In this document: one piece after another, positions 1 through 64,000 of the stretch | How positions within the stretch are numbered: position 1 is the first letter of the stretch | How the letters are laid out: every line of letters starts with the position of its first letter | Virus record (IMG/VR): IMGVR_UViG_3300025108_000001 | Coordinates: 1 to 64,000 of that record | Length of the DNA: 64,000 bases | Origin: a virus | Reading direction: 5' to 3' (one strand) | The notes under the pieces: generated by a model | The model's database searches: none | What the model saw: the letters and a program-made list of their open reading frames with translations, nothing else | Told to the model about the DNA's origin: nothing | Translations under genes and position numbers: made by a program

Positions 1-3000
1 CGTCTTTCTTAAAATTAATTCTTGAATATTGATTATTTATATTTAACCCCGCATTATCCAAATTAACATCACTTGTGAATGTTTTAGCGCCACTAAATGT
101 TTGTGTACCTGCTAATGTAGCATCACCCGCAGTACCCCAACTAAAAGAACCATCACCATCTGATAATAATGCGTCACCACTACTACCATTACCACTAACA
201 TTTAATTGGTCTGCTCCTATACCATCATCAGCAACCTTCAAAGTTAATTCGAATGGAGTACCTGTATCTCCTGTGCTTACATCTGTAAAGGTAATATCTA
301 AACCATTACCTTCATTAAACTTAATAAATCTACCATCAGGAATAAGAACATCTGTATCTGAACTGTCTCTTACAGTAAAGGCCATTTTAGCAGGTAATGC
401 TCCGAATGTTCCATCATGCTTTAAGAAATGTCCTGTTGTACCTGCTGATGGCAAAACACCACCATTACCTGTTCCAACTAAAGTTCTAATTTCTGGCGCA
501 GTTAAATCATCAGTAGCATCAGCATCTCCTGTAAAACCTAAGTCTGCTAATGTTAAGTTTCTTGTGGCTATTGTAGCATTAGCATCTGTAACGTGTCCTA
601 ATGTATCAGTAGTTATATTGAGGTCTAAATCTGAAATAACAGTTGCACCCGATAATAATGTTGTATCAATATCTATATCATCTCCATCATGTGTAGGATG
701 AGTATAATTATTAGCATTTTCAGCAATATTATCTAATTTTGATTTTAACGCATCAGTAAAGTCGTTTTCTGTAAGACCACCATCACCTACTGAATATGTA
801 GTGTTTGTATAATTAGAAGAATGAATTGTTCCCGCACTACTACTCGTCCAATCTATTACTTTATTAGCAGTTAAAGCACCGACATATCCCCATTGTGTCG
901 CATTAATTGTTGCAGTACCAATGTTTTCTAACTGCTCTCCTTCTGATGCTGTTAAATTAGAAAGTTCAGTTACTTGTGATATAGCAATTGTTTTATTTGT
1001 TAGTATGTCAGTAGTGTCTCTCCCAATTAAAAACGCATTAGCATTAGGTAAAGTAATAGTTCTATCAGCAGTAGGGTCAGTAATAGTTAATGTAGTCTCA
1101 TAATCATCAGAAGTAGCCCCTTCAAAGACAATAGCATTAGCCGCTTCCATAGTTACTGTGTCTATTTGTGTTGTTGTACCCGCTACATTCAAATTAGGAA
1201 CTAATAATGTTCCTGTGCTTGGATTGTATCTTAAAGCCCCTGTATCATCATGTAATGCACCTGTGCTTTCGTTTGCGAAAACAACAGGGAAGTTAGTGTT
1301 ATCAGTATTATCTGTAACTAAGATTATATTGTCAGAACCATCAAAAGATACTCCGCTAATTGTTCTTGCTGTTTCCAGTGCAGTTGCAGTTGGAGCAGTA
1401 CCAACTGCTAAATTTATTTTACCTGCTCCTACACCGCCATCTGCATAGGTTGCACTTATTCCTGTTTCAGTATTAGTAGCAAACATTGCACCTACTATAT
1501 CTTGAACCTGTTCTGTCGTTATTTGAGCAGAAGATATACTAGTTAAACCGCCTAATAGATTTAATTCAGTAGCACTAACAGTAACAGCAGTACCCGCAAT
1601 AGATAATTTACTATCGGGAATATCAAAGGTAGCATTATCTTTTATTCTTGCTACTTCTGTACCGTCATATTGTTGAAAGATAATTTCCTTTCCATCCACT
1701 GCGGGCATTATAATAGCATCAGAAGTTCCTATTGTTCCACTAGAAGTAGGGGTTGTTAATCTTAGATATGGGGCTATTCCTCCTTCATATCCCTGCCAAA
1801 AATAAGTTCCTTTGTTTGCACCGAGTCCGGCACTACCTATCAATACTCTATCGCCACCAATAATTTCCATAGAACCGAATGTTCCAGTACTACCTGTTTC
1901 ATTAGCAATATATGACCTATGAACATTACTAGTAGTATCTGATGTTATTCTTAAATAATCGTCTGTATTTATATCATCATAAACAAGTAGCCCGTCTGAA
2001 CTAGAAGTGCCTGTAACTTTTAGTTTACCAGTAAAGGCAGGGTCATCAGTAGGTTGTTTAGCAGTATTTGCAGCAATATCACCAATTGATGAAAGTTGAG
2101 CATCTGTTATTAGGTTCTTATCAGTTCCACTTGTAAAATTAGTAGTTGTAAATGTAGGTGTTGCCCCACTAATAACAGATTGGTCTAATGCTTTAACATG
2201 AGCAATTGCTGTTAATTCGCTATCCATTAATGCACCTGCTGATGTAACATTTGCTGTATCTGTAACATCAGCACCCGCTTCTATACCACTTAACACATGA
2301 GATTTGAGAACTGATATATCCATTCTCTTTAATGCGCCACTACCACTATTTTCACCTGCATCATTAAGAATTAATTCATCCGTATCAGCAAGTCCTGTTG
2401 TTAATGCCGTAGCACCTGTAATATCTCCTACACCGAAGTTAGATGCACCACTAGCAGATGCACCAATAGCAGTTCTAAAGTCCGAAGCACTTAACGCTGA
2501 AACACCATTATCGGCATCCATTCTAAGAAATCTTATTGCACCTGTATCTGCTAATGTAAATACTTCTGCACCAAAAGTAGAAGCACCCAAAGCAGTTCTA
2601 GCCGCAGTAGAATGCGCGGCAGTAATTACTGAAATCATTGGTGCATATACTTCTCCTATTACACCTTCTGTTGCGGCAAGTCTTCCTAAGAAGATATTAC
2701 CCGTTTCACCTGCACCAATGTTTTGCATTTTTGTAAAGGTAACAGCATCATTAGCCAACAAACCACTAGTAACTGAACCTGCTGTTCCTATTGTAGTGTC
2801 TAAAGTAGCACTAAAAACACCACTTCCATCTTTACCTAATCTTAAAAGACCGTTTGAACCTGTGCTTGGGTCTGCAATATGAAACGCTTTAATTCCTACA
2901 TTAGTAGCACCTAAGTTTGCTAATGCATTTGTTTGTTGAGTTGAGTTTAAACTTTGATTATTAACATCTACTCTCAATCTATTCCCTAAAGAAGTAGCCA

Positions 3001-6000
3001 TAGTGGTTGAAAATGAAGCATCATCACCTAAAGCCGCAGCCAATTCGTTTAGAGTATTTAATGCATCAGGTGATGAATCAACAAGATTTGAAATTTGAGT
3101 TCCAACATATGATACTATTGATTGTTGAGTAACAAGATGGTTTGCTGAATTAGAGGTCATAGCATCTTCATCTTTGACAGGAACAACAAAGTCTAAATTT
3201 CCATTAACATCATCATATCCTACTGTAATGAAAGTTTCTGTTCCGTCAAGCATACCCCCTACAAAATCTTCTATTTCTTCTTGAGTGCGAATAGTTTTAA
3301 GAGTATTAGCATCTATTTCCGCGAGTAATGTATCTGCTAACTTATCTTCTGTTATTGCATCATCAGCAATTCTGTCTGTTCCGAAAGTTCCGTCAGTAAT
3401 TTTATCAGCGTTTAGATTGGGAATATCTGTTGCCGCTAAGTCGGGAGTAAATGCATTACCTGCACTTAATGATAAACCGCTACCTGCTGTATAAGTAGTA
3501 TTTGTATCAGTAAATACAGCATTAGACGGAACATTCTTTCCAACAGTAAAAGTAGATACAGTATCAGCATCAATAGTCATTGCATTAATTTCACTAGCAG
3601 TTAATTGTGCAATAGGTGCAAGATTAGTTAATACAGAAGTGCTGTTAAGATAAGTTGTTAATTGAGCAACAGTCATTTCCCTGAGAGCAGAGTTAGATGT
3701 ATCATGTATTACGAATGAATCACCCGCAGCAAGAGAGTCTAGATTTGCTGCACCTGTTATATTACTAGCACCTAAAACAACAGAAGTTAGATATGTATTA
3801 GTATCTAAACTTGTGCTAAGAGTCCCATTTGTATTTGTTAATTTTAATAACCCATTAGTATTATTGTTAGGATTTGTAGTAGCAACTATTTTTTCACCAA
3901 TTGTAGTTACATCATCTAGTATGTCAAAATGAGCAGATGTCAATAACCCTGCCGCACTTGTTGTCGCGGCTGAATATGTGGTATCTTGAGTAGGGATTGT
4001 AAAATCAGCATCGGGTATAGTTACTGTTCTATTTGCAGTAGGTTCTGTAATACGAAGTGTAGTTTTTTCATCACCACTATCAGTATCATAACTGAATACT
4101 AAAGCATCTTGAACATCTATTTCTGTCTTATTTAAAGTAGTTGTTGTTCCCAGAACATTTAGATTACCTTTGATATTAATAGTGGTATCATTACCTGAAT
4201 CACCAATGTTTAAAGTATCATCACCAGTATAACTTCCTAATACTGTTGAAAGGTTTACCTTAGAAACATTTGAATCTGTATTTGTTATTGAACCGGATGC
4301 AGCACCAAGATAACCCCATTGTGCTGCTGTAATTGTAGTTGCTCCTATGTTTTGTATTGCTGTTATTTCTGATGCTGCTAAATCGTTGGTGAGAGCATAG
4401 ACTGTATCTGTATTAACACTAGAAATATCCAAAGTTTGATTAGTTCCACCCGATACAGTTGCCGTTATAGTTGAACCACTAAGAGATAATCCTGATAAAA
4501 ATTTATTCGTGTCTGTATTAACACCCGAAATATCAACAGTTAAATCTGCTAAACTTCCTGTTCTACCTATTGTTAATGTACCGCTACTAAAAGAAGCAGC
4601 ATCAACATAGTCATTACTATCAACAGAAGAACCCGCACCAATAGAGGTTCTAAATGCAGTTGCTTGATTAGTAGTTAAATCATCTGCTCTTGCTAAAAGA
4701 TTCGCTACGCTTACATTGTCAACTGCGGTATTACCTGCAAGAGCAGTACTAGATGTTGTTCCTAATGCTAAAGAACTTGTACCCGCACCAATATTACTCA
4801 ATATTGTTGTTTTGTCATCATTATCAATACTAGTAGAAGCAACCAAAGCAGCAGTTACATTTGTTGCGTTAGCAGTTAGTTTAGCAGTATTAGTAGAAAC
4901 AGCAGAAGCATCAGTATAACTAACTTTTGCAGTATTAAGACCTATCGCAGTAACGTTAGTTGCTATGTTAGTCGCATTAGTCGTTATATTACTAGACATT
5001 GTGTTTAGGTTAAGTGCAGAATTAACAGTAAGGTGTCCTACTTTCGTAGCGTCTGCTGATGGATATGTATTCTTAGCAGTATTAAGATTTAGAGCAGTAA
5101 CTAAGTTTTGAGTGCTACCACCATTAGGTATAGTAATATCCCCTGTAAACGTGGGGTCGTCAAACATAGTAGTTTTACTTTCATTAGTTACATTCCCTAA
5201 ACCTACATCAGAAGCAGTTGTACCTACATCTGAATGAGTTACACCTGCTCTAATAGCAGCAGTAGTTATATCTGAAACATTGGTTAATCCTACCATTGCT
5301 TTAGTAATACCACTTACCGTTCCTGTAAATGTAGGACTAGCGAGATTAGCCTTTAAATCTAAAGCAGTTTGTTGTGCGGTTGAAACTGGTTTAGCAGTAT
5401 CAGCAGTGTTGTTCACATTTCCTAATCCTACATCACTAGCACTAGCGGCAGTTAATATTTCAGATTGTAAAGTAGCAGCAGATTTATTATCCACGTCTCC
5501 TAATCCTACATCACTGGCCGTAGCAGCAGTAAGAGTTGCTGCTTGAATAGTTGCTTGACTAACATTAGTTACATTATCTAATCCCAATGTTGCAGTAGTT
5601 ATTTTAGAATTATCAAATATAACATCAGCATTACTAGCATTTTGTATAACTACCGCAGTTCCACCATCATTAATTTCTAATTTACCTGCGGCATTTATTC
5701 CTAATGTTAAATTATTAGAAAGTGCCTTACCTGCAATAGTTCTAGAAGTAGGGACTTTGGCGGCTAAATCAGAAGTTAAACTTGTAATTTTACTTTGTGC
5801 TAAAGTAGGTATTCTAGCAGTAGCAAAAGTTCCACTTGTTATTTTAGCAGTTGAAAGAGAAGGTATCAATGATTCAGTTACAGCACCCATTAATTCTGTT
5901 AAACTTAATTTTTTAACTGCACCCGAATCACTATTATCACGGAAAATTAAACTATCGTTTGCTATGTCTATACTAGATAAAGCAGTTAAACCACTAATAA

Positions 6001-7618
6001 TATCAGTAGTTCCAATGTTAGTATTTGTATCTGTATTTACCGATGCAATATCTAGAGTTTGGTTTGAGCCACCCGTTACAGTAGCAGTTATTGTAGTTCC
6101 ACTTAATGATAGACCGGAAAGAAATTTATTTGTATCTGCTGTCATGTCATCAACAACAACATTAATTTTACCACTAGTATCATCGTAAGTAGCACCAACT
6201 CTAGTTTCTGTATTGCTAGTAAACATAGCACCAACAATATCTTGTACTGCTTCTGTCGATATTTGTGAACTAGTAGTGTATCCTAATCCCGTTACGAAAG
6301 TATGTATTTGGTCTGCCGTAGCCAAACCTGTACCACCATCAGCAATAGCAGCAGTTCCTAAAGTAGCAGCAGCACCTAATCCTAAATTAGTAATAGCGTT
6401 AGATTTTTGTGTTGCTGTTAAGTTTTGACTTGCAGAATCTATCCTTAATCTATTACCTAAAGCAGTTGAAGTTGTTGTAGCAAAATTAGCATCATCTCCT
6501 AATGCTGCTGCTAATTCATTTAAAGTATCCAAAGCAGTAGGTGCAGAACTAACTAGCCCCGATACTTGACTATCTACATACGCTTTAACTGATTCCGCAG
6601 ATGCGACATTAGTAGCGGATGCCCCTGTCATTGTATCGCTATCTATTAATGGTAGTTGGGTATTAGTATCAGTAGAAGCAATTGTAATATTATTAGCATC
6701 TGTGTGTGTTAGTGTAACATTAGAACCCGCTACAAACTTAATATCTTGAGTGCCTGAACCTGCGCCACTTTCTGTTAATCGTAATATTATATCATTAGAA
6801 GAATCTACAAAAGACGTAGCATATTCATTTTGAGTATTAGTATTAGCAATATAACTAGGAGTACCAAAAGTACCATCGTGTTTCAGGAACTCTCCGGCAC
6901 TACCTGCTGATGGAATTAGACCTCCGTTTCCTGTGGAAATAGCAGCAATTGAAGAAGTTACATCGGCAGTTCTTGCTAAAGTTCCTGTTGAAGATGGAAG
7001 AGTAATAGTAGCAGAACCATATGAAATAGTTCCTGTCGGATTTATTTTGAAAGTTTCAGAACCACCATTTATTGCAGAAAAACCTCTAGAAGTTTGTACA
7101 TTTCCTGTCAACCATTGTATATCTCTAGTAGCCCCAATAGCAGAACCCGCAGTATATTTAACTAAAGCAATTGGTATATCTCCACTTTTTAATTCTGCTA
7201 CGGTAGCAGTACTTGTATTCGCTTTACCTGTTACTGCCCCTTCTCTGAAATACAAGTTGTTTAACGTTTCACCACTTTCTGTACCGTCTGCAATTACAAT
7301 TAAACCATACCAATCTTTACCCCCCGAAGCATTTGCAGTAATAGCGGGGTTGTGAGTTGTTATTTTTTTATTTGGAACAGAAACAACCATACCATCTCTA
7401 ATAGCAGTTAAAGCATTATCACCGCCATCAGTTTTCTCTATCTCATAATGGGTATAATTTGAAGTAGTTCCTTGAGTAATAACTGCTGTACTAATTAATC
7501 TATTTTGACCCATTGCAACATTTAAGGTTTTAATTATACCTGTATGTATTGCATCAGTTCCGTCAACTAATTGCGTTGTTGCTCCTAACCTACTAATAAA
7601 TCCTGTATTGTTAACCAT
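1..7618 (-). CDS. Giant modular tail fibre/adhesin (>2,500 aa, runs off the left edge)
   Basis: ATG at 7618 overlaps the stop of the upstream gene (MVNNTGFISRLG...). It is absent from the ORF track, consistent with no stop in the window, and all ten + strand shadow ORFs share one frame. Thr/Ala/Ser/Gly-rich with fibre-type repeats (LDTLNELAAALGDD x2, DVGLGNVDN, FLKHDGTFG x2). Confidence 0.85.
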   Translation of the reverse strand, partial: MVNNTGFISRLGATTQLVDGTDAIHTGIIKTLNVAMGQNRLISTAVITQGTTSNYTHYEIEKTDGGDNALTAIRDGMVVSVPNKKITTHNPAITANASGGKDWYGLIVIADGTESGETLNNLYFREGAVTGKANTSTATVAELKSGDIPIALVKYTAGSAIGATRDIQWLTGNVQTSRGFSAINGGSETFKINPTGTISYGSATITLPSSTGTLARTADVTSSIAAISTGNGGLIPSAGSAGEFLKHDGTFGTPSYIANTNTQNEYATSFVDSSNDIILRLTESGAGSGTQDIKFVAGSNVTLTHTDANNITIASTDTNTQLPLIDSDTMTGASATNVASAESVKAYVDSQVSGLVSSAPTALDTLNELAAALGDDANFATTTSTALGNRLRIDSASQNLTATQKSNAITNLGLGAAATLGTAAIADGGTGLATADQIHTFVTGLGYTTSSQISTEAVQDIVGAMFTSNTETRVGATYDDTSGKINVVVDDMTADTNKFLSGLSLSGTTITATVTGGSNQTLDIASVNTDTNTNIGTTDIISGLTALSSIDIANDSLIFRDNSDSGAVKKLSLTELMGAVTESLIPSLSTAKITSGTFATARIPTLAQSKITSLTSDLAAKVPTSRTIAGKALSNNLTLGINAAGKLEINDGGTAVVIQNASNADVIFDNSKITTATLGLDNVTNVSQATIQAATLTAATASDVGLGDVDNKSAATLQSEILTAASASDVGLGNVNNTADTAKPVSTAQQTALDLKANLASPTFTGTVSGITKAMVGLTNVSDITTAAIRAGVTHSDVGTTASDVGLGNVTNESKTTMFDDPTFTGDITIPNGGSTQNLVTALNLNTAKNTYPSADATKVGHLTVNSALNLNTMSSNITTNATNIATNVTAIGLNTAKVSYTDASAVSTNTAKLTANATNVTAALVASTSIDNDDKTTILSNIGAGTSSLALGTTSSTALAGNTAVDNVSVANLLARADDLTTNQATAFRTSIGAGSSVDSNDYVDAASFSSGTLTIGRTGSLADLTVDISGVNTDTNKFLSGLSLSGSTITATVSGGTNQTLDISSVNTDTVYALTNDLAASEITAIQNIGATTITAAQWGYLGAASGSITNTDSNVSKVNLSTVLGSYTGDDTLNIGDSGNDTTINIKGNLNVLGTTTTLNKTEIDVQDALVFSYDTDSGDEKTTLRITEPTANRTVTIPDADFTIPTQDTTYSAATTSAAGLLTSAHFDILDDVTTIGEKIVATTNPNNNTNGLLKLTNTNGTLSTSLDTNTYLTSVVLGASNITGAANLDSLAAGDSFVIHDTSNSALREMTVAQLTTYLNSTSVLTNLAPIAQLTASEINAMTIDADTVSTFTVGKNVPSNAVFTDTNTTYTAGSGLSLSAGNAFTPDLAATDIPNLNADKITDGTFGTDRIADDAITEDKLADTLLAEIDANTLKTIRTQEEIEDFVGGMLDGTETFITVGYDDVNGNLDFVVPVKDEDAMTSNSANHLVTQQSIVSYVGTQISNLVDSSPDALNTLNELAAALGDDASFSTTMATSLGNRLRVDVNNQSLNSTQQTNALANLGATNVGIKAFHIADPSTGSNGLLRLGKDGSGVFSATLDTTIGTAGSVTSGLLANDAVTFTKMQNIGAGETGNIFLGRLAATEGVIGEVYAPMISVITAAHSTAARTALGASTFGAEVFTLADTGAIRFLRMDADNGVSALSASDFRTAIGASASGASNFGVGDITGATALTTGLADTDELILNDAGENSGSGALKRMDISVLKSHVLSGIEAGADVTDTANVTSAGALMDSELTAIAHVKALDQSVISGATPTFTTTNFTSGTDKNLITDAQLSSIGDIAANTAKQPTDDPAFTGKLKVTGTSSSDGLLVYDDINTDDYLRITSDTTSNVHRSYIANETGSTGTFGSMEIIGGDRVLIGSAGLGANKGTYFWQGYEGGIAPYLRLTTPTSSGTIGTSDAIIMPAVDGKEIIFQQYDGTEVARIKDNATFDIPDSKLSIAGTAVTVSATELNLLGGLTSISSAQITTEQVQDIVGAMFATNTETGISATYADGGVGAGKINLAVGTAPTATALETARTISGVSFDGSDNIILVTDNTDNTNFPVVFANESTGALHDDTGALRYNPSTGTLLVPNLNVAGTTTQIDTVTMEAANAIVFEGATSDDYETTLTITDPTADRTITLPNANAFLIGRDTTDILTNKTIAISQVTELSNLTASEGEQLENIGTATINATQWGYVGALTANKVIDWTSSSAGTIHSSNYTNTTYSVGDGGLTENDFTDALKSKLDNIAENANNYTHPTHDGDDIDIDTTLLSGATVISDLDLNITTDTLGHVTDANATIATRNLTLADLGFTGDADATDDLTAPEIRTLVGTGNGGVLPSAGTTGHFLKHDGTFGALPAKMAFTVRDSSDTDVLIPDGRFIKFNEGNGLDITFTDVSTGDTGTPFELTLKVADDGIGADQLNVSGNGSSGDALLSDGDGSFSWGTAGDATLAGTQTFSGAKTFTSDVNLDNAGLNINNQYSRINFKKD

Positions 7619-7980
7619 TATTTCAACTCCACTCTAATTGTAAAAGATACCGTATCAGATGCCGCGACTACGCCTGTGCTAGTGAATGTTACTCTTGTTA
7701 ACATTGCGCCCGCATTAGAACCACTTCCTGTACCGTCATGGAATATACCTAATTCACTAACTCCCGAAGTTGGTATTTGAGAACCTAAGAAATCTACATT
7801 CCAAATTAAAGTAGAACCAACTCTAGTCGGAGTTACATTAGTAGCGTGTGTATAAACAACATGGTCTAAATTAAGTTGTGATGGAGAAGTGCTATCCGAA
7901 CCATCACCTATCTTAATAACCGTATATTTAGACATAATATAATTCGCCATTATTTCTTCTTTACCTGTATTCACTATCAT
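7618..7980 (-). CDS. Small tail protein, fibre-attachment/tail-collar-like
   Basis: Pattern IVNTG...IKIGDG...SELGIF...MLTRVTF resembles tail-collar/baseplate fibre-attachment domains; lies directly upstream of the fibre gene. Confidence 0.55.
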   Translation of the reverse strand: MIVNTGKEEIMANYIMSKYTVIKIGDGSDSTSPSQLNLDHVVYTHATNVTPTRVGSTLIWNVDFLGSQIPTSGVSELGIFHDGTGSGSNAGAMLTRVTFTSTGVVAASDTVSFTIRVELK

Positions 7981-7982
7981 AC

Positions 7983-10900
7983 TTATACATCCTTTTCACT
8001 CTTGTAGGTTTTTAATGTTGTTGACCCTGCACCAAATCCTAACAACGTATCGAAACCTAATGCACTATCAAATCCTAAGTTGGCACTAGAACTAGTTATC
8101 TTATATTCTATTGTGCCATTTTGTATTGTAAATGAATCAAATACACTTTTTCCTACAACGCTTTGTACAGAATTTTTACCGAATAAAGTAAGGGAACTTC
8201 TAGTCTGATTACTAGAAAGTTCTCCCAATCTTTCAGCAATTGTTTTATTAAAAGTTCCAACGGTAATAGTTGATATTCCATCTAAAATATTTTCAATTTC
8301 AAAGACTTGATAATCGTTAATCGGTATGTCGTGATTCGGGAAATCTAAAGTTAAAATATCTCCCGCTTCTAATAATTCTAATCCTTTTTTTTGTAATTTT
8401 AATTTTATTTTTCGTATATCTGCATTATGTATTTGCAGTAGTTGCATTGCCTTTATTTTTGCATCTGATAACGATTTAATTGAAGAATCAACATGACGAA
8501 TAGTTTTTGTTCTTTTCTTTGTTGGTATTTCTGATTCTGCCTTAACTCCATCACCAACCACAATTATTTTATTTGCTTTATCAAATAATGATTTATTACT
8601 CTCCACCGAAATTAAATTATGTCCTGATTTATAGTTAATAGAAAATCTCCTAAGACTATGAACATCTTCTATATTCTTCGCTACTATTTCACCATTAGAT
8701 ATTTTATAATCTAATCCTCTTTTATTTGCTAGGAAATTAATCGCACTAAAAGAATCTGTATCTTCAAATTTAACATTGGAAACATGAGTTTTTCTTTGTC
8801 TTCTAATTAGTTCATCGTAAGGAGAAGGCACGAAAATTATACTGTCAACTGTTATAGTAGTAGCACTTACAGCAGAAACCTTTCCTACCAAATATCCTTC
8901 TTGTGTATAAAGTACATCTCCTACAACAACATCAATTGGTTTATCAACACAAGTTATTACATTTCCACTAACTGAATTAACTAAGTTAGTTGTATAATCT
9001 CTAAGACTTTGTTCGTAGTTCAAATCTAACCCTGCTTCTTTAGCAATATTTTCTATTTCATTTTCAACAATTCCACCAATACTAAATGTAGTTCCTAGAT
9101 AACATTTTGTTGGTTTTATTGATAATTTTTTAGGAATAGTTACATCAATAGTTTCACCAAAAGAAACACAACCATCACCATTTAACACACCATCGTATTC
9201 AAATTTAACAGAACTACTAGTTTTAGTAACTGTCAAAGATTTAGTTTGTAAATTAATACCATCGGTAATATAACAGTTTATTTCAGCATTGTTTGAAAGT
9301 AAATCAGTACTAATGTTTCCTAATTGTCTTCGTTCTAAATATATATTAGTGTTATCTATATCCAACAACATATACATTGAATATATTCCTTCACTAAATT
9401 GGTCTTTACCCGTATTTTCTCCAGTTCTCAAATTTTCGGGAATCGTATCATATTTTAATCCAGAATCTTGCATGACATTTACTTCAAAATAATCGGGGGT
9501 TTCTTCAAAGACTGTATCTGATAATCTCATCAATCTAAAAAATGTTCCATCAGTAGAATTTACTATTGCCTTGTCAAATGTTAATGTATGTGCATCGGGA
9601 CTACCCGATACAGTATGAGATAATATTTTTCCAATATAATTCGGTGTTCCTTTTCCTACAATCGCACCGTTTTCAGAAGTAGGCAAAAAGTTTCCATCTA
9701 TTGTTTTACTTCCGACAATGTAATATCCTGTAAGATTAGGTACAAAGTTTAACCAATGATGTGTAGAATTAGTATTCATAGTAAACGTGATTTCTGCACC
9801 TAATGCTAAATCAGATGTAATATTAAACTGTGGTTTCAAAAACATTTGTGCGGAATATAATTCTCCACTAGTATTTGACGCATTAGCATGAGCATAAAAC
9901 CGAGTGTCAGATTCTAAGTCCGTATCATATCCTTCTCTATTATCAAAAGGATAATATTTAGTTTTTGTTCCTATAAAAACCATATTATTACTAGAACTAG
10001 TATTATTATTCGCGTTGTTAGTTATAATATTACCAGTAGGTTGTCCTGTAATTAACCTGTCTCCTATGTTATTATCTAAACTAGGTAAATCATCTAATAT
10101 TAATGGACTACTAGTTATTTTAAGTAAAGTTTTGCTGTTCTTTTTACCCGATTTCATATCCTTAAATATCGCAATACAATTTTCATAAATATCTTTACTA
10201 GGCCAATTTATATCATAAGGGGTTTGAGTGAAGTTTGATGATGTATCGTGGTTGGGTAAATATGGTTTGCACAAAGCAGATAATACCTTAGAAGTGTGTT
10301 TCATTTGCACAGTATGAGAACTTCCAGTTATTCTTTCCACATGAAAAGCCGAGTCTGTTATAACATTTTCACTATTTATTGATTCTAAAGTTCCACCATC
10401 ACTAATTATGGGTAACAAAATATTTGGTGGGTTGTAGTCATTACCATTTCTCTCTAATAAAGAATAATCAAAATAACTAGTTTTAATATTAGGACTTAAC
10501 ATATATATTTGAGACATATTTAATGAATGAGAAATTTTTGTTAAACTGTTAATTTTGTTTCCTTTTTGGGTGTATAAATCATGGGTATCTATATCACTAG
10601 TATTTCCACTATTATATTTTTTATATTCACTTAAGTTTAACAATTCAATTTCATCTATTCCCTTTACAGATTCGGCATCTACGGAATTGAAATGCCAATC
10701 AAATGTTGCTTCTACTAATCTAACAATGCCCCATCTTTTAAGTTGGCCTGTTGTTTTAGTTGAACTTTTTATTTCCGATATTTCATAATCGTTATCATCT
10801 CTAATTGTAGCGTTTGTTTTGCCGTGATGGTCGTGATTAATTTGTGTACCTTTTGTTCCCTTGTTTTCAAACATCAACCCATATTCACTCATAGACCTAT

Positions 10901-13900
10901 CAGAAAATGATATATTGTTAAATCTTAATTTTGAAGTAGGATATAGGTCTCCCGTAGCATACAAAGAATATGGCCTTGCTCTCCAATCATTGTTAACTAA
11001 ATCTTTTATATTACCTAAAGTAATAGTAGTGTCTACATTTTTAGTTCCATCTGCTCTGCTAAACCAAGTTATATCTGAATAATTACTTGCCATATCTCTT
11101 TGGCCGTTTGGCAACACCTTAATTCCTGTTGTATATCCTTTGATTTTATGTTTCCTTTTAGCAGATTGATAAATATTATTAGAAGTATATGAATCATAAG
11201 GTATTAGAGTTTGATTCTCAAATGATTGTAAATCAATAAACTTGTAGGTATCTTCGGGTGCAAAATAATGTTGAAATTGATGTTTTAATTTATGCACAAA
11301 ACCACCTGAAGGAAGATTACTATTCAATAAATAAAAACCTGCGTGGTGGCTAAGAGTATCATTTATTGGTGATAAAAACCTATTATCATATGTATTATTA
11401 TCCTGTACCCCTAATGCTATTGGAAAATTAGGTGCAACAGTTATTATATTTTTAGAATCATTAACATCATTAACATCTATTACATGAAACATTTCTGATG
11501 AGACAATATTTTTTTGTGTGTATTCTATACTAGTTTCTTTCTCCTTTCCTATTTTTAATAAATATGTACTAGAAGGCATATCTTCATCAACGTTTATGCC
11601 ATTACTAACAATATTTCTTTTATTTACCTTTGAAGGTTTCAATATATCATAACCATAAGAACCATCCGTTTCAAAAGAACCATTATTAGAAGTTAATTTT
11701 AAATCTGAATAAGTAAATCCGTTATTACTTCCCGAATCAGCACTAGAATCATATGTAAAATTTAATCCGTTATTGAAAATTAATCCTTTTTCAGAAGTAT
11801 TTGTGAAATCAGTAGGTCTAGTTGTTTCATTTACGTTAGTTGCTAGTGCCTTTACACCCGAAATAAATCTAGAAGAATTATCTAATGGATTGTAATAATA
11901 TATGTTAGTATTATCTGCTATCGAAGCATATGCCTTGTCTTTCAATGTAATAATAGTTTTTTCACTACCCGATGCAAGGCTATTATCTCCTGAGTGAGAA
12001 CCACTACTATACTCTCCTAATAATTCATAAGATGAATTAAAGAATAATGTATATTTTGTAAAGGTCTGATGTCCGTCAACTTCTATTGTTATTGTCGTAT
12101 CTTTCACAGTTGTTCCTCTTGAATTATGAAAAGAAGTAATATTATCTATATGAGGATTTAACGTTGAATATACTATATCATCTGTAAAGTTTAAATTTTT
12201 ATTTACAGTATTCGTAAGTAAATTAGCAACTTCATCCCTTCCTGAAATAGTATAAGTCATCATTCCATTTTCATTTTTAGATTCTATATCTTCCACATTA
12301 CCGTTGAATATTTCTTCATTTAATGTGAAACTACCATTGTAATAATACATTCTAGAAATAGGAGTTTTCTGATAATATTGTTTTGTAGGTTCTAAAACAG
12401 TTAAATATTTATGTGTCTTGTCTCCATAATTTACTCTTAAATCATGTCCTCTTTTATTAGTTATTGATAACCTTGAATTGTATAATTTTGTATTCTTAAC
12501 TTCTATCGTTCTATTATCTAAAGTCAACCTATCGCTTTGGTCGTGTCTTACTGTTGTATCGGCTGCGAACTCAACATTTAGTTTATTGTTAGAATAAGGA
12601 ACTATATAACAATCAACATTCGTTACTATTTTAACAGCATTACTTCCTCCTAACCCACCTTGTTGAGTAACAAAAACATTATTATTAACAGGCTTAATAG
12701 CATCTAAATAAATTTTTTGCGTAGTAATAGTATAGTCTCTTGTAGCAACATTAGATACCACATAATTATACCCCTCAACTTCTATAATAGTACCATCGGC
12801 TAGAATAGAAGCATAATCATACTCTCCTGTTAATCCATTTATAGTTAAAACATTAGTTTCATATGCAGTTGAAGTAACAGTATGTTCTATTTTTTTAAGT
12901 TTTATACTATCTGAAAATAAACCATTTCTAACTACCATTTTAGAATCTTCTGTAATTTTCAAATGTTGAGTTCCACTATTATCTAAAGTGAGAACAGTAG
13001 CCATTTTACTCATTTTATTTTTAGGGTTATTTACTATTGTATCTAGTGTTGTAGGAATTTTATCATTCTTTAAAGAAGCAGTTTCAAATGTTATATATTT
13101 CATAGCCCCGTTTAAATTTTCACTTTCAGTCCAAACATTACCGGAAAAATCATATGAATCGGTAGAACTTCTTTTCATTAGCGGAAACGCTTTATTCCAA
13201 TATAAAGGGTCAAAATTACTATCATCTTCATCATCAACTAATACATTATCAACCAATATAGCATCCATTAAACCTCTGCCTTTATTTTGTATGGTATTGT
13301 CATATTTTCTTTCCGTTTTGAACACTACATTTTGTACAGTTTCGTTTATGTTCAAAGTAATATTTAACCCGTTACCCGCAGATAATGTTAAAGAAGGTCT
13401 GTAAAAGTCAATATAAAATCTATCATTACCATATAATTTTTCTATATTTCCTAAATAACTTGTTCCATTAAATATTGACATACCTTCTGCTAAATCATCA
13501 TAATGTGCAGAAGAAACTGTAAAGTAATTATTAGTACCACCTGCTTGATATTGGGTATGTCCCCCTACAACATTTATTGCTGTAATAGTATCGCTATTAT
13601 TCCAAGTCCTACTAGATGTTACAGTATATTTTTCATTATAATCTAATTGGTCTTTTTCTTCCAACCTATCATTATAAAAATAAAACGTAGGGGTATTTAC
13701 GTTACATATTTTATCATATTTATCTGTTGTAGCAGACGAATCCCCTCTAAGACCGTATGATACTGCTACCAAATCTGTATCTGTTTTTGCCGCACCTTTG
13801 TATATTTCAAACTTAGTTCCCTTTGGTATTTCACCATTATATTTAGGACTGAACTCTACACCATCACCAAACTCATCAAAGGAAACTATTCTAGTTATTT

Positions 13901-14411
13901 TAGCAAAATGAGCATTAACTGAATCAACCCCCCTACCACTTGCAGTATCAACAATATCATGGTTTAAAATTATAAAATAATCATGGTCTTCTATATCAAA
14001 ACCTACTCTATTAGGAGGAAAATCTAAACTAGAATGATAAGTTGCTCGTAGGTTAGTAGCAATATTATTAACAGTTTCATCGGCAAACTTAGAATCATAT
14101 ATTTTTACCTTGAAAGATGGTGTTGTTTCTTTATTTGTAGTGGCTACTATCTTTGTTTGAACTGTTCCATCCTTTCTAGGTGCTTTTCTTATTTCAGTAA
14201 ATATAATGGATTCAACAGGACTTGCTGTTATATATCCTGTTTCATTTTCTAAACCTGCTGTATATAATGTAGGATTAACTGAAACATTTTTGAAAGCCTT
14301 TGTTTTGTTATTAGTATTATTTCTACTACGGTAAATATTAGACCCATTGCTAATACTTATTTCATTTTCACTAACACCTGTATTCAAAGGAAATAGCATT
14401 CGACCCGACAT
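7983..14411 (-). CDS. Very large tail-tip/baseplate hub-like protein (2142 aa)
   Basis: Beta-rich. Contains IFNGNVEDIE..YTISGRD and C-terminal NKIIVVGDG...VDSSIKSLSDAK...LEAGDILTL segments typical of tail hub proteins; lies downstream of the tape measure gene. Confidence 0.65.
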   Translation of the reverse strand: MSGRMLFPLNTGVSENEISISNGSNIYRSRNNTNNKTKAFKNVSVNPTLYTAGLENETGYITASPVESIIFTEIRKAPRKDGTVQTKIVATTNKETTPSFKVKIYDSKFADETVNNIATNLRATYHSSLDFPPNRVGFDIEDHDYFIILNHDIVDTASGRGVDSVNAHFAKITRIVSFDEFGDGVEFSPKYNGEIPKGTKFEIYKGAAKTDTDLVAVSYGLRGDSSATTDKYDKICNVNTPTFYFYNDRLEEKDQLDYNEKYTVTSSRTWNNSDTITAINVVGGHTQYQAGGTNNYFTVSSAHYDDLAEGMSIFNGTSYLGNIEKLYGNDRFYIDFYRPSLTLSAGNGLNITLNINETVQNVVFKTERKYDNTIQNKGRGLMDAILVDNVLVDDEDDSNFDPLYWNKAFPLMKRSSTDSYDFSGNVWTESENLNGAMKYITFETASLKNDKIPTTLDTIVNNPKNKMSKMATVLTLDNSGTQHLKITEDSKMVVRNGLFSDSIKLKKIEHTVTSTAYETNVLTINGLTGEYDYASILADGTIIEVEGYNYVVSNVATRDYTITTQKIYLDAIKPVNNNVFVTQQGGLGGSNAVKIVTNVDCYIVPYSNNKLNVEFAADTTVRHDQSDRLTLDNRTIEVKNTKLYNSRLSITNKRGHDLRVNYGDKTHKYLTVLEPTKQYYQKTPISRMYYYNGSFTLNEEIFNGNVEDIESKNENGMMTYTISGRDEVANLLTNTVNKNLNFTDDIVYSTLNPHIDNITSFHNSRGTTVKDTTITIEVDGHQTFTKYTLFFNSSYELLGEYSSGSHSGDNSLASGSEKTIITLKDKAYASIADNTNIYYYNPLDNSSRFISGVKALATNVNETTRPTDFTNTSEKGLIFNNGLNFTYDSSADSGSNNGFTYSDLKLTSNNGSFETDGSYGYDILKPSKVNKRNIVSNGINVDEDMPSSTYLLKIGKEKETSIEYTQKNIVSSEMFHVIDVNDVNDSKNIITVAPNFPIALGVQDNNTYDNRFLSPINDTLSHHAGFYLLNSNLPSGGFVHKLKHQFQHYFAPEDTYKFIDLQSFENQTLIPYDSYTSNNIYQSAKRKHKIKGYTTGIKVLPNGQRDMASNYSDITWFSRADGTKNVDTTITLGNIKDLVNNDWRARPYSLYATGDLYPTSKLRFNNISFSDRSMSEYGLMFENKGTKGTQINHDHHGKTNATIRDDNDYEISEIKSSTKTTGQLKRWGIVRLVEATFDWHFNSVDAESVKGIDEIELLNLSEYKKYNSGNTSDIDTHDLYTQKGNKINSLTKISHSLNMSQIYMLSPNIKTSYFDYSLLERNGNDYNPPNILLPIISDGGTLESINSENVITDSAFHVERITGSSHTVQMKHTSKVLSALCKPYLPNHDTSSNFTQTPYDINWPSKDIYENCIAIFKDMKSGKKNSKTLLKITSSPLILDDLPSLDNNIGDRLITGQPTGNIITNNANNNTSSSNNMVFIGTKTKYYPFDNREGYDTDLESDTRFYAHANASNTSGELYSAQMFLKPQFNITSDLALGAEITFTMNTNSTHHWLNFVPNLTGYYIVGSKTIDGNFLPTSENGAIVGKGTPNYIGKILSHTVSGSPDAHTLTFDKAIVNSTDGTFFRLMRLSDTVFEETPDYFEVNVMQDSGLKYDTIPENLRTGENTGKDQFSEGIYSMYMLLDIDNTNIYLERRQLGNISTDLLSNNAEINCYITDGINLQTKSLTVTKTSSSVKFEYDGVLNGDGCVSFGETIDVTIPKKLSIKPTKCYLGTTFSIGGIVENEIENIAKEAGLDLNYEQSLRDYTTNLVNSVSGNVITCVDKPIDVVVGDVLYTQEGYLVGKVSAVSATTITVDSIIFVPSPYDELIRRQRKTHVSNVKFEDTDSFSAINFLANKRGLDYKISNGEIVAKNIEDVHSLRRFSINYKSGHNLISVESNKSLFDKANKIIVVGDGVKAESEIPTKKRTKTIRHVDSSIKSLSDAKIKAMQLLQIHNADIRKIKLKLQKKGLELLEAGDILTLDFPNHDIPINDYQVFEIENILDGISTITVGTFNKTIAERLGELSSNQTRSSLTLFGKNSVQSVVGKSVFDSFTIQNGTIEYKITSSSANLGFDSALGFDTLLGFGAGSTTLKTYKSEKDV

Positions 14412-15515
14412 TTACTCACCAAATGTATAATAAAATAAAATGTTACTGTAACTAGGTGTTAAAGTATTGAGTGTTAAACTTGGTTCTTTTCCTTTGTGCA
14501 TTGAGATTTCAAAAAGTTCTCCCATAAATTGTTCACTAGTAAGAGTCCCTTTACCTATTCTAGATTCACCATTATTGGTAGTTGAATCAAACTCAAACGT
14601 AGGTACTGAAAGAGTTTGAGTTTTAATAGATTGATTGTTAACATACAATTCTATTTGACCGTTCTTTCTATACGAACAAGAAACCTTGTAAACTTCTTCT
14701 AAATACAGTGCTTCTCTAGGTTGAGAAACATACACATCTCCTGTAATTGTAGAAGATTGAGATAGGGATAATGTAGCACTACGATTAGTTCCTAAAGTAT
14801 TTTTACTCAAAACCTTTCCTAAACTTACACCACTGCTATTAAATATTTCAGTACCTCCACTATTGTTCGCCCCTAATTCATCTAATATTACTAATTTTTC
14901 AGCATCCGTTCCCGAAGTAAATGTAAGTAACGCACCTGTAATACTAGCAACAGAAGTTAATTTAGTCAAACTAGTATTATGTTTTTCATAATAACCATTA
15001 GAATCATAATAACCGTGTAAAGTATTAACAGCAGTTATAATAGAATTATCGCTAGAAACAGTAGTAGTCAATCCCGAAGTATTTGTAAAATCAACACACA
15101 ATTTATATTCAGCAGGTTGATTATAATTAGTAGTCGTAGTATTCTGTAAATAAAACTTAAACTTATTATTGTAAAATAACATCATTTTATGAGATAATCT
15201 ATTTGTTATGTGGTCTGTTAACAAATTACCTGTTCCAAAATACCTAGCGCTTTGAAAGTTAGTTTCTATTTCATCTTCGGCAGGGCTTGGTGGAGTTCTT
15301 GTAGAAGTTTTTGTATCTACATCAGCAGAAGCATGGCCGTTTCCATTAACGTCATATGGTGTTATAATTGCCTCAATGGTAAAGTTATCAGTATGATTCC
15401 AAAAGTTGCCTTTAGACGTGGCTGTACCTACTGTATCGGCATCTAATTTTAAATAACCATCACACATAACAGGAAAGACTAATGCTTTAGAATCTCCAAT
15501 ATATACGTTAGCCAT
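14412..15515 (-). CDS. LamG/concanavalin A-like domain tail protein
   Basis: NFTIEAII, VSCSY..GQIELYVN and RIGKG...FMGELFEI are LamG-like motifs; tail-tip context. Confidence 0.65.
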   Translation of the reverse strand: MANVYIGDSKALVFPVMCDGYLKLDADTVGTATSKGNFWNHTDNFTIEAIITPYDVNGNGHASADVDTKTSTRTPPSPAEDEIETNFQSARYFGTGNLLTDHITNRLSHKMMLFYNNKFKFYLQNTTTTNYNQPAEYKLCVDFTNTSGLTTTVSSDNSIITAVNTLHGYYDSNGYYEKHNTSLTKLTSVASITGALLTFTSGTDAEKLVILDELGANNSGGTEIFNSSGVSLGKVLSKNTLGTNRSATLSLSQSSTITGDVYVSQPREALYLEEVYKVSCSYRKNGQIELYVNNQSIKTQTLSVPTFEFDSTTNNGESRIGKGTLTSEQFMGELFEISMHKGKEPSLTLNTLTPSYSNILFYYTFGE

Positions 15516-15526
15516 TTTTCTTCACC

Positions 15527-16279
15527 TCAATCAAAGAAATTATCGCCTATTACCGTTGCCTCTTCAAAGTTTAAACTAAAACCAATACTAGGAAACTCAG
15601 AAGCAATTATACTGGTTGTAAAGGAACGTATAAAACCCGAAACACCCGTATGATTATTAGATATGTCAATACGATTTCCTTCTTTATCTTGAACATCAAA
15701 AACTGTTGATGGACTATCCATTGTATTCCCCGTACCAAATGCAAAGGAATTGTCATACGCTCTATTTTTAAATGTGAACGGTATAATTGGAACTTCGGAT
15801 ATATCTAAAGTTTCCATTACTTCTTTAGTAACAGTAGTATTATCTTTTTTTACTGTTCTTTGCTCAAACTCATTATCTACCTTACTAGGATAAAAGAACA
15901 ATATTTTGTTAATATTTTGGTCTCTTTGTAAACTGCTAGAATCTGCATATGAATGTATTAATTGTGCTATTTCAAATGAAGTCATAACTACCTGTTTAAC
16001 ACTACCCGTTGATGAAGATTGTTTAGTTATAGTTTGTTCTGTTAATACACCCTGTAAATCTATTGTTTTAGAAGCAAGACCCATATCAAATGCTATGTTA
16101 GTTGATTCTCCCTTTATTGCACCTGTAAATGGTATTGGTACATTAGGTACAGTTTTATTTGTATTAATTGTGATGGATTCAATATGTAAAGGTATTCTGT
16201 TAGTAGTACTATCACTACCGATTTCGTTTCTTCTAGATAATTCTAACATCACCATTTTGTTTGGATTTTTAGCACTCAA
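15527..16279 (-). CDS. Putative distal tail (Dit-like) protein
   Basis: Immediately after the tape measure gene; DMGLASKTIDLQGVL and FSLNFEE segments; TTG start. Confidence 0.5.
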   Translation of the reverse strand: MSAKNPNKMVMLELSRRNEIGSDSTTNRIPLHIESITINTNKTVPNVPIPFTGAIKGESTNIAFDMGLASKTIDLQGVLTEQTITKQSSSTGSVKQVVMTSFEIAQLIHSYADSSSLQRDQNINKILFFYPSKVDNEFEQRTVKKDNTTVTKEVMETLDISEVPIIPFTFKNRAYDNSFAFGTGNTMDSPSTVFDVQDKEGNRIDISNNHTGVSGFIRSFTTSIIASEFPSIGFSLNFEEATVIGDNFFD

Positions 16280-17805
16280 AAGTTATTCACCCCACTACCT
16301 GTTCTGCTCATTCTTAGATTAATTTCTCTAGCAACCTTATTTGCTATATCTCGTATTTCTGCATCAGATGCACCAACTCTGCCATTAACATGAACATTAA
16401 TTGTATTGCCACCCGAACCTCCTAACATTCTTTTACTATCTGCATTAGAATGTACCCTAGAACCTCTAGGTAAAGATACTAATTCAGCACCTCTTTCTCC
16501 AACTATTTGCATATCCGAATTAACTATCCCCCCTGTTGAAAAACCCATAATACTTTTAATTCCCAACATTATTACACCCGCTATTCCGGCTACTATTAAG
16601 TATGGCAATGCTGCTATTGTCGAACCAATAAACACAAGATAACCTGCCACTACCCCCACAGCCAATAATATTCCTGTAACAGTATTGTAAAAATTCGTAC
16701 TGCTACTTACAGCGTGTTCTAATAGTTCACCTAGAACAATAACAATAGAAGAAACACCTAGCCAAATAATTCCCCCTAATACTTGTAATCCTAATTTAAA
16801 AACCCCTGCAAAAATTTGTAATAGTGCGTCAATAACAGTGAAAAACTCACCATTAGCAAACCCATCATACAATAAAACAAAGGCACTTCCTAAATCAGAT
16901 AGTGTGTTAAATATTCCACCCAAAACCCACATTACTTGTTCTTTTATTGATTCAAATGCTTCTCCCAAAGGTTCTTTTAACAAATCAAAACTTTTCTTTA
17001 ACATAAATAAACCTAAAACAATTGCACTAAAGGCTAATAGTGCTTTAAAGAAAAATATACCCGCCCCCTTTATTGCATTCATATAATCAAAACTTTTAAT
17101 TTTAGTCCACATAGTATTTGCTTTAAATTGAAGACGTAAAACTTTCATTCTAAGTAAAAAGAAAGGACTATCAGGATTTTCCATAGATGGAGATATAGTC
17201 CTGTCCCCTTTTTTTAAACCCCGACTTTTTACATATTCATCAAAATCTTCCATTTCCTGTATTCTTGCTTCAGCAATATCTTTTTGAGATTGAATTTTTT
17301 GATATTGACCGCTTAACGTTCCTTTAGTAACTTCTAACAACCGCACTAAATGAGCCTTTTTTGTTTCATCAAATTTATCTCCAAAAAGATAATGTTCTAT
17401 GCCTTTAAAATCCTTAAAATGTTTTTCTAAAGTCTTAGTTAATCCCTGTAAATCCTTTTTTGTACGTTTACTAAAATCCTCTCCACCAAATAAATCGTCT
17501 TTAAACATATCCATTGCATCAGACATTTCTTTCATTTTTGACATTTTTTCTATTGATTCATACATTTTTTTTGATTGTTTATTACCCTTCGCTAACTGTT
17601 CATTTATAAATATCGCAGCGCCTCTAAACTTATTCTGTAAAGCCCAAAAATCTGGAAAAATACCCGAAGACATCCTACTCACAACATTCCACATAGTACT
17701 ATGACGCATCTTTTTTGTTACTGATTCTAATGCACTAACAGAATCTTGTAATCCGTCAAAAGCATCTTTCATGTTATAGATTTTATCTACTACTTCGTCT
17801 GCCAT
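16276..17805 (-). CDS. Tail tape measure protein (short, 509 aa)
   Basis: Helical N-terminus, several hydrophobic helices, and C-terminal GFSTGGIV...IVGERGAELV.LPRGSRV motif typical of TMPs; follows the tail chaperone. Confidence 0.8.
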   Translation of the reverse strand: MADEVVDKIYNMKDAFDGLQDSVSALESVTKKMRHSTMWNVVSRMSSGIFPDFWALQNKFRGAAIFINEQLAKGNKQSKKMYESIEKMSKMKEMSDAMDMFKDDLFGGEDFSKRTKKDLQGLTKTLEKHFKDFKGIEHYLFGDKFDETKKAHLVRLLEVTKGTLSGQYQKIQSQKDIAEARIQEMEDFDEYVKSRGLKKGDRTISPSMENPDSPFFLLRMKVLRLQFKANTMWTKIKSFDYMNAIKGAGIFFFKALLAFSAIVLGLFMLKKSFDLLKEPLGEAFESIKEQVMWVLGGIFNTLSDLGSAFVLLYDGFANGEFFTVIDALLQIFAGVFKLGLQVLGGIIWLGVSSIVIVLGELLEHAVSSSTNFYNTVTGILLAVGVVAGYLVFIGSTIAALPYLIVAGIAGVIMLGIKSIMGFSTGGIVNSDMQIVGERGAELVSLPRGSRVHSNADSKRMLGGSGGNTINVHVNGRVGASDAEIRDIANKVAREINLRMSRTGSGVNNF

Positions 17806-17809
17806 AACA

Positions 17810-18025
17810 TCACCCCTTTCTTGCCTTTTCCATTTCTTCTGCTTCTATTTTTTTAACTTCACCATGAACTTCTAACATTTGTTTTACTAAAATAGCGGGG
17901 GTACAATAAGCCTCTAAAGGACTAATACTGAAAGTTGTTGAATATGTATATATCATTATTCGTGATGCAATATTTGGCGGTACATTACCACCTTTTAATG
18001 CCCTACGAATTAACTTTCGTTTCCC
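17810..18025 (-). CDS. -1 frameshift extension of the tail chaperone (gpGT-like; not in ORF track)
   Basis: GGGAAAC (minus strand, 18025-18019) is in X XXY YYZ register. The -1 frame is open (RKLIRRALKGG...EMEKARKG) to TGA at 17810, 4 nt before the TMP start. Confidence 0.8.
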   Translation of the reverse strand, partial: GKRKLIRRALKGGNVPPNIASRIMIYTYSTTFSISPLEAYCTPAILVKQMLEVHGEVKKIEAEEMEKARKG

Positions 18026-18381
18026 GTATCATCCCCCATCATATCGGTGAAAGGATTAGGGAGAATTTCTTTAAGTTGTGCGCCAACATAAGGACTTAAT
18101 CGTAGTAAATCAACAGACGTTAAAACTGGGTCTGTTTTTTCAACAAAGTTTTCAACCATGAATCTATACATTTTATTCAAATCTAAATCAAAAGATTTAC
18201 TGTTTGAATCAATGTTCATCACGCTTGACAACGCTTGTTCTACCTGTAACCAAGTTGGTTCTTTAATCCAAACTTGTAGGTATTCATCACTATCGGGGGC
18301 TACCCTTATGTGATGGCATTCTGTATTTACTGCGGCAAATAGCCTACTCTTATCTGTTATTGCTTTCTTTTCTTCTACCAT
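18010..18381 (-). CDS. Tail assembly chaperone (lambda gpG-like)
   Basis: Sits between the tail tube and TMP genes; ends just after the slippery heptamer G GGA AAC. Confidence 0.75.
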   Translation of the reverse strand: MVEEKKAITDKSRLFAAVNTECHHIRVAPDSDEYLQVWIKEPTWLQVEQALSSVMNIDSNSKSFDLDLNKMYRFMVENFVEKTDPVLTSVDLLRLSPYVGAQLKEILPNPFTDMMGDDTGNES

Positions 18382-18470
18382 GTTTTTCCACCTAACTATA
18401 TACTAACAAACAAACGATGTTAGTGGAATCTGATATTGTGAACTATTATCTAATTTAATAGTCCTCCGTA

Positions 18471-20000
18471 TTAGTGCATTAAAGCCCATTTACCTTTGTA
18501 TTGGCATGAGTTTGCAACTAATGTTCTTGCTGATGCTGTAAACGATACTTCTATTGCACCCTTATCTTCGGGGAAAGGAATATCAACAGTCTGAATTATG
18601 TAATCTGAAAATGACATTTTTATAAATTCTCCTGTATCTTTGGTAAAGTTTAGAGTAAGCAATTTATCAGCAGCAGTAACTTCCGCATCTTCCTTTCTTA
18701 AGTCATCCCAAAGTGTTGTATCTGTAATTAATACTGACATATTAATATCATATGTTCTTTGTGCAGGTATGTGTTCGTTCATAACCTGTCTGTTTGTGTT
18801 TCCAATATATCTTTGTGGGGTAATATTATTATTAATTGTAACAGACCCCGACTTAACTCTTCCAAAGGTTTGGCCGAATACAGTTAAAGCACCATCTGAA
18901 AACATGAACGGGTAATTATCAGAAGCAGTAGCACTAAAGTTCTTTAAATCACTAGGATTTAGTTTTCCGTTGTGTGGAATATAATCGGTAGTTCCATCAG
19001 TAACAACATCATATGCTCTCCTAGTAACTAAAGACAGATTACTTTTTAGTTCCTGTCCTTCTTCAAAATTAAGTGTTAAAGTGTTAACTTGACATCCTGT
19101 AAATATTCTAGAATAAATATTTTCATGAGGGGTCAGATTATCAACAGCAGTGGTTGCAGCCACATCTGCTTTTCTATATGACACATCTAACCCGAAAGAA
19201 GGAAGTGAAGCACCATTTGCTTCTCCGAATGTATATGTTAAAACGTCAGAACTAGCAATTTCATCATAATTAGTTAAATTGCCATGAACCGCTTCAACAG
19301 TATCGTTAGTTGTCGAAAGAGGAGGATATTCAAGTCCATCCAATATTACTCTCGAAATACCAACCCCCCCATTATTGTAAATGAAGGTTTCTGTGGTATT
19401 TCCATCCCAAGCCTCAGAAGAACCATTACTGTTTGATAAAGCGGTTACTTTTCCTAAAGCATAATATAACCAAGAACCATTATTCAGTGATAAATCCAAA
19501 GAACCCCCACTAACAGTTTCAGAACCTCTATATTGTAAAGATAGATTCCTTGTGTTTCCACCCATTAATGCTAATTGTTTTGTTTCAACATCAACGCTTG
19601 GTGGACTAAAAGAATTAACTAATCCTAACCAATTATCAGAAAGTAATTTTTGATTAGAAGTTGAATGTGCTATAACAGGTGCGCCAAATGCTAATAGTTT
19701 AACGTGTACTGTTTCAGTACCGCTAGTAATATCCGATACATCAGAATCAAAGGTAAAACTGGTTTCAGTATTCGATGTAATCATCACATGATACACTACA
19801 CTAGAAGTATCAGTAACTTTTGCTCTACAACCAACATATAGATTTGTTAATAACTTAAACCTAGCAATATCAGTGTTTTCTAAAACTGCAACGTTGTTAC
19901 CATTAGAAAAAGTTACTACCATATCATCAAAATACATATCCATTTCCGGCACTAACGTAGCCATTGTCCCTGCGCCTACAAATACTTCATTACTTACCAT
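18471..20000 (-). CDS. Major tail (tube) protein
   Basis: RIFTGCQVNTLTLNFEEGQELK and VKSGSVTINNNI segments are tube-like; lies between terminator and chaperone. No separate sheath gene is evident. Confidence 0.7.
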   Translation of the reverse strand: MVSNEVFVGAGTMATLVPEMDMYFDDMVVTFSNGNNVAVLENTDIARFKLLTNLYVGCRAKVTDTSSVVYHVMITSNTETSFTFDSDVSDITSGTETVHVKLLAFGAPVIAHSTSNQKLLSDNWLGLVNSFSPPSVDVETKQLALMGGNTRNLSLQYRGSETVSGGSLDLSLNNGSWLYYALGKVTALSNSNGSSEAWDGNTTETFIYNNGGVGISRVILDGLEYPPLSTTNDTVEAVHGNLTNYDEIASSDVLTYTFGEANGASLPSFGLDVSYRKADVAATTAVDNLTPHENIYSRIFTGCQVNTLTLNFEEGQELKSNLSLVTRRAYDVVTDGTTDYIPHNGKLNPSDLKNFSATASDNYPFMFSDGALTVFGQTFGRVKSGSVTINNNITPQRYIGNTNRQVMNEHIPAQRTYDINMSVLITDTTLWDDLRKEDAEVTAADKLLTLNFTKDTGEFIKMSFSDYIIQTVDIPFPEDKGAIEVSFTASARTLVANSCQYKGKWALMH

Positions 20001-20012
20001 TTTTTAACCACC

Positions 20013-20540
20013 CTATGTATTGCGACCAAACCGTTTCATTTCCACTGATAACTTATACCCTAATAGTCTTTTACCTCTATCATTAGCCTCGCTTCTGCTT
20101 GTTAACTTTAGTAATTCTCCACTTTCCTCTATTGTTCCCGAAGTTCCCCCACCAACATAAACAGTTGGACGTAGAGAGTTATGTTCTAAAATGTATCGTG
20201 CAATTCTATACAATGCTTGCAATCTATCCCTAGAATAAGTAGCGTTTGGAAAATCTCGTCTATGCAAAACTCTTATGTGTAAAGTAAAATTAAATGTTTC
20301 ATTTCTAACAGCATAATCTATTGTAGGATAACTTGTTGTAGCACTATCTTCAAAAACAATAACTACCTCTTGAGAATCAACATCAACCCGTCTTCCTTCC
20401 TTTGGAACAATAGACCTAACATCAATAAACTTAGGTGTTACTGCATGACTCGCTACAATACTACCATTATTTGTTAGAGTTGTAGCAGTAGCAGCCCAAT
20501 TATCATTAAGTAATCTAACAATAAAACTCACTTCATCCAT
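20013..20540 (-). CDS. Putative tail terminator/completion protein
   Basis: Size and position between head-tail adaptor and tail tube. Confidence 0.5.
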   Translation of the reverse strand: MDEVSFIVRLLNDNWAATATTLTNNGSIVASHAVTPKFIDVRSIVPKEGRRVDVDSQEVVIVFEDSATTSYPTIDYAVRNETFNFTLHIRVLHRRDFPNATYSRDRLQALYRIARYILEHNSLRPTVYVGGGTSGTIEESGELLKLTSRSEANDRGKRLLGYKLSVEMKRFGRNT

Positions 20541-20545
20541 ATTAT

Positions 20546-20761
20546 TTACCCTCTTCTTTCTCTTCCTGTTAAGAACATATATGCTTCCCGTTCCAAATCA
20601 TCGAATAGTTTTTTCTGTAAAAGTTCTATTGCGTGTTTTTGCATTTCTTCATCAGATAAACTAATATCAAACCCTAAAATCCCTTCCATTTCTTTCAATA
20701 TAATATTACGTTCCACTTGTATTCTTAACATTTCAGTCAAAAATGCTTGATAGTTTGTCAT
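20546..20761 (-). CDS. Hypothetical protein (neck region)
   Basis: 71-aa ORF tightly packed in the operon. Confidence 0.6.
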   Translation of the reverse strand: MTNYQAFLTEMLRIQVERNIILKEMEGILGFDISLSDEEMQKHAIELLQKKLFDDLEREAYMFLTGRERRG

Positions 20762-20765
20762 AATA

Positions 20766-21842
20766 TCACGATATAAAATGTATTAGATTCTTTTTACCTG
20801 CAATAATTTTATTCGCTTCTTCAATTAAAATATCATGTTTAGTTTTCAAATCTATATTAGAACCTGTTTCTGCTATTATAATAGAATTATCATCATGTCG
20901 TATTATTTCTGCCGCTACTAATTTCGTTGCCGCTTCGTGTATTCCCGCAGGGACTCTTCCATTACCTGCTACATATGTAACTCTAATAGAGTGATTTTGA
21001 ACATAAGGAAACTCTCTTCTAAAAAATATTTTTCCTTCATCATTTATCATCCAATAATCTCCCATTCTATTTTGGTCTTGATTATCTGTAAATGTCGCCA
21101 CCGTTCCGAAGTTTGATGTTATAGTGCAAGCCGAACCATCTTCACCCATTAACAAAGAAGATATAATTACAGTTTTACTATCTTCTGAATCAGTAGTTGC
21201 ATAAAAGAAATCTGAAATGTTAACATTAGGATTTCCATTTGCAGTAACAGATTTAGCCGCAACTTCACCCGTAAAGTTTGCTGTTTTAGCAGGGAACACT
21301 TCATTAATAGTATCCACTATTTGACTAGCAGTAGTTTTTGGCCCAAAATTATCAAAGAAATCTGTTGCTTCGTCTAACTCAAATGTATATGTTCCTACTG
21401 TTAAGGATATTTTCCAAGCACTATTTGTTACTGAAGTTGGAACTGTTATTTTGGCAGTAGCAGATGCCAAATCTTTGTATTCATTACCCTGCCAAACTTC
21501 CAACCTTACTATCTTACGAATTTTAGGTTGAGACAATTGCACAAAACCAACATAGTCTTTCCATGTAGATACAGGATAAGCCCCTTGATTCCATCCATCG
21601 AATGAAAAGTATTCATCTTTATGTATGATAGGACGATATGATTGTCCTATACCGCCGTCTATTTTTTCTTCTACTCTCTTTATAATTTTTCCAATTTCTT
21701 GTCTTGTTGGAGTAGTCGAATCAGTAAATGCACCAATTTGTAATAGATTAGAAACATCTGTATGCGTAGTATAATGTCCGAAACCAATATTATAGTTTAC
21801 ATCAATATTTGTAAAATCACTTGGGGAGGAAACTTTCGCCAT
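20766..21842 (-). CDS. Head-tail adaptor (gp6/gp15-like) with inserted beta domain
   Basis: N-terminal YTTHTDVSNLL and C-terminal IRVTYVAG..RVPAGIHEAATKLVA are adaptor-like motifs. Confidence 0.7.
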   Translation of the reverse strand: MAKVSSPSDFTNIDVNYNIGFGHYTTHTDVSNLLQIGAFTDSTTPTRQEIGKIIKRVEEKIDGGIGQSYRPIIHKDEYFSFDGWNQGAYPVSTWKDYVGFVQLSQPKIRKIVRLEVWQGNEYKDLASATAKITVPTSVTNSAWKISLTVGTYTFELDEATDFFDNFGPKTTASQIVDTINEVFPAKTANFTGEVAAKSVTANGNPNVNISDFFYATTDSEDSKTVIISSLLMGEDGSACTITSNFGTVATFTDNQDQNRMGDYWMINDEGKIFFRREFPYVQNHSIRVTYVAGNGRVPAGIHEAATKLVAAEIIRHDDNSIIIAETGSNIDLKTKHDILIEEANKIIAGKKNLIHFIS

Positions 21843-21847
21843 TTAAA

Positions 21848-24800
21848 TCACTCCACCATTAACTTGTATTTACTAGTTGCGGATAAAATTCTAGTATTAT
21901 CATTCATACTACTACTCTTAGAACCTACTTTACTAGGTCTTGAAGAACCAAAATTCGTTCCCCTACCAAAACCTGAAATTGCAATATCATCATCCCCCGA
22001 CATTGCGCTTAATGGAGATAAAAGTTTTAATTCTTCACTAGTCTTAGAATTATAAGATATGAATGGAATGTATTTTATCTTACCTAAACCTGCTATCATC
22101 CCTCTAGGTAAAGTTGCTATTAATTTGTTATCTTTATTTTTTATTTCTAATTTAGGGATTCCCCTTTTATTTGGTAGTATTTCTTCTATAAATAATTGAG
22201 TTAAACTTCTTTCTATATTAACCATATTATAACTATTTTTACCTTGTCTATTTTCTCTCAATAAACTTCCTAAATTTAATATCTTTTTGAATGATTCAAA
22301 TTTTATTTTATCAATCTTTTTTGTTCCCGATTCTGTTAATTCAGAGTCTTCTAATTTTAATAAAAAGTTCTCGAAAAGACCCACTAAATTATCTCTATCA
22401 GTTTTTTTTAACCAAAAGAATAAACTTTTAATTTCATCAACACTTTCTATTTCTTCAACAGATTTAACAAACATTTTTGTTATTTTACTTAATTGATATT
22501 TTCTTAACACTTCACCTTTATTCTTATCTTTATTTTCATATGCTTCTGTTATTTTTTTAATCATATCTTTTAATATGTCTAAATCAACATTATTATATTG
22601 AAAATTTCCTCTTAAAATATTTTTGTAATACCCTTGATAGCCGTCATCGAACCACGAAGGAAATATATCTGTTTCCATAAACTCTTCTTTTTTTATAGAT
22701 TTTTCCAATGTTTGTTGTCTAGTATTACGTCCAGTTACATATTCATCGGGCTTTGGTGTGTATGAATATGAGTTTTGAGGAAGAAGCAACCTTTTAATTT
22801 CTTCACTTGTAAACCACTTATATGCTTCTGTTTCTTTAAATTCATCAAAAATTTCTTTTGCATTTTCTGTATTTTCTTCTGCAACTTCCTGTTCAATCCC
22901 GATATTCATTTCATCTGAATCAACGGGAACACCCAAACTTGACAGGCCTGAAATATATTTTGAATACAATAAAAATAAATTATCAATATCTTCTTGGTTT
23001 TTACTCTTTCTCAATTCCTCAATATTCTGAGACGTAATAATTTTATCATTCTTTGTCCTAATTGTTATATCATTCATTAAATTATTCATATTTTTAAAAT
23101 CTCTATACGACACGTTTATCATTGTTCGTATTCTTTTTTCGGGTGTAGTGTTAGATTGACCTCTTCCCGATGTATTAAAAAGAGAAGTTGTTATATTAAA
23201 AGCGGCATCATCCCAATCAGAATCACTACTTATCTCTTTTATTTCTCTAGGAGATTTAGTAAAATAATAACTTTCCTTTTGTAATATTCTATGCAATTCA
23301 TTTTGGAAAGGTATAATATCGTCCGTTATCATATCATATATTGTATTTATATCAGGATGTATTATTTCTTCTTTATTATATAACAATCTCTTCATTTTTT
23401 CATTGGGTTTTTTACCAGTGGTAGCAGTAGCAAGTTGTATTCCATAATCTTTATCATAATTTAAATATTCTTCAAATTTTTCTTTACTTTTTAACGCCTC
23501 TTTACCAGACTTCGAAGTAAACGCTAACGTAAATCTATATTTTCCCATCATTATTTCTTGATTTTGTGGTCTTAATATACTCTCAATAGCAGTTTTAATA
23601 TCATACATTGAAGCACTATTTATTTTTTTATTTGATGAGATTATTTCTGTGATTAATTTAGCAACAGTTTTATTATCATTAATTTTATTATATTCAGAAT
23701 TTAATTTTGCGTAAGCCTGAGACTTAGTAATACCAATATAATTACTACCAGTTAACGAGGATAAAACGTTATACTTTTCAACTGCGGGTGTTTCTATTGA
23801 ATTAGTATTATTCTTTTGGTCTAAATCACTAAATATTCTTTCTAATACTAAAATCCCATTACTAAAAGAAGGTTCAAAAAAGTCTTTAAGTCCACTAAAA
23901 TCTTCTTTCTTTAAAAAAGTTATAGTTTTTAAAACACTTTTTAGAAGTTGTTTTTCTATATCTTCTTCATCTTCTTGGTCAGTATCTTTAGTTTTTTCTG
24001 CTAACACATCGTCTATATTATCTAAGATTTCTCTAAGAACAGAAACCTCAAAACTACCTCCCTCGCGTTTTCCTCTTTTTTGTCTTAGTATTCTTTTCTC
24101 AAAATTGTCTGTTCCATCAGACAAATCTTTAAGCAACATTATAATAAACTTTGAATTAGAAACACCAAAAATTTCTTTAATTCTATTGTTCGTTTCTTCT
24201 TCTTCTTCGGTTGTATCTAATAGCGTTGTTAGATAAGTAATTTTTTCATTATTATTACTTATTTTTTTAAGCCATTCTTGATATATGTCTGATTTTTCTT
24301 TTGTTGTATCCTCTTGCACAGTTTGTATATTATATTTAGATTTATCACCTAATATATTTGCGTCTAGTCCGGCTTTTTTAAATGCTAATTTAAAATATTT
24401 TTTAGTGTCTATAACAATTTCAATAGAACTTTCAGTTGTTGTTTTACCCTTACCCGTTGTTTGTATATTAGTAGTAATAACACCATCTGCTAATAGCAAC
24501 TCAGGAATATAGATAGGTTTCCCCTTATCAAAGGAATCTATAATACCATAATTACCCACTTCACTATCAACTTCTTCTAAAGTTGCTAATTGTTCTTCAA
24601 ACCTTTCTTCGATTTCTTCGTTTAGTGTTCTATCAAAATCATCTTTTTCAGATTCAGAAGAAAGAGATTCTCGTTTAACGTCTTTATCGTCTAGTATTTT
24701 TTCTTTTATTTTATCTTTCATATCTTTTAATTCTTCACTAGTAAGTTTAGGTTTATCATACGTTTCTTCTAATAATTGTTTTACTCTTTTTTCATTTGTA

Positions 24801-25309
24801 AATTGACTAGTTAAAAAATTTAATTCTTTAGCCCTATTTAATAACGCTACTGTAAAAATATATTTTGAATCGTCATAAGTTAATTTTTTCTTCTTCTGTT
24901 CTTTAGACTCGTTATATATTGTAAAATAACCTTTAGCGGCTAATTTTTCTATTAAAGTATGTAATTTTGTTTTTCCTATTTTTTTCATAATTAGTTTTAT
25001 TAAATTTTCTAACTCTTTTGGCTTACGTTTTCTTTCTTCTACATCGGGATAATCCTTAGAGAAATCATCTTCATCTGCATTTCTCAACCCTCTAACAGAA
25101 AGATTGGCTTCTTTCAACAAACTGTTAGGTGAAGGTTCTGACTTATAAAAAATATCGGCGGCAAATTTATAAAAAAGTTGTTCTATTCTTTTATTAGAAG
25201 AAGAGAAATCTTTTGTATTGAATAGTTCTATTTGTTCTTCGGTCAAAAGATATCTTACAAATTGGGTTCTATCCAATTCATTACTAATATATACTCCTTT
25301 TGTCGCCAT
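21848..25309 (-). CDS. Large charged hypothetical protein (1153 aa), possible virion/internal protein
   Basis: Long K/E/D-rich ORF inside the structural operon; no recognisable motif. Confidence 0.6.
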   Translation of the reverse strand: MATKGVYISNELDRTQFVRYLLTEEQIELFNTKDFSSSNKRIEQLFYKFAADIFYKSEPSPNSLLKEANLSVRGLRNADEDDFSKDYPDVEERKRKPKELENLIKLIMKKIGKTKLHTLIEKLAAKGYFTIYNESKEQKKKKLTYDDSKYIFTVALLNRAKELNFLTSQFTNEKRVKQLLEETYDKPKLTSEELKDMKDKIKEKILDDKDVKRESLSSESEKDDFDRTLNEEIEERFEEQLATLEEVDSEVGNYGIIDSFDKGKPIYIPELLLADGVITTNIQTTGKGKTTTESSIEIVIDTKKYFKLAFKKAGLDANILGDKSKYNIQTVQEDTTKEKSDIYQEWLKKISNNNEKITYLTTLLDTTEEEEETNNRIKEIFGVSNSKFIIMLLKDLSDGTDNFEKRILRQKRGKREGGSFEVSVLREILDNIDDVLAEKTKDTDQEDEEDIEKQLLKSVLKTITFLKKEDFSGLKDFFEPSFSNGILVLERIFSDLDQKNNTNSIETPAVEKYNVLSSLTGSNYIGITKSQAYAKLNSEYNKINDNKTVAKLITEIISSNKKINSASMYDIKTAIESILRPQNQEIMMGKYRFTLAFTSKSGKEALKSKEKFEEYLNYDKDYGIQLATATTGKKPNEKMKRLLYNKEEIIHPDINTIYDMITDDIIPFQNELHRILQKESYYFTKSPREIKEISSDSDWDDAAFNITTSLFNTSGRGQSNTTPEKRIRTMINVSYRDFKNMNNLMNDITIRTKNDKIITSQNIEELRKSKNQEDIDNLFLLYSKYISGLSSLGVPVDSDEMNIGIEQEVAEENTENAKEIFDEFKETEAYKWFTSEEIKRLLLPQNSYSYTPKPDEYVTGRNTRQQTLEKSIKKEEFMETDIFPSWFDDGYQGYYKNILRGNFQYNNVDLDILKDMIKKITEAYENKDKNKGEVLRKYQLSKITKMFVKSVEEIESVDEIKSLFFWLKKTDRDNLVGLFENFLLKLEDSELTESGTKKIDKIKFESFKKILNLGSLLRENRQGKNSYNMVNIERSLTQLFIEEILPNKRGIPKLEIKNKDNKLIATLPRGMIAGLGKIKYIPFISYNSKTSEELKLLSPLSAMSGDDDIAISGFGRGTNFGSSRPSKVGSKSSSMNDNTRILSATSKYKLMVE

Positions 25310-25322
25310 TCATCAAACCACC

Positions 25323-26042
25323 TTAAGCAAGCCATTTAGCCCATGCAACTGCTTTACCCAATCCTTGCGCTAGACCTAGACCACTTTGAGGTGGAGTATA
25401 TGTTGGTTGACCTGTTTGCGGGTCAATCCAATAAGGATTATTCATGTTGTCATAACCACTAGGAGGAATAGGATAACCACTACCGTTGTTCATAGCCATT
25501 TGTTGTTGGTTTAGAGTATTGTTAAAATTCGTACTCATGTTACCACCTTGTATTTGATTAGGGTTTAATCCTTGAGGATTCATACCACCCATATTACCCA
25601 TAGCACCCATAGTATTAGTTTGAGGTTGCGGTTGCTGTGGAGAACTGAATCCCTGCGCCTCAAGATATTGTTGTTTAGCCATTCTTCTTTGCATAACAAC
25701 TTCACTATTAACAGCAGAAGCCAATAGTTGCTGTATATCTAAATCAATATTTTCCTGAGTTATGTTTGTGAACTCAGTTAATGCATCAGGAGTAATAGAT
25801 AAATTTCCACTAGAACTCTGACTAAATTCTAATTTAACTAACATTTGACTGACTGCTCTTTGAACAGTATCTTCAATTAATTTTTCTAGTGTACGTAAGA
25901 ATGATTCCCCATGATATTGAAAGAAATCTTCTACATGATTTTCCTGTAAAGTTAGAAGGTTGTTCATTGCTTTGAATTGGGTTTGCTGCTGTGCGCCGAT
26001 TTGTGTTGCTAATGCTCCATTACTAGTTCCGAATAATCCCAT
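25323..26042 (-). CDS. Gln/Pro/Gly-rich protein with C-terminal amphipathic helix
   Basis: Helical N-half, low-complexity Q/P/G/M/N tract, YWIDPQTGQPTYTPP, then LAQGLGKAVAWAKWLA. Confidence 0.7.
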   Translation of the reverse strand: MGLFGTSNGALATQIGAQQQTQFKAMNNLLTLQENHVEDFFQYHGESFLRTLEKLIEDTVQRAVSQMLVKLEFSQSSSGNLSITPDALTEFTNITQENIDLDIQQLLASAVNSEVVMQRRMAKQQYLEAQGFSSPQQPQPQTNTMGAMGNMGGMNPQGLNPNQIQGGNMSTNFNNTLNQQQMAMNNGSGYPIPPSGYDNMNNPYWIDPQTGQPTYTPPQSGLGLAQGLGKAVAWAKWLA

Positions 26043-26045
26043 TAA

Positions 26046-26723
26046 TCACTCCCCCACTGTTTCAACATTGACAACGTTAACGCCTTCGGTTAATAGAGTT
26101 TTGACTCTTTCATTAATATTATTAGTTTCTATAATTAATCTAAATAATTCTTCTTCTTTATTTTCAATAGCATTATTGGGAGGTTTAATAGTCCAACCCA
26201 TAGCAGAAAGAGATTGCATATCGGCTTGTTTTAATGTTGTCATTGGACTTGATGTTACTAAATTAACAGGGTTCAAACTTTTAGCAGATGGAATATATGC
26301 ACTAAAAGAAAGACCGTGTTCTTCTGCTAATATTTGTTGCTCTAACATTTCGTATTGTTTATGTATTGATGCGTGTTTATTGCAGTAAGTTCCTCTCATT
26401 GGATAACCTTTTCTAACTTTGTGTAAAGGTAAAGGGGGTCTCATTGTATCGCCTGATTCCCAAACTTTCTGAGAACCACATACTACACATCTATCTTTAA
26501 TATTGTATTTAAATTTGTATGGGAACTTTAAGAAAGTCTTTTTTTCAGGCATGAGAACTTTAATTATTTCTTTTAATTTCTTTTTCGGTTTTATGTTTTT
26601 ATATTCATACATGATTACTGTACCTGCTGCTCTAGCAGAACTAAATCTATCTAAATATGGGTTAGCCCCCACATGGGCTGATTGTGCGCCGATTAAATTT
26701 GGTGGGCTATAATTCATTGTCAT
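26046..26723 (-). CDS. Zn-finger plus coiled-coil protein
   Basis: CVVC...YCNKH motif; likely start at ATG 26723 after a GGGGT SD-like site. Confidence 0.65.
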   Translation of the reverse strand: MTMNYSPPNLIGAQSAHVGANPYLDRFSSARAAGTVIMYEYKNIKPKKKLKEIIKVLMPEKKTFLKFPYKFKYNIKDRCVVCGSQKVWESGDTMRPPLPLHKVRKGYPMRGTYCNKHASIHKQYEMLEQQILAEEHGLSFSAYIPSAKSLNPVNLVTSSPMTTLKQADMQSLSAMGWTIKPPNNAIENKEEELFRLIIETNNINERVKTLLTEGVNVVNVETVGE

Positions 26724-26737
26724 GTGATAATACCCCA

Positions 26738-27406
26738 CTAGTAGTCCTTTATCATTGTTAGGATTCCTCTATAAACCATCTCTGAATCAGATTTAGCACT
26801 TACTATATATTTATAACAAGGTATTCCCTTATCATTTAACTTCTGCATACCATTTCTAAAGGATTCAAATATTGGATGTTTTTCTATTGTCTCATAATCA
26901 TATTTGTCTTTCCACAAATCATGTTTATTAGCCCAAAGACCAACTGCTACGGGGTAATCATGTAACTTTTTCTTTTTCTTTTTTCCACCAACATTCCAAT
27001 AAGGACTACAAATAGTATCTACTAAAAAAGTCCAACATAATTGTTGTTCTATATCATAGTGTTTATCCATATGCCTATCATCTAACATAAAAATAATATA
27101 TTTAACTTTTCGAGTTCTCATATCTTCTACCCACTCTTGCCAAAATACAGTTTCACCACCAACATCAGCAGTTTTAACAGTATGAGCATCACCGTCTAAT
27201 TTTACAAATTTTCTAGATGCTCGATGAAGCCCGACAGTTCTATCTGTAATAGATGGAACTTCACCTCTAGTTCTTAGTTGATGATGTAATGTAGTTTTAC
27301 CTGCTTTACTAGCACCATATACCCCAAAGGGTATAGAATGTAATCTCTGATAGACTTTGTTTATACCCTCAACTAACAGAATAGCGAAGCCCGCCATTAC
27401 CGACAT
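26738..27406 (-). CDS. Small Ras-superfamily GTPase, Arf/Sar-like
   Basis: G1 GASKAGKTT, G2 RTVG, G3 DVGGE, G4 ANKHD, G5 SAK; N-terminal hydrophobic/amphipathic helix. Confidence 0.88.
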   Translation of the reverse strand: MSVMAGFAILLVEGINKVYQRLHSIPFGVYGASKAGKTTLHHQLRTRGEVPSITDRTVGLHRASRKFVKLDGDAHTVKTADVGGETVFWQEWVEDMRTRKVKYIIFMLDDRHMDKHYDIEQQLCWTFLVDTICSPYWNVGGKKKKKKLHDYPVAVGLWANKHDLWKDKYDYETIEKHPIFESFRNGMQKLNDKGIPCYKYIVSAKSDSEMVYRGILTMIKDY

Positions 27407-27412
27407 TGTTTA

Positions 27413-27637
27413 TCACACCAAATGATGAAATAAATTAACTATTCCGTTCCAAGTTGAAGAATATAAATTATAGCCAAATAAAGATATAGCATGACCTACA
27501 AAAAAACTAGTAACACAAGCAATCCCACTCCAAAGAAAAAACCTCGCTCTTAAGAACCATATATCAGCAGAATGCGCTCTTTGTAAATCATAGGCTAATG
27601 TGGATTCATCGAATCCCATTAGGATTTCTCCTACCAT
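27413..27637 (-). CDS. Small membrane protein
   Basis: One hydrophobic span (FFLWSGIACVTSFFVGHAISLFGY) plus an amphipathic C-terminus. Confidence 0.7.
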   Translation of the reverse strand: MVGEILMGFDESTLAYDLQRAHSADIWFLRARFFLWSGIACVTSFFVGHAISLFGYNLYSSTWNGIVNLFHHLV

Positions 27638-27645
27638 ATAATCAC

Positions 27646-28071
27646 CTACTCATTAAAGCCTGTTAAAAATGTTGGGCTAATAGTATTCGCATCAAATTGT
27701 TGTTGTGGTTGTTGCATTACTGGAAGATTAGAGTCCCCATAAAATGGCTGTCCGAATGATTGATTAAAACTCCTAAGTGATTCTCTAACTCTCTTACGAT
27801 TTTCTTCATCTCTTGCTTTCCTATTCCAATAAGCATCTATTTTTCTTTGTAATAAAAAATCTTCTATAATATCATTTAACATTAAATCAAACAATGCTTT
27901 CAATAACATTATCCCTCCTACTGTGCATATTCCAAACAATACTGCATGGGATAATCCGGTGTATGGAAAGTCAATTCCATATATAGTGTAAAAATAAATG
28001 TTAGTGCCACTAATAGCACCAACGAAAAGTATAGTCATTACTAATCTTGTATCTGTATCAATACTAGGCAT
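27646..28071 (-). CDS. Two-TM membrane protein with charged, Q-rich tail
   Basis: Two hydrophobic spans in the first 65 aa, followed by a hydrophilic tail. Confidence 0.7.
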   Translation of the reverse strand: MPSIDTDTRLVMTILFVGAISGTNIYFYTIYGIDFPYTGLSHAVLFGICTVGGIMLLKALFDLMLNDIIEDFLLQRKIDAYWNRKARDEENRKRVRESLRSFNQSFGQPFYGDSNLPVMQQPQQQFDANTISPTFLTGFNE

Positions 28072-28075
28072 AATA

Positions 28076-28351
28076 TCAACTCCAAGAACAGGAGTATGAA
28101 CCGCCTGAACCAGTTAGAATTGCTGTTATTCCTGTTCCCATTGACCTATTGTGCATATCAAATTCGATTGTAGAATTAGCAGTTAGAATTAATCTAGCAA
28201 CCTCATCTGCCGAACCGACACTAGTAGTATTATGGTCGTATATTTTTAATGTAGCAGTTCCAGTAGAACAAAAATGAATACTTGTTAATTTGCATCTACC
28301 ATCATTTACTACTGCACTTGCAGTTTTTACAGGACTACCTGCGGAAACCAT
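28076..28351 (-). CDS. Small beta-rich virion protein
   Basis: 91 aa; TLKIYD...LIL..NSTIEF..MGTGITA pattern resembles small structural proteins of tailed viruses. Confidence 0.5.
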   Translation of the reverse strand: MVSAGSPVKTASAVVNDGRCKLTSIHFCSTGTATLKIYDHNTTSVGSADEVARLILTANSTIEFDMHNRSMGTGITAILTGSGGSYSCSWS

Positions 28352-28797
28352 TACTTCACTTCCTTCTTAGTTGTGGTTTTTTTTGCAGGTGTTTTCTTTT
28401 TTGCAGGTGTTTTCTTAGCAGTAGGTTTCTTTTCTACTATGTTTTCTTCTTTCGGTAATACAGTTTCAGTAACGGTCTCTACTGCTTTTTCTACAACTGC
28501 TTCGACCTTTTTCTTTACAGGAACTTTTGCCTTCTTAGGATACAATATATCAAGAATATCTCCTTCAACACCTAAGTGCCTACGAATTGCCTTTACTCTA
28601 TTTTCAGGTAAGTTTGCAATATCCTTTTTATCATCTTCTGTAAAGTCAATTTCTATTGCTTCATCACCTAAATACAATGCTGCAATTCTTGCAGGTACTT
28701 CACAAGGAGCATTTGCATTAATGGAATACAGTGTTTCCCCTGCCCCTCTTATTACTAGTTCGCCATTTCTATGTGTTTTCAATTTTACTAAAGCCAT
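28351..28797 (-). CDS. Hypothetical protein with Lys-rich histone-H1-like tail
   Basis: Directly downstream of MCP; C-terminal KKPTAKKTPAKKKTPAKK; probable start MALVK at 28797. Confidence 0.65.
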   Translation of the reverse strand: MALVKLKTHRNGELVIRGAGETLYSINANAPCEVPARIAALYLGDEAIEIDFTEDDKKDIANLPENRVKAIRRHLGVEGDILDILYPKKAKVPVKKKVEAVVEKAVETVTETVLPKEENIVEKKPTAKKTPAKKKTPAKKTTTKKEVK

Positions 28798-28820
28798 AAT
28801 TATCAACCTTTTTTTTATAG

Positions 28821-28863
28821 GGTAGTAATCCCTACCCCGATACTTCGGAGTAGAGACTACTAC
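28821..28863. other. Stem-loop downstream of the capsid gene (stability/attenuation element)
   Basis: Imperfect inverted repeat GTAGTAATCCCTAC...GTAGAGACTACTAC in the intergenic gap after MCP. Confidence 0.4.
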
Positions 28864-28891
28864 TTTACGTTTTCACTTACTATCGAATACC

Positions 28892-30295
28892 TTAAGCACT
28901 CTTTAGGTTGGTAATTTTACCTTGTCCCTTGAAGAAAGAACAGCAAGTTTCTCCCATAGTGCGGTACATTCCTTGATTTCCAAGTTTACCAACACCGAAT
29001 GGGTTTCCACTAGTAATACCATCTTCGAAGTATTGTGTAGGTTTCATTACAGATAGCCATAGATGGTCTGTATCTAGAACTAATATATCACTAATTCTGT
29101 TAGATGTGGACTTACCTGTTGACGGCATATCTTTAGCAGGGATAATTGGTATGTCATAGTATGTTGCAACTCTGAAACCAACTTCTTGACCCTTAACACC
29201 ACGAACACCATTATGGGAAGGAACAATTTCTTTCCTATCCATAAATCTCTCTTGTGATTGTAGTAAATCAGAGATTTTCTGTATGGTATCATATCCTGTA
29301 ATGATAACTTTAGGGTTTCCGCCGTTAGTACGGATTCTTCTAATCATATCATTAAGAATACTTAGTGTTAGAACTCTACATTCACCGGATGTATAACCTG
29401 CACCAAAATCAACTTCTGCATCTAGGAAAGATGGAACACCAGTGTAGGTGTATGCTCCACTTCCGCCTGATGTGTTAACAGTAACAGTTCTAGTTGAACC
29501 AAAGATAGTGGTAGCATCAGCAAGTTGTGCTGCTGTACCGTTATTTGTTTGGTTGTGGTAGAATACGTCATCATCAGCCATAGTTGCAAGTTCAACCGCA
29601 GATGAAACTATCTTCATTAAAGAAGTGTAGTTCTTCTCAATACCTGTTGTACCGTTTTCTGAGTATTTCTCAAGAGGCATAACTAACATTTTGCTCTGAA
29701 CTTCTGCGTGTAGTTTACCCATGTCTTCTCTAACGATAGCACGAATATCACCAACACCATCATCAATTGCAGCCATTTCCATTCCTAGTTCTGAGAACTC
29801 GAATAGATGTGCAATAGTCTTAGGGCTAACATATAGTTTAGTATATTCAGGAGCGATTGCTCTAAATCCGTCTGCACCACCTAATGTTGCGTTTTCTCCG
29901 ACACCACCAATTTGGTCTGCTCTAGGAGTTGCTGCATCTGCTGATGAAATACTAGCGGTAACTGCATTAGTACCTGTACCGAATGCTGCATCACTACCAC
30001 CAATAGGTCGTGATTTCAAAACTCTCCAACCGCTTGATGTGTAAGGTCTCTTAGCAAGCATTGCTAGAGGGTTTACTTCTTGGTTTAATACAGACCAAAC
30101 TTTCTGTCCGTATAGTAGGTTGTACAAATCACCTAGACCTGCTGCACCCGTAAATGCATTAGCACTAGTATCGTGAGGAGTACCGAAACCACCTACAACT
30201 CCACCTGCTTTAAGCAAGGCATTGCCGCTTCCTGTTCCGCCATATCCGTATGTTGCTGCTTCTAAATCTTTCATTGTTTTAATATATCCACTCAT
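28892..30295 (-). CDS. Major capsid protein (HK97 fold)
   Basis: 467 aa, directly after the prohead protease. N-terminal propeptide ends ALLK/A; GGNPKVIITGYDT, VATYYDIPIIP, ILVLDTDHL and QGKITNL segments are typical of HK97-like MCPs. Confidence 0.88.
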   Translation of the reverse strand: MSGYIKTMKDLEAATYGYGGTGSGNALLKAGGVVGGFGTPHDTSANAFTGAAGLGDLYNLLYGQKVWSVLNQEVNPLAMLAKRPYTSSGWRVLKSRPIGGSDAAFGTGTNAVTASISSADAATPRADQIGGVGENATLGGADGFRAIAPEYTKLYVSPKTIAHLFEFSELGMEMAAIDDGVGDIRAIVREDMGKLHAEVQSKMLVMPLEKYSENGTTGIEKNYTSLMKIVSSAVELATMADDDVFYHNQTNNGTAAQLADATTIFGSTRTVTVNTSGGSGAYTYTGVPSFLDAEVDFGAGYTSGECRVLTLSILNDMIRRIRTNGGNPKVIITGYDTIQKISDLLQSQERFMDRKEIVPSHNGVRGVKGQEVGFRVATYYDIPIIPAKDMPSTGKSTSNRISDILVLDTDHLWLSVMKPTQYFEDGITSGNPFGVGKLGNQGMYRTMGETCCSFFKGQGKITNLKSA

Positions 30296-30307
30296 AATTT
30301 CACTTCC

Positions 30308-31519
30308 TTAATTTCCCCTCACAAGAGAATGTACGTCATCCCAAGTCATATTGGCTGCTGCCTCTAAACTTGTAGGTATTCCTTCCGGTAATGCCATTGA
30401 CATTTCCACGCTTTTGCGAATTGTTGCGTCTTTCTCTGATAGAGATTTTCGTAGTAGAGCAAACTCTTCTTTTAGTGCTGCTACATCTGTTCTAGCATCG
30501 TATGATGCGGATTCTGCTGCTGATTTCTTAACAGAAAGTTCTTCTGAAAGTCTTGCTTCAAATTGCTTAGAAAGATTATCGTATGCAATTTTTTCCATCT
30601 GCTCTGCTTTGAATTGTGCATATGCTTTCTCAACATTGTCTGCACTTAGGTTAAGAGTACTAAAGTCCGAATCATCTAACCCATTACTCTTTAGTGTTGC
30701 AGGTGCGCTAGTTGGTTTACCACCACTAACTACAAGTTCCCCTGCTTCGTAGTCTCTTGTTGAATCTTCATCAAGAGATTTTGCTTCTTCCTCTTCTTCT
30801 TCATCATCCTTACGCATAGACATCATAGTTTCAACATCTTCTTCTTCTTCTTCATCATCCCTAGTTGACATACTATATTTGGCATTCTTCGTTACTTCGT
30901 CATATTTTCCTTCCTCTCCGAGTCCGTTAACTTGTTTCATCAAGTCATTCAACTCTTCGAGTGCTTTCTCCAATTTTTCACTCATTGTTTTATCCTCCAT
31001 TTTTAAAATGTCGAATTTTGCTTCGGGATTAATCCCTTTTTCACAGATAGTTACTTCATGTAATTCTAACCTGTCTATCTCATTATACTCACCAAACTCA
31101 TCTGATGTTTTTTGTTTCTTAGAAATCGCCTGACCTCCAATACTAAAAGAACGAAGCGTTCCTTTTCTAATACTCCTTGAAATTTCTTTTGCCTTTTCTA
31201 TGTCATCTCTTAATTTAATAACAACATAGAAACCTACGTCATCTACTCCTGTTTTATGAAGAGTTCCATTAGTATCTCTATACTTTTCTATGACTTCTCC
31301 GACCTGAACATTAGAATGATTAGACATAACATTTCTATATTTCTTTTCAGACATATAGTTTTTTGCCGCATCATCTAAAGCACTTAATGTAATTAAATCA
31401 TTTTGTTTATCTACTATTTCTATCGAAGCGTAGCCACCAATAATCAAATCATCGGATTTAAGAATAGTAAACTCATGTTCTCTATCTGCTTTGAATAAAA
31501 GAGAAGGTTGCATAAGCAT
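30308..31519 (-). CDS. Prohead protease (HK97-type) fused to a scaffold domain
   Basis: IIGGYASIEIVDKQND, MSNH, LRSFSIGG and LHEVTICEKGINPEA protease motifs, followed by an acidic coiled-coil C-terminal half. Confidence 0.9.
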   Translation of the reverse strand: MLMQPSLLFKADREHEFTILKSDDLIIGGYASIEIVDKQNDLITLSALDDAAKNYMSEKKYRNVMSNHSNVQVGEVIEKYRDTNGTLHKTGVDDVGFYVVIKLRDDIEKAKEISRSIRKGTLRSFSIGGQAISKKQKTSDEFGEYNEIDRLELHEVTICEKGINPEAKFDILKMEDKTMSEKLEKALEELNDLMKQVNGLGEEGKYDEVTKNAKYSMSTRDDEEEEEDVETMMSMRKDDEEEEEEAKSLDEDSTRDYEAGELVVSGGKPTSAPATLKSNGLDDSDFSTLNLSADNVEKAYAQFKAEQMEKIAYDNLSKQFEARLSEELSVKKSAAESASYDARTDVAALKEEFALLRKSLSEKDATIRKSVEMSMALPEGIPTSLEAAANMTWDDVHSLVRGN

Positions 31520-31555
31520 TATTTCTTTGTCTTTTTACTTTTACTATATTAAGTA
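31520..31555 (-). promoter_or_regulatory. Putative archaeal-type TATA promoter for a leaderless protease/MCP transcript
   Basis: Minus strand TTAATATAG about 25-32 nt upstream of the ATG at 31519; no SD present. Confidence 0.4.
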
Positions 31556-31559
31556 GTCG

Positions 31560-34181
31560 CTATTTTTCACTAGGAAGTGTTAAATTAGAATATTTATCTT
31601 CTTCAATATTCCAAATATCTATACTATCTTTATCTTTTAACATAACTTGTTTTTTTCCAGTCCATGCTACCCATCTTTTTTTCTCATTTATAGGAACAAC
31701 TCTAAGATGTAGTCTAGTTTCAAATTTATCTCCTTCTAATTTATATTCGTGATAACCGTCTTTTTGTATTCCTAAAATAATATCACCCTTATCTATAATT
31801 TTACCTGCATCTATTTTTTCTGCTACGATAGCAGGGTATTTTACGGATTTGCCGAATAAGTTGTATATATCATCTGTATCCTCTATATCTATCAACCAAG
31901 CAAATCTGCTTTTTTTATAATCTATAATTAAATTAATATTACCATCATCTTGTCTATTTATAGTAAATTTACCTTTTCTCGAATCTTCTTTTTGAATAAT
32001 ATTTTCATTATCTTCATCATTTTCATTATCCTTTTCTATAAATGATTCATCAACAACAAAGACTTGAGGATTTTCTTTATCTAAAAATTCAACAGAATCT
32101 TGTTGCTTTAACCATCCTGTTAATTTGTTAGGATTTTGTTTAATCCAACCCGCCCACGATTTATTGTGCTTGGTTTGCACAAATTCAATTATTTCTTCTG
32201 ATGTTAATTTTTCATTTGGACTATTTGCTATTTCATCCTTTATTGCTATTCTTAATTGAGACCTGTTACTTTTTATTAATTTCGCTATTTCTTCTTTCCA
32301 CAAATCAATATTATAAAGAGCGTTTTTCTCCATTAAATTATCGCCATCAAAACCATAGATAGTAAAGCCGTCTAAATCTTCTTTTAATATAATTTCAGCA
32401 GTACCGTGTATATCATCTGTAATGTAATATCCCTTTTTAATTTTTTTAGGTTTAAGTAAATTAGATTCCAACCCACTCATAATTCTAAATGGGACAGGTA
32501 CAGCAGTACCAATTAAACTATTAATTGCACTTGATAATGATTTTTTACTCTTAGATGCTAATTTTTCTAATGTAGCGATATTATCTGATTCTGTTACTTC
32601 CGGTATTTCTATTACTTTGGCAGAATATAGGCTAAATTTATCGTTCCTTTTAGTTACTTCATCGACCTTAACCCTAACAATAGTACCTATGTCAACATTT
32701 ATTTTTGTATTAAGAGCCTTACCAACTTCTAAATAGGCCTTATCTTCATAATCAACAGTAGCATAGTTCCTTGCAACTTCGGCTGTAACTGGCCCGATTC
32801 CCATAGTATAAGAATGTAAATTACTTTTTGTCTTTCTGTCGTTTAATACTACTACATCTAAGTCAACAAATTTTTTCCATTTAACCCACTTAGGATTTTT
32901 TCTATTTCCTATGTAATAGGTAGATTCAATATCCTTGATAACTACTCCTTCTGACGCAGGTAATTTCATAATATTCTTTGAATAGTTTTCAACTTCCTTT
33001 TTAGAATCTGCTATTCTAGTATCTTTTTTAGAAGGAAACGCCATGAGTTCGGAAGAATGTTGTGAGTATTGATAAAGTAAAATATTAATTCTTTCTCTTA
33101 GTGGGTCATCAGTTATATTTTTCCCTTCATGCACCATAATATCAAAAACGTGTGCCTTCAATGTTCCTTTTGTTTTCTTATGAAACACATGAGTAATAGT
33201 GTCTGCTCTATGAAGGGGTTCATCATCTAAAAATAACATTAATTCAGCATCTAATATACAATCCCCGAATTGTTTTTTCTCCATATGTTTTACCTGTTCG
33301 GGACATTTAGAAGTAATATCTTTTTCATTAAAAGAATAAATCTTAACTTTACCATTGAACTTATGTATCTGTATTCTCATACCATCATATTTTTCTTGAA
33401 CAACAAACTCTCCGGTTAGCCCTTTAATATCATCCAAATCATCTATCTCGAAAATACGATACATTGGTTTATTAGGTTTAATAAAATCTATTTCCGCTTT
33501 CTGTTCTTGTGATTTAGATATATCTAATTCTAATAAGGCATCCCAATCCTCATCGTCATATTTTTCTAAATAAATATCTTCTAATTTTTTGAATGCCTGT
33601 TTACACTTAGTTTCTATTCTTTCAGTATTCTCATCTGAACTACCATAATGTTCTATAATATAAATAGGCACATCTTTAGGTTCTAAATCTAAGCCCATAT
33701 ATCCTTGAGTAATCTCATCCGGTTTCAGCCCATGTGCCTTCCAAGATTTTTCGGGTATTGTATTGGTATGGGAACGAACCGCATAATGAATAAATGATAA
33801 TAAAATAGATTCGTCCTTTAAGAGTATATTAATTACATCATCTCCTAATTGTTTAGAAAACGGGTCACTAATTTTGTCTGACTTGAATCTAAGTTCTTTA
33901 ACACTATCATAAATCTCTTTCGCTTGTCTAGAATTGGGGTCGTATGCTTCATTAGAAAAAGCAGTTTTTTCCTTTAAGTAAGTTTTTAATTCTCTAGAAA
34001 AATCATCTAATGAATCGAATTGGTCTCTAACTTCTTTAACAGTCTGTTTCCATTTAGCCCCATATTCAGAAGGACTTTCTTTTGCAGAAAGGTATGAATA
34101 TCTAACTCTTTCAAAAAAATCTAAAACCCTTTTAGTTAAAGGAGTCCTTTTTTTTTCAAATAGAAGTCCTGTTTGCGGCAT
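31560..34181 (-). CDS. lig: Multidomain ATP-dependent DNA ligase
   Basis: Motif I EKYDGMR, III ILDAEL, IIIa VFDIM, IV EGVVIK, V WVKWKK, OB domain; extra N- and C-terminal domains. Confidence 0.88.
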   Translation of the reverse strand: MPQTGLLFEKKRTPLTKRVLDFFERVRYSYLSAKESPSEYGAKWKQTVKEVRDQFDSLDDFSRELKTYLKEKTAFSNEAYDPNSRQAKEIYDSVKELRFKSDKISDPFSKQLGDDVINILLKDESILLSFIHYAVRSHTNTIPEKSWKAHGLKPDEITQGYMGLDLEPKDVPIYIIEHYGSSDENTERIETKCKQAFKKLEDIYLEKYDDEDWDALLELDISKSQEQKAEIDFIKPNKPMYRIFEIDDLDDIKGLTGEFVVQEKYDGMRIQIHKFNGKVKIYSFNEKDITSKCPEQVKHMEKKQFGDCILDAELMLFLDDEPLHRADTITHVFHKKTKGTLKAHVFDIMVHEGKNITDDPLRERINILLYQYSQHSSELMAFPSKKDTRIADSKKEVENYSKNIMKLPASEGVVIKDIESTYYIGNRKNPKWVKWKKFVDLDVVVLNDRKTKSNLHSYTMGIGPVTAEVARNYATVDYEDKAYLEVGKALNTKINVDIGTIVRVKVDEVTKRNDKFSLYSAKVIEIPEVTESDNIATLEKLASKSKKSLSSAINSLIGTAVPVPFRIMSGLESNLLKPKKIKKGYYITDDIHGTAEIILKEDLDGFTIYGFDGDNLMEKNALYNIDLWKEEIAKLIKSNRSQLRIAIKDEIANSPNEKLTSEEIIEFVQTKHNKSWAGWIKQNPNKLTGWLKQQDSVEFLDKENPQVFVVDESFIEKDNENDEDNENIIQKEDSRKGKFTINRQDDGNINLIIDYKKSRFAWLIDIEDTDDIYNLFGKSVKYPAIVAEKIDAGKIIDKGDIILGIQKDGYHEYKLEGDKFETRLHLRVVPINEKKRWVAWTGKKQVMLKDKDSIDIWNIEEDKYSNLTLPSEK

Positions 34182-34191
34182 ACTACCTCAC

Positions 34192-34407
34192 TCAGTTAGA
34201 ATCTTTCTTTTCCTTTCCTTCAATATTACTAGTCTTTGGTAAAGGTACTTCTGAGGGGTTTTTCTTAGGTCTTTTCACTTTAACTTCTTCACCTGTTAAT
34301 GGTTCATCTAGTTCCATATTGTTTACATTAGCCTCTTGTAATACTTCCTTTGCCTTAGCGATTGCTAGTTCTAGTAATTTTTCTTCTCTTGTTACTTTTT
34401 CCGGCAT
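34192..34407 (-). CDS. Hypothetical protein
   Basis: 71-aa ORF with GGAGGT SD. Confidence 0.6.
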   Translation of the reverse strand: MPEKVTREEKLLELAIAKAKEVLQEANVNNMELDEPLTGEEVKVKRPKKNPSEVPLPKTSNIEGKEKKDSN

Positions 34408-34408
34408 T

Positions 34409-34729
34409 TTACAACCTCCTCATGTTTCCTTTTAAATCAAATTGCATACCGAATGCATCGTATTTTCCTGAAACCTCAACATCAACATAATAACCGCCTT
34501 CTTTATCATCAGGGTCAAGACTTAAGTAAATATCAATATATTTACCGAGACCTGCCAATGCATCTCCACGATTAATCTCATCCTGTAATTCTTTCATTTT
34601 TTCTTCTGTATAATCATTTTCATCAAATATATTATCATTCAAATACGTCTCCACCATTGGCTCAAACAAATCTCTAAATTGTTCAATAGTTTTTCCACTT
34701 TCTTTTTTAATTATTTTTTCCCAACTCAT
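34409..34729 (-). CDS. Acidic protein with MSWxxIIK N-terminal tag
   Basis: Probable start is the internal ATG at 34729 (MSWEKIIK). Confidence 0.7.
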   Translation of the reverse strand: MSWEKIIKKESGKTIEQFRDLFEPMVETYLNDNIFDENDYTEEKMKELQDEINRGDALAGLGKYIDIYLSLDPDDKEGGYYVDVEVSGKYDAFGMQFDLKGNMRRL

Positions 34730-34731
34730 AT

Positions 34732-34962
34732 TTATCTCTCCATTGTAGTTACTAATTCGTGTATGTCTTCCCAAGCCATACTCTTTTTGATAGTATTATC
34801 CATTGGAATATTATTACTATCCATTCTAGGAGAAGGGGAATTAACCACAACTAATCCTGATTTCATAAGTAGGTTATCTTTGTGATAAACTGCTTCCTCC
34901 AAGTGTTTCACCTTATTCACTAATTCTTTTAATAGCATTAACATTTCGTTATCATCACTCAT
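34732..34962 (-). CDS. Small scaffold-like protein
   Basis: Coiled coil; ends IKK/SMAWEDIHELV, paralleling the protease-scaffold end MTWDDVHSLV. Confidence 0.6.
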   Translation of the reverse strand: MSDDNEMLMLLKELVNKVKHLEEAVYHKDNLLMKSGLVVVNSPSPRMDSNNIPMDNTIKKSMAWEDIHELVTTMER

Positions 34963-35035
34963 TTTCTTGTAGCCCCCTAATATACTTGGTTAACTCTTTA
35001 TGTATTAAACTTTCTAACTCTTTTTTTCTACTCAT
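34955..35035 (-). CDS. 26-aa microprotein (not in ORF track)
   Basis: MSRKKELESLIHKELTKYIRGLQENE; overlaps both neighbours and exactly fills the gap. Confidence 0.45.
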   Translation of the reverse strand: MSRKKELESLIHKELTKYIRGLQENE

Positions 35036-35184
35036 CTCTTACTCACCATCTCATCAACGGCCTCTTTTAAATCATCTATAATTTTTCTAAGTTTCACTCT
35101 AAAAGCCAAAGGAATTTCCATAGTGCTTATAGTTCCTATAACTGTTTTTAATGTTTGAATTGTTCTTTGGTCGTATTTTGTCAT
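35032..35184 (-). CDS. Hypothetical protein (50 aa)
   Basis: Probable start MTKYDQ at 35184, just after the upstream stop, with a GGAG SD. Confidence 0.5.
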   Translation of the reverse strand: MTKYDQRTIQTLKTVIGTISTMEIPLAFRVKLRKIIDDLKEAVDEMVSKR

Positions 35185-35185
35185 T

Positions 35186-35860
35186 CTAAATCTCTCCTTT
35201 AAGGTCTTTACCATATTTTTCTCGCCCGTACATACTAGGAGGGGGATAAAATCCTTCATCTGCCATTTCCTCTCTCTCTCTCCTACTGAGAGAATAATAC
35301 CAATTTGCATATCTCTCTCTATCGTCTTCGTCATCATTTCCGCTAGGGTCTTTAGATGACCCTTCTCCTATTTTTAAAGATTCTAAAACAGTATCAGTAA
35401 ATACTTCTTCATCTTCTAAAACTCTAGGAATCCTAAATATCGGCTTATCTCCCATTTCTGTATATGCACCTTCTGAATAGATAACAAAATACAGAATCTT
35501 CTCAATACCTTTGTATTTTACTTTTGTAGCGACACCGCCCTTTACATCGTGTTCGTATAGGCCATCACCATCAGGATTATCTTCAAAGTTATATTTTTCA
35601 TCTATTAATTTAGCAAACGTAATGTTTATCCCTAATTTAGACATTGCTTGTGCAATATCTTCTAGTTCTTTACCTAGTTTTGTTTGATAAGTACTTTCAT
35701 AGGGACTGGTTCGTTTTAAAGACTCATGTAATTTACGCGCAAATGGGATTCTCATATTCATTGCTACTTCTTTATAATTATCAGTAAATCCGTCTTTGTC
35801 AATTCTAACGCCATTAGGTTTTTTAGTAAAATCTCTTTTTAATATATCTTCCCAACTCAT
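35186..35860 (-). CDS. MSWEDILK-tagged hypothetical protein
   Basis: N-terminal tag; ATGA overlap with the upstream gene. Confidence 0.7.
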   Translation of the reverse strand: MSWEDILKRDFTKKPNGVRIDKDGFTDNYKEVAMNMRIPFARKLHESLKRTSPYESTYQTKLGKELEDIAQAMSKLGINITFAKLIDEKYNFEDNPDGDGLYEHDVKGGVATKVKYKGIEKILYFVIYSEGAYTEMGDKPIFRIPRVLEDEEVFTDTVLESLKIGEGSSKDPSGNDDEDDRERYANWYYSLSRREREEMADEGFYPPPSMYGREKYGKDLKGEI

Positions 35861-36183
35861 TCTAAATCCCCCTTACTCTTTGGATAAACTAAGTCTCGTA
35901 TTTGCCGATACAAAGTTTCGTAATCTTTTCTAAGTTCTGCTGCCGAAGAAACTATGTCTAAATTCTTTTCATCGAAACTCTCAAACTTTTTTTGTAGTCT
36001 TTTATCAGACTTAATTAAGTCTAATTTTTTCATCTCATCTAACAGGTCTGAAAGATGAGTCATCTCTTGCCCCATGTATTCAGTAGGTTGAGTTTTTTGA
36101 AGAAGTTTCTTAAGTTTCTTTTTTTGTTTAGTATCAACTTTTTCTAAAATTGAAGATGATTTAAGTATTTCTTTCCAACTCAT
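35857..36183 (-). CDS. MSWKEILK-tagged helical protein
   Basis: N-terminal tag; further ILEK/V and LIK/S sites. Confidence 0.7.
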   Translation of the reverse strand: MSWKEILKSSSILEKVDTKQKKKLKKLLQKTQPTEYMGQEMTHLSDLLDEMKKLDLIKSDKRLQKKFESFDEKNLDIVSSAAELRKDYETLYRQIRDLVYPKSKGDLE

Positions 36184-36232
36184 ACTCAACCACCTTGTCT
36201 ATCCGTTCTTATCTCTAGTTTATGAAGTTTCT

Positions 36233-38371
36233 TTATTTCAACTGATTACGGTCATTATACTCAGGGTTTTCATATTCAGATTCATCTGTGTCTGTAATAT
36301 CATTCCCTTTAGGTGCATCTATGTTCTTACTAAAGAAGGCATCCACCTCTTTCTCAAGGGTTGTAATTTCGTTGCTAATCTTATTGAGGTCTCTTCTAAC
36401 AGTATTTACGTTCCTTAAAGTAAGAACCGCCCATTTTTGTTTATCTAAATCTGATGTCTGTCTTACTAATTTATTTAAAAAATTACTTTTCAATAACACA
36501 TAATTTAGTATTTCAGAATCATTAATTTTAGAAGTATCATTTTCATCAAACTTAGGCAAGGAAGTTTCGTTTTCTTTATTTAGTTTAAACTTCAATTTAA
36601 AATCTATCCATAACTTTTCAGTTCCTTTTCTTTCGTCTCTTAAACGAGTTAGTCTATTTCTTTCAATTACCCCCATATTCTCTTCCGTTCTTTCTCTAGA
36701 AGTATGCGGCTTTAAAAGATAACCGTATTCTACTGGTTGAATAACTTTCCTATCTACTAATTTGCTCTTACCATCTTTATCCTTTACACTTGCTAATGAT
36801 GTTCCATCTTTATCCTTTACACTATTAAGTGGTAATTTAAATGAAGGCAATCCTCCAATAGTTAATTTTTTCTCTAATTCTTTAAATATAGTATTATAAG
36901 TTTTTTTAAGTCTGCCTCTTGCTTTGGTTAGTTCAATTTGTCGTTCAAAATCATCTGCAAGTTCACTACTTTCTTCTTGTTCTTCACTATCAGAACTTGA
37001 TTCTGGAATATCAATACTAGTTAAATAATCTTTAAAATCCCTTACCGATATTTCTTGTCCTTTAATAGAAAAAGTATTACTAAATAAAGAGCCTAAACTT
37101 ACATCATCTTTCATGTAAGGCTTCAAATTATCAATGTCTTGTCTAGTTTGATTATATTCTTTTACTACTGAATTTGGTAAAACTATACCTTTAGTTTCTA
37201 ATATAATTTTTATAAAATGTAATATTTCGTGATACTCCTTTGCTTTCACTAGAGCAATGTCAAATTGTGAAATAGTGTTTTGTGTTTCGCCATCTAAATC
37301 CTTAGCCATTTCAGTTATTTCATTTTCTAACATAATAATTTTTTCCATTATATCTAAAGCAATAGTTCTATAAAGAACCGAGTTTTGTCTGTTTAAAATT
37401 TTACTAATTTCTGTTTCGAGTTCACTATTATCTGCGGCAGGGTCATTAACTACCTCTCCATCTTGACTAATAGTAGGGTTTCCCCCTCTAAAATACAAGT
37501 CCATTATTTGTTTAACATTATCAATTTTAGTAGGATAATCCATATTTAAATAACCTATTAATTTAACACTGCTTAAATTAGTTTTAATATCATCATCAAA
37601 ATCTATATCAAGGGTATCAAATATATCATTCATAATCTCTCTTGAGTTTTTATTATTATATATCTTAAATTGATTTAACCACCCGCCCACTTTTGAAAAG
37701 GACGCTCCCTCATCTACCAATAGATTACGCAACTCAGCAGCAATACGTTTTCTACCTTTAAAAAAATCATTAATTTCGCTAGATAAACTGTTAATTAATT
37801 TAACTTCATCTTCGTCATTTTGATTAACATTACCTCTTAATAGTATGTCTTTAAGTTGTGATGCTATTTCTTCGGTTTTGGTTGCTAGTGGTGAATCAAG
37901 ATTTTTTTGTATTTTCGTAAAAGGGCTATCATCACTAAAAAGTAATTCATGCACTTTAGGATATTTTTCCTCATTGTATTTACTTTTAAGGTTCTCTAAA
38001 GCAGTTTTTAAATTATTCAATGTAGTCAAATCATCACTTTGTCCGGTAGGAAGTAACTGAACTTCGGATACCTCTTCCAAATTCTTATTTTGGGTCTTAA
38101 CTTTTCCACTTTTTCTTTTTACAGCATAGATTTCAGTTGTGCCGCTTGACCCTTTAAAATTACCATCAAATATTATATCATGTTCAATAGGAGTATTAGT
38201 TGTTTCTAATTCCTTTTTTAATTTTAAAAACTCACGTTCTAGATTTGATATGCTGTTAATAGAAACTGTATGAATTTCCTTTCTATTTTTAGATAGAACC
38301 TTTAATATCTTACTCCACGGATTTTTTCTTGCTTTCACAATATCTTTTTTTAAAATATCCATGAACGACAT
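36233..38371 (-). CDS. Large helical protein with tag variant MSFMDILK (712 aa)
   Basis: N-terminus MSFMDILK..IVK/A..PWSKILK; internal SVKDKDG duplication. Confidence 0.7.
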   Translation of the reverse strand: MSFMDILKKDIVKARKNPWSKILKVLSKNRKEIHTVSINSISNLEREFLKLKKELETTNTPIEHDIIFDGNFKGSSGTTEIYAVKRKSGKVKTQNKNLEEVSEVQLLPTGQSDDLTTLNNLKTALENLKSKYNEEKYPKVHELLFSDDSPFTKIQKNLDSPLATKTEEIASQLKDILLRGNVNQNDEDEVKLINSLSSEINDFFKGRKRIAAELRNLLVDEGASFSKVGGWLNQFKIYNNKNSREIMNDIFDTLDIDFDDDIKTNLSSVKLIGYLNMDYPTKIDNVKQIMDLYFRGGNPTISQDGEVVNDPAADNSELETEISKILNRQNSVLYRTIALDIMEKIIMLENEITEMAKDLDGETQNTISQFDIALVKAKEYHEILHFIKIILETKGIVLPNSVVKEYNQTRQDIDNLKPYMKDDVSLGSLFSNTFSIKGQEISVRDFKDYLTSIDIPESSSDSEEQEESSELADDFERQIELTKARGRLKKTYNTIFKELEKKLTIGGLPSFKLPLNSVKDKDGTSLASVKDKDGKSKLVDRKVIQPVEYGYLLKPHTSRERTEENMGVIERNRLTRLRDERKGTEKLWIDFKLKFKLNKENETSLPKFDENDTSKINDSEILNYVLLKSNFLNKLVRQTSDLDKQKWAVLTLRNVNTVRRDLNKISNEITTLEKEVDAFFSKNIDAPKGNDITDTDESEYENPEYNDRNQLK

Positions 38372-38383
38372 AATCTAACTTCC

Positions 38384-38614
38384 TTAGAATGGTATATTTT
38401 CACTACGCATATTCTTTCTTTTAGGTGTTATCATAACATCAGGAATATTACTAGGTGCATCGTCTGTTTTATTTTTTAACGTAGTGCTAGGGTCTACACC
38501 AACAACTGCATAGTCTCTACTAATGTTGACATTACTCCTTTGTTCCGCACCTTCTTTAATTCTCGCTTGCTTCAATTCTCTTTCTAATTGTCTTACACTT
38601 TTTTCTTCACTCAT
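38384..38614 (-). CDS. Hypothetical protein
   Basis: Probable start MSEEKS after an AGGTGA SD. Confidence 0.6.
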   Translation of the reverse strand: MSEEKSVRQLERELKQARIKEGAEQRSNVNISRDYAVVGVDPSTTLKNKTDDAPSNIPDVMITPKRKNMRSENIPF

Positions 38615-38619
38615 ATTAA

Positions 38620-38874
38620 TCACCTGTTTCTCTTTTCTTCATCTAGATTTTTCTTTGCTCTTGCTATGAAAGACTTATGCCCTCCAGTTCTTGGGGGAGT
38701 AATACCTGTAAATGAAGGACTAGCAGGGTTTTCAGTATACATTAAACAACTTCCGTTATTACTAATGTTTACGTTAGGTAATGTGCATTTCATATTTTTA
38801 TTATGTTTACATTTACTGGCTTTACAAACATCTATTCTGCATTCTGCTTCCTTGACTATATTTTTCCAACTCAT
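38620..38874 (-). CDS. MSWKNIVK-tagged Cys-rich protein
   Basis: Tag followed by a C-x4-C-x4-C-x7-C-x12-C small domain. Confidence 0.65.
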   Translation of the reverse strand: MSWKNIVKEAECRIDVCKASKCKHNKNMKCTLPNVNISNNGSCLMYTENPASPSFTGITPPRTGGHKSFIARAKKNLDEEKRNR

Positions 38875-38875
38875 T

Positions 38876-39145
38876 TTAATCTCTCCTCATTTCATCTTGC
38901 ATATCTTCTAAGTGTTTTTCATATTGATTTCTTTCTTCTTGGGTAGTCTCTTCTCTATCTTTCTGATTCATTACATTTCGTGGTTGTTCTTTTCCTGAAG
39001 AATTAACCATATCTTGTAACTCTCTTCGTTCTTTGGTTTTTTGCCTTTCATTAGTAAAGGAAACCGGACTACCATTTACCCTTCTATTCAGACTTATTTT
39101 TTTTCTTGCCGTATTTTTTCTTTTAACTATCTCAAACCAACTCAT
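38876..39145 (-). CDS. MSWFEIVK-tagged charged protein
   Basis: Tag at internal ATG 39145. Confidence 0.65.
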   Translation of the reverse strand: MSWFEIVKRKNTARKKISLNRRVNGSPVSFTNERQKTKERRELQDMVNSSGKEQPRNVMNQKDREETTQEERNQYEKHLEDMQDEMRRD

Positions 39146-39146
39146 C

Positions 39147-39350
39147 TTAATCACTTAATTCCTGTTTAACCCAATCGAACTCATCTTCAACATTATATTT
39201 ACTAAGTTTGTTTCTTATGTTATTCCAACTTGCCCCAAAGTCTAATAGTTTTTTTGTGTATTCTAAAACACTTTTTTTTCTATTACCATAATCTATCCAT
39301 TTTGGATATGAAAAAGATGGTTCAAACTTTAAGGCTTCAAACCATGTCAT
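39147..39350 (-). CDS. MTWFEALK-tagged small protein
   Basis: Tag; abuts the portal stop. Confidence 0.6.
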   Translation of the reverse strand: MTWFEALKFEPSFSYPKWIDYGNRKKSVLEYTKKLLDFGASWNNIRNKLSKYNVEDEFDWVKQELSD

Positions 39351-41009
39351 TTAACCAACTCTCCTTTCTGTTCTTTTGTCATTATTTTGATTCCCTGCAT
39401 CCTTTGGTAATCCTGAAAATCTTTTATCGGGAGCATTAAACATACTAGGCTTGTTTCTTTTTTTAGGTGGTTCTGATTTAACTTTTTCGGGAACACCCGC
39501 TTCGGCCATTGTCGGTTTATTTCCTTCCGCCATCATTTGACCTAACTGACTAGCATCAATATCCGTACCTGCGTAAGGGTCAAGTTCAAACTCATCTTCT
39601 TTACCCTGTTGTTTTTCTTTTTCTTCCATAGGTTTATCATAAGTAAACCTGCCTTCTGAATCCATCTTTACTTCAAATCCTAAGTTCTTTATTGCCCCTG
39701 CAATATTAACTTCCATTTCTCTTAGTCTTAATTTAGCAATTTCATCTTCTTCTTCCGAAGGTGGAAGTTTTAATTCCCAATCTGTAATACCAAATTGATT
39801 AGTAATAAAGGGAAACACATAATTATTCCAAGTCGTTTGAGCCATCTCTACTGCGCGATTAGTAACAAGTATTTGCATACCTTCGTTATTTAATCCACCG
39901 CCCGCAGAAGCGTCATTCATAAACACTTTACTTACACCATAAAAGGCAGAAATTCTATCTCGTAAATCATCTTTTACTGCAACATATTCCATTTCTTTTA
40001 GGCTATCCATGAATCTAACCCATTCAACAGAACCCTTTCCGGTTTCCGATTCAATTCCCATTACCGGAATAAAGTGAGGGTCTTGTTCCATCTTTTCTTT
40101 AACACCTCGCCAAAACGATTTCATTGACTCCATATTTCTTGTCTGAACAGCCAACAATCCCTTCGGCATTCTTGCCTTAGTATATGATGAGTTAACATAA
40201 TTATCCATTGCAATTAATGTAGTAACATTATTCCACAAAGTAAGAATAGGAGACATACCATATAATCTAGAAGGGGAATATTTGCTAAAGTGAACTACTT
40301 CCCCTTTGATGAAATATTGTTCTTCTCCGTTAACACGATTAACATAATGAACAGGATACAATTCTGAATTACAGGTCTCACAAGTTTCACTCGGATGTTC
40401 ATGTATTCTGTCTCTATGGCGCAGACAAACATAACCCCCTTTTCCTCTTTCGCCAAGTTCATTAGAATAAATGTGCATAGTAACAGGGTCGCCTCTAAAC
40501 ACTTCTTTTATTCGATGCATTCTAACCTTAGAATTATTGTCTAAATAATATTCCTTTACTGTAACTAAGTAAGCATCATCCATTATATTCAAATCATCTT
40601 CTAATTCTTTCAATACATCTATGAACATTTGGTCTGCATTATTTACATATCCTTCTAAAAAGTTTTTAGCATACACTAATTGTTTTGAATCCGGTTTAAC
40701 TAAATCAGTAGATTCACAATCTGTGCATTGTAGGACGGGATTAGTATGTTCTTTTCCACAAGAATTACATTTTAATGCAAATTTTTCCTCCCACAAATAC
40801 CCTCTTCTGAAAACCTCTTGTTTAAGTTGGGTAATACAAGTCCTAACAATAGTTGACTGTTGCACTATATGATAAATAATAGGACTAGTTAACATATAGG
40901 AATTATCTCTTTCTTGTATTCCTAAATTGTAAACCGTTCTATCAGCAGGTTTAGGTGTAGTATTTCTAAATAGATTACTAAATGAAAATTTTCTTTTCTC
41001 TTCTACCAT
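39351..41009 (-). CDS. Portal protein with Zn-finger insertions
   Basis: VVHFSKYSPSRLYGMSPI, MPKGLL, EMEY and RISAFYGVS portal motifs; downstream of TerL. Confidence 0.88.
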   Translation of the reverse strand: MVEEKRKFSFSNLFRNTTPKPADRTVYNLGIQERDNSYMLTSPIIYHIVQQSTIVRTCITQLKQEVFRRGYLWEEKFALKCNSCGKEHTNPVLQCTDCESTDLVKPDSKQLVYAKNFLEGYVNNADQMFIDVLKELEDDLNIMDDAYLVTVKEYYLDNNSKVRMHRIKEVFRGDPVTMHIYSNELGERGKGGYVCLRHRDRIHEHPSETCETCNSELYPVHYVNRVNGEEQYFIKGEVVHFSKYSPSRLYGMSPILTLWNNVTTLIAMDNYVNSSYTKARMPKGLLAVQTRNMESMKSFWRGVKEKMEQDPHFIPVMGIESETGKGSVEWVRFMDSLKEMEYVAVKDDLRDRISAFYGVSKVFMNDASAGGGLNNEGMQILVTNRAVEMAQTTWNNYVFPFITNQFGITDWELKLPPSEEEDEIAKLRLREMEVNIAGAIKNLGFEVKMDSEGRFTYDKPMEEKEKQQGKEDEFELDPYAGTDIDASQLGQMMAEGNKPTMAEAGVPEKVKSEPPKKRNKPSMFNAPDKRFSGLPKDAGNQNNDKRTERRVG

Positions 41010-42334
41010 TAAGCAATCACTCCTTCTAATTTATCCATCTCAAACATTTTACACTTATCGTGTAATTTAAAAACAGTAGTAATATCAATACCATCCTTAG
41101 AAAAATCATAACCAACATGGTCTTTATGATTTTCATATTTCATTAATTGAAATAATTCAGTTTTTCTTTCATCATACCAATCTGCTTTTTTATAGGATTT
41201 TTTCATTCGTAATAACTCCAATAATATATCTGCGTTTTTCCCTTTCATTCTAAAATGTGGCCTACATTTAGTTAATAATTCGACTACATCATCATGGGAA
41301 TAAAAATTTAATCTGTTAACAGGTCTAGTGTCTTGCGGAGATTTTTGGTCTAAATGTAATCTACCGCAACCTAATGATTTATGCATCTCTAACATAAACG
41401 CCTTTCCTCTTTCTCCTGTTGCTACCAAACCTACTCTTGGATTGAACTTTTTATCCATAGTAATATAGCCATCCGAATCTATGAAAGCCGCAGTATAAGC
41501 ATAAATATCTTTTTTAATATCATCACTAAACTTATAGAAAGCACCATTGACATTAGTAACATTGCAAGATATAGCCATCTTGGAAATTATACTTGGAGTA
41601 GTTTTATGAAATAAATTCTTAGGTAGTCTTTCATGTATTTGCCTTGCTGAAATTCCTGATTCTTCGCTAACTAAAGAAACAATGTTGTGTTTAATAATTT
41701 CTTTTTTATTAATTGATTTCAGGTGTTTTTTAATTAGATGTTTAAACTCTCTCTTAGAAGATGTCATCTCTTTGGATAGTTTAGCAAAATTACTATTATA
41801 ACCGATTTCATTTTTATCTATTTTTGCTTCCCAATATTTACACAAAACATCTATTATTTTTCTTCTTGTATTTTCATCATCAACATATGATAGTTTGATT
41901 AGTTGGTCTTCGCTACAAGTCATATCTTGTACTTGAGATTTATATTTACTTAACCAATAAATATTATCAATACTATTTTCTAAATGATTAGCGTAACCGT
42001 CAATTAAATTATCAATTGATTTTGACATTTGTATTCTATCTTCTCCTTTCAGAGTTCTTCTATACTTACGCATTTTTTTAATCATCTTAGGGATATCTGT
42101 TCCTTCGACTTCATATTTTTTAAGTTTATATTCAAGATGTTTTCTTGCATCTGTTAAAGATAAATCAAACTCTTTAGCAAATGTTTTTTCCAATTGAGTG
42201 TGGTCTGATATAGTAGAATCAACTAACCAACTTCTCTTCAAATCTTCGGTTATTCTTTTTTGTTGTTCTTCTAGGGATTCTTCTTCATCGGCAAGGTGTC
42301 CGAGTTCTCTTAATTTGTCTCCTTTTTCACTAAT
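41009..42334 (-). CDS. HTH plus single-motif LAGLIDADG endonuclease-like protein
   Basis: YTAAFIDSDGYIT motif, downstream LGCGRL..RPHFRMK, and wHTH-like GISARQIHERL. The frame is open upstream to ATT at 42334, preceded by GGAGGTGA. Confidence 0.75.
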   Translation of the reverse strand: MSEKGDKLRELGHLADEEESLEEQQKRITEDLKRSWLVDSTISDHTQLEKTFAKEFDLSLTDARKHLEYKLKKYEVEGTDIPKMIKKMRKYRRTLKGEDRIQMSKSIDNLIDGYANHLENSIDNIYWLSKYKSQVQDMTCSEDQLIKLSYVDDENTRRKIIDVLCKYWEAKIDKNEIGYNSNFAKLSKEMTSSKREFKHLIKKHLKSINKKEIIKHNIVSLVSEESGISARQIHERLPKNLFHKTTPSIISKMAISCNVTNVNGAFYKFSDDIKKDIYAYTAAFIDSDGYITMDKKFNPRVGLVATGERGKAFMLEMHKSLGCGRLHLDQKSPQDTRPVNRLNFYSHDDVVELLTKCRPHFRMKGKNADILLELLRMKKSYKKADWYDERKTELFQLMKYENHKDHVGYDFSKDGIDITTVFKLHDKCKMFEMDKLEGVIA

Positions 42335-42357
42335 ACTCTCACCTCCGCTACTTGCCT

Positions 42358-43791
42358 CTAGAAGTTCAGTCCTAACATACCGCCTAAAGAGTTATTCGTA
42401 GTTGTGGGAGCATTGAATAATCCCATATCATCTAATAACATAAATACATCTTGTGAATTTTGCGTGGCGGCATTGGCTAATGCCAAACTCATTACTAAGT
42501 CATCGTGTGCGCCTACGCCTTCAAACTTTCCTGAATGAGTAATAGAAAACATTGACAATTCTTCTATCAACATATTGGTTAATTTTTTACTAGAGTTGTC
42601 GCCATAGGGAAAGTTAATTTTTCCATTTTCTATGTTCATTTGTAGGTTAAGAATTATTTCCTGTTTTCTCTTTCTTGTTGTGTTGAAATCAGTTACATTC
42701 AAATCTGAAACATTTCTTAACTCTTGAGTAAATGCCTTAGCAAACGTATTTGTTTCATATAGAATTTCTTCGGGTTCAAATATTTTACCTATCAATCTAA
42801 TTTTATCTATATTTTCTCTAAACTCAACATTCTTGGCTCTATCCACATGAACAATTGTTTTATTCATATTTTCATCAACTTCTAAAACAGTAATTACATT
42901 ATAATCTCCATCGGTAGAGATAGCAGGGTCAACACCAACGTAATATTTGTATCCCTTGTCTTTTCTATGTCCCAATTTTAATACATATTCTTTATTTTTA
43001 CATTTAGTTACAAATTCAGGATTGAAAAGTGCTGTTCCTGTGGAAATTGGAACACAAAGATATTCTCTTGTAAATTTTAGAGAACCGATTTCTGCCTTTC
43101 TTTGCATCAGTGCTTCATAATTCCATCTCTCCGGCCAAAGAGGTTCATTTAAAGAATTAAGACAAGGGTATCTGTTTACAGTATAGGCATCATTCTCTTC
43201 TAACTGTGCAAATATATCTGTATAGGTAAAAGGAGTGCCAATCATTCTCAATTTAGAAGTGTGATGTAGTGTCGGTATCATATCTCCGAAAAACCAATCA
43301 GTAACTTTCTCTATACCAACTATACTGAACTCTTTCAAAGGGTCGTCAATAATAATTTCTTGAGGATGTAGTCCTCTAATCTGAGAACCTACGGAACGCT
43401 CTAAAATTGCATTGCCGTTTGTTAATTGAATATTACCAATAGCCCAACCCCTGCTAGGTCTAAATTGTTTTAATGCGGGTAAGTTGAAATATCTATCTAT
43501 TTCTCTCATATGAACTAAAGTCTGCTTTTGGTTAGAAGAAATGTATAGCATCTGAAAAGGAGGCTCTTGGAATACTAAATTCCATACTACCCAACTGTGC
43601 ATAAATACAGATTTGCCGTGGTCTCTACTACAAATTATAACTGTTCTATCAGTAGTATTCATAGAGTCTAACCATTCTTGCATATATTCAGGATACATCA
43701 TACCTAAAACATTTTGAAAAAAATATGGAAAGGAAGTTTTAGATAATTCCATATCCATTTGGGTTACGAAATCTAATTCATTTAACTCCAA
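42358..43791 (-). CDS. terL: Terminase large subunit
   Basis: Walker A SRDHGKS, Walker B IIIDD, motif III IGTP, nuclease VGVDPA and HDDLVMS. Confidence 0.93.
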   Translation of the reverse strand: MELNELDFVTQMDMELSKTSFPYFFQNVLGMMYPEYMQEWLDSMNTTDRTVIICSRDHGKSVFMHSWVVWNLVFQEPPFQMLYISSNQKQTLVHMREIDRYFNLPALKQFRPSRGWAIGNIQLTNGNAILERSVGSQIRGLHPQEIIIDDPLKEFSIVGIEKVTDWFFGDMIPTLHHTSKLRMIGTPFTYTDIFAQLEENDAYTVNRYPCLNSLNEPLWPERWNYEALMQRKAEIGSLKFTREYLCVPISTGTALFNPEFVTKCKNKEYVLKLGHRKDKGYKYYVGVDPAISTDGDYNVITVLEVDENMNKTIVHVDRAKNVEFRENIDKIRLIGKIFEPEEILYETNTFAKAFTQELRNVSDLNVTDFNTTRKRKQEIILNLQMNIENGKINFPYGDNSSKKLTNMLIEELSMFSITHSGKFEGVGAHDDLVMSLALANAATQNSQDVFMLLDDMGLFNAPTTTNNSLGGMLGLNF

Positions 43792-43795
43792 AAAA

Positions 43796-46528
43796 TCACC
43801 TAAAATTAGCCTTTATGAAATACACGCCTTCTTTTGGAACACCATGTTTTATACTTATGTCGTGCATAGAATTAACTTCATTCACTATCGAATGTATCTC
43901 ATGCGCTGAAACATCAATATTAAAATCCTTTTTTAGTATCTCAATTGTAGCATTTACATGGTCGAAATTATGTGTTTTAGAAGTATTATAATATACGGGC
44001 TTACCCATCATTTTTCTGATGCTATCATGTGCATCTAATATTTTTAATTCATCTTCGCTACGCAAAACTTTCATATCCTGTATCGCAGTTTTGAATGCAG
44101 TTATTCCCTTTTGACTACCTATCTTTTTTTTACCAACTGAGGTTGAGGTTAAACTAGCGTCTTGTCTAAGAATTACATTAACGAGTTGTTTGAAAGGATA
44201 GTTTACTCTGGGATTAAATTCTTCGTACCAGTCTTTAGGAGTTTTATTACTAGAAGAATTAGGATAATAACCGTTTATATTAGAAGTTTCTTTATGATAT
44301 TCAAACCACTCGTTTACTAAATTATTGTTTTCTAAAGTTTCATATAAAAATGAACCAAACTCGGTATTTATTTCATCAACAATAACGCCTTCACCTTTAA
44401 CGAGTAACATCTCTTTTACTAAAGAACTAATTTGTTTAAATTCTTTTTTCAAGTTAGCAAAATTAACATCCTTTAGAGAAGAATTAACTAAATTAACAAA
44501 GTCAGTGATTTCTCTCAAATCTTCAGCAGAAATCATAGCGTAACCTAACTGTCTTTCTAAATCTAATATTCGTGTAAATGAATTATTTTTACTAGAACCT
44601 CCCGCTAATGATTTAAAGGTTTTAATGCTTTTTTCATTTATAGTAAAAGCAATTTCATCATCAAAAGGAACATATTGGTTGTAAACAGGCACTACGAAAA
44701 AATCTATAATAGCATTTAGCAATTCATCTAGTTCGTTTTCTGCGTTAATTAATTCTGAACGATATTCTTTAACATTTAATGTGCCTACATTTTCTAACCG
44801 CTTTTTCCTATTAATTCCTTGAATATCTTTAGCACCCATATCTAATGAAGACTCTTTGCCGTATTTAGTTGCAGTAGGCGAGACACTTTCATTGTATATT
44901 TTAGAAAAAGTATTTAGGAAACTTGAAATCCTTTTACTTTTGTTGTCTATATCTTCTCCATTTAGTTCATTATTAGATGAATCATCTTCTTTATTATCAA
45001 TAACTAAATCCGACTTTGTTGTGGAAGATAGCGGTAAATAAAATTCGGTCATTGAATCAGTAACAGAAGCCAAGTCTTTAAGTTCTTCAAAATATTCTAA
45101 TATTTTAGAATCCATTGCTATTCTAGTATTATAATTAACATCAAATTTTGCTCCTTGAATTAATAATAATTTTTTCATTCTTTTAAGTTGGTTTTCAAAA
45201 ATTGGCGTATTTTTAAACGCTTCTGAATTGCCTCTATCAGTAAAAGCACGATAGTATATAGGGTCAACAGCAACAGTGTTTTGAAAATTAGTTAATATTT
45301 GTTCTAATTGCTTTACTTCCGATATCGAAGCGGCATCTACTTCTTCTTGCATAGTAACTTCTGCGGTTTTACCACTTTGACTTCCTTCTTTATCATAAGT
45401 TGTTACTGCAATAGGGGAATCCGTCTCCACTTTATCTTCACCATCACCCAAAAATCTTACTATATTTTTATTTTTCAAAAGTTCTACAAATAATTTAACG
45501 TGAACTTTTGATTTCATATATCCCTTCACTTGCATTTTTTTAAATCTAGTTATATAATTTAAATTGGTTTTAATATTATTAGAGTTTATCTCATTTTTAA
45601 ATAATTTTAACTCTCCTACAATATCCTTTAATTCGGACGTAAGAGCCTCTTCGTCAACTTTCTCAACAGCATTAATAAAATCAGAATACTTAGTTTGAAA
45701 GTCTTCGTAGTCTTTATTAACACCCGACCAATATGAATATATTGCCTTTCTATTTTTTAAACTTCTAAGGTCTAGTTTACCTGTTATACTAGGTGCAGAC
45801 AATATAATTTTTTTAGCCGTTCCTTCCTCATCATAACTTCTAAGTATTTCAAATACTGGCTCTAATACAGAAGACAGGCCTTTTTTATTCAGACTATCAA
45901 TATACTGTATGAAATTGTCAATAGTTTCGGGGTCTAAACTAACACCACTTTTCAATCTTAAATTATTCAATGAATGAGTCTTATCAATAAAAACTCTCTT
46001 AACCGTTAAAGTTTCTCTAGAATTTCTATCCGAAAAGTTTGCAAGCATTTCATCTATTTTTTCTACGTTTACTCCGCTTCTTTCAACTAAGACTGAAATA
46101 TCCCCTCTAAAATTAGAGTTTAATTCTGACTCAAACGCTTCACCTAATATTTGCTCTAATGCGTAATTTTCCATAACATTAATTTTTTTTGGAAAATCTA
46201 ACACTTCTGTTGGAAAGCCAACAAACAGATTACTTGCTTTTCCTCTCAACCAAACTCTAAAAGCCTGTTTTTTAGATTTTGAAGACCCTTCTCCTAACAT
46301 ATCAGAAGGGTCGGATAACATGAAAGATTTATTTTCAGTCATATATTTATGCAAATGAGAAGGTTCGGAAAAAATTATATTTAATATTTCATCCATTCTA
46401 TCATCTAAACCGTCATCAGTAACATCCTTTTCATTTTCTTCTATGTGTTTCTCTATATTAAGTTCTAACCTAGAACGGCCTTTTTCAATATATACCTTAA
46501 ATAATTCATACGATTTATCAATATCCAT
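43796..46528 (-). CDS. Large hypothetical protein (910 aa)
   Basis: Long charged ORF upstream of TerL; helical C-terminal domain. Confidence 0.65.
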   Translation of the reverse strand: MDIDKSYELFKVYIEKGRSRLELNIEKHIEENEKDVTDDGLDDRMDEILNIIFSEPSHLHKYMTENKSFMLSDPSDMLGEGSSKSKKQAFRVWLRGKASNLFVGFPTEVLDFPKKINVMENYALEQILGEAFESELNSNFRGDISVLVERSGVNVEKIDEMLANFSDRNSRETLTVKRVFIDKTHSLNNLRLKSGVSLDPETIDNFIQYIDSLNKKGLSSVLEPVFEILRSYDEEGTAKKIILSAPSITGKLDLRSLKNRKAIYSYWSGVNKDYEDFQTKYSDFINAVEKVDEEALTSELKDIVGELKLFKNEINSNNIKTNLNYITRFKKMQVKGYMKSKVHVKLFVELLKNKNIVRFLGDGEDKVETDSPIAVTTYDKEGSQSGKTAEVTMQEEVDAASISEVKQLEQILTNFQNTVAVDPIYYRAFTDRGNSEAFKNTPIFENQLKRMKKLLLIQGAKFDVNYNTRIAMDSKILEYFEELKDLASVTDSMTEFYLPLSSTTKSDLVIDNKEDDSSNNELNGEDIDNKSKRISSFLNTFSKIYNESVSPTATKYGKESSLDMGAKDIQGINRKKRLENVGTLNVKEYRSELINAENELDELLNAIIDFFVVPVYNQYVPFDDEIAFTINEKSIKTFKSLAGGSSKNNSFTRILDLERQLGYAMISAEDLREITDFVNLVNSSLKDVNFANLKKEFKQISSLVKEMLLVKGEGVIVDEINTEFGSFLYETLENNNLVNEWFEYHKETSNINGYYPNSSSNKTPKDWYEEFNPRVNYPFKQLVNVILRQDASLTSTSVGKKKIGSQKGITAFKTAIQDMKVLRSEDELKILDAHDSIRKMMGKPVYYNTSKTHNFDHVNATIEILKKDFNIDVSAHEIHSIVNEVNSMHDISIKHGVPKEGVYFIKANFR

Positions 46529-46530
46529 AA

Positions 46531-48999
46531 TTACAGCCCCTTACTGTTTAACCATTCTAATGGTTTGAAACCTTGAGTTTTACCTTTTGTTGTCTTTGGC
46601 TTAGAAATAGTTTTCTCTTTGGAAACAGTTACCATAGAAACTTTAATCTCATCTAATATTTTTCGTTTGATGCTATCAAAACGTTTCAATAATACCTCTT
46701 TAATTTTTTTAACATCTGCCCTGTCCGTTTCACTTTCATCAATTTCTCTATTTTTATTACTGTCTATTTCATCATACATTGTTCTTAATTCTACATTAGG
46801 AGGGTCTATCAATTCATCTATATTCCTACTAAATTTTAACAATCTTTGATATTCCTTATTTAATTTATATTGTTCTTCTTTAGGCAAGGAATCTAACGTT
46901 ATAGGTTCGTCATTTTGATTATCTTGAGTTTTTTCTTCATTCATATATCTATCTTTAAAGATAGCGATAGAATTAGTTTTACTATCATCCATAGAACCGT
47001 CCGTTCCACTAATATAGAAATTACCCACCGCACCTTCTGTTGTTTCAGGAACAAAATCAACAGTCTTAGAGGGTATCATTGTTTCTAACATATCTTGGAA
47101 ATCTTCGCGTTCCTCCAAAAAACGTTTCATTTCCCTTAGGCTCAATCTAGTAGAAATATTCTGTATAGTAGAATTAAATTCAGACTTTTTATAATCATCT
47201 ATATTTTCAACTATATCTAAAAGTTTGGTTCTTGTATCGCTAGTCAATAATGTATATTTAACATTTAAAGAAATGGTTGGCATATCTTCCATGTCTTTAA
47301 GCACATTCTCATAGGCGTTTAACAAATCAACTTCTTCATCAGTAGCATTATCAGAAGTTCTAATCTCAGAAAGTCTAGTTAACCATGTTCGCCATCCCGT
47401 TACACTCCTTTGACCCTGTTTCACTACAATTTTACAAACACTCTTGAAATTCGATAACAGTTGTTCCCATTGTGTGCTAGTAGTTTCAGAAAAACTATTT
47501 TTTGCTTCATTAAAATCACTTTGTCTTTGACCGTCACTTTCGATAATCAACAACATTTTTAATTTATGTAAAAGAGTGCCTTCACTCACAGTTACTTTAT
47601 TAGTTATTATCATATCATCTAATCTTCCGCCTACATTATCGGAATCATACCTAAAGTAAATGGCTAAAGCACTTTGGAAGGCAGATACTTTTACATTTTC
47701 AAAGAAGTCTTTTTTAGTTCCGAATAAAAACTTAGGTCGGTCTGCTTTTCTAACATTATTCATTACATTTTCAAAATAAATTTTTGCTAACTTATCATCA
47801 ATGTCAGAAATATCTATATTGTCATCTTTTTTATCTCTAATTATTTTTGCGCTCTTGTCCGTAGTAGTTTTAGGTTTCATTTTAAGAGAATTAAAATCTT
47901 TTTTTCCTAATATTTTTGCTAATTGAGTTCTTTCAATTTTTCCTTTATGGATTTTTGAACCTGCTAATGAATCTATTTCCTCAATACTCAAAAAAGGAGC
48001 AAATTTAGTCAATCCTATTACTTCGGGAGATGAAGTTTTAATAGATATTTTTTTGTCATATAAATAAAACCCTTCTCGACTTTTTGTTTTCTGTTTTGGT
48101 TTATCTGCATCCTTTTCTTTTTGTGCGTCAATACTTCCTTTCTCATCTTCAGGTACATCTTCAGGTTCATCTTCAGTTTCAGTCTGATTATTACCCCTAT
48201 ATTCAACAGGTAGTAATACTGGTTTTTTAGTAAACCCGTTTAATATAGCCTTTACTTCTGTATCGAAAGTTTCTTCCGTAACACCTGCGGATAACGGCAT
48301 AACTACTATTAAATCATCACTTAATGAATAGCCTAAAGTTTCAGGATTATCTTTGTATTTATTAGTTAAGGTTTTTTGAATGTCTCTATCTTTGAAAAGT
48401 TTTGAAATATCTCTATTCCTTTGTTCCTTTTCATCCTTTGTTAACTTCTTGTTTTTACCTCTAGGTTTCAGAATAAGATTTTCATTTTTTATATATTCTA
48501 CTGCATCAAAATCAACTTCACCTTTCATGTATCTAAGAACATCATCAAAATCTCCTTGTTTTACTAACTTTGTCAACATCGGTTTAGTTCTATAAAAATT
48601 TTTTTCATAAATATCTAATAACATATCTAATCTATCTATATATTTTTCAGTATGAACCATTTGTGGAGACTTATAGTAAGGGTCTTCTCTTAATTGTTTA
48701 ACGGATGGTTGCTTTCCATCTTTACCTTTAGGCCTAAACATATCTTTTCCTTCATGGATATTATCTATTGATATTGGAGGGTCTCTAAAAAAACTAGGGA
48801 AAGCAACATATCTCAGTTTTGACCTTAATTGGTTAGCGGTTCGCTTGAAGTGATTATCCCCATTTTCTTTCATATATTTTTCTAATAATGCTGTCAATTT
48901 CTTTTTGTCATCAGTAGTTAATAAGACATATATTTTTTTTACACCTTCGGTCATATTTTTTGACGGTCTAGGTGCTTTCAAAACAGATTGCCAACTCAT
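46531..48999 (-). CDS. Large MSWQSVLK-tagged protein (about 822 aa)
   Basis: Probable start is the internal ATG at 48999, after a GGAG SD. Confidence 0.7.
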   Translation of the reverse strand: MSWQSVLKAPRPSKNMTEGVKKIYVLLTTDDKKKLTALLEKYMKENGDNHFKRTANQLRSKLRYVAFPSFFRDPPISIDNIHEGKDMFRPKGKDGKQPSVKQLREDPYYKSPQMVHTEKYIDRLDMLLDIYEKNFYRTKPMLTKLVKQGDFDDVLRYMKGEVDFDAVEYIKNENLILKPRGKNKKLTKDEKEQRNRDISKLFKDRDIQKTLTNKYKDNPETLGYSLSDDLIVVMPLSAGVTEETFDTEVKAILNGFTKKPVLLPVEYRGNNQTETEDEPEDVPEDEKGSIDAQKEKDADKPKQKTKSREGFYLYDKKISIKTSSPEVIGLTKFAPFLSIEEIDSLAGSKIHKGKIERTQLAKILGKKDFNSLKMKPKTTTDKSAKIIRDKKDDNIDISDIDDKLAKIYFENVMNNVRKADRPKFLFGTKKDFFENVKVSAFQSALAIYFRYDSDNVGGRLDDMIITNKVTVSEGTLLHKLKMLLIIESDGQRQSDFNEAKNSFSETTSTQWEQLLSNFKSVCKIVVKQGQRSVTGWRTWLTRLSEIRTSDNATDEEVDLLNAYENVLKDMEDMPTISLNVKYTLLTSDTRTKLLDIVENIDDYKKSEFNSTIQNISTRLSLREMKRFLEEREDFQDMLETMIPSKTVDFVPETTEGAVGNFYISGTDGSMDDSKTNSIAIFKDRYMNEEKTQDNQNDEPITLDSLPKEEQYKLNKEYQRLLKFSRNIDELIDPPNVELRTMYDEIDSNKNREIDESETDRADVKKIKEVLLKRFDSIKRKILDEIKVSMVTVSKEKTISKPKTTKGKTQGFKPLEWLNSKGL

Positions 49000-49000
49000 C

Positions 49001-49306
49001 TTATTTATCTCCAACTTCATAGAACAGTGCTTCATTAGACTCGGCAGGGGTTAATCTTCCAAGAGGGTGTCTTCCGGCATCAAAACATTCCTTACAAGAA
49101 TCTCCCAAATCCGAATTATCATTGTCCGGTTCATAATCCACAATCGTCCACTTTTTTCCTAATAACTTCATACGACAAGAATCACAAATCTTCTTACCAC
49201 ATCCTCCTTCACAGGCTGTATGGTGAACCTCTTTCTCATTAGGACTAATACCACAATAAGAGCAATCTTGTTCAGTTTCACTTTTTAATACATCTTGCCA
49301 ATTCAT
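49001..49306 (-). CDS. MNWQDVLK-tagged Cys-rich Zn-binding protein
   Basis: Tag plus CSYC, CEGGC, CDSC and CKEC. Confidence 0.7.
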   Translation of the reverse strand: MNWQDVLKSETEQDCSYCGISPNEKEVHHTACEGGCGKKICDSCRMKLLGKKWTIVDYEPDNDNSDLGDSCKECFDAGRHPLGRLTPAESNEALFYEVGDK

Positions 49307-49318
49307 TGAACTCTCTCC

Positions 49319-49864
49319 TTAGACATCTTCTCTTCTGTCAAATGCCGTATGTTGGTCTGCATTTCTTCTTTGCTTCCAACCACCTTCGACCCGTTTTGTT
49401 TTAGGTCGTCTTAAATTAGATAAAGCACTAGAGCCGCTAAGATTTCTTGTTAAAGGCGGTAATGCAAAACTAAATTTTTCATTTTTAATTGACCCTGCAC
49501 TATATTCAATTGTAATAATTGCATCTTCTTCGGGATAAGCGTCATCGAACAAAGTATTAGCCACATCCCCTCTATCTCGATTTTTTTGTGGCTTAACTAC
49601 TACATCGTGAATTTTTATTCTAAGGCTACTTGGAAGACCCTTATATCCTCCATAATGTTGAATCACGCTAACTAATTGATTATCAGGAAATTGATTCCTT
49701 CTTAGTTTGTATAAATCACTTTTACTCATCATTAATATTCCGTTAGTTAAAGCACTTTCAATAGTAATCTTTAATTTGCCTTCACTCATTTCTTCAGGTG
49801 CGTGTTTCCTACCTAACATTCTTGCTTCTCTTAAATCAACTTTTAATATTTCTTTCCAACTCAT
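49319..49864 (-). CDS. MSWKEILK-tagged protein
   Basis: Probable start at 49864 (ATGA overlap). Confidence 0.7.
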   Translation of the reverse strand: MSWKEILKVDLREARMLGRKHAPEEMSEGKLKITIESALTNGILMMSKSDLYKLRRNQFPDNQLVSVIQHYGGYKGLPSSLRIKIHDVVVKPQKNRDRGDVANTLFDDAYPEEDAIITIEYSAGSIKNEKFSFALPPLTRNLSGSSALSNLRRPKTKRVEGGWKQRRNADQHTAFDRREDV

Positions 49865-50247
49865 TGTATTAACCCCTCTAATTTCATTTTTTCCCAAAAC
49901 CCTGATGTATGGGGTTGTATTTTAGACACGGTTGGTAATACATTCGTGTCTTCCAATGAATGCAATTCCTCAATAAACTCCTTAAGATATTCTCTTGCCT
50001 TGCCTTTATTTTGTATATTATCTTTAATAGTAAACACATGAATATCCCAAAAATAGTTACTTGGATTTTCGTCTTGATGATAAACTGCTTCACCCCTTGC
50101 CTTTTTATCATTAGATTCCCATGTTAATTTATCATCCCATTCAGGCGTTAAATCTGACAAGTATTGAAATTGTTTGTCCTTTCTTGGTTTATATGGATTA
50201 CTACCCATATACCAAGTAGGAGATTTCAAAATATTCATCCAACTCAT
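49861..50247 (-). CDS. MSWMNILK-tagged GNAT-like protein
   Basis: IHVFTIKDNIQNKGKAREYL resembles GNAT motif A (Q/RxxGxG/A); also GFWEKM. Confidence 0.55.
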   Translation of the reverse strand: MSWMNILKSPTWYMGSNPYKPRKDKQFQYLSDLTPEWDDKLTWESNDKKARGEAVYHQDENPSNYFWDIHVFTIKDNIQNKGKAREYLKEFIEELHSLEDTNVLPTVSKIQPHTSGFWEKMKLEGLIQ

Positions 50248-50262
50248 TGTAATCTCTCCTTC

Positions 50263-50571
50263 TCAATCTTTTCTTTCTAAAACAATATACCAATCAAAAA
50301 CTGTTCCATCTTCTTTTGTGGCGGCAGGTTCTAATTGTTGAATAGAAAATCCGCCATTTTGTTCTAAGAAATCCCTCAAATTACTCGTTCTTATATCTGA
50401 TGACAGAACATCTTCCTTACTTGAATAAACTTGTGCTAATACTTCCTTATCATCAACAATATAACTTCTAAGCCCACTGTAACTTGTATTTGGAAAAGCA
50501 ACTTTACTTTTAAAATCCTTTCTTTTTCCATGACTTATAAAATCATTTTTCAATATATTTTTCCAACTCAT
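50263..50571 (-). CDS. MSWKNILK-tagged protein
   Basis: Tag; ATGA overlap. Confidence 0.7.
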   Translation of the reverse strand: MSWKNILKNDFISHGKRKDFKSKVAFPNTSYSGLRSYIVDDKEVLAQVYSSKEDVLSSDIRTSNLRDFLEQNGGFSIQQLEPAATKEDGTVFDWYIVLERKD

Positions 50572-51224
50572 TGTAACTTACTCTCCATTTGTTTTCTAAC
50601 ATCTAGCCAAACTTCAGGGTGATTTTGTGCTAACACTTCTTTAATAATTTGCATCTGATGAACAATAATTGTATCTTGTCTCTTGTGAACTAACTTACCT
50701 TTGAACTCCATCAAGTATCTCAAACTCTCACGGACTTCCTTTGCTAACTTAGTTAATGAATCTATATGTTTTGGGTCTAACTCATCTGATTGGAAAAGTA
50801 AATCTAATTTAGTATCTAGTCTAGAAATGTTAGCACTTAAAGTATCAACTTCATTTATCTCTCGCATTGCTATCATGTTTGCTGCTGATTGTTGAACTAA
50901 AGGTTGAACGTGATTTTTCATATGGCGAACTACTTGGTCGGCAGTGCAGTTTACCATTGACCCTACTTCTTCAGGAGTAATTAAAGAATCGTGTATTTGT
51001 AATTCGATTGCACTTCTATGTTCACTAGTGCAAACATTACATTTTGGATTAGAAGAATTAACATATCCTTCCATGTGATTTCTTTGATGCCTTGAAGCAG
51101 TGCCACTAGGCCAATCCATTTGAATATCTAACTCATCAGCAGTAATTATCATGTTATCTAATTCATCTTCAAGGCTCTGCCTATTATCTAAATTACAAAA
51201 AACACAACGTTTTCTAGTTACCAA
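50568..51224 (-). CDS. Putative terminase small subunit
   Basis: Two tandem CxxC...RH.xNH Zn/HTH repeats followed by coiled-coil oligomerisation-like helices; located in the packaging region. Confidence 0.5.
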   Translation of the reverse strand: MVTRKRCVFCNLDNRQSLEDELDNMIITADELDIQMDWPSGTASRHQRNHMEGYVNSSNPKCNVCTSEHRSAIELQIHDSLITPEEVGSMVNCTADQVVRHMKNHVQPLVQQSAANMIAMREINEVDTLSANISRLDTKLDLLFQSDELDPKHIDSLTKLAKEVRESLRYLMEFKGKLVHKRQDTIIVHQMQIIKEVLAQNHPEVWLDVRKQMESKLQ

Positions 51225-51228
51225 CTAA

Positions 51229-51480
51229 TCACCCCATTGTCTCTTTCAATTTTTCTTTAAGTTCTTCTAATGTTTTTTCCGCATCAAGAATAGTAGGTCT
51301 TTGTATTTGTTCAATGATGTTTCTTGCATATTCTATAAGCAAACCTGTTTCTTTATTCATTTTAATAGCGGCTTCTTCAATATCTTCATACAACTTTTCT
51401 AGTAGTTTTTCCGTCTTTTCAATTTGGTCTAGATAAAATGAATATTCTTCTAATCCCTTTAATACAGAAAACCAACTCAT
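51229..51480 (-). CDS. MSWFSVLK-tagged coiled-coil protein
   Basis: Tag; GGGAGA SD. Confidence 0.7.
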   Translation of the reverse strand: MSWFSVLKGLEEYSFYLDQIEKTEKLLEKLYEDIEEAAIKMNKETGLLIEYARNIIEQIQRPTILDAEKTLEELKEKLKETMG

Positions 51481-51497
51481 CTTAATTTCTCCCTCAT

Positions 51498-51680
51498 TTA
51501 TAGTAATTTTTTAAGTTCAGTAATTAAAACCTTAACATCTTCTTTAGTATAGGGTTCAGGATTTGCTAATTTTTCTGGACTAGGATAGCCTAAAATATTG
51601 GAATTAAGTACTTCCATAACTTCGTCCGTTATATCATCTCCCCAATCAAAATCTTCTTTTATTATTCCTTTCCAACTCAT
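51498..51680 (-). CDS. MSWKGIIK-tagged small acidic protein
   Basis: Probable start at 51680. Confidence 0.65.
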   Translation of the reverse strand: MSWKGIIKEDFDWGDDITDEVMEVLNSNILGYPSPEKLANPEPYTKEDVKVLITELKKLL

Positions 51681-51681
51681 C

Positions 51682-51759
51682 TTAATACTCTCCACAATAA
51701 CTACACATACAACAAGAATAATTATCCTCATCTATTTCCATATTACAACATTCTAACAT
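51682..51759 (-). CDS. 25-aa six-Cys microprotein (not in ORF track)
   Basis: MLECCNMEIDEDNYSCCMCSYCGEY; fills the gap between two genes exactly. Confidence 0.5.
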   Translation of the reverse strand: MLECCNMEIDEDNYSCCMCSYCGEY

Positions 51760-52958
51760 ATCATTTCCCTCTTTAAAATATCTTTCCAATTATCTGTATT
51801 GGAATTTATTGATTTATTAGTTTGTTCAAAACCTTCTTGTTGTAAATTATTTTCAGTTGTTTCTTCAACCGGAAAGTTAGCAATCTGAATAGTATTGAAA
51901 TTTCTCTTGTTTTTATTTTCCCAACGCATTCTTTTGTTGTCTAGTAAAATAGTTACAATTTCATTTATTCTCCATCTGCTTATTTTAAACCAAGCAGATT
52001 TTATTTCATTGGGAATATTTATTCCAATCATTTCTTTAATTCTATCAGAATCATTCCCTCTAGGTATTTGTATTGCTTTTCCTTCAATTTCCTTTTGACA
52101 CCTTTCCCATTGAAAATTACCATTAGGTAGAGGTGTTTTCATCCATTTCTTTATTATTCTTTTAACACCACTAATCTCCATTGCTTTCCTAGCCCAACCA
52201 GTTTGAGTTTTATCTCCCAACTGTATTGGTGTATCTTTGCTTAAACCAAGTGGTTGTTCTAATGCTTCTATTCCGGCATTGACTATTTGAAGTAAACTAT
52301 TAGTTAATGTATAGCCCACTACATCATTTGGATTTTCAGCATATAACATAGACCAAAAGGGAGGCTTTGCCAAATTGGGGTCAATATTATACCAAGCCGA
52401 ATCAACAGCAGGTGAAGGTTTTAGTGGAGGGTCGCCCTTTTTACGATTTTTTATTTTATATTCTATTCTATCTTCATAATTAGGAGTTCTAAAATGACCG
52501 AAAATTTTTCGTCTCCCTGTTATCTCACCTGTTTCATCATCTATTTCTTTATCTAGAAAAGGAATACTTCTAGGGTTTGAATCATTTGCACTTGAATTGA
52601 TATTGTTCATATATTGCTGTAATTGTTTCAAATCAGTAATATCATCAACATCAATATCATTGTTAAATATTCTTTTTAACATAGCATTTATTTTGTTCCC
52701 GCCTTCGGGCGAAACTGCACCTGCGAAACCCTTCCTTCTTCCAATTAGACCTTGTTTCAGAAACATACCGTATAGAGAAAGTTGAGGTTGGAGCATTCCT
52801 ATTTTATTTCCTTTAACTGCCTTAGTTTCTGTAACCCATAATTGAAACATTTCACTTAGTAATTTAACATTAACATTGCCTTCAAAATTATAAGTTCCGG
52901 TAGGAGTAGTTGCACTAATCGTTGTTCCTTCTTCTTTTTTTATTGTTTTTTCTACCAC
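51753..52958 (-). CDS. Hypothetical protein ending in WKDILK
   Basis: Probable GTG start at 52958 after GGAGGT; N-terminal VEK/TIKK/E and C-terminal NWKDILKR. Confidence 0.65.
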   Translation of the reverse strand: MVEKTIKKEEGTTISATTPTGTYNFEGNVNVKLLSEMFQLWVTETKAVKGNKIGMLQPQLSLYGMFLKQGLIGRRKGFAGAVSPEGGNKINAMLKRIFNNDIDVDDITDLKQLQQYMNNINSSANDSNPRSIPFLDKEIDDETGEITGRRKIFGHFRTPNYEDRIEYKIKNRKKGDPPLKPSPAVDSAWYNIDPNLAKPPFWSMLYAENPNDVVGYTLTNSLLQIVNAGIEALEQPLGLSKDTPIQLGDKTQTGWARKAMEISGVKRIIKKWMKTPLPNGNFQWERCQKEIEGKAIQIPRGNDSDRIKEMIGINIPNEIKSAWFKISRWRINEIVTILLDNKRMRWENKNKRNFNTIQIANFPVEETTENNLQQEGFEQTNKSINSNTDNWKDILKREMIC

Positions 52959-53085
52959 GTTTTTTACCTCCTTTTGATGAAATTGATTTGTTATTAAATA
53001 AAGATGAAGTTCCATTATTACTAGTAGTAACTGCCCCTGCCATTCGTAGTATAGTAAACCATTTACTGTTAGGGATAGTTGCCAC
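52915..53085 (-). CDS. Small basic protein with KWFTILR tag variant (not in ORF track)
   Basis: MATIPNSKWFTILRMAGAVTS...KGGKKRGRKNNKKRRRNND, 56 aa. Confidence 0.5.
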   Translation of the reverse strand: MATIPNSKWFTILRMAGAVTTSNNGTSSLFNNKSISSKGGKKRGRKNNKKRRRNND

Positions 53086-53211
53086 TTGTATAAGCGCAAC
53101 AACAATTAGACTATGAATGTTTCACTAATTACTATTGTTTTTTATTTTTTCTGATTGCAACCCACACCCAAAAATCATTTGATAAAGTCCAAAAAAATTT
53201 CTCTATTCTAT

Positions 53212-53544
53212 TCAAGAACCTTTTCTCCACTTCTCATTTTTCTTTTCCTTAGTTTTACTAGGACTCCACTTTACTTTATCAGACCAATATGCGGCAGACA
53301 TTTTACCACGTTTAATATTCTTAGCGTGTCTAGATTTGAAGGCCTTTCTTTGACCTGCTGTTTGATTTGTTTTTACTCCCTTCTGTCCGAACCTAATAGT
53401 TTTAACTTTATCACCATCTTTTACTACAACAATGTGAGATTTAGTTTTGTGCTTAATTCTCTTGGGCTTACTAAAGCCACTAACACCTGCTCTTTTCAAC
53501 GCAGGGTGTTTACCCTTCTTTTTTAGAACTTCAAACCATGTCAT
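53212..53544 (-). CDS. MTWFEVLK-tagged highly basic protein
   Basis: SHIVVVKDGDKVKTIRFGQKG...RKAFKSRH...MSAAYW, recalled as a small basic family common near packaging genes of marine phages (unverified). Confidence 0.75.
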   Translation of the reverse strand: MTWFEVLKKKGKHPALKRAGVSGFSKPKRIKHKTKSHIVVVKDGDKVKTIRFGQKGVKTNQTAGQRKAFKSRHAKNIKRGKMSAAYWSDKVKWSPSKTKEKKNEKWRKGS

Positions 53545-53912
53545 TAATTCCACAACTCTTCTTCGGGGTATAGTTCCATTGCTTCTTCTATATCTTCTCT
53601 AAAATTTTCAGCGACTTCTAACCAATCAACATCTGATATTGAATCTCCAATTTCATCTCTATCATTAACGGGAGATAATAATTCATCCATAAAACCTTTA
53701 TTTTGAGACATCATTTCGGGCAACTCTTTCGCTATTGCATCTAAAATATCTTCAATAACTTCTTTTCTAGACCAACCCCAACCAAGATATCCTTTTACTT
53801 TTTGTTTGATTAATTGTATTATTGGAAAATAATTCGCTTCCTCATTCATAACCCACAAATCTGCACTTCTAGTTGCAGTTTTAGTGTCTTTCAAAATATC
53901 TTTCCAACTCAT
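53544..53912 (-). CDS. MSWKDILK-tagged acidic protein
   Basis: Tag at 53912; strongly acidic C-half. Confidence 0.7.
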   Translation of the reverse strand: MSWKDILKDTKTATRSADLWVMNEEANYFPIIQLIKQKVKGYLGWGWSRKEVIEDILDAIAKELPEMMSQNKGFMDELLSPVNDRDEIGDSISDVDWLEVAENFREDIEEAMELYPEEELWN

Positions 53913-53917
53913 ATTAA

Positions 53918-54193
53918 TCACTTCTGCGAGAACTTCCTTCCGGTAGGAACGTGTTGTTTACCCTTTTTAGTTCCTTCTCTTTTTTTCCTATCTTGATACT
54001 TCAATCTAGACTTAGAGGTTTTCTTGTAAGTTCCCTTTGGCATATACCTACCCTTAGTTTTAGACTTAGGAGTTTTACCTTTTTCTTTGGCACTATGTTG
54101 CTCGGCGCTACCCCACTCTTCATTAGTCCAATTCTGTAAATCTCTTTGAGTTTTGGCCTTAGCCTTTAACATATCAAACCAACTACTAATCAC
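53918..54193 (-). CDS. SSWFDMLK-tagged basic protein
   Basis: Start probably GTG 54193 or ATT 54190; contains TQRDLQNWTNEEW...GRYMPK. Confidence 0.65.
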   Translation of the reverse strand: MISSWFDMLKAKAKTQRDLQNWTNEEWGSAEQHSAKEKGKTPKSKTKGRYMPKGTYKKTSKSRLKYQDRKKREGTKKGKQHVPTGRKFSQK

Positions 54194-54389
54194 GATAACC
54201 ACCACCTGCTTTTTTGTAAGCGGCTGCAAGCATTTGTGCTTTTCTTGCAGACCATTGACCTGCCGCACCACCTTTACTACCTGCTTTAATTCTTTGAAAT
54301 TGTTTTTTTCTCATCGTGGGTTTAGTATAATTACCTGCTGAATTAACGGTAGATTTCTTTTTCTTCTTAAGAACTTCAAACCAACTCAT
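54186..54389 (-). CDS. MSWFEVLK-tagged basic protein (DUF5872-like, from memory)
   Basis: NYTKPTMRK...KAGSKGGAAGQWSARKAQMLAAAYKKAGGGY. Confidence 0.75.
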   Translation of the reverse strand: MSWFEVLKKKKKSTVNSAGNYTKPTMRKKQFQRIKAGSKGGAAGQWSARKAQMLAAAYKKAGGGYRD

Positions 54390-54885
54390 AAGCATCACCC
54401 CAATATTTAGTTATAGAGTTACCACTCCTTGATTGTTTTCTAGGTTTTCCAGTTATCTTATCAAAATACCCTGAATTATAATTTTTCCCTAAGTAATATT
54501 TAAGTTCGTTTCCAGTAGGAATAGTGCTAGCACCTGTATTAAAATTATTTTTTGACTCACTCATTTTATCATACATTAACTCTAGTATCTCTCTAGGAGT
54601 TTTCGGCTCTGTAACTTCTAACATAACTTCTTCTATCAACTTCTTAGCATGAATAGACATAGACCTAGAACCTTTCTTTTCTATTTTAGAATTTAAAAAT
54701 TTAGGAAACGCTCCTGTTCTTTTAACACCTTTCTTTTCTCTTGCCTTTCTAGTACAACGTCCACATAACTCTATTCCTTTTGACGATGCAGAAGGAGTAA
54801 GTTTGGTATTGCACACCGGATTAACACAAACCTTTCTAGGTTTAGTGTTAACAGGTGTAGCCTTAATTGTGTCAAACCAACTCAT
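54376..54885 (-). CDS. MSWFDTIK-tagged Zn-finger/wHTH-like protein
   Basis: Tag, CVNPVC...CGRC, then PKTPREILELM. Confidence 0.65.
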   Translation of the reverse strand: MSWFDTIKATPVNTKPRKVCVNPVCNTKLTPSASSKGIELCGRCTRKAREKKGVKRTGAFPKFLNSKIEKKGSRSMSIHAKKLIEEVMLEVTEPKTPREILELMYDKMSESKNNFNTGASTIPTGNELKYYLGKNYNSGYFDKITGKPRKQSRSGNSITKYWGDAYELV

Positions 54886-54896
54886 TGTCTGCCTCT

Positions 54897-55190
54897 TTAT
54901 TCTATTCTTTCAGAAGGTATGTTAAACTCAAAATTATCCACTTCTCCCAATGTTGTCAAATTTGTTTCTAATTTACCTAAACCGATTTGTATATCTAATA
55001 ACAGTTCCCGAATTGCATCATGGTCAAATCTATTTTCTTCAGTTTTAGGTGTATCATAAAGCGCCTTTCTTGTTGCCTCAATACCATCCACTAAAACATT
55101 AAAATTTTTCATCATCTCTTTCATACTATCTGCATCTATTTTTTGCTTTATTATAGTAGTTTCTTTCTTAAGCATATTTTCCCAACTAAT
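54897..55190 (-). CDS. (I/M)SWENMLK-tagged protein with probable ATT start
   Basis: GGGGGTG SD, 4 nt, then ATT AGT TGG GAA AAT ATG CTT AAG. Confidence 0.65.
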   Translation of the reverse strand: MSWENMLKKETTIIKQKIDADSMKEMMKNFNVLVDGIEATRKALYDTPKTEENRFDHDAIRELLLDIQIGLGKLETNLTTLGEVDNFEFNIPSERIE

Positions 55191-55387
55191 AAAACACCCC
55201 CCCAGTAAACACATTACCTTCTAAAAGACTCAAGTTTAATATTATTCCGTTTCCTACTATTTTTGTGGGTAATAAAATGTTTTACCTAACGAAAAGTGAA
55301 AAATGTGGTGGAATTTTTTTACCACTAGCGCGCGTTTTTTTTTTAATTTACTACCATAACCGTAATAAGGATACTATTATTAAAAAA

Positions 55388-55639
55388 TTAAGGAGCATAA
55401 AACGGCTTAACTCTTCTATTACAAGTAGTGCAATGTTTATCATTCCATTCTCCTGATGCGAAATTTAAATGACCCTTACAATAAGGACAGTAAGGGCGTT
55501 TTCTTTTACTAACGCTATCAAGAGCAGGTTTTTTATGTGTTTTTGTATTCTTTTTATTGTTATTACTATTAAAGTGGCCTAGATTCTTAATTATAGTGAA
55601 CCACAAGCCGTCAGATACTACCATTGTCATGCCTACCAC
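55388..55639 (-). CDS. Small Zn-finger protein with LWFTIIK tag variant
   Basis: CPYC...CTTC; first gene of the minus-strand region. Confidence 0.55.
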   Translation of the reverse strand: MVGMTMVVSDGLWFTIIKNLGHFNSNNNKKNTKTHKKPALDSVSKRKRPYCPYCKGHLNFASGEWNDKHCTTCNRRVKPFYAP

Positions 55640-55792
55640 TAGTAAAGTTAATTAAATTAACGATAATAAATAAAAAAAAATAAAAAAAATTTGCAAACAA
55701 AGCATATGGTTGGAGGCTAGGTTTAATCCAACCATATGGTATGGCTGTGACTTTGGTAAGGCCAACCCTATCTGAATATAGTGAGTTATAGT

Positions 55793-55876
55793 ATGTCAGA
55801 AGTTAAGGACTTACACGATGAAATAAAAATTTGGAGACAGCATATGAAAGAATGTAGGAGTGGTTTAAATGAATAA
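55793..55876 (+). CDS. 27-aa leaderless microprotein (not in ORF track)
   Basis: MSEVKDLHDEIKIWRQHMKECRSGLNE; ATG directly follows TAGT, 42 nt from the start of CTTTG; overlaps the next gene. Confidence 0.5.
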   Translation: MSEVKDLHDEIKIWRQHMKECRSGLNE

Positions 55877-56264
55877 TATATTTCAACATAGGCATTATAA
55901 TTATCTTGCTTTAGAATTGCCCTTTATATTGGGTTTAAATGAAGCCGAGGTTTCTTCTATGGCTACTAATCTGAAATACCATAATGAAAATTTTAATCAT
56001 AATAGATTTATGAACACATGGCGTAGAGAAGTTGAAAGAAGGAATGATGAAATGGAAATTACCATAGATAATCTTTCACATTATACATTTGATACAGAAG
56101 CACACAATTCGGGTAAATGTCCTGTTTGTGGAATAAACAACATAGGATATTACAAAGACGAAGTTGGCGTACTACGCCAATGCTTTGACTGTGGTTCTGA
56201 ATGGAATGATGAAATGGAAATTACCATAGAATTAACCGAAGAAACAGGAAGTGAAGTAGAATGA
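55869..56264 (+). CDS. Hypothetical protein with Zn-ribbon module
   Basis: CPVC...CFDC flanked by a duplicated NDEMEITI. Confidence 0.65.
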   Translation: MNNIFQHRHYNYLALELPFILGLNEAEVSSMATNLKYHNENFNHNRFMNTWRREVERRNDEMEITIDNLSHYTFDTEAHNSGKCPVCGINNIGYYKDEVGVLRQCFDCGSEWNDEMEITIELTEETGSEVE

Positions 56265-56539
56265 ATATAGAAGAATATGAGAAAATGAATTGGAAAACAC
56301 CATCTGATGAATTAGAAGATGCGGTGGAAAACTTAGTTGCAGAAGTGAAAAAGTTGCGTGAAGTCATAAGGAAAACCGAAAACCTTTGTACTCACAATTA
56401 TGTGACTATATCGGACTTTGAGATTAACGGCATAAATGTCAGCGTTACTATCCAATGCGATAGGTGCGGAGAAACACAGCAACAAACTTTAGACATAGAG
56501 CAGATAATATGGGATTTGGAATTGGGGTGGATAGATTGA
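56261..56539 (+). CDS. Hypothetical Zn-binding protein
   Basis: CTH...CDRC; ATGA overlap. Confidence 0.65.
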   Translation: MNIEEYEKMNWKTPSDELEDAVENLVAEVKKLREVIRKTENLCTHNYVTISDFEINGINVSVTIQCDRCGETQQQTLDIEQIIWDLELGWID

Positions 56540-56657
56540 GTAAAATATTAGGTTAGAACAAACCTAACAAAAATTGTTCCCCTGAGGGGGGTTGCGTTTC
56601 TCAAAGTTCCACTTACAACCATATGGTGTGGTGGCGACTTATACATGAGTAATGTAA

Positions 56658-56687
56658 TTACTCTTGTTCTTCTTCTTCTTCGTCCAC
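56658..56687 (-). CDS. 9-aa acidic micropeptide MDEEEEEQE
   Basis: Perfect GGAGGTGA SD 5 nt upstream of GTG. Confidence 0.5.
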   Translation of the reverse strand: MDEEEEEQE

Positions 56688-56822
56688 GTTTATCACCTCC
56701 CAATGTGGTAGCGCATCAATACTGATGCTACCATATGGTTGTGCGCGTTGTAAAACTTTGAGAACAATGTGCTGCAACCCGATGGTCTTTCGACCAAAGG
56801 GCTACCATGCATTGTGAGTGCC

Positions 56823-56855
56823 TTAATTTTCCTCTTCTTCTTCATCGTCTTTCAT
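56823..56855 (-). CDS. 10-aa acidic micropeptide MKDDEEEEEN
   Basis: AAAGGAGGT SD upstream; promoter-like element upstream; GAAA-loop hairpin downstream. Confidence 0.55.
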   Translation of the reverse strand: MKDDEEEEEN

Positions 56856-56980
56856 GGTAGCATACCTCCTTTCATACTATACAGTCTGATAACTAATATA
56901 TGAGGTATTACTCAAAGTTTCATACCATATGGTTGTGTAACACTTTGTAGTTCATAACCCCACTATTTTTAGTAAAATAG

Positions 56981-57196
56981 TATCATAGGGCTTCGGTGAA
57001 AGTTGATTCTTTTCATACTTCTAGCAGTGGGAAATTCGTTGTGCTAATATTGTTCAACCGATTAATTATACAATACTGTTCTAGAATAGTATGCATATGT
57101 CATTGAAATTTTAATAGAGACAAGAACGAATGTTCTGACAAATCTAAAAGTGGGATAAATCCTGTGATTCAATCAATTCACTTCAGCCCTGTGATA
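56981..57196 (+). ncRNA. Candidate ~216-nt structured RNA
   Basis: Terminal pairing TATCATAGGGCT/AGCCCTGTGATA (one G-U on the + strand), inner GTGAA/TTCAC and TTGATT/AATCAA, internal hairpins, no ORF in the track. Confidence 0.5.
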
Positions 57197-57207
57197 TCTT
57201 GGGAATT

Positions 57208-57429
57208 TTACATTTGATTTAGTGCATCAAGGTAGGTCTTGAGTACATTGAGTGCTTTACCTGTTTCTTCTACTACTTGAGAAGGTGAATCACCTCTAAT
57301 TTTAAGAGACTTAACAATGTAGACGTGATTTGAACCCGACTTAGATTGGGAAATCTCAATCTCATAGGGGTAACTCAAGTTTAGTATCTGTTCGGGTTGC
57401 GTTGTTTGAACTAACGGTTCTGTTGACAT
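57208..57429 (-). CDS. Leaderless 73-aa protein
   Basis: ATG follows TAGT, 27 nt from the start of a CATATA box and 43 nt from the start of CTTTG. Confidence 0.7.
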   Translation of the reverse strand: MSTEPLVQTTQPEQILNLSYPYEIEISQSKSGSNHVYIVKSLKIRGDSPSQVVEETGKALNVLKTYLDALNQM

Positions 57430-57573
57430 ACTACCTAGAACAAAAAAGAGTATATGGGATAGAACGACAAAGTGTATCCTACCATATGGTTGTAAGTGTG
57501 CTTTGCTAACGAAACCCTATCCTGTTTTGACTTTACCAATAGTGTAAGAGGGTGAAACCCAATATATACAGGA

Positions 57574-58059
57574 ATGATAAATATGACAGAACAACAAACA
57601 ATAGAAGAAAAAATTGATTTAATAACGACATGGATTGATGAAACTGATAGTTTCAACGATGATAATAATATGAGTAATTGGGCAACTTCTTCATGGGCTT
57701 ACGCTCTTGAAGAATATGCGGATACTGGCATAAAATCAGTAATCACAACGACAATTTCTCAATTTTCTAGGGCTGCTAAAAGATTTAAACTTAGTGATTA
57801 TCCTCTAGGCACTAGAGGTTCAAACTCTGTTTCTGCTGAAACTCAAGCGGAAATTGACGCACACAACCCATTCTTAGATTTTATGATGGAAGCATACGAG
57901 GCTCTGCCTGAAGTTAGCCACATTCACGCTAAAAAATCAAAGGCACGACCTGACAGACGCTACCTATCAGCGAAAGATTTTAGAAATCATTGGCTAGGTA
58001 TAATCACAGACAACGCAAAGGAGGCCGCTAAAACGGCTGATGTGGAGGCTACTCAATAA
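57574..58059 (+). CDS. Hypothetical protein flanked by long inverted repeats
   Basis: 161 aa (start may be 57583); UTRs carry perfect 15-bp plus 7-bp inverted repeats. Confidence 0.75.
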   Translation: MINMTEQQTIEEKIDLITTWIDETDSFNDDNNMSNWATSSWAYALEEYADTGIKSVITTTISQFSRAAKRFKLSDYPLGTRGSNSVSAETQAEIDAHNPFLDFMMEAYEALPEVSHIHAKKSKARPDRRYLSAKDFRNHWLGIITDNAKEAAKTADVEATQ

Positions 58060-58339
58060 TTGGGTAGCCTTCACCCTCTTACACCTCAGGGTTTACATTA
58101 ACAAAGCAACATTCCAAACCATATGGTTGTAGGTCTTAGATACACAAGGATAGTAAATGGAATTTATGTACTTTATGGTGGGTCGGTCGGCTTATATATG
58201 GTTTCGTGAATCCAGTGGTGTAAATCAAGAGATGACATCATTTGCCTGAGTGTAATCTATATTTCATATAAAGATAGTATCCTTGTGGAAAATACCTTTC
58301 ACTACCTACTACAACACTCATTTTGATGACTCATACTCT

Positions 58340-58700
<361 letters not shown>

Positions 58701-58739
58701 ATTACATCACACTCACACATAAGGATTGTCTCGTAAATC

Positions 58740-59460
58740 TAGGACTTGAAACTACTGAAACAGGTATAGCAATATTCCCTCAGTAGCAGAAGGTGTTAGT
58801 TGACCTTGTGGGAACTAGGGGTTTTTTACAGTAATAAGAACCGAGTAAATAATTTGTTATCCTTAGCGGGATTGCAAGTTAAACCACTCAGAAGAAGATG
58901 CAGAAGTTTGCATTAGAAGAACCAAACCAAACAGTTGAGATTCAAACAACTGAATTACAAGTAGCGAAAAATGACCTTCATCAGAACGGTAGTGAAGTAG
59001 CAAACGTCTTTCAAGTGCGAATTAATTCTTAGTAGGGTTGGGAAATCTAAAAAATGCTTTCTTTGGAAAAGGTATTTCCGAAGAACTAAGCGCAATAATG
59101 ATGAAAGCAATTTTAGTCATGGTCTTTCGAGGCTATGCATTTGTAAGTAATATTAGTAGTCGGCATAAGCAGTGAAACATCATTGGTAACATTTGACAAT
59201 TGTTATCATACCACCTTCGTGTAAAGCGGCATAGTACGTTTTTTCTTTCCCCTTTCAAATTCAAAAATATCCTGTATGGGTTTTACCCTTACAAATGGAC
59301 TTGTCTTTACTGTCATAGAGGCAAGTCCTACAACTCAAAATATCTTGATAATTGATACTGTCATCTGATATAACTGAGTTAGGTTTTAGATAATAATAAA
59401 TTGGATAAATTCGTTTCGTTCTGTAACGTGTTGGCATCTCCTATCTAGTCGTGTGGTGCG
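58740..59460 (+). ncRNA. Candidate large structured non-coding RNA
   Basis: About 700 nt with no ORF of 60 aa or more, dense in hairpins (CTACTGA/TCAGTAG, CAGTTG/CAACTG, CTTAGT/ACTAAG, AAATGCTTT/AAGGTATTT, GGACTTGTCT/AGGCAAGTCC). Confidence 0.45.
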
Positions 59461-59521
59461 ACCCAATTTTCCTAACTATCCCATTCCCAAATATAACAAT
59501 AAAAATAAAGAGGAAATAAAA

Positions 59522-60961
59522 ATGAAAATAAAAGGAACAAATGAACAAGAAGAAATATGGAAAGAAATGACTTACGGTGATTCTCACATGATGGTCTATG
59601 CAGGTGCAGGTACAGGTAAAACCTTTACAATTGTAAATGGTGCTGAACACGTTGTCGGTAGAAAATGCTTTTTAGCATTTAACAAAGCAATCGCAACGGA
59701 ATTAGCAAACCAACTACCTGATGATTGTGAAGCAAAAACGTTTCACAGTCTAGGACTTGCAGCGATTAAATCAGAGAGAAGAAATTGTAAAATTGATAAC
59801 AAGAAAACCTACAAGATTGTGGAAAACTTACTTGGTAAGAAATTCAAGTCAAAGTCTCAACTAGTTAAATTAGTTAGTCTCATTAAATCATCAATGGTAG
59901 AGTGGGATGACCGAGAATCAATTATCTCAATCATGCAAGAATATAACATCGAATTTGACGGTGTATTAGAAATGAATAATGCTTTGAAATACTTACCTAC
60001 AATTAAAAATAATTGTATGGATTTATCAGTAGTTGACTTCGATGATATGATTTGGCTACCTGTTGAATTAGATATGAATGTTAAACATTATGATGTAGTC
60101 TTTGTTGATGAAGCACAAGATTTCAATGAAGTTCAAAGACAATTAATTTTGAAGACTTGTAATGGTGGACGAATGATTGTAGTTGGAGACCCAAAGCAAG
60201 CAATCTATGGTTTCCGTGGTGCTGATTCAGCATCAATGAAATTATTTCAAGATACATTATCCGAATCTCCTAGAGGTGTAAAAGAGTTCACTCTTAGCAT
60301 TACGTGGAGATGTCCTAAGACAGTAGTTGCAGAAGCGAATCGTTTCTTTAGTGATTATACTTGTAGGGAAGATGCAGAAGATGGCGAAGTAAATGTTAAC
60401 GTAGCCTTTAACCCTAAAGTTGGAGACATGGTTCTTTGCAGAACAAACGCTCCATTAATCCAAAACTGCTTTCAATTAATTTCAGAAGGAATACCTGCCT
60501 TTGTATTAGGTAGAGACATTGGTTACAGTTTACAATTATTAGTTGGTAAGGTAACTAAGAATAACGATATGTTAGTATCTGATTTCTTACCATTACTTAA
60601 CAAACATATTGAATATCAAATGGATGTATTCAGAAAAGCAGACAAAGAAAGATTAGTTCAATCACTTGATGACAAGAGACAGTGCATTACTTATCTTACT
60701 AGAAATGCAAATACTGTTCAAGGTATTCTCGACAACATCAAAGCAATCTTTGGTGATGGAAAGAAACGTGGCGTTATCTTTGCTACTATTCACAAAGCAA
60801 AGGGATTAGAAAAAGATAACATTTGGATTCTAGAGCCTCAACTTATGCCTCATCCTATGGCTAAGTCTGATGCAGATAAACAACAAGAAAAAAATCTATG
60901 TTATGTGGCAATCACAAGGGCAAAGAAAACTTTGAATTATGTAGGTGAAAGAATTGGTTAA
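59522..60961 (+). CDS. Superfamily 1 (UvrD/Rep-like) helicase
   Basis: AGAGTGKT, VDEAQD, VGDPKQAIYGFRGA, TWRC, TIHKAKGLE and YVAITRAK; probable start MKIKGT at 59522. Confidence 0.92.
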   Translation: MKIKGTNEQEEIWKEMTYGDSHMMVYAGAGTGKTFTIVNGAEHVVGRKCFLAFNKAIATELANQLPDDCEAKTFHSLGLAAIKSERRNCKIDNKKTYKIVENLLGKKFKSKSQLVKLVSLIKSSMVEWDDRESIISIMQEYNIEFDGVLEMNNALKYLPTIKNNCMDLSVVDFDDMIWLPVELDMNVKHYDVVFVDEAQDFNEVQRQLILKTCNGGRMIVVGDPKQAIYGFRGADSASMKLFQDTLSESPRGVKEFTLSITWRCPKTVVAEANRFFSDYTCREDAEDGEVNVNVAFNPKVGDMVLCRTNAPLIQNCFQLISEGIPAFVLGRDIGYSLQLLVGKVTKNNDMLVSDFLPLLNKHIEYQMDVFRKADKERLVQSLDDKRQCITYLTRNANTVQGILDNIKAIFGDGKKRGVIFATIHKAKGLEKDNIWILEPQLMPHPMAKSDADKQQEKNLCYVAITRAKKTLNYVGERIG

Positions 60962-61124
60962 GTGCGAAGAATGTAATGATACAGGTTTGGTTGCAATACA
61001 ACTCCCCGAAGGAGGTGTTGTAGCCGAACCTTGCTTACCTTGTAATATGGAAGATTATGTTGAATATATTGATTCACTAGATTTCTTTGATAAACATGGT
61101 ATTGACGAAGAGGAGGTTGAGTAA
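60954..61124 (+). CDS. 56-aa Zn-finger microprotein (not in ORF track)
   Basis: TTG start after AGGTGA; CEECNDTG...CLPC and an acidic tail. Confidence 0.6.
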   Translation: MVKCEECNDTGLVAIQLPEGGVVAEPCLPCNMEDYVEYIDSLDFFDKHGIDEEEVE

Positions 61125-61181
61125 GTTGAGTATAGTCTTAACTTACTCTTCCCTGCTTTTTTTTGGGTTGGAGGAATTTGA

Positions 61182-61751
61182 ATGAATATATTTATTTTAT
61201 CAGAAGATGCAGAAGAATGTACTAAGATGATGTGTGATAAACACGTTGTTAAAATGCCAACTGAAAGTTTACAAATGTTATCAACAATAGCAGACCATTT
61301 GGGATATGAAAATGTTCCATTCAAACCTGTAATGTTAAATCATCCCTGCACTATTTGGGCTAGGGAAAGTCAACAAAACTTCTCTTTCCTACTAACACAT
61401 ACCGCAGCATTATGTGCTGAATATACTGTTAGATATGGAAAGAAACATAAAGTTCAAACATTGTTATTACAACATAATGACCTATGGACTAATGTTATTG
61501 ATGACTTACCCGACATTGGGTTGACTCCTTTCGCAGTAGCAATATCAGAAGATATGAATTGTAGGGGAATAAAAAATTTCAATGATTTGTCGGCAGTAGA
61601 AAAATATCGCCATTACTATTTAGAAGATAAATGGTATATGGCTAAATGGAAAACCTCCCCTCCGACATGGTGGCCTAAACAACACGCAGAAAACAAACGT
61701 AAAAAATTAAAACTTTTGTATTCTGATACTGTTCAAAGATTGAGGAATTAA
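61182..61751 (+). CDS. Pyrimidine-dimer DNA glycosylase/endonuclease V (DenV)-like family protein
   Basis: MNIFIL...CDKHVVKM..E..QMLST...NHPCTIWARES...H...LCAEYT.RYGK.H signature. Confidence 0.75.
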   Translation: MNIFILSEDAEECTKMMCDKHVVKMPTESLQMLSTIADHLGYENVPFKPVMLNHPCTIWARESQQNFSFLLTHTAALCAEYTVRYGKKHKVQTLLLQHNDLWTNVIDDLPDIGLTPFAVAISEDMNCRGIKNFNDLSAVEKYRHYYLEDKWYMAKWKTSPPTWWPKQHAENKRKKLKLLYSDTVQRLRN

Positions 61752-61752
61752 A

Positions 61753-62040
61753 ATGAGATTTAAAAATGTAAAACACGCAGAATATGAAATAATAAGAGCA
61801 ATATTACACAACCCTAACAATGAAAACTTTATTGTTTCCATTGAAAAGGTTAGGGAAAAAGGAGTACCAAAAGGAGATAATGTAGCAGATAAACGCTTTA
61901 CTAAAGCAGCCGCTAATATTATCTCTATATTGAGAAACCTTCAGGGTAGTAGGTTATCATCACTGCCCGAAGGTCATATGGACTATGGTCTCACAATTAA
62001 AGAAATGATAAAAGAAAATGTAAGGAGGAATAAGAAATGA
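61753..62040 (+). CDS. Hypothetical protein
   Basis: Coupled ORF with GAGG SD. Confidence 0.65.
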   Translation: MRFKNVKHAEYEIIRAILHNPNNENFIVSIEKVREKGVPKGDNVADKRFTKAAANIISILRNLQGSRLSSLPEGHMDYGLTIKEMIKENVRRNKK

Positions 62041-62225
62041 ATATAATAAATGAAATAAATAACGGAAATCAAATACTAATATTACGAGACCCGATACCTA
62101 AAGGTAAATTGGGCATATCGTTTATCTTCGATGACGATAAGAGGTTCAACGGAACATTAGATATGTCAAAACATAGAGAATTAATTCTCGCTATTGCAGA
62201 AGCAATTCAGGATGAAGAGGAATAA
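62037..62225 (+). CDS. Hypothetical protein
   Basis: ATGA overlap, GGAGG SD. Confidence 0.6.
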   Translation: MNIINEINNGNQILILRDPIPKGKLGISFIFDDDKRFNGTLDMSKHRELILAIAEAIQDEEE

Positions 62226-62227
62226 AA

Positions 62228-62344
62228 ATGAGTATAATAGTTGAAAAATGCATTACTTGTGGAAAAATTAGAAAAATTTGGAGTAATGAAAACGGCTTCC
62301 AGTGTAAGAAATGTTTTGACCCTAAGCCTACTCGGAGTGATTGA
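62228..62344 (+). CDS. 38-aa Zn-finger microprotein (not in ORF track)
   Basis: MSIIVEKCITCGKIRKIWSNENGFQCKKCFDPKPTRSD; starts just after the previous stop. Confidence 0.55.
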   Translation: MSIIVEKCITCGKIRKIWSNENGFQCKKCFDPKPTRSD

Positions 62345-62345
62345 G

Positions 62346-62642
62346 TTGTCAATTATGGTTGAAGATTTTAGTAGAAAACATTACGCTAGATTTACTAACG
62401 GTGTTGTCTGTATAGATGATGTTCAAGCATTTACTTGGAGTAAACTAAAACCTAGTGATGATTTAACTAAGTTTATTTATCCGGCCACTAAATCAGGTGA
62501 TGTCTATAAAATAGTTATCTTCCTAAAAGGAGGACAGAATTTTATAACAGCAACAAGCCCTAAGAATCTAAAAAAGGTCATAAATAGATTCAAAGAACAA
62601 AAAACCCTTCTTGGAGAAGATGAACTATGGGAAGAGGAATGA
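62346..62642 (+). CDS. Hypothetical protein
   Basis: Probable start TTG 62346 or ATG 62355 after GGAGTGA, rather than 62241. Confidence 0.6.
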   Translation: MSIMVEDFSRKHYARFTNGVVCIDDVQAFTWSKLKPSDDLTKFIYPATKSGDVYKIVIFLKGGQNFITATSPKNLKKVINRFKEQKTLLGEDELWEEE

Positions 62643-62836
62643 CCGAAGAATTAATAGAAAATCTAGAAGCAATGAAACACCACTACAATAAATTAGTGGA
62701 GGCTTATGAAAAACTCCCTCATCTATCCATGATGAGAAGAGTAATTCTAGATGATGCACTTACAGTAATAGGTGCAACAATGGATGGTGTAGTTAATGAA
62801 TTAAGAGACTACACTGATATGTATAAGGAAGAATAA
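62627..62836 (+). CDS. Hypothetical protein
   Basis: Coupled small ORF (start may be 62639). Confidence 0.6.
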   Translation: MGRGMTEELIENLEAMKHHYNKLVEAYEKLPHLSMMRRVILDDALTVIGATMDGVVNELRDYTDMYKEE

Positions 62837-62838
62837 AA

Positions 62839-63069
62839 ATGGAAAATATAGAAATGAAAAAATGGAGAGAAAATCAAAACTACAAGATAGGCCACATAGG
62901 TTGGTCTGTTTTAGGTGGTAAATGGTATCAAGTAGAAGTTATTGGTAAAGAATATTATCCCATTACGGGAAATTTTCGAAGACACGTTGTAAAAATATTA
63001 AATATGGATTATACATTTAAGAGAATAACGATTTACACAAGAAAAGAAAAGGAGATGAATGAAATATGA
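62839..63069 (+). CDS. Hypothetical protein
   Basis: Coupled small ORF. Confidence 0.6.
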   Translation: MENIEMKKWRENQNYKIGHIGWSVLGGKWYQVEVIGKEYYPITGNFRRHVVKILNMDYTFKRITIYTRKEKEMNEI

Positions 63070-63329
63070 ATATAGAAGAAAGAATAAGAAGAAATGATGA
63101 ATTAAGAACAAAAGCCCCAATACCTGATGGTGTTGAAGATTTAAGAGGAATTACATTTAGAAATAAATATAACTCCGCTTTAATTACTATTATATCAAGT
63201 AAAATTACTGATTTAGGTAATATTTTTTGGAGAGCAGATGTGGGTGGTATCTATGATACTAAGGAACTAAATAATCACTGGAATAGATTAACAGATATAG
63301 GAATGAAAATGTTAGAGCAAGAGGAATAA
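63066..63329 (+). CDS. Hypothetical protein
   Basis: ATGA overlap. Confidence 0.6.
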   Translation: MNIEERIRRNDELRTKAPIPDGVEDLRGITFRNKYNSALITIISSKITDLGNIFWRADVGGIYDTKELNNHWNRLTDIGMKMLEQEE

Positions 63330-63331
63330 AT

Positions 63332-63562
63332 ATGGAAAGAAATGTAGAATTTAGAATGGTAAATGATAATGAGATGCCTCCGTTAGTTATAACGATGAAT
63401 GATGATGATGAAGTTAAGGTTTTATTAAACCAAAATCATTTAATTTGGTTATCCTTAAATCGTAAAACAATTGGTGGTTTACCCGAAGCATTGTATAAGA
63501 ATATAGATATGTTACTAGATGGTTTCCTTAGAGAACAACGTCAAAACGAGAGGATGGAATAA
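63332..63562 (+). CDS. Hypothetical protein
   Basis: GAGG SD; coupled to neighbours. Confidence 0.65.
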   Translation: MERNVEFRMVNDNEMPPLVITMNDDDEVKVLLNQNHLIWLSLNRKTIGGLPEALYKNIDMLLDGFLREQRQNERME

Positions 63563-64000
63563 TGGCTACTTATAGTAGATTAACAGATAAATTATTGTCA
63601 TTATCTAATTCTGATGATTATGAAGAAGCCAAAAAAGAATGGAGAATTACAGGAAATGTTTGGAGACAATCTCCTAATGAAACAACAAGAAACCATGTTT
63701 CAGGACACCCCAATTCTTGTCTTTGTGGGCATGATATCGTCTATCACTTTGAAATTGAAAATACTGAAAATGGAACTAAAGAAATTGTTGGTTCAACTTG
63801 TATTGGTAATTGGATGGTTCTTCGACATATGGAAGAGAAACTAAAAATAGACAGGAGAACTATTACAGATAAAATGATTGAAGATTGGAAAGCAAGTGCA
63901 GTGCAATCTTTAATCAAAGATGCTTGGTGGGAAGAAAATGGTGAATGGTTTACTAATACATTTGATGAAATTAAAGAATTAGATTTGAGAATCAATGTCA
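63562..64000 (+). CDS. Zn-binding hypothetical protein (runs off the right edge; not in ORF track)
   Basis: MATYSRLTDKLLSLS...CLCGHDI...IENTENG...VGSTCI; TAATG overlap with the previous stop; open to the end of the window. Confidence 0.7.
   Translation, partial: MATYSRLTDKLLSLSNSDDYEEAKKEWRITGNVWRQSPNETTRNHVSGHPNSCLCGHDIVYHFEIENTENGTKEIVGSTCIGNWMVLRHMEEKLKIDRRTITDKMIEDWKASAVQSLIKDAWWEENGEWFTNTFDEIKELDLRINV

Follow-up and report, generated by a model that had tools for sequence, protein, structure and literature searches.

A conserved five-gene cassette with a divergent Arf-like GTPase in the late operon of a marine archaeal tailed virus

The late operon of a marine archaeal tailed virus carries a compact set of five genes (A to E) that includes a virus-specific, very divergent Arf-like GTPase. 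Across four divergent lineages, the GTPase occurs together with the products of two neighbouring genes, D and E, in every locus where the DNA reaches them. Regarding function, which we can only infer, we tentatively favour a GTP-switched device that would operate at the host membrane and most likely serve release.

Marine Group II archaea are abundant in the ocean, and magroviruses are among the most abundant viruses of its surface waters. A 2024 review describes the machinery by which archaeal tailed viruses leave the cell as completely uncharacterised (PMC10791045). No description of the GTPase cassette was found in the literature searched, and the magrovirus papers, whose supplementary tables lay outside the search, make no mention of a GTPase.

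Results

Genomic setting of the cassette

The window analysed here comprises 64,000 nucleotides (positions 1 to 64,000 of IMG/VR record IMGVR_UViG_3300025108_000001) of the 99-kb genome of a tailed magrovirus. A first-pass annotation had described five contiguous genes at 25323-28071, and all five open reading frames (ORFs) were found there on the minus strand:

27646-28071, minus strand: gene A, small membrane protein of 141 aa (ORF, hydropathy)
27413-27637, minus strand: gene B, 74 aa, one transmembrane (TM) segment (ORF, hydropathy)
26738-27406, minus strand: gene C, Arf-like small GTPase of the Ras superfamily, 222 aa (ORF, motifs, AlphaFold2)
26046-26738, minus strand: gene D, orphan Cys/His protein of 230 aa (ORF)
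25323-26042, minus strand: gene E, orphan Q/P/N-rich protein of 239 aa (ORF, profile)

The genes are separated by gaps of 3-8 nt, apart from C and D, which overlap by 1 nt. Hydropathy analysis confirmed the single TM segment annotated for B (aa 33-54). The two segments annotated for A were borne out in part: one is a clear TM segment (aa 42-61), and the other is a weaker hydrophobic stretch (aa 11-31). The tail of A is strongly charged (aa 76-100, RKIDAYWNRKARDEENRKRVRESLR).

The relatives are marine, Tara samples included, and lie on contigs of up to about 100 kb. Because of these marine relatives and a GC content of 32%, the host is assigned to Marine Group II/Poseidoniales and the virus to the magroviruses. 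A haloarchaeal host, and with it an identity as a halovirus, was dropped on the same grounds. The capsid protein matches those of the archaeal tailed viruses HCTV-1 and HVTV-1.

The strand that carries the cassette also encodes the prohead protease, portal, terminase, tape-measure and tail genes; the five genes belong to this late operon, with the capsid gene on one side and the tail genes on the other. They had been placed between the capsid gene and a head-tail adaptor. The capsid side of this placement holds, with small ORFs of 151 aa and 91 aa in between, but the downstream neighbour is a hypervariable protein of 1153 aa with no family match and nothing that marks it as an adaptor, and the tail genes follow further along. 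Within the late operon of the window, predicted TM segments are confined to A and B, apart from hydrophobic stretches of the tape-measure protein and an ORF at 51498-51731 that probably owes its hydrophobic start to an upstream extension. No endolysin partner is apparent, and none is to be expected, since the host is not known to have murein.

Good contig coverage of the capsid gene was seen in four marine metatranscriptomes. For the cassette, only one run gave contigs, which were few, short and of low depth; contigs do not allow genes to be ranked, and these may stem from carried-over DNA.

Gene C encodes a divergent Arf-like GTPase

All five G motifs are present in gene C and conserved across 239 unique relatives. 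The motifs and the N-terminal hydrophobic helix quoted in the first-pass annotation were all recovered:

27341-27403, minus strand: N-terminal hydrophobic helix, aa 2-22
27290-27316, minus strand: G1, GASKAGKTT, aa 31-39
27230-27241, minus strand: G2, RTVG, aa 56-59
27152-27166, minus strand: G3, DVGGE, aa 81-85
27131-27142, minus strand: WQEW with the switch-II Trp
26966-26989, minus strand: polybasic insert, GGKKKKKK
26918-26929, minus strand: G4, NKHD, aa 160-163
26867-26878, minus strand: HPIF motif
26792-26800, minus strand: G5, SAK, aa 203-205

Judged by its sequence and predicted structure, the protein is a small GTPase of the Ras superfamily, with G1 to G5 carried on a Rossmann-like G domain. 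The first-pass annotation had noted Glu in DVGGE where Arf has the catalytic Gln. This Glu does not define the family, in which Gln is nearly as common: the residue after DxGG is Glu in 125 of the 239 unique relatives, Gln in 97, Asp in 6 and His in 2, and Gln is the majority state in distant lineages. Trp92 hardly varies and lines up with the Trp of ArfR. The insert that precedes beta5 has a mean net charge of +3.8.

The N-terminal helix (aa 2-22) was modelled with a pLDDT of 64-76. Its first half is hydrophobic, and overall it is more hydrophobic than classically amphipathic; a standard TM helix would need a longer and more hydrophobic stretch. An amphipathic stretch of the helix is conserved across lineages, with a hydrophobic moment of 0.55-0.78 in 8 representatives.

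To place the GTPase, its family profile was compared with PDB sequences, and its AlphaFold2 model (mean pLDDT 89.6, pTM 0.85) was used for structural comparison. Foldseek returned at least 500 small GTPase matches with E values of about 1e-9. The wide VIA-align search gave scores of 18.6 for Arf6, 17.8 for SRbeta, 17.5 for Sar1 and at most 16.5 for the Rabs. In a second look at 1000 Foldseek chains, the top 50 were all Arf, Arl, ArfR or G-alpha, plus LokiRagO. The nearest neighbours of both the profile and the predicted model are the Arf/Arl/Sar/SRbeta/ArfR group.

The earlier assignment to an Arf/Sar-type GTPase therefore stands as far as the nearest group is concerned, but not at the level of the Pfam Arf family (PF00025), for which the protein scored 17.4 bits against a gathering threshold of 22.3. 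It also fell below the gathering thresholds of SRPRB, Roc and MMR_HSR1 in Pfam, and in NCBIfam the only match was to the generic small_GTP domain. More members (13/21) match MMR_HSR1 (ribosome-binding GTPase) than any other Pfam family. The Arf cut-off was reached by four distant singletons (P0156, 27.2 bits; P0168, 26.8; P0178, 32.1; P0169, 57.2), whose tie to the viral family is weak (E values of 4.5e-9 to 7.5e-4). A search started from P0169 returned only itself. The singletons P0156, P0169, P0134 and P0147 were absent from the IMG/VR search; P0134 was found in metagenome contigs.

Relatives of the GTPase formed 366 clusters at 90% identity in a big protein collection, and among 1.84 billion proteins only 60 representatives were found at E<=0.001. 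There was no homologue in the INPHARED phage records, and the single match in a scan of GTDB genomes was a viral contig mis-binned into a 'Maricaulis' MAG. Within the 99-kb genome the gene is single-copy.

Genes D and E encode orphan proteins

Downstream of the GTPase gene, the following features were noted in D and E:

26577-26591, minus strand: basic helix of D, KPKKK
26478-26489, minus strand: CVVC of D
26373-26384, minus strand: CNKH of D, followed by long helices
26028-26042, minus strand: conserved N-terminal MGLFG of E
25326-25382, minus strand: C-terminal Gly/Ala/Trp-rich amphipathic stretch of E

Met6, invariant in the alignment, is probably the true start of D. The interior of E consists of a low-complexity region rich in Q, G, M and P and a central conserved helical region.

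Family scans with A, B, D and E gave no Pfam or PHROG match, the holin, GAP, GEF, coat and ESCRT families included. No Pfam match at E<=1 was obtained for 26 members of the D family, and none of the best 120 relatives of D has a precomputed Pfam domain. Fold and family searches with D and E found no recognisable fold or domain; their protein-atlas scores of about 0.80 are at chance level, and the list for D is tilted towards small zinc-finger families. D and E are therefore orphan families. D was also considered as an ArfGAP. The zinc finger of ArfGAPs has the spacing C-x2-C-x16-C-x2-C. The candidate was rejected, as the Cys spacing of D is unlike this finger and the alignment of D contains no invariant arginine to act as a GAP finger.

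The cassette is conserved as a unit

Genes A to E are syntenic in 80/80 close loci; B is present in all 80, and A in all 79 that reach that far. In the distant loci (84/84), the GTPase, D and E are again found together. A profile detected E in 159 loci, all 84 distant ones included. Upstream of the GTPase gene, the distant loci carry a gene with one or two TM segments and a gene with one. The positional counterparts of A have 1-2 TM segments, with weak profile-profile similarity (P=0.0012), and those of B measure 60-90 aa and mostly have one TM segment. The fourth lineage has the same gene order. The order TM-TM-GTPase-D-E is thus held across four lineages whose GTPases are about 30% identical. 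The co-conservation of the module suggested in the first-pass annotation was borne out in the 80 close loci and, for the GTPase, D, E and TM genes in corresponding positions, in three other divergent lineages.

In 70/78 distant loci a further 2-TM gene lies downstream of the cassette; no homologue of this gene was found in the whole 99-kb genome. The distant cassettes are located upstream of the terminase gene and not beside the capsid gene. Since its position differs between lineages, the cassette moves as a unit.

The five ORFs are genuine genes. Median dN/dS was 0.074 for the GTPase, 0.124 for E, 0.149 for D, 0.18 for A and 0.24 for B, compared to 0.111 for the capsid protein; these values, from comparisons with 7-13 relatives, are rough, as dS was saturated. 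Purifying selection is stronger on the GTPase than on the capsid protein, and no other gene of the region is as strongly conserved. In the contig L002, the GTPase is 98% and D only 55% identical to their counterparts in the window, which had suggested recombination. Nucleotide identity is 89.7% throughout, and the difference was traced to two frameshifts in the D gene of L002.

Discussion

A possible membrane switch for virion release

In the mechanism that we tentatively favour, the GTPase would be a switch that controls a membrane event late in infection, most likely one in which the membrane is opened or remodelled and virions are released. A and B would be holin-like, with the GTPase acting as timer. 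D and E would serve as regulator and/or effector of the GTPase; D, a Cys/His protein, probably binds zinc, and its gene appears to be translationally coupled to that of the GTPase. The hydrophobic N-terminal helix, the polybasic surface insert and the constant company of D, E and small membrane proteins fit this mechanism. Against it stand the N-terminal segment, which is not classically amphipathic and reaches a model confidence of 64-76, the lack of holin, GAP, GEF, coat or ESCRT matches for A, B, D and E, and the sub-threshold Pfam scores of the GTPase. A more far-reaching version is a self-contained Arf-type machine in which GTPase, zinc-type regulator, Q-rich effector and TM proteins would both time and execute virion release; this we consider doubtful.

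The location of the cassette among morphogenesis genes suits a role in assembly equally well. Rather than a release system, the GTPase and its partners might be factors that assist assembly, minor proteins of the virion or proteins of DNA ejection; they could act at the membrane to organise the assembly of heads or tails, or build a channel through which DNA is delivered in the next infection. In every lineage the cassette lies within the morphogenesis operon. In the window it sits between the capsid and the tail genes, and in other lineages it is found upstream of the terminase gene. TM segments are common among the ejection proteins of tailed phages. However, about 19 other proteins of the virus carry an N-terminal MSWxxILK-type tag that A to E all lack, the position relative to the capsid gene is variable, and we know of no tailed virus with a Ras-like GTPase in assembly. 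A role in morphogenesis is unlikely.

The cassette might also take over the host without serving release, as a viral ArvA-like switch of vesiculation, division or polarity that makes vesicles or internal membranes, blocks cell division or excludes superinfecting viruses. In Haloferax, ArvA, a small GTPase with an N-terminal amphipathic helix, drives vesicle budding with two operon partners that follow it, one of them a Zn-ribbon protein; ArvA is annotated as MMR_HSR1, and its closest family by HMM comparison is Arf (PMC10927574). The viral GTPase likewise has scattered weak family matches. On the other hand, D and E do not resemble ArvB (DUF2073) or ArvC (DUF2072) in Pfam scans, and takeover genes are typically early, whereas the cassette is in the late operon. 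We regard such a takeover function as improbable.

That there is no joint mechanism, and that the GTPase works as a soluble regulator, for instance in translation, packaging or nucleotide sensing, and just shares an operon with unrelated small membrane genes, would agree with the MMR_HSR1 matches and with the weak similarity of the upstream TM proteins between lineages, but is very unlikely given that the gene order persists at about 30% GTPase identity even where the cassette has relocated, that the genes are tightly packed or overlapping, and that the structural neighbours are of Arf type and not of Era or Obg type.

Returning to the proposed membrane switch, the cassette is a concrete, clonable candidate for acting on the host membrane. 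It is a candidate for the release of an archaeal tailed virus because it is single-copy in this genome, occurs in every related locus retrieved, is under strong purifying selection and includes a membrane-type GTPase. The cassette is also relevant to where Arf-like switches occur, as the viral family is structurally Arf-like according to the model and occurs in viruses of an archaeal phylum other than Asgard. If the more far-reaching version is true, the self-contained machine would be the first known egress system for archaeal tailed viruses, an Arf-like membrane switch beyond Asgard archaea and eukaryotes, and a functional parallel of, perhaps derived from, the euryarchaeal ArvABC.

Comparison with known systems

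Among the closest systems is the Arf family (Arf1, Arf6, Arl1, Arl3, Arl8 and Sar1, and the Asgard ArfR, GerdArfR1, PDB 8OUN/8OUM). The viral GTPase differs from Arf in having Glu at the site of the catalytic Gln (Gln in 97/239 relatives), a longer switch I and interswitch, an inserted polybasic hairpin ahead of beta5 and a second insert, with the HPIF motif, after G4, and in lacking a Gly2 for myristoylation. ArfR is reported to be almost exclusive to Asgard archaea (bioRxiv 10.1101/2024.02.28.582541), whereas the viral family is found in viruses of Thermoplasmatota-type hosts. With SRbeta (PF09439), the viral GTPase scores 22.1 bits against a cut-off of 25; in contrast to SRbeta, it has no recognised SRalpha/SRX-like partner, and D and E show no fold match.

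The giant-virus small GTPases (mimivirus Rab, PDB 5XC5) are clear Rab orthologues captured from eukaryotic hosts, while the magrovirus family has no close cellular relative. Like phage holin cassettes, the viral set contains small proteins with one or two TM segments, one of them (A) with a charged C-terminal tail, which evolve fast while keeping their topology and are encoded in or beside the structural genes. It differs from them in having no holin match in PHROGs or Pfam and no endolysin partner; conversely, we know of no phage lysis cassette with a Ras-like GTPase.

By analogy, the nearest functional counterpart is the archaeal vesiculation operon ArvA-ArvB-ArvC (OapABC; Haloferax volcanii and other Euryarchaeota/DPANN; PMC10927574). 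The cassette differs from it in being viral and part of a late operon, in adding two or three small TM proteins, and in that D and E have no detectable similarity to DUF2073/DUF2072. The likeness lies in a small GTPase whose N-terminal helix is hydrophobic or amphipathic and whose Pfam affinity is ambiguous between MMR_HSR1 and Arf, in two partner genes directly after the GTPase gene, one of them Cys-rich and of Zn type, and in a proposed membrane-deforming role.

Genome context and host

The window belongs to a virus record of 99,250 bp that has direct terminal repeats. One long morphogenesis operon runs along the minus strand of the window:

42358-43791, minus: large terminase, the first listed gene of the operon
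39351-41009, minus: portal
minus, between portal and prohead protease: ATP-dependent ligase
30308-31519, minus: prohead protease-scaffold fusion
28892-30295, minus: HK97-type capsid protein
28351-28806, minus: 151-aa protein with a Lys/Thr/Pro/Ala-rich tail (KKPTAKKTPAKKKTPAKKTTTKK)
25323-28071, minus: the cassette, genes A to E
21848-25309, minus: 1153-aa acidic hypervariable protein
minus, beyond the cassette: a tail protein, then the tape-measure protein

The tail of the 151-aa protein resembles those of histone H1 or of DNA-binding proteins, and the protein evolves fast (28-98% identity among loci). About 19 ORFs at 34400-55700 (minus) share an MSWxxILK-type motif, W-x-x-[IVLM]-[IVLMF]-K, placed at the N-terminus or close to it, and one ORF has a C-terminal copy; the motif is absent from all five cassette proteins.

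The nearest named relatives of the capsid protein belong to the archaeal tailed viruses HCTV-1 and HVTV-1, and relatives of the cassette genes come from marine metagenomes, including Tara samples, on contigs of up to about 100 kb. Together with the operon genes and a GC content of about 32%, these affinities are consistent with a Marine Group II/Poseidoniales virus and not with a halovirus. An archaeal host had also been proposed in the first-pass annotation. A 28.9-kb magrovirus-like contig (L165, NZMJ01000101.1; GTPase identity 76%) is filed in an alphaproteobacterial 'Maricaulis sp.' MAG, almost certainly a binning artefact.

Contigs from four marine metatranscriptome studies cover the capsid gene or closely similar variants, a pattern consistent with active infection by magroviruses in the samples. 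The cassette appeared in metatranscriptomes as a few short, low-depth contig pieces from one run only.

The cassette consists of five constrained genes

All five ORFs lie exactly where the first-pass annotation had placed them. Only 3-8 nt separate neighbouring genes, and the GTPase gene shares a single base with gene D. A (141 aa) is predicted to have one clear TM segment, a weaker one ahead of it and a highly charged tail, while B (74 aa) has a single predicted TM segment. C (222 aa) contains every GTPase motif previously listed for it. D (230 aa) carries CVVC...CNKH. E (239 aa), an orphan like D, has a conserved MGLFG start, a Q/P/N-rich composition with low-complexity Q/G/M-rich stretches, a central helical region and a terminal Gly/Ala/Trp amphipathic stretch. 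Leaving aside hydrophobic stretches of the tape-measure protein and one probable artefact of ORF extension, the window's late operon has predicted TM segments only in A and B. The cassette is single-copy in the genome.

Median dN/dS, computed against 7-13 relatives and rough since dS is saturated, was lowest for C (0.074), followed by E (0.124), D (0.149), A (0.18) and B (0.24); the capsid protein gave 0.111. These ratios mark all five as real genes, with the GTPase under the tightest constraint.

The cassette had been described as lying between the capsid gene and a head-tail adaptor. The capsid side holds, with two small ORFs in between, but the downstream neighbour is the 1153-aa protein, to which neither Pfam nor PHROG assigns a family, rather than a recognised adaptor. 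This protein shows only 26-56% identity in loci whose capsid protein and GTPase are 100% and 98% identical, respectively, and was undetectable in most loci compared. It may serve in host range or counter-defence.

The cassette moves as a unit

Co-conservation, which the first reading had made a test of the module, was borne out. In 80 close IMG/VR loci (GTPase 76-98% identical to that of the window), A to E follow in identical order on every contig that reaches them. Iterated profiles recovered C, D and E together in 84 of 84 distant loci from two or more distant lineages (GTPase identity 30-38%). Two genes again lie upstream in these loci: one product has 140-220 aa and 1-2 TM segments, the other 60-90 aa and, in most cases, a single TM segment. 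Their similarity to A and B is marginal (hhalign P: A, 0.0012; B, 0.014; mismatched pairs, 0.05-0.68), so conservation of A and B across lineages is positional and topological. In 70 of 78 distant loci, the gene after E encodes a two-TM protein of 70-90 aa, and a further lineage of metagenome contigs has the order 2TM-1TM-(extra 250-aa gene)-GTPase-D-E-2TM. The additional genes are:

L081-L164 (fetched loci), about 10300-10650, and L166 (fetched contig), 10229-10552: sixth cassette gene of other magrovirus lineages, 70-105 aa, two TM segments; absent from this 99,250-bp genome
L166:7229-7999, L171:6435-7181 and L175:7217-7999 (fetched contigs): extra gene of about 250 aa between the 1-TM and GTPase genes, no TM segment, ending ...GIVTWD

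The cassette has a different place in the distant loci, where it is found upstream of the terminase gene and does not adjoin the capsid gene; from this change of position we conclude that it moves as a unit. In one IMG/VR contig (L002:7080-7800), two frameshifts split gene D, yet the flanking DNA matches the window at 89.7% identity; a sequencing or assembly error seems likelier than decay.

The GTPase resembles the extended Arf group

Against Pfam, C scored 22.1 bits for SRPRB, 18.7 for Roc, 17.4 for Arf and 16.5 for MMR_HSR1, all sub-threshold, so that C fails the curated sequence test for Arf membership. Neither Rab nor Ras was the best Pfam match of any of ten full-length relatives scanned. 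Searched exhaustively with HMMER, 1.84 billion representative proteins yielded only 60 relatives at E<=0.001, and the sole match among one-per-species prokaryote genomes was a viral contig that had been assigned to a bacterial MAG. Judged by these searches, the viral GTPase family is isolated. Some relatives bear the source annotation 'GTPase SAR1 family protein', indicating that automatic pipelines had already picked up the domain.

The AlphaFold2 model, based on 21 members of the family, was confident (pLDDT 89.6, pTM 0.85). It predicts a helix at aa 2-22 followed by a standard G domain, with a lysine run on a beta-hairpin insert; this basic surface insert has a mean net charge of +3.8. When the family profile was compared with PDB sequences, GerdArfR1 (8oun) ranked first (1.4e-10), followed by Arl8, Arl3 and Arf6 (1e-8 to 1e-7), with KRas and Rab33 trailing the Arf types only slightly. 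Trp92 aligned with the switch-II Trp of Arf. Given the model and these nearest profile matches, C resembles the proteins of the extended Arf group and would be expected to work like them.

The Glu that replaces Gln in DVGGQ is indeed present in C, but it does not distinguish the family. Compared across 239 unique relatives, the position after DxGG held Glu (125), Gln (97), Asp (6) or His (2); Gln prevails in distant lineages (42/58) and occurs in a relative 78% identical to C. On these alignments, Glu is a common variant inside one clade.

The main texts of the openly available magrovirus papers searched make no mention of a GTPase, and a literature search on the topic returned nothing relevant.

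Possible function and comparison with known systems

The constrained Arf-like G domain, hydrophobic N-terminal helix and basic insert, together with the late-operon place and the obligate linkage to D, E and small membrane proteins, suggest a GTP-switched device that would dock on the host membrane. The small TM proteins would form its membrane-resident part, and D and E could be regulator and effector of the GTPase. Virion release is our leading, still tentative, candidate for its job. The cassette may instead have a role in assembly or ejection, or in host takeover, for example vesiculation or a division block. The genes may also be merely co-located, a reading to be weighed against that linkage.

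Virion release is proposed by analogy on three counts. A resembles holins in topology and charged tail. A 2024 review describes the means by which archaeal tailed viruses leave the cell as unknown (PMC10791045). Finally, in Haloferax, the GTPase ArvA and two operon partners, one of them a Zn-ribbon protein, drive vesicle budding (PMC10927574).

Follow-up and report, generated by a model that had tools for sequence, protein, structure and literature searches.

Head genes of a magrovirus and their features

The window analysed here is a stretch of 64,000 nucleotides (positions 1 to 64,000 of IMG/VR virus record IMGVR_UViG_3300025108_000001), and all coordinates refer to it. It is part of the genome of a magrovirus (order Magrovirales) of the group A/B type. 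This tailed virus of marine group II archaea belongs to an uncultured group that abounds in the surface ocean. The head module is halovirus-like, with a capsid protein nearest to those of haloviruses, and related IMG/VR contigs reach 96-107 kb, magrovirus genomes being of ∼100 kb. An ATP-dependent DNA ligase gene (31560-34181) lies directly upstream of the protease gene, in the structural module, and a ligase within the structural module is a trait of magrovirus groups A and B (PMC5434244).

The protease gene (end at 30308) is followed at once by the capsid gene (start at 30295), with the portal and terminase genes upstream on the same strand. The features of the two genes are as follows (a slash marks a candidate cut; AF2, AlphaFold-type structure model).

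28892..30295, minus strand: major capsid protein, 467 aa, HK97-type fold (Pfam SU10_MCP; PHROG major head protein)
30209..30295, minus strand: candidate propeptide of the capsid protein, residues 1-29, ending in ALLK; predicted mature start A30
30308..31519, minus strand: prohead protease fused to a scaffold, 403 aa (Pfam Peptidase_S78, PHROG, fold)
31457..31519, minus strand: N-terminal leader, residues 1-21, ending in FTILK; candidate cut K21/S22
31001..31456, minus strand: protease domain (residues 22-173), with KFDILK as its last strand and a candidate cut for self-release at K173/M174
30311..31000, minus strand: scaffold part, residues 174-403 (AF2 secondary structure)
30626..30634, minus strand: candidate scaffold site VEK298/A (K, hydrophobic P3 and P1' Ala invariant in 57 relatives)
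30524..30532, minus strand: candidate scaffold site VKK332/S (K invariant; P1' Ser in 36, Ala in 21)
30446..30454, minus strand: candidate scaffold site LRK358/S (K invariant; P1' Ser in 49, Ala in 8)
30413..30421, minus strand: candidate cut IRK369/S, which would free the C-terminal capsid-binding tail (I and K conserved, flanks variable)
30311..30349, minus strand: scaffold C-terminal helix MTWDDVHSLVRGN, consensus M-S-W-x-D-I-H-x-L-x-R-G

The protease-scaffold protein

The product of the gene at 30308-31519 matches the Peptidase_S78 profile (PF04586, MEROPS S78) over residues 26-175 with 38.1 bits (curated cut-off 21), and a PHROG match for the protease-scaffold identifies it as a head maturation protease (8.6e-15). 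His68 and Ser126 are two of just five invariant columns among 101 homologues (24-92% identity), and they align with the His (NHKTW) and Ser (GMSVGF) contexts of HK97 gp4. In the same set of homologues, the acidic residues D37, D106, and E155 are invariant or almost so. The protease domain is modeled by AF2 with a pLDDT of 94-98, and a Foldseek search with this model recovers the proteases of EBV, VZV, HSV, and HCMV as well as T4 gp21 (E 4e-5 to 1e-3); a sequence search of the PDB found no close relative with a solved structure. We interpret the gene as encoding an HK97-family (Peptidase S78) prohead serine protease with the catalytic residues His68 and Ser126, fused to a scaffold and presumably active. 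In the AF2 model the scaffold part is comprised of a helix (residues 179-199), an acidic disordered stretch (∼200-292), two further helices (293-338 and 342-361), a loop, and C-terminal helices. The last of these (393-401) contains the invariant residues W393 and H397.

A lysine motif enriched in the protease-scaffold

The first-pass annotation had proposed that this protease cuts after Lys (P1) with a hydrophobic residue at P3, on the grounds of a set of short strings in the protease-scaffold and the capsid protein. All of these strings are present in the stated places: FTILK/SDD at 17-21/22 and FDILK/MED at 169-173/174; LEK/A at 185, MRK/D at 237, VEK/A at 298, MEK/I at 310, VKK/S at 332, LRK/S at 358, and IRK/S at 369 in the scaffold; and ALLK/A at 26-29/30 of the capsid protein, followed by AGGVVGG.

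Compared with composition-preserving shuffles, the protease-scaffold (403 aa) has 20 occurrences of [ILVMF]-x-K (hereafter h-x-K) for 9.8 expected (p=0.0004) and 8 of [ILVMF]-x-K-[AS] (h-x-K[AS]) for 1.67 expected (p=0.0002). The wider pattern that had been suggested as a check, [ILVMF]xK[ASDE], is likewise in excess (9 for 3.7 expected, p=0.016). Taken alone, the scaffold part retains the signal, with 10 h-x-K for 4.5 (p=0.004) and 5 h-x-K[AS] for 0.95 (p=0.001). By the same shuffle test, the protease-scaffold has no excess when P1 is Glu, Asp, Arg, Gln, Asn, Ser, Thr, Ala, or Gly, and in the scaffold h-x-E occurs 8 times for 7.5 expected. In the 37 other proteins of the window, pooled (15,912 aa) as a negative control, h-x-K[AS] is not in excess (41 for 43.6 expected). 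The capsid protein has a weak h-x-K enrichment (11 for 6.2, p∼0.03) and, as a whole, no enrichment of h-x-K[AS].

Conservation of the candidate sites

Among 57 relatives at 60-88% identity, the Lys is invariant and P3 is hydrophobic at positions 21, 173, 298, 332, 358, and 369. The scaffold motifs listed in the first-pass annotation are therefore not all meaningful: VEK, VKK, LRK, and IRK are conserved and LEK/A is kept in 84% of the relatives, but conservation of MEK/I is weak (65%) and MRK/D is not conserved (2%). In the leader, residues 1-16 are variable while F-x-I-L-K-S is invariant, and residues 1-20 have a pLDDT of ∼50; in the GYAS subfamily, an h-x-K lies at most 13 residues upstream of the fold in 61 of 73 members.

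At the end of the protease domain, AF2 places a strand at residues 168-173, beyond which the pLDDT falls. The K173 column holds Lys in 120 of 137 family representatives, with the logo F-[DE]-[ILV]-[LIMV]-K/[ASG]; P1' is small in 95 of these 120, and the sequence farther on cannot be aligned. Lys at this column is found in none of the seven representatives that end within 15 residues beyond it and in 120 of the 130 with long tails (124 of 130 when a Lys at the next residue is also counted). Loss of K173 and absence of the tail amount to at most five independent changes on a weakly supported tree, a number with which a sign test cannot reach significance, and we regard the link between this Lys and the presence of a C-terminal tail as suggestive. 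The conservation of FDILK can also be explained in another way, by its role as a strand of the fold. The domain had been described as bracketed by FTILK and FDILK; both strings are present, but only FDILK belongs to the fold, as its last beta-strand, and FTILK lies in the low-confidence leader. We had considered FTILK as the first core strand of the fold and dropped this idea, given the low confidence that AF2 assigns to residues 1-20.

K369 lies in a predicted loop (residues 362-384), 34 residues before the C-terminal helix. An h-x-K/S near the C-terminus also occurs elsewhere, namely LQK/S 37 residues from the end in clade 2 and 43 in clade 3 of the magroviruses, and VQK/S 24 residues from the end in HVTV-1.

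The capsid protein is 23% identical to those of the haloarchaeal siphoviruses HCTV-1 and HVTV-1. Across three magrovirus clades with capsid proteins ∼36% identical, [AED]-L-L-K/[AS] is retained within a linker that otherwise differs in length and sequence, and HVTV-1 has GGMSK/ADN at the equivalent place. The AF2 model of the capsid protein is poor (pLDDT 54) and has residues 17-53 as coil, which allows a reading of coil versus helix and nothing finer.

In terms of placement in the AF2 models, K173 stands at the end of the fold, K369 falls within a loop, and K29 within a stretch predicted as coil.

Replication in other clades and in known systems

The same statistic was computed for two further magrovirus clades (∼40% identity), and both show the excess of h-x-K[AS] in their protease-scaffolds: 9 for 1.68 in clade 2 (p=2e-4) and 6 for 1.03 in clade 3 (p=1e-3). 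In 115 diverse fused tails from the same protease family, h-x-K[AS] occurs 247 times for 93 expected (z=16.9, a value that overstates the independence of the data, as the representatives are related by descent). With other residues at P1, the z score in these tails is 3.5 for Arg and about 0 for Glu and Asp. The enrichment is ∼2.7-fold in both subfamilies, and 92 of the 115 proteins lie above expectation. In an unbiased logo centred on Lys, I, L, M, V, and F take the first five ranks at P3 and at no other position; P1' is led by M, A, and S.

Two cultured phages allow comparison with cuts that have been studied by experiment. HK97 gp5 is cut after Lys103, and the site as read from NC_002167 (K-T-F-N-K103/S-L-G-S) agrees with the motif; in the delta domain of HK97, h-x-K[AS] occurs 4 times for 0.58 expected. 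For T5 pb8, the reported cut presumably lies between residues 159 and 160, which are K/A, with P3 a His and not hydrophobic; the T5 delta domain has 4 h-x-K[AS] for 0.63 expected. The cleavage code of T4 gp21 is [LI]-x-E, and T4 served as a control of the method: gp22 and gp21 show an excess of [ILVMF]-x-E (p=3e-4 and 7e-4), and the same test on these two proteins gives no excess with Lys. The HVTV-1 protease, from a halophilic and Lys-poor virus, has 13 h-x-K for 7.5 expected and a Lys at both borders of the domain. Phage D3 was considered as a second HK97-like anchor and dropped, its protease being annotated as ClpP-like and cutting after Ala. Literature searches found no usable S78 cleavage consensus or details of T5 cleavage.

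For the proposed code, support comes from comparison: a Lys-specific enrichment in three clades and 115 tails and the fit of the HK97 site. The lack of h-x-K[AS] enrichment in the whole capsid protein and the His at P3 in T5 speak against it.

Proposed maturation pathway and its alternatives

We infer a preference of the protease for Lys at P1, with a hydrophobic residue at P3 (often at P2 as well) and one of the small residues Ala, Ser, and Gly at P1'. The reading as a whole, of an active S78 protease-scaffold that follows a Lys code in four sets of cuts in the procapsid, seems to us probable. Inside the assembled procapsid, the protease would free itself from the scaffold after K173 (F-D-I-L-K/M), and its leader would perhaps be trimmed after K21. 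The scaffold would be cut at the conserved K298, K332, and K358, and its C-terminal capsid-binding helix detached at K369. Residues 1-29 of the capsid protein would be removed after A-L-L-K29, leaving a mature protein that starts at A30.

HK97 gp4 belongs to the same Pfam family, shares the His/Ser pair, and is encoded directly upstream of the capsid gene; in HK97, too, the F-N-K/S site fits the motif and the delta domain is enriched in h-x-K[AS]. A Lys (A-A-M-K/S) also stands at the end of the gp4 catalytic domain, before a C-terminal part that is said to be capsid-targeting (as Duda and colleagues reportedly found in 2013). In HK97 the capsid protein brings its own scaffold, the N-terminal delta domain, and the protease is a standalone protein of 226 aa; in the magrovirus the scaffold is carried on the protease C-terminus, and the putative propeptide of the capsid protein is short, at 29 residues. 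The herpesvirus assemblin-scaffold has the same fold and the same order of an N-terminal protease and a scaffold with a capsid-binding C-terminus, and the cuts predicted at the junction (K173) and before the C-terminal tail (K369, comparable to the M site) recall its R and M sites. The herpesvirus sites are Ala/Ser, in contrast to the Lys/small sites proposed here, and there is no detectable sequence similarity. T4 gp21 and gp22 resemble the magrovirus proteins in that a code with a hydrophobic P3 and a charged P1 is scattered over scaffold and protease, where the same test detects it, but P1 is Glu and the protease family is S77 instead of S78. P2 gpO, of protease family S73, is likewise a fusion of an N-terminal protease with a C-terminal scaffold; besides cleaving itself, it takes ∼31 residues off the N-terminus of the capsid protein gpN. 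As regards the capsid protein, the closest cultured relatives are HVTV-1 and HCTV-1 (Druskaviridae). The HVTV-1 protease has P-V-F-K/S before the domain, V-V-S-K/A after it, and the V-Q-K/S near its end, and the HVTV-1 capsid protein has G-M-S-K/A-D at a distance of ∼22 residues upstream of the conserved YG.EVFSLLN block, an arrangement shared with magrovirus clades 2 and 3; a cut there would give a mature HVTV-1 capsid protein with ADNLLDTT, from residue 103, as its start. Unlike the magrovirus proteins, the HVTV-1 protease has an N-terminal extension of 170 residues and the HVTV-1 capsid protein a leader of ∼100 residues.

The h-x-K[AS] pattern could instead be a structural or binding feature of scaffolds, reflecting helix periodicity or contacts of Lys with an acidic capsid interior or with DNA-mimicking surfaces, with the real cuts elsewhere or at one or two sites. 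Scaffold proteins combine amphipathicity with many charged residues, positions 298, 332, and 358 lie inside the predicted helices 293-338 and 342-361, and FDILK is a strand of the fold. Amphipathicity should, however, also enrich Glu, Asp, Arg, or Gln after a hydrophobic residue, which is not seen in the window protein, and the same statistic follows the specificity of the T4 protease in picking out Glu and not Lys. The motif also accommodates the HK97 cut, which is defined by experiment, and the domain junction, which lies outside any predicted helix, retains a small P1'; we consider this structural account rather improbable. Still less credence is due to a P1 preference for another residue, such as Glu, with the Lys pattern a by-product of Lys-rich, AT-rich coding. 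These genomes are indeed AT-rich and Lys-rich, and P1 specificity does vary within the superfamily, as the [LI]-x-E code of T4 attests. In phage P1, the related protease Pro cuts after Glu, at E120/S121 (PMC9024508), and the SPN3US code is A-x-E (PMC10052503). Against it, the shuffles preserve composition and other Lys-rich proteins of the virus have no excess, h-x-E in the scaffold is at its expected level, the Lys-poor HVTV-1 protease shows the pattern with Lys at both borders, and HK97 and T5, the closest members studied by experiment, have Lys at the known or reported cut. Taken together, this makes a by-product of composition very unlikely.

The Lys code gives predictions at the level of single residues: a mature capsid protein starting at A30, protease release at K173, and release of the scaffold tail at K369. 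As cuts after Lys resemble tryptic ends, standard trypsin proteomics cannot confirm them. More broadly, the data suggest that HK97-family proteases may write their specificity into their substrates as h-x-K/[AS]. Such a code appears readable from sequence alone, as in the T4 control, and could serve to annotate maturation sites in thousands of uncultured viruses.

N-terminal tags as possible substrates

The Lys code would also offer a concrete reason for the invariant Lys that ends a set of short N-terminal tags in the same virus, and would tie these tags to an enzyme. The tags are 8 residues long, with the consensus MSWxx[IV][LIV]K, and occur in the window as follows.

34706..54885, minus strand: region with 17 ATG-started ORFs beginning M-[STN]-W-x-x-[IVAT]-[LIV]-K
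34706-34729, 35837-35860, 36160-36183, 38851-38874, 39122-39145, 39327-39350, minus strand: tag codons of six ORFs
48976-48999, 49283-49306, 49841-49864, 50224-50247, 50548-50571, 51457-51480, minus strand: tag codons of six further ORFs
51657-51680, 53521-53544, 53889-53912, 54366-54389, 54862-54885, minus strand: tag codons of the remaining five ORFs

Among 127 unique M-x-W-x-x-h-h starts from clade 1 loci and the window, position 8 is K in 119 and R in none. The tag closes with [DEN]-[IV]-[LIV]-K, in line with the putative code, and its positions 5-8 match P4-P1 of the junction logo, [DE]-[IL]-L-K. What follows the tag differs from case to case (K 19, A 17, E 13, N 13, and R 10 of 119), with no preference for small residues, which are less frequent here than at the K173 junction. 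Positions 1-6 (MSWxDI) match the M-S-W-x-D-I of the scaffold C-terminal helix. Terminase and portal genes stand in between the tagged genes on the same strand. The tagged proteins are mostly of ∼50-130 aa, and those tested have no Pfam family in common. Clades 2 and 3 have the protease, the enriched motif, and LLK/A in common with clade 1, but no tags were found around their head genes. P1 is Lys without exception in all three clades, and the tags are confined to one of them, which leaves no variation for a covariation analysis of P1 among tags, junction, and capsid site.

In T4, N-terminal targeting peptides of ∼10 residues end in the protease motif and are cut off. By analogy, the prohead protease could strip the magrovirus tags if these carry proteins into the procapsid, an extension that we consider less likely than not. 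The likeness is in the layout, a tag on unrelated small proteins that ends in a protease motif, with removal in the magrovirus putative. In the fuller and slightly more speculative form of this idea, clade 1 magroviruses would run a T4-like loading of cargo on the Lys code, with ∼18-20 small, unrelated tagged proteins. The first half of the tag would copy the capsid-binding helix of the scaffold (M-S-W-x-D-I) and the second half the self-release junction of the protease ([DE]-I-L-K), so that the proteins would be docked in the procapsid and clipped after Lys8, and the clipped proteins would be delivered into the archaeal host with the DNA. If true, an archaeal virus would for the first time be credited with a capsid-targeting and injected-protein system.

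The code may also be real for the protease, scaffold, and capsid protein while the tags are not substrates, their Lys serving as an acceptor for ubiquitin-like conjugation, as a contact of a docking helix, or as part of a constraint on translation initiation at the 5' end; we give this account a nearly even chance of being correct. It accommodates the tagless clades 2 and 3, with their protease, enrichment, and LLK/A, as well as the varied and less often small P1' after the tag, and a strict Lys, never Arg, also suits a conjugation site. The codon for Ser2 of the tag is AGT in 93 of 97 cases, compared with 31% genome-wide, and a GGAG-type ribosome-binding site is conserved upstream, which together point to a constraint at the nucleotide level or to common descent. 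The Ile, Leu, and Lys codons of the tag, on the other hand, vary synonymously, and selection therefore acts on the peptide. Removal of the tags by the protease is favored by the two matches, of positions 5-8 to the junction logo and of positions 1-6 to the scaffold helix, and by the position of the tagged genes among those for terminase and portal. The tagged proteins are also similar in size to the internal proteins of T4, of which IPI and IPII have ∼95-100 aa and IPIII ∼190 aa.

Prohead Protease and Head Genes

The minus strand carries all long ORFs of the window, from ~55 kb down to base 2. The portal and large terminase genes lie upstream of the protease and capsid genes, and a DNA ligase gene immediately precedes that of the protease:

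42358-43791, minus strand: large terminase
39351-41009, minus strand: portal
31560-34181, minus strand: ATP-dependent DNA ligase
30308-31519, minus strand: prohead protease fused to scaffold, 403 aa (Pfam Peptidase_S78 on residues 26-175)
28892-30295, minus strand: major capsid protein, 467 aa (SU10_MCP; PHROG major head protein)

A ligase within a halovirus-like head module is known from magrovirus groups A and B (PMC5434244). Given this arrangement, the hundreds of capsid protein relatives on marine IMG/VR contigs (sizes reaching 96-107 kb), and the closest cultured relatives of that protein, the haloarchaeal siphoviruses HCTV-1 and HVTV-1 (23% identity), we place the virus among the magroviruses or their close relatives. 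The virion gene block also encodes a small GTPase-like protein (26738-27406, minus strand), with weak Pfam matches to SRPRB, Roc, and Arf, all under cut-off.

The Peptidase_S78 (HK97 prohead protease family) match scores 38.1 bits (cut-off 21), in a Foldseek search the protease domain groups with those of herpesvirus assemblins and of T4 gp21, and His68 and Ser126 are two of just five invariant columns. Each defining feature that could be tested is present, and the enzyme belongs to the HK97/S78 family, one of ordinary kind in an uncultured archaeal virus. The fusion of protease and scaffold, the latter with a C-terminus that binds the capsid, parallels the herpesvirus assemblin-scaffold and its R and M sites; P2 gpO resembles the same fusion architecture.

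In an AF2 model built from 101 homologues (mean pLDDT 78; protease domain 94-98), a low-confidence leader (residues 1-20) precedes the protease fold, which runs from strand 26-33 to strand 168-173, with KFDILK as the final strand. Beyond it lie the first scaffold helix (179-199), a disordered, low-confidence acidic stretch (~200-292; 30644-30920, minus strand), scaffold helices at 293-338 and 342-361, a loop holding K369 (362-384), and two short C-terminal helices. The acidic stretch, which precedes the C-terminal coiled part, contains Glu/Asp runs (DDEEEEED, DDEEEEEEA) and differs strongly in length and sequence between relatives.

A Lysine Motif in the Protease-Scaffold

The first-pass annotation proposed that the protease cuts after Lys with a hydrophobic P3, and listed candidate strings in the protease, scaffold, and capsid protein, each of which is found at its given residue. 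Chance expectation was set by shuffles preserving the composition of each protein, with h denoting [ILVMF] and ↓ a candidate cut. The excess of h-x-K in the protease-scaffold stems from its protease and scaffold parts alike.

Table. Motif counts in the window protease-scaffold and in 115 family tails (z values overstate independence because the sequences are related).
Set; motif; observed; expected; statistic
Protease-scaffold; [ILVMF]-x-K; 20; 9.8; p=0.0004
Protease-scaffold; [ILVMF]-x-K-[AS]; 8; 1.67; p=0.0002
Protease-scaffold; [ILVMF]-x-K-[ASDE] (first-pass version); 9; 3.7; p=0.016
115 tails; h-x-K; 926; 643; z 13.7
115 tails; h-x-K[AS]; 247; 93; z 16.9
115 tails; h-x-R[AS]; 57; 37.1; z 3.5
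115 tails; h-x-E[AS] and h-x-D[AS]; z about 0-1

General amphipathicity is not the cause, since R, E, D, Q, N, S, T, A, or G at the third position gives no excess in shuffles of the protease-scaffold. The first-pass annotation allowed that such motifs might show no enrichment over a Lys-rich background; this falls away because the protease-scaffold is enriched and the other 37 window proteins, pooled (15,912 residues), show no excess of h-x-K[AS] (41 vs 43.6 expected). In the capsid protein h-x-K is weakly enriched (11 vs 6.2 expected), and h-x-K[AS] is not enriched by the same shuffles. The sole other window protein with an h-x-K excess is a 410-aa product with a weak PHROG HNH-endonuclease match (41009-42241, minus strand; [ILVMF]-x-K 31 vs 15.4, p=0.002), which has no [AS] preference after Lys.

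T4 proteins served as the control that the test reads protease specificity at all. T4 gp21 cuts after [L/I]-x-E (PMC10052503, PMC12991175), and h-x-E is in excess in gp22 (23 vs 12.9 expected, p=3e-4), gp21 (11 vs 4.4, p=7e-4), and gp68 (7 vs 3.0), with no Lys signal in these three proteins by the same test. T4 is thus alike in spreading a P3/P1 code over scaffold and protease, but uses Glu where Lys occurs here. Specificity at the P1 position is not fixed across the superfamily, because phage P1 also cuts after Glu (E120↓S121; PMC9024508).

The specificity predicted for the magrovirus protease is similar to that of HK97, its best-studied relative, whose capsid protein (NC_002167) has K-T-F-N-K103↓S-L-G-S (P3 Phe, P1 Lys, P1' Ser). 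In the 103-residue HK97 delta domain h-x-K[AS] occurs four times where 0.58 would be expected (p=0.002), and the HK97 protease has A-A-M-K↓S where its catalytic part ends. In T5, pb8 residues 159/160 are K159↓A160; the scaffold domain, which we take to be 159 residues long, has four h-x-K[AS] against 0.63 expected (p=0.002), and N-L-A-K↓S follows the catalytic part of the protease.

Conservation across the Protease Family

Among 57 non-identical relatives (60-88% identity), the Lys and its hydrophobic P3 are invariant at K21 (F-x-I-L-K↓S), K173 (F-D-I-L-K↓variable), K298 (V-E-K↓A), K332 (V-K-K↓[S/A]), K358 (L-R-K↓[S/A]), and K369 (I-R-K↓[A/S]). Part of the first-pass site list is noise, as MRK↓D, MEK↓I, and LEK↓A are kept in 2%, 65%, and 84%, respectively. 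Residues flanking K369 vary freely, as is characteristic of short functional motifs. In the AF2 model K21, K173, and K369 sit at ordered/disordered borders, and K298, K332, and K358 inside helices.

An exhaustive profile-free search gave 150 family representatives (mutually <=50% identity), of which 115 have >=100 residues after the protease domain; the first 300 tail residues of these were analyzed (Table). Counts exceed expectation in 92/115 proteins, and the GYAS and GPAS subfamilies (named for first-strand context) are each enriched ~2.7-fold. An assumption-free Lys-centred logo has I, L, M, V, and F as its top five at P3, and nowhere else, with M, A, and S most enriched at P1'; Glu- or Arg-centred logos give no comparable pattern. 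Despite the relatedness of the sequences, the h-x-K[AS] effect is general across the family. It recurs in the P0130 relatives (9 vs 1.68, p=2e-4; protease-scaffold 39% identical, capsid protein 36%) and the P0134 relatives (6 vs 1.03, p=1e-3; h-x-K 21 vs 6.75), and in both sister magrovirus clades (2 and 3) an h-x-K↓S lying 37-43 residues from the C-terminus is invariant amid unalignable surroundings.

At the domain junction, the K173 column holds Lys in 120 of 137 representatives, with the logo F (114) - D/E (70) - I/L/V (117) - L/I/M/V (120) - K; A, S, or G follows in 95 of the 120, and nothing beyond is alignable. Q, Y, W, or N replaces K in all seven representatives that stop <=15 residues past this column, and in four long-tailed exceptions the Lys is shifted one residue downstream. 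Since Lys and a small P1' are kept at the junction and Lys is replaced in short-tailed representatives, this Lys may mark the cut freeing the protease from its downstream part; the link is suggestive only, as the short-tail state changes only ~5 times on the tree and a sign test cannot reach significance.

Candidate Capsid Protein Propeptide

Capsid residues 1-30 are nearly invariant within clade 1 (the window virus and close relatives), which gives little information on its own. Across clades, the linker joining the N-terminal helix (Y-I-[K/R]-T-x-x-D-[L/M]-E) to the conserved block (Y-G-x-K-V-W-S-x-L-N-Q-E) is variable in both length and sequence, yet [A/E/D]-L-L-K↓[A/S] is always present in the three clades: NALLK↓AGG in the window, SELLK↓ADS in clade 2, and TDLLK↓ADS in clade 3. 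MAFFT leaves these motifs unaligned because of surrounding indels. In HVTV-1, G-G-M-S-K↓A-D-N stands as far from the conserved block as the motif does in clades 2 and 3. The AF2 capsid model is poor (pLDDT 54), with a helix at 8-16 and coil at 17-53. Our best candidate for the maturation cut is K29↓A30, with somewhat better than even confidence.

For the protease, scaffold, and capsid protein, a Lys cleavage code is supported by convergent indirect evidence, and the original observation stands on a statistical basis far stronger than its author could have known. A literature search of partial coverage found no published h-x-K↓[A/S] consensus for S78 proteases. The analysis contributes precise, cheaply testable predictions and a reading of the S78 family cleavage code from sequence alone.

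N-Terminal Octapeptide Tags

Seventeen ATG-started window ORFs begin M-[STN]-W-x-x-[IVAT]-[LIV]-K, the tag of small, otherwise unrelated viral proteins. Among 127 unique M-x-W-x-x-h-h starts (clade 1 loci and window), Lys8 occurs in 119 and Arg8 in none; of the 119, 100 carry D, E, or N at position 5, 115 I/V at position 6, and 117 L/I/V at position 7. By these counts tag positions 5-8 agree with the family junction logo at P4-P1, and positions 1-6 match the scaffold C-terminal helix consensus M-S-W-x-D-I. The likeness is sharper than the first-pass remark that tags end like the putative sites, because the tag resembles a scaffold-type docking helix joined to the protease's own junction.

That the protease removes the tags nevertheless seems to us possible but doubtful. 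A necessary link is argued against by clades 2 and 3, essentially without tags within 10 kb of head genes (loci L083-L156, L159-L238) while sharing the protease family, Lys motif enrichment, and LLK↓A capsid motif with clade 1; by the varied P1' residue after the tag; and by the position 2 Ser codon, AGT in 93/97 tags (clade 1 loci and window) compared with 31% of the Ser codons across the long genes of the window. This bias, with a conserved GGAG-type ribosome-binding site and A/T-rich spacing upstream (e.g., 35837-35860 and 50548-50571, minus strand), points to DNA-level constraint on the tag start region, ATGAGTTGG, or to a recent common origin of these 5' ends. Another possible role for the strict tag Lys is that of conjugation acceptor.

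Related peptides occur elsewhere. The clade 2 scaffold C-terminus retains M-S-W-E-E-V-H, and the HVTV-1 (KC117377) protease has a candidate C-terminal site at residues 609-616 (A-E-V-Q-K↓S-W-E-Q), where a cut would leave an N-terminus S-W-E-x, like the magrovirus tag start after Met removal. A 712-aa protein (36233-38371, minus strand) carries tandem tag-like peptides, MSFMDILK at 1-8 and NPWSKILK at 17-24, and a candidate TTG-started long ORF terminates in NWKDILKREMIC, a C-terminal tag-like peptide (51753-51794, minus strand).

Follow-up and report, generated by a model that had tools for sequence, protein, structure and literature searches.

Why should about 20 unrelated genes adjoining the head-assembly genes of a virus begin with the same eight-residue peptide? 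The question is raised by a magrovirus, a virus of ocean archaea, whose full genome comprises 99,250 bp and whose positions 1-64,000 form the window, the whole 64,000-nt stretch analysed here. The pattern M-[STN]-W-x-x-[IVAT]-[LIV]-K, referred to below as the tag, opens 17 minus-strand ORFs, each with a ribosome-binding site and an ATG (Table 1). On re-examination of every originally predicted tag, all 17 ATG-started ones were found in place, each preceded by a Shine-Dalgarno-like GGAG or GGGG (starts at 34729, 35860, 36183, 38874, 39145, 39350, 48999, 49306, 49864, 50247, 50571, 51480, 51680, 53544, 53912, 54389 and 54885). A degenerate DNA version of the pattern matches 17 times in the window, against a chance expectation of 0.12 derived from 100 shuffles. 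All tag starts fall within 34.4-55.6 kb, and a search of the 99,250 bp gave no match in the remainder of the genome, on the plus strand or in the tail module, in line with what was first noted for the tail and plus-strand genes. Beyond the 17 there are one tag with an ATT start (ISWENMLK, 55190), located 5-6 nt past GGGGGGTG, and four looser variants: MSFMDILK at 38371, with Phe in place of Trp; SSWFDMLK at 54187, without an ATG; SKWFTILR at 53067, internal to a GTG ORF beginning at 53085; and GLWFTIIK at 55609, internal to an ORF beginning at 55639.

Table 1. Tagged ORFs, related motif sites and head genes, in window coordinates.
Feature	Position	Strand	Remark
Tagged ORF, 106 aa, MSWEKIIK, acidic	34409..34729	-	
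Tagged ORF, 224 aa, MSWEDILK	35186..35860	-	no Pfam match
Tagged ORF, 108 aa, MSWKEILK; family C3, most conserved tagged family	35857..36183	-	
712-aa conserved protein, Phe variant MSFMDILK	36233..38371	-	no family or Atlas match
Tagged ORF, 84 aa, MSWKNIVK, Cys-rich DUF1540	38620..38874	-	
Tagged ORF, 89 aa, MSWFEIVK, basic	38876..39145	-	
Tagged ORF, 67 aa, MTWFEALK; immediately downstream of portal gene	39147..39350	-	
Tagged ORF, 822 aa, MSWQSVLK; largest cargo	46531..48999	-	
Tagged ORF, 101 aa, MNWQDVLK, Cys-rich	49001..49306	-	
Tagged ORF, 181 aa, MSWKEILK	49319..49864	-	
Tagged ORF, 128 aa, MSWMNILK	49861..50247	-	
Tagged ORF, 102 aa, MSWKNILK	50263..50571	-	
Tagged ORF, 83 aa, MSWFSVLK	51229..51480	-	
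Tagged ORF, 60 aa, MSWKGIIK	51498..51680	-	
Tagged ORF, 110 aa, MTWFEVLK; in 5,755-protein family	53212..53544	-	
Tagged ORF, 122 aa, MSWKDILK	53544..53912	-	
Tag-like start SSWFDMLK, no ATG (ATT AGT AGT TGG)	53918..54187	-	other frame, overlaps stop of preceding tagged ORF
Tagged ORF, 67 aa, MSWFEVLK	54186..54389	-	
Tagged ORF, 169 aa, MSWFDTIK	54376..54885	-	
Tagged ORF, 97 aa, (I)SWENMLK; probable ATT start behind strong ribosome-binding site	54897..55190	-	
Loose variant GLWFTIIK, 73 aa counted from motif, zinc-ribbon-like	55388..55609	-	start codon uncertain
Protease-scaffold C-terminal Trp helix, M-T-W-D-D-V-H-S-L	30323..30349	-	
Protease/scaffold junction EAKFDILK; invariant F-D-I-L-K, then variable sequence	31001..31024	-	candidate self-cleavage site
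C-terminal M-A-W-E-D-I-H-E-L-V of conserved 76-aa protein (ORF 34732-34962)	34753..34782	-	
C-terminal D-N-W-K-D-I-L-K of conserved c450 protein (ORF 51753-53105)	51771..51794	-	
S78 prohead protease fused to scaffold	30308..31519	-	presumed reader and cutter of tag
HK97-fold major capsid protein	28892..30295	-	presumed docking surface

One conceivable answer is that these genes constitute a single diverged, tandem-duplicated paralogue family whose N-terminus is its best-kept part, and they are indeed clustered, co-oriented and mostly small. The tagged proteins, however, lack the full-length similarity of a simple paralogue family. Past residue 10 no similarity is detectable among proteins of 60 to 822 aa, all-against-all BLASTP of the tagged ORFs yielding nothing significant beyond the first 8-13 residues, which bears out the abrupt end of similarity first noted after the tag. 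Isoelectric points range from 4.2 to 11.2, so that the cargo is, as first described, both acidic and basic and in part longer than 700 aa. Common descent is rendered scarcely credible also by the ~145 separate sequence clusters that carry the tag in 80 relatives and by one cargo (ORF 53212-53544) from a huge family that is untagged elsewhere. Among the best 120 matches to this 5,755-member family, 104 open straight with the conserved core, and only the 16 nearest have the tag, which in these matches is confined to the viral clade of the window; a relative from another clade bears its own clade's version, MEIAWDVVK. Within this family the tag is the exception, seen in this viral clade and no other, which makes it a portable add-on. 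Fused double-unit proteins retain it internally, and in family C3 it is succeeded by an indel-rich linker and a conserved basic helical body, a layout whose linker indicates that the tag is probably followed by a flexible tether. Domain and family searches of the cargo returned essentially no recognisable domains or function, a result that counts against the capsid address considered below; one cargo matches the Cys-rich DUF1540. The GNAT-like cargo initially proposed was not recovered, no tagged ORF of the window having a GNAT domain, and the one GNAT-like tagged ORF encountered belongs to a relative, inside that relative's replication module.

Across the 80 relatives, a scan for variable cargo bore out the expectation: 436 tag starts are spread over the ~145 families, all on the terminase strand and none on the opposite one, at about 7 to 22 such genes in each genome. 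On the head-gene strand they are concentrated in two hypervariable islands, on either side of terminase and portal; in the relatives compared, TerL, portal, p910, the ligase-like protein, the protease and the MCP are never tagged. Tagged genes lie immediately downstream of the portal gene even in a distant clade whose protease is only ~50% identical. Related clades bear other versions of the tag, AW-x-V-I-K.

The shared start might alternatively act in the mRNA, as a translation-initiation enhancer or as an operator bound by a translational repressor of the T4 RegA kind, given that ATG-AGT-TGG is almost invariant and the ribosome-binding spacers are alike. Against this, synonymous variation is free at tag positions 6-8: Ile/Val6 and Lys8 are encoded by several codons each and Leu7 by all six, which places the constraint on the peptide rather than the DNA, and from position 9 onward there is no conservation. 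AGT is nearly constant at Ser2 because it is the preferred Ser codon in that position generally, accounting for 69% of codon-2 Ser in untagged genes. Codon variation and this preference largely refute an mRNA-level role and, with other clades preserving the same peptide pattern through different nucleotides and three conserved proteins carrying the same peptide at their C-termini, leave it very improbable. The tag is a portable, clade-specific, peptide-level N-terminal add-on to unrelated proteins.

A possible function is suggested by where else the peptide occurs. At the level of sequence, the tag is almost the same as the conserved C-terminal end of the protease-scaffold, whose consensus among 77 homologues, M-S-W-x-D-I-H-x-L (Trp in 77/77, Asp in 71/77, His in 75/77), matches the first six residues of the tag; the Met match is perhaps partly fortuitous, since Ser2 implies removal of Met1. 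A conserved 76-aa protein and c450 also end in a Trp motif, less closely matched than that of the scaffold, the former in the scaffold's own motif and the latter in a looser form, and one short terminal helix is in this way common to the scaffold and at least one unrelated protein. In relatives c450 terminates in [SD]-W-[RK]-[ET]-I-[VI]-K, and its tail is placed by an AF2 model on a ~30-residue disordered tether; for the protease-scaffold, AF2 gave only a poor single-chain model.

Most probably the tag serves as a portable label by which fast-changing small proteins are loaded into the capsid, in a manner resembling capsid targeting in T4, a reading in which we have about even confidence. Capsid docking, tag cleavage and ejection of the cargo with the DNA are inferred. 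The octapeptide would form a short amphipathic Trp helix, with Trp3, Ile6 and Leu7 on one face, borne on a flexible linker, and would dock many unrelated small soluble proteins onto the inner face of the assembling procapsid, at the same site as is taken by the C-terminal Trp helix of the virus's scaffold. The co-packaged prohead protease, of HK97 type (S78), could then cut at the closing hydrophobic-hydrophobic-Lys and so free the cargo in the head; alternatively, these residues could be part of the docking hook. The cargo would be ejected with the DNA into the archaeal host.

The protease matches Pfam Peptidase_S78 and S78_2 as well as the PHROG head maturation protease, HK97 type. It has an invariant F-x-I-L-K at its N-terminus and an equally invariant F-D-I-L-K where it joins the scaffold; both are also kept in the clade with only ~50% identical protease and, in two clades, have the same hydrophobic-hydrophobic-Lys as the tag's end, [IVT]-[LIV]-K. 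This correspondence, like the internal tag of the fused double-unit proteins, would also suit a processing signal only, that is, a propeptide by which the S78 or a host protease would switch accessory proteins on or off or set their timing, with no sorting to the head. HK97 gp4-type prohead proteases, however, are known to act inside procapsids, and a cleavage site alone leaves unexplained the Trp and acidic positions common to the tag and the scaffold tail; pure processing is an improbable explanation. Internal [ILV][ILVM]K sites in the cargo number 56 against 69 expected (z = -1.7), a depletion whose weakness counts against the proposed cutting. In c450 the motif is C-terminal, with 2-5 residues past the Lys, and cutting there would therefore have little effect.

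The placement of tagged genes bears on their proposed destination. The predicted confinement to the head module survives as a strong concentration around terminase and portal, but it is not absolute in related genomes: tagged genes also turn up within the replication module or amid the tail-fibre genes of certain relatives, which counts against a capsid address. Genes beyond the head module would be expected if the peptide served for docking to a different shared receptor, either a viral hub (portal, terminase, or the conserved p910, c450 or c218) or a host factor, gathering accessory proteins at the site of assembly or replication without encapsidation. Such a receptor would also accommodate a motif found at either protein end (N-terminal in the cargo; C-terminal in c450, the 76-aa protein and the scaffold), and its core, aromatic-x-x-[ILV], suits generic peptide-binding grooves. 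Nor does tag type seem to follow the scaffold tail across clades. In a second clade the two share only M-x6-W or small-W, and a third combines an S-W-x-E-V-H scaffold tail, as in the window's clade, with A-W-x-V-L-K tags of the second clade's A-W type, so strict co-variation between tag and tail appears to be lacking. Nevertheless, the sole motif carrier with a known role is the scaffold, and scaffold C-termini dock on the capsid protein in all studied systems (PMC5644958); the concentration of tags around terminase and portal, together with the absence of clusters of the motif from host genomes, likewise argues against another receptor, which we regard as possible though rather doubtful.

Loading into the capsid by a terminal peptide has several precedents. 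Among the diverse internal proteins of T4 (IPI-III and Alt, of a polymorphic T-even locus), nothing but the capsid-targeting sequence (CTS) is conserved; it sends them to the core of the prohead and is cut off at the prohead-protease site where it ends, and the cargo includes anti-restriction proteins (PMC3012670). As in T4, a short N-terminal peptide alone is common to otherwise unrelated, fast-evolving proteins. In contrast to T4, the host here is archaeal, the protease is of the HK97-type S78 instead of the gp21 type, ~20 genes per genome and ~145 families in the clade are tagged as against a handful, and the tag copies the scaffold's C-terminal helix and is unrelated to the T4 peptide. Because neither tag nor protease is homologous to its T4 counterpart, the magrovirus system would work like that of T4 without being a member of it, and an independent equivalent of the CTS is a fair reading. 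The original prediction of such an equivalent thus stands as regards a portable tag on unrelated proteins without T4 homology, strengthened by the scaffold-tail match, but not as regards strict head confinement or GNAT cargo.

The 80alpha scaffold and SaPI1 CpmB, two unrelated proteins, share a C-terminal amphipathic helix and hydrophobic-hydrophobic-Lys hook (RIIK motif) that binds the N-arm of the capsid protein (PMC5644958). The terminal Trp helix of the scaffold, the 76-aa protein and c450 is comparable, whereas the magrovirus motif is also N-terminal, occurs on ~145 families, differs in sequence and has no size-redirection role. Encapsulins, too, dock diverse cargo inside an HK97-fold shell by a short terminal peptide on a flexible linker, as proposed here, but they are cellular compartments without portal, terminase or tail, for all of which this virus has genes (TerL, portal and tail genes), and their peptides are mostly C-terminal, of other sequence and not removed. 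The C-terminal encapsidation segment of HK97 gp4 can reportedly bring foreign proteins along. This S78 protease is reported to enter the procapsid via a short terminal segment (Duda, Oh and Hendrix 2013, via PMC12749128). The HK97 signal is reportedly C-terminal, confined to the protease, and attached to the delta domain of its capsid protein; the magrovirus lacks that domain and has its scaffold joined to the protease in one chain. In giant phages (SPN3US, phiKZ-like), ejection proteins bear propeptides, and the prohead protease acts on many proteins inside the head (PMC7411985, PMC10052503); these propeptides are reportedly long, and no single uniform short tag is known among them.

No published description of the tag system was found in the literature. 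A wider reading, put forward only tentatively, is that a terminal-peptide sorting code operates in magroviruses and their relatives, in which one Trp-helix motif, at either protein end and tuned to each clade, loads a large, fast-exchanged arsenal into the head. There the prohead protease would free the proteins, to be injected alongside the DNA into Marine Group II archaea, where they would be effectors of the first minute. The arsenal would comprise ~145 families of ready-made small proteins in this clade alone and may have arisen independently, by copying the scaffold's own docking helix, as a larger-scale counterpart of the T4 internal proteins.

Few viruses of ocean archaea match magroviruses in abundance; no magrovirus has been cultured, and nearly all of their accessory genes are without an assigned function. 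If the tag is a capsid address, sequence alone predicts ~20 particle-borne proteins per genome, and fast-evolving candidates for host takeover or counter-defence would be singled out in an uncultured system. It would also offer an eight-residue handle with which to load foreign proteins into an HK97-fold shell, and archaeal viruses would have evolved T4-like protein packaging on their own, via mimicry of the scaffold's docking helix.

Seventeen ORFs of the window start at an ATG that follows a ribosome-binding site by 5-10 nt. They share as their first residues the octapeptide M-[STN]-W-x-x-[IVAT]-[LIV]-K, referred to here as the tag. Together with one ORF that starts at ATT and four looser variants (at 38371, 54187, 53067 and 55609), these uphold the series of tag-starting ORFs on which the original prediction was based. 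Searched with a degenerate DNA pattern of the tag, the window yields 17 matches where chance predicts 0.12, and the remainder of the genome yields none on either strand. In the ORF 54897-55214 region of the minus strand, the tag ISWENMLK (55190) begins at ATT, 5-6 nt past GGGGGGTG, a very strong ribosome-binding site, and the nearest in-frame ATG, 8 codons upstream, has no such site; the ATT is probably a non-canonical start. The 22 tagged and variant proteins range from 60 to 822 aa in length and from 4.2 to 11.2 in isoelectric point. BLASTP among them finds no significant similarity past the first 8-13 residues, which bears out the earlier reading that the shared sequence ends abruptly behind the tag. 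Two neighbouring tagged units (53918-54389, minus strand) overlap in different frames at GAT-TAG-TAG-TTGG, the second being without an ATG; in relatives, the second unit again has no ATG, or the units are joined into a single reading frame that contains a tag internally (related locus L022, 15613-16017; proteins P0155 and P0157). This overlap could represent a frameshift, a polyprotein-like arrangement or a recent gene fission.

The record runs to 99,250 bp, of which the window covers the first 64 kb. The two ends of the record carry an exact direct terminal repeat of 5,440 bp (positions 1-5440 and 93811-99250 of G000, the whole record), giving a unique length of 93,810 bp. The repeat may reflect genuine terminal redundancy; alternatively, the genome may be circularly permuted and its assembly overlapping at the ends. 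On the minus strand the genes run, from ~55.7 kb downwards, from a gene island to the tail in the order listed below.

Gene order on the minus strand, and the replication module
Feature	Position	Strand	Remark
First island of small genes	~55.7 kb downwards	-	
822-aa protein, 910-aa protein	after first island	-	
Large terminase	42358-43791	-	
HNH-like protein	between terminase and portal	-	
Portal	39351-41009	-	
Second island of small genes	after portal	-	
873-aa ligase-like gene	31560-34181	-	between portal island and prohead protease
S78 prohead protease fused to scaffold	30308-31519	-	
HK97-type major capsid protein (MCP)	28892-30295	-	
Tail genes	after MCP	-	
Replication module	beyond 56 kb (loci L169 and L170, G000 56001-96000)	+	UvrD-like helicase, canonical ATP-dependent ligase, family B DNA polymerase, TFIIB-type zinc-ribbon protein

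The ligase-like gene near the head genes is a second one beside the canonical ligase gene (514 aa) in the replication module. The family B DNA polymerase is split across two plus-strand genes of 566 and 308 aa. Within its conserved N-terminal region, the family of the ligase-like protein retains at residues 44-50 a sequence similar to the tag, K-W-K-x-T-[VI]-K. An archaeal host is indicated by the TFIIB-type zinc ribbon, and the gene content is in keeping with that of magroviruses. GenBank phage records contain no close named relative, the best TerL identity being 28%.

Across 80 related loci with terminases 80-95% identical to that of the window, 436 ORF starts on the terminase strand match the tag and none on the other strand. 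Leu7 is encoded by all six of its codons, Ile/Val6 by at least seven and Lys8 by both, and residues 9-16 behind the tag are hydrophilic and without conservation. As synonymous codons at positions 6-8 vary freely, the constraint acts on the peptide and not on RNA or DNA. Ser2 is nearly always AGT; this is a general codon-2 habit of these genomes, since untagged genes also prefer it (69% of codon-2 serines versus 25% genome-wide). On these two grounds a nucleotide-level motif was rejected. A cellular origin of the tag, or mimicry of a host motif, was likewise rejected, as 596 Gb of prokaryote genomes give 36 scattered single matches and no clusters; these matches are only chance hits.

When the genes of 81 loci were clustered with the first ten residues removed, ~145 clusters were found to be mostly tagged. 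The terminase, portal, ligase-like protein, protease and capsid protein, together with the conserved proteins p910, c76, c71 and c218, are never tagged in these loci, and the tagged genes occupy two hypervariable islands inside a conserved gene frame. The protein bodies behind the tag (the cargo) have a median length of 104 aa and are soluble and chiefly acidic, with a basic minority. Pfam and PHROGs searches of all window cargo and 44 long tagged proteins of relatives reveal almost no known domains, the complete list of matches being DUF1540, one Filament match, a weak DUF5754 and a weak DUF5872; the ESM Atlas provides no usable match for the 712-aa or 822-aa protein. The clearest proof that the tag is a portable add-on is provided by a small basic protein (53212-53544, minus strand), whose family comprises 5,755 members at E <= 0.001 and shares the conserved core K-D-P-R-L-x-R-A-G-V-S-G-Y-N-K-P-K-R-T-P, although neither Pfam nor the other sources searched supply a name for it. 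Among the best 120 of the 5,755 members, 104 begin right at this core, and a prefix of the M-T-W-F-D-V-L-K type is found only in the 16 closest. A homologue from another viral clade carries that clade's own tag, M-E-I-A-W-D-V-V-K, and in C3, the most conserved tagged family, an indel-rich linker separates the tag from the conserved body. A single paralogue family was rejected, as there is no significant similarity beyond the tag and one cargo family is untagged elsewhere; with ~145 clusters, the earlier claim that the tagged proteins are unrelated is sustained.

Tag-like sequences are also found at the C-termini of conserved proteins. The protease-scaffold has M-S-W-x-D-I-H-x-L at its extreme C-terminus (77 homologues, 55-89% identity; Trp in 77/77, Asp in 71/77, Ile in 61/77 and His in 75/77), and the first six residues of the tag are those of this tail, M-S-W-x-D-I. 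A conserved 76-aa protein (34732-34962) terminates in M-[DSN]-W-x-[DE]-I-[HN], and the conserved protein c450 (51753-53105) in [SD]-W-[RK]-[ET]-I-[VI]-K, which a good-quality AF2 model of the c450 family (pLDDT 77.7) depicts as a short helix behind ~30 disordered residues; comparison of the model with the PDB (Foldseek, VIA-align) gave no convincing match (best Z 6.2). c450 is ~360 aa long in relatives; the window copy is lengthened at its N-terminus by a long and unusual stretch. A basic ORF of 56 aa (52915-53085, minus strand) overlaps the gene in a different frame, and a frameshift may have affected the 5' part of c450 in this genome. The MCP N-terminus was considered as a tag and rejected: G-Y-I-K-T-M-K resembles the tag, yet in relatives Glu or Gln stands in place of the Lys; the sequence therefore belongs to the N-arm. 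A-L-L-K29 of the MCP is invariant.

The hydrophobic-hydrophobic-Lys end of the tag recurs invariantly at two sites: as F-x-I-L-K followed by S-D at the N-terminus of the protease, and as F-D-I-L-K followed by variable sequence where the protease joins the scaffold. Both sites are retained in a clade with a protease of only ~50% identity. The HK97 protease cuts after Lys. Because of this recurrence, the end of the tag may be a cleavage site, comparable to those of T4 and HK97, or part of a docking hook. Internal cleavage-like sites in cargo show a weak trend towards depletion, and the AF2 model of the protease-scaffold (pLDDT 46.8) is too poor for locating candidate cleavage sites. In studied phages, scaffold C-termini are capsid-docking elements. 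In 80alpha, a helix-and-hook containing R-I-I-K is common to the scaffold and to CpmB, an unrelated protein, and binds the N-arm of the capsid protein (PMC5644958). The terminal motif shared here resembles this docking helix; the tags are mainly N-terminal, and the number of families carrying them is larger by two orders of magnitude. In its proposed working, the tag system is like the T4 capsid-targeting sequence (PMC3012670). It is not a member of the T4 family, however: its protease is of the S78 type, its host is archaeal, and its peptide bears no relation to that of T4. No publication describing the tag was found in a literature search. Whether the tag would load putative cargo into the capsid is, in our judgement, evenly balanced; delivery of that cargo as putative effectors is a more tentative proposal, and rather doubtful.

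Other clades carry related tags. Where the portal is 43% identical, the M-S-W tag is absent (10 regex matches in 1.1 Mb, none of M-S-W form) and 42 ORFs, 1-3 per genome, carry M-[TS]-A-F-[DE]-x-A-W-x-[VI]-[VIA]-K; in the mapped genomes, the portal gene is immediately followed by the tagged genes. A third clade combines tags resembling M-N-P-M-E-V-A-W-L-V-L-K with a scaffold tail of the window-clade type, so co-variation of tag and tail is not strict. Across a wide sampling of the portal family, tags of the form M-[DE]-x-A-W-x-L-L-K turn up sporadically. In portal-family loci L174-L253, L254-L269 and L306-L385, the N-terminal Trp tags are M-T-A-F-E-K-A-W-x-V-I-K, M-N-P-M-E-V-A-W-L-V-L-K and M-D-I-A-W-Q-L-L-K; their copy number is low, and some of the proteins that carry them are 270-530 aa long. 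The predicted confinement of the tag to the head region holds for the window genome. It is not absolute in relatives, in which a tagged GNAT-like gene lies inside the replication module, tagged or tag-like small genes lie among the tail-fibre genes, and a tagged 235-aa gene closes the other-strand operon at its far end. With a strict DNA pattern, five complete relatives have 7 to 11 tags each, compared with 17 in the window genome. This survey of clades shows the tag system to be old and, at low copy number, widely distributed; in the window's clade it has undergone a massive expansion.

Follow-up and report, generated by a model that had tools for sequence, protein, structure and literature searches.

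Introduction

The nearest comparison for the locus analysed here is offered by the promoter-early stem-loops (PeSLs) of T4-type phages (Arbiol et al. 2010, PMC2839356; PMC4122927). Both are built from short conserved promoter/stem-loop modules on either side of small genes, mostly orphans, within a hyperplastic region, with the promoter motif directly before the genes; in both, units have been inserted, deleted or replaced between close relatives, with junctions at the module. PeSLs carry a sigma-70-type early promoter, which we did not find in the array, whereas the latter shows a predicted archaeal TATA box and leaderless start. Unlike a PeSL, the magrovirus module has an invariant 10-bp palindrome at its centre, is two-sided and serves both directions, and inversions occur. 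A conserved TATA plus inverted-repeat motif has also been described before ORFs of the halovirus HGTV-1, and was likened to PeSLs by the authors (Sencilo et al. 2013, per PMC3950731). As far as the summary of HGTV-1 on which we draw goes, this virus is likewise an archaeal tailed virus with a TATA-like box and inverted repeat before many ORFs in one part of the genome; its motif sequence differs from the magrovirus module, and ACCATATGGT, the palindrome of the array, is not enriched in HGTV-1 (4 occurrences vs 4 for a control pattern).

Archaeal BRE/TATA promoters of leaderless mRNAs can be accompanied by upstream activator sites, such as the Ptr2-type UAS. The array resembles them in its AT-rich box near −25, pyrimidine/purine at −1/+1, lack of a ribosome-binding site, and dyad upstream of the core promoter; it differs in reading A-ACCC at the BRE position, in an extra fixed CTTTG at about −43 to −39, and in a single dyad common to two divergent arms. 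With integron attC arrays and shufflons it shares small units that vary in content and orientation and lie between repeated sites of foldable or palindromic sequence.

Magroviruses rank among the most abundant ocean viruses. To our knowledge, both they and their Poseidoniales hosts have yet to be brought into culture, and we know of no work on gene control in magroviruses. The array design is not mentioned in the magrovirus papers that could be searched.

Results and Discussion

Virus and genome

The window under study comprises 64,000 nucleotides, positions 1 to 64,000 of the record IMGVR_UViG_3300025108_000001. The complete record (99,250 bp) has an exact 5,440-bp terminal repeat, giving a genome unit of 93,810 bp. 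Judged by its gene content, the virus belongs to group B of the magroviruses, which are tailed viruses infecting marine archaea: the tailed-virus genome falls within ~90–100 kb, the replication module is of archaeal type, and the PolB gene is split over two ORFs, a mark of magrovirus group B (Philosof 2017, PMC5434244). In a search of 50,697 phage records, the major capsid protein matched only archaeal tailed viruses. The clamp loader scored 275 bits against the archaeal RFC small subunit, below that model's 303-bit cut-off, and 103 bits against bacterial DnaX; the genome also encodes an ATP-dependent ligase. The Pfam models PCNA_N and DNA_primase_S gave no match, a null result that is uninformative because magrovirus replication proteins are highly divergent (PMC5434244). 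We found no tRNA genes. For the array region, blastn against the 50,697 phage records returned no match, and Rfam at E ≤ 1 returned chance miRNA-like rows only. An initial guess, that of a crAss-like phage with virion-RNA-polymerase promoters, was discarded, as the giant ORFs lack the DFDxD motif; the archaeal-virus-only capsid matches and archaeal-type RFC also count against it.

Core palindromes and flanking blocks

Searching the window with at most one mismatch recovered the seven cores that the first-pass annotation had listed: the variant s1 (AGCATATGGT, 55701–55710) and six exact copies of ACCATATGGT, namely s2 (55731–55740), s3 (56618–56627), s4 (56730–56739), s5 (56924–56933), s6 (57481–57490) and s7 (58118–58127). 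All lie within 2.4 kb (55701–58127), the remainder of the 93.8-kb genome having none, and none of 100 shuffles reached seven copies (shuffle mean 2.0). The 18-bp inverted identity between 56610–56627 and 57481–57498 proved exact, and the perfect 12-bp hairpin (55703–55714 with 55727–55738) can be read directly in the sequence. The description as a palindrome was refined in one respect: the core is asymmetric in 7/7 copies, one strand reading ACCATATGGTTGK, and this extended form does not recur in the remainder of the 99,250-bp record.

Given an invariant palindrome, the earlier proposal of a dimeric-protein binding array is a reasonable inference. We infer that a dimeric DNA-binding protein uses the palindrome as its operator and would thereby co-regulate a block of small accessory, probably early, genes, which makes it a candidate operator for the entire accessory-gene block. 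When 25 small proteins encoded nearby were scanned with Pfam and PHROG, no HTH or RHH domain and only weak zinc-ribbon hints emerged. The protein of 73 residues encoded within the array was considered as the binder and set aside, having no Pfam family and no Foldseek PDB match; its AlphaFold model is a beta-hairpin plus helix (pLDDT 79). Since the composite pattern occurs just 6 times in 185,579 prokaryote genomes, one of these hits (three matches) being a magrovirus fragment binned in error, we see no use of the composite in host genomes.

CTTTG was present 6–16 nt outward of the core, as had been reported, on 8 of 14 arms (s2+, s3−, s4+, s5+, s5−, s6+, s6− and s7−, the sign giving the strand read outward); on a ninth, s1−, it overlaps the variant core, while s4−, s7+ and s3+ lack it. 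A[AT]CCC follows 7–8 nt beyond CTTTG on six arms and 15 nt beyond it on s4+, and the pattern CTTTG-N4-9-A[ACT]CCC occurs eight times in the genome, six of them inside the array. The three blocks of the proposed tripartite site are all present, but they do not form one rigid site: CTTTG keeps a fixed spacing to the ATG and a variable one to the core. The third block appears to form the foot of a stem, beyond which comes a TATA box in some arms and a terminator hairpin in others.

Predicted promoter and terminator arms across the family

Family statistics were drawn from ~790–850 non-identical arms, which are not phylogenetically independent and whose number varies with the flank length demanded. 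The first ORF-opening ATG fell 25–30 nt past CCC in 58/183 arms, vs ~2% per 5-nt bin for random CCC. Measured from CTTTG, the distance to the ATG had its mode at 37–38 nt (36–39 nt in 89/139 arms) and was independent of the core-to-CTTTG spacing (r = 0.08), the palindrome lying a variable 3–11 nt upstream of CTTTG. The base at −1 of the ATG was C or T in 90% of arms vs 47% of controls, and a Shine-Dalgarno motif was found in 5% vs 35%. An ATG-anchored logo displayed an AT-rich box near −25 and pyrimidine/purine at −1/+1, and in three arms of the window an ATG with TAGT ahead of it lies 37, 37 and 38 nt beyond CTTTG. These comparative statistics (fixed spacing to a leaderless ATG, −1 pyrimidine, TATA-like box, no ribosome-binding site) bear out the suggestion that the sites are bidirectional promoter units, and identify the promoter arm as a predicted archaeal TATA promoter for leaderless mRNA. 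The result is a concrete, testable promoter architecture, with CTTTG at ~−40, the TATA box at ~−25 and the start on the ATG. Directly upstream of the TATA box, the position reads aACCC, the 3′ foot of the stem, and not a typical purine-rich BRE.

Two other promoter models were tried. A Bacteroidetes −33/−7 promoter was rejected, there being no TAnnTTTG element and the AT-rich box lying 13–16 nt after CTTTG; a promoter within a long ACCC...GGGT stem was weak, with GGG directly before the ATG in just 11/64 arms.

Two kinds of arm can be told apart, promoter arms directed at a gene that leads away from the core and hairpin arms located directly behind the stop codon of a gene that approaches it. 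An outgoing gene lies ahead of 76 of 111 TATA-type arms, the median distance to its start being 30 nt; an incoming gene lies ahead of 70 of 83 hairpin-type arms, at a median of 37.5 nt to its stop. The spacers on the two sides of CTTTG are complementary (0.535 paired vs 0.403 ± 0.008 when permuted), compensatory changes occur between homologous arms, and the mean MFE of arms is −6.5 vs −5.0 kcal/mol in controls, which together lend the predicted stem moderate support.

Covariation of the spacers as a stem with a conserved loop, and the many hairpin arms that form C(UUCG)G tetraloops on the incoming strand, would also suit a signal acting in RNA, in which CTTTG/CAAAG stem-loops are read by an RNA-binding protein for processing, termination or antitermination, and the palindrome is part of that signal. 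We regard this as unlikely: at s6 and other divergent pairs the predicted starts lie downstream of both arms, which would leave the arms untranscribed, the fixed distance from CTTTG to the start codon is promoter-like, and wobble-pair counts, with base composition taken into account, do not clearly favour either strand.

Organization of the array

Within the window, the array starts with s1 (55698–55710), whose left edge is overlapped by CAAAG at 55698–55702. The perfect 12-bp inverted repeat (55703–55738, with a 12-nt loop) links s1 to s2, and the s2 core begins with the ACC that closes the right arm of s1. On the plus strand, the predicted s2+ promoter arm (55751–55795) comprises CTTTG (55751–55755), AACCC (55764–55768) and an AT-rich box (55769–55781), then TAGT and an ATG at 55793, 37 nt after CTTTG. 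This ATG opens a three-gene unit (55793–56539, plus strand), in which a leaderless 27-aa ORF (55793–55876) is followed by two Shine-Dalgarno-led, zinc-ribbon-like ORFs of 131 aa (55869–56264) and 92 aa (56261–56539). The terminator-type s3− arm (56551–56606, minus strand) lies behind the stop of the 92-aa gene, with hairpins, one of them CCCCTGAGGGG, and then CAAAG (56602–56606).

Between s3 and s4 is a poly-Glu micropeptide ORF of 9 aa (56658–56687, minus strand), with a GTG start and a GGGAGG ribosome-binding site. The s4 core has a left-arm hairpin (GGTAGCATCA / TGATGCGCTACC; 56705–56739 including the core) without CTTTG, and on its right a terminator-type s4+ arm (56756–56800, plus strand) with CTTTG (56756–56760), AACCC (56776–56780) and the hairpin GGTCTTTCGACC, located after the stop of a second micropeptide. 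The latter belongs to the s5− promoter arm and unit (56823–56917, minus strand), which has the reverse complement of CTTTG at 56913–56917, a CATATAT box, and TAGT before an ATG at 56875, 37 nt after CTTTG; a leaderless 7-aa uORF (56875–56852) and a 10-aa poly-Glu ORF (56855–56823) follow.

On the other side of s5, the s5+ arm and the ORF-poor stretch downstream of it (56943–57205, plus strand) begin with CTTTG (56943–56947), AACCCC (56956–56961), and TAGT then A near 56982; this arm would transcribe the ORF-poor stretch. A structured RNA had been placed there, and we could not substantiate it, the fold of 56985–57205 not being significant on either strand (z = −1.6 on plus, −1.7 on minus). Next is the 73-aa gene (57429–57208) with its s6− promoter arm (together 57208–57472, minus strand), in which reverse-complement CTTTG (57468–57472), reverse-complement ATCCC (57456–57460) and an ATATAC box precede TAGT and the ATG, 38 nt after CTTTG. 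The s6 core is the centre of a predicted divergent promoter pair, the other half of which, s6+, would drive a gene of 158 or 161 aa (arm and gene 57501–58059, plus strand): CTTTG (57501–57505) is followed by AAACCC (57512–57517) and TAGT then G at 57544, and the ATG is at 57583 or 57574, with the gene ending at 58059. After its stop comes the terminator-type s7− arm (58070–58106, minus strand), with an ACCCT..AGGGT stem, CAAAG (58102–58106) and a 15-nt repeat (58070–58084) complementary to 57542–57556. The last core, s7, has no CTTTG on its right side.

The position of the array, at a strand switch directly upstream of the replication module, where cumulative GC skew turns, and the long palindrome that s1 and s2 form adjoining an A-rich tract (55660–55695), raise the idea of a replication origin with initiator-bound dyads like archaeal ORB sites. 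We consider this very improbable. The sites are dispersed over 2.4–3.9 kb with genes in between, their arms are tied to the starts and stops of those genes, no Orc1/Cdc6 initiator was found in the genome (no match to Cdc6_C, the winged-helix domain), and 58340–58630 is a better candidate. A packaging or genome-end signal, also proposed earlier on, has in its favour only that a signal is repeated in a region rich in non-coding sequence; with the exact 5,440-bp terminal repeat ~50 kb distant, and the sites at gene boundaries with promoter geometry, we found no evidence for it and hold it to be extremely improbable.

Shuffling of units among relatives

We compared the window with three relatives (L016, L007 and L010), the helicase of L016 being 98–99% identical. 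L016 is without the three-gene unit (55741–56617), carries the segment 56587–56739, which holds the 9-aa poly-Glu micropeptide unit, in inverted orientation, has a 630-bp two-gene unit inserted, and has the 161-aa unit duplicated; homology to L007 stops at 57491, the edge of core s6. Close relatives therefore differ in cassette content, order and orientation, the outcome that the first-pass annotation had named as the check on its cassette model. Most breakpoints against near-identical relatives lie at cores, and others coincide with the outer limit of an arm.

To some extent, any alignment of mosaic sequences is expected to place breakpoints at conserved motifs.

We think it probable that the sites are PeSL-like promoter/terminator junctions with a common palindromic operator, shuffled by homologous recombination. 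Each would be a composite regulatory junction centred on the invariant ACCATATGGT. On each side, GGT and the adjoining spacer would pair with the second spacer and ACC to give a short stem whose loop contains CTTTG. On a promoter arm, the stem would be followed by the AT-rich TATA box, and transcription would start on the A of the ATG 37–38 nt after CTTTG, host TBP, TFB and RNA polymerase making a leaderless mRNA. On a terminator arm, a GC-rich tetraloop hairpin right behind the stop codon of the gene running towards the core would end transcription. With arms of these two types, every interval would be a self-contained promoter-gene-terminator unit; and with a 40–60-bp module repeated in both orientations, units could be deleted, duplicated, swapped and inverted at the cores by ordinary homologous recombination, either inside a single genome or between relatives infecting the same cell. 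Because the units would be self-contained and bounded by identical, recombination-prone junctions, such an organization would account for the fast turnover of small genes, probably for host takeover or anti-defence, and would mean that mobile regulatory cassettes of the PeSL kind occur in archaeal viruses as well as in T4-type phages.

Variation in presence, order and orientation of units between near-identical relatives, with breakpoints mostly at cores, and palindromic sites with foldable flanking arms are also what would be seen if the palindromes and flanking hairpins were sites of a dedicated integron- or shufflon-like system capturing, excising and inverting cassettes. This we judge quite unlikely, and the integron or shufflon class suggested earlier does not fit. 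That no recombinase is visible in the window holds for the complete genome, which gave no match to PF00589 (Phage_integrase) or PF00239 (Resolvase), and so neither an IntI tyrosine recombinase beside the array nor an Rci or serine invertase. The cassettes bring their own promoters, lie in both orientations and have no single expression promoter; breakpoints are found at outer arm edges as well as within the core; and conservation of the blocks is already accounted for by promoter geometry. There is a slim chance that an unrecognised protein, encoded by the virus or delivered with the virion, targets the palindrome and both activates the leaderless promoters and nicks or recombines DNA at the core; if so, the array would represent site-specific cassette exchange of archaeal viruses, an integron-like function without a known integrase.

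The junctions are conserved across the clade. All 17 helicase relatives at ≥46% identity with upstream sequence present have 4–9 cores at the corresponding strand switch, no more than 6 kb upstream of the helicase, while none of the 18 at ≤37% identity carries such cores. In an alignment of the 73-aa gene promoter from seven viruses, other invariant columns were few and isolated, and the invariant runs were CAAAG, ACCATATGGTT, CTTTG and the start codon.

A palindrome array conserved at the transcription strand switch

The 10-bp palindrome ACCATATGGT, with at most one mismatch allowed, occurs seven times in the 64-kb window, compared with a mean of 2.0 after shuffling and no case of seven in 100 shuffles. 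These cores, s1 to s7 (55701, variant AGCATATGGT; 55731, 56618, 56730, 56924, 57481 and 58118), span no more than 2.4 kb at the switch from minus- to plus-strand transcription. All seven share the asymmetric extension ACCATATGGTTGK; the 99,250-bp record contains it in exact form six times, always inside the array; similarly, six of the eight genome-wide occurrences of CTTTG-N4-9-A[ACT]CCC fall there. The first-pass annotation had described this seven-core array, its flanking CTTTG and A[AT]CCC blocks, an 18-bp inverted identity and a perfect 12-bp hairpin, and we recovered each of them; the hairpin is common to s1 and s2. CTTTG is missing from three outward flanks of cores (hereafter arms; + right, − left), namely s3+, s4− and s7+.

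We found 4–9 cores within the 1.3–6 kb preceding the helicase gene in 17/17 IMG/VR helicase relatives (≥46% identity, locus extending upstream), and no core array in 18 loci of more distant helicase relatives. Searching by pattern for the core together with CTTTG returned at least 117 loci, at least 67 of which have three or more cores, many on 90–97-kb contigs. In a seven-virus alignment of the promoter of a 73-aa gene within the array, the invariant runs are CAAAG, ACCATATGGTT, CTTTG and the start codon; the remaining invariant columns are few and isolated, and the spacers are free to vary. The full composite is essentially missing from 185,579 prokaryote genomes. The sole contig there with multiple matches (NZ_NZTP01000027.1, 14.7 kb, labelled as a flavobacterial Altibacter sp. 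MAG) carries six ACCATATGGT cores and, after them, a helicase sharing 52% identity with that of the window; most likely it is a piece of a magrovirus placed in the wrong bin. This argues for the composite as a viral feature.

Identity of the virus and its host

With an exact terminal repeat of 5,440 bp, the record corresponds to a genome unit of 93,810 bp. A head-tail module (terminase, portal, protease, capsid and giant ORFs) is encoded on the minus strand, and a replication module (SF1 helicase, ATP-dependent ligase, clamp loader, nucleases and PolB as two ORFs) on the plus strand. Among 50,697 phage records, the capsid protein matched archaeal tailed viruses only; the clamp loader scored 275 bits with the archaeal RFC small-subunit model, short of the model cut-off of 303, versus 103 bits with bacterial DnaX; and a split PolB marks magrovirus group B (Philosof et al. 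2017, PMC5434244). These three tests bear out the assignment to the magroviruses; the host is thus an archaeon, presumably one of the Poseidoniales, and TATA/TFB-type promoters are therefore expected.

The terminal repeat sits within a giant gene (window 1–7618; genome 91928–99250); when the two ends of the 93,810-bp unit are joined, this ORF reads through as ~3,166 aa, with a 2,142-aa ORF after it. Neither giant ORF matched a Pfam family, and PHROG gave a single weak match to a family without known function.

Arms resembling archaeal promoters, and terminator-type arms

We collected every non-identical core and its outward flank from the fetched loci (790–850 arms, according to how long a flank was required). 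CTTTG lies within 30 nt of the core in 80% of arms, usually on both sides. The first ORF-opening ATG falls 25–30 nt past CCC in 58 of the 183 arms with CTTTG and CCC, against ~2% per 5-nt bin for random CCC. Anchoring on CTTTG gave a sharper distance, with a mode of 37–38 nt and 36–39 nt in 89 of 139 arms, and this distance did not correlate with core-CTTTG spacing (r = 0.08, 139 arms), which is 3–9 nt in that set and ≤11 nt over all arms. The −1 position of arm ATGs is C or T in 90% of cases versus 47% at ordinary gene starts, a Shine-Dalgarno motif precedes 5% versus 35%, and an AT-rich 'taaa' signal lies ~13–16 nt past CTTTG, i.e. near −25. Judged by sequence, the arm geometry is that of an archaeal TATA promoter for leaderless mRNA, with CTTTG as a predicted upstream element of fixed position (about −43 to −39) and the palindrome floating further upstream; start sites, timing and termination of array transcripts are all predicted. 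The earlier reading of the sites as promoters thus holds, given the ATG spacing, the −1 pyrimidine and the few Shine-Dalgarno motifs.

The third block, A[AT]CCC, appears to be the 3′ foot of a stem, in which the core-end GGT and spacer 1 would pair with spacer 2 and ACC. The two spacers are alike in length, and 0.535 of their positions are paired versus 0.403 ± 0.008 after permutation. Homologous arms show compensatory changes (GGATA/TATCC in the window, GGTCATA/TATGACC and GGTAG/CTACC in the relatives L012 and L093), and folding energy lends moderate support only.

Past ACC(C), 111 arms have an AT-rich box, and 76 of these adjoin an outgoing gene whose start is a median of 30 nt away. A GC tetraloop hairpin (e.g. 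ACCCC-GAAG-GGGC) occupies this place in 83 arms, 70 of them adjoining an incoming gene with its stop codon at a median of 37.5 nt, which suggests a terminator-type arm. Each core would thus join promoter and terminator-type arms in any combination.

Units of the array

Arm s2+ opens a leaderless 27-aa ORF (ATG 37 nt past CTTTG) followed by Shine-Dalgarno-led 131-aa and 92-aa genes, and this unit ends at hairpin arm s3−. The 131-aa gene, zinc-ribbon-like, contains an exact 28-nt direct repeat (56041–56068 and 56203–56230) encoding NDEMEITI twice, an internal duplication. Arm s5− (ATG 56875, 37 nt past CTTTG) leads a leaderless uORF of 7 aa together with a poly-Glu ORF of 10 aa, and hairpin arm s4+ ends the unit. 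The two poly-Glu micropeptide ORFs (9 aa, 56658–56687; 10 aa, lying with the uORF in 56823–56875) each have a strong ribosome-binding site. The 10-aa ORF sits behind the uORF, which starts at the predicted transcription start; the 9-aa ORF (VDEDEEEEQE) keeps its ribosome-binding site and GTG start in the near-identical relative L016 (1459–1545), where the unit is inverted.

Arm s6− places an ATG 38 nt past CTTTG and leads the 73-aa gene (57208–57429, minus strand). Its protein family is kept across the motif-bearing clade with K30, G32 and K40 invariant in the alignment, and among 15 members examined, most have the gene directly behind a core, in a promoter-adjacent position. The predicted fold, a β-hairpin plus a long helix, had no PDB match. 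Arm s6+ shows a TAGT-purine junction 38 nt past CTTTG, giving a predicted start at G57544 for the 161-aa unit, which ends at arm s7−. An exact 15-nt inverted repeat (57542–57556 and 58070–58084) brackets the 161-aa gene, with the 3′ copy just beyond the stop; because the 5′ copy begins 2 nt upstream of G57544, the mRNA could close into a 5′-3′ panhandle. Arm s5+, with TAGT then A ~34 nt past CTTTG, faces 220 ORF-poor nt whose fold was not significant. As for candidate binders of the palindrome, the neighbouring small proteins yielded neither an HTH nor an RHH domain.

Cassette turnover

Window and L016 (helicase 98–99% identical) are homologous up to s1/s2 and beyond that differ in several respects. 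In L016, the three-gene unit is missing; segment 56587–56739, with the first micropeptide and its ribosome-binding site, is retained at 89% identity, though in the opposite orientation and relocated beside s2; an inserted unit of 630 bp has two minus-strand genes driven by its own canonical arm; and the 161-aa unit stands in two tandem copies, each between cores. Homology with another relative, L007, stops at 57491, the edge of core s6. Ten ends of syntenic alignments lie inside the array, and seven of them fall within a core or its arms, which together cover ~20% of the array region, and 94 of 134 raw ORF clusters over 16 arrays, a count that takes in spurious ORFs, occur in a single genome only. 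These comparisons bear out the proposal that cassette content, order and orientation change at cores.

The same proposal had placed the array with integrons or shufflons. Since the complete genome had no match to Phage_integrase or Resolvase, and breakpoints lie at outer arm edges too, we favour homologous recombination over an enzyme of that type: exchange between the repeated 40–60-bp modules would shuffle units, as shown for the promoter-early stem-loops (PeSLs) of T4-type phages (PMC2839356). A suggested packaging role was likewise not borne out.

The magrovirus literature, as searched, mentions no promoter, palindrome or intergenic design and no relevant motif, and the 10-mer core appeared only in unrelated papers among the matches listed. 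The nearest archaeal-virus precedent is a TATA-plus-inverted-repeat motif of halovirus HGTV-1, compared to PeSLs by its authors (summarised in PMC3950731); the palindrome itself did not exceed the control count in the HGTV-1 genome. We propose to read the array as a mobile regulatory cassette of PeSL-like kind, one that follows archaeal promoter logic and centres on an invariant palindrome, the putative operator.

Neighbouring regions

The 1.3-kb stretch that separates the last core from the helicase gene (58130–59450) has no ORF above ~50 aa and is conserved at 71–89% in L007, L016 and a further relative, L010. Within it, especially at 58340–58630, TATAG is repeated ~12.6 times, alongside a (CT)18 run, AT-rich inverted repeats and three copies of AATGAGAA. 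The stretch may be a replication origin or encode a long non-coding RNA; Rfam gave no match to it. On the other side of the array, the structural operon begins with the gene of an 80-aa zinc-ribbon protein (minus strand, ATG at 55630). Long T-runs lie ahead of this gene, at 55637–55700, as does a TAGT-G junction ~7 nt upstream of the start codon. The distance of this junction from CTTTG is not canonical, so the promoter probably represents a separate class serving the late arm.
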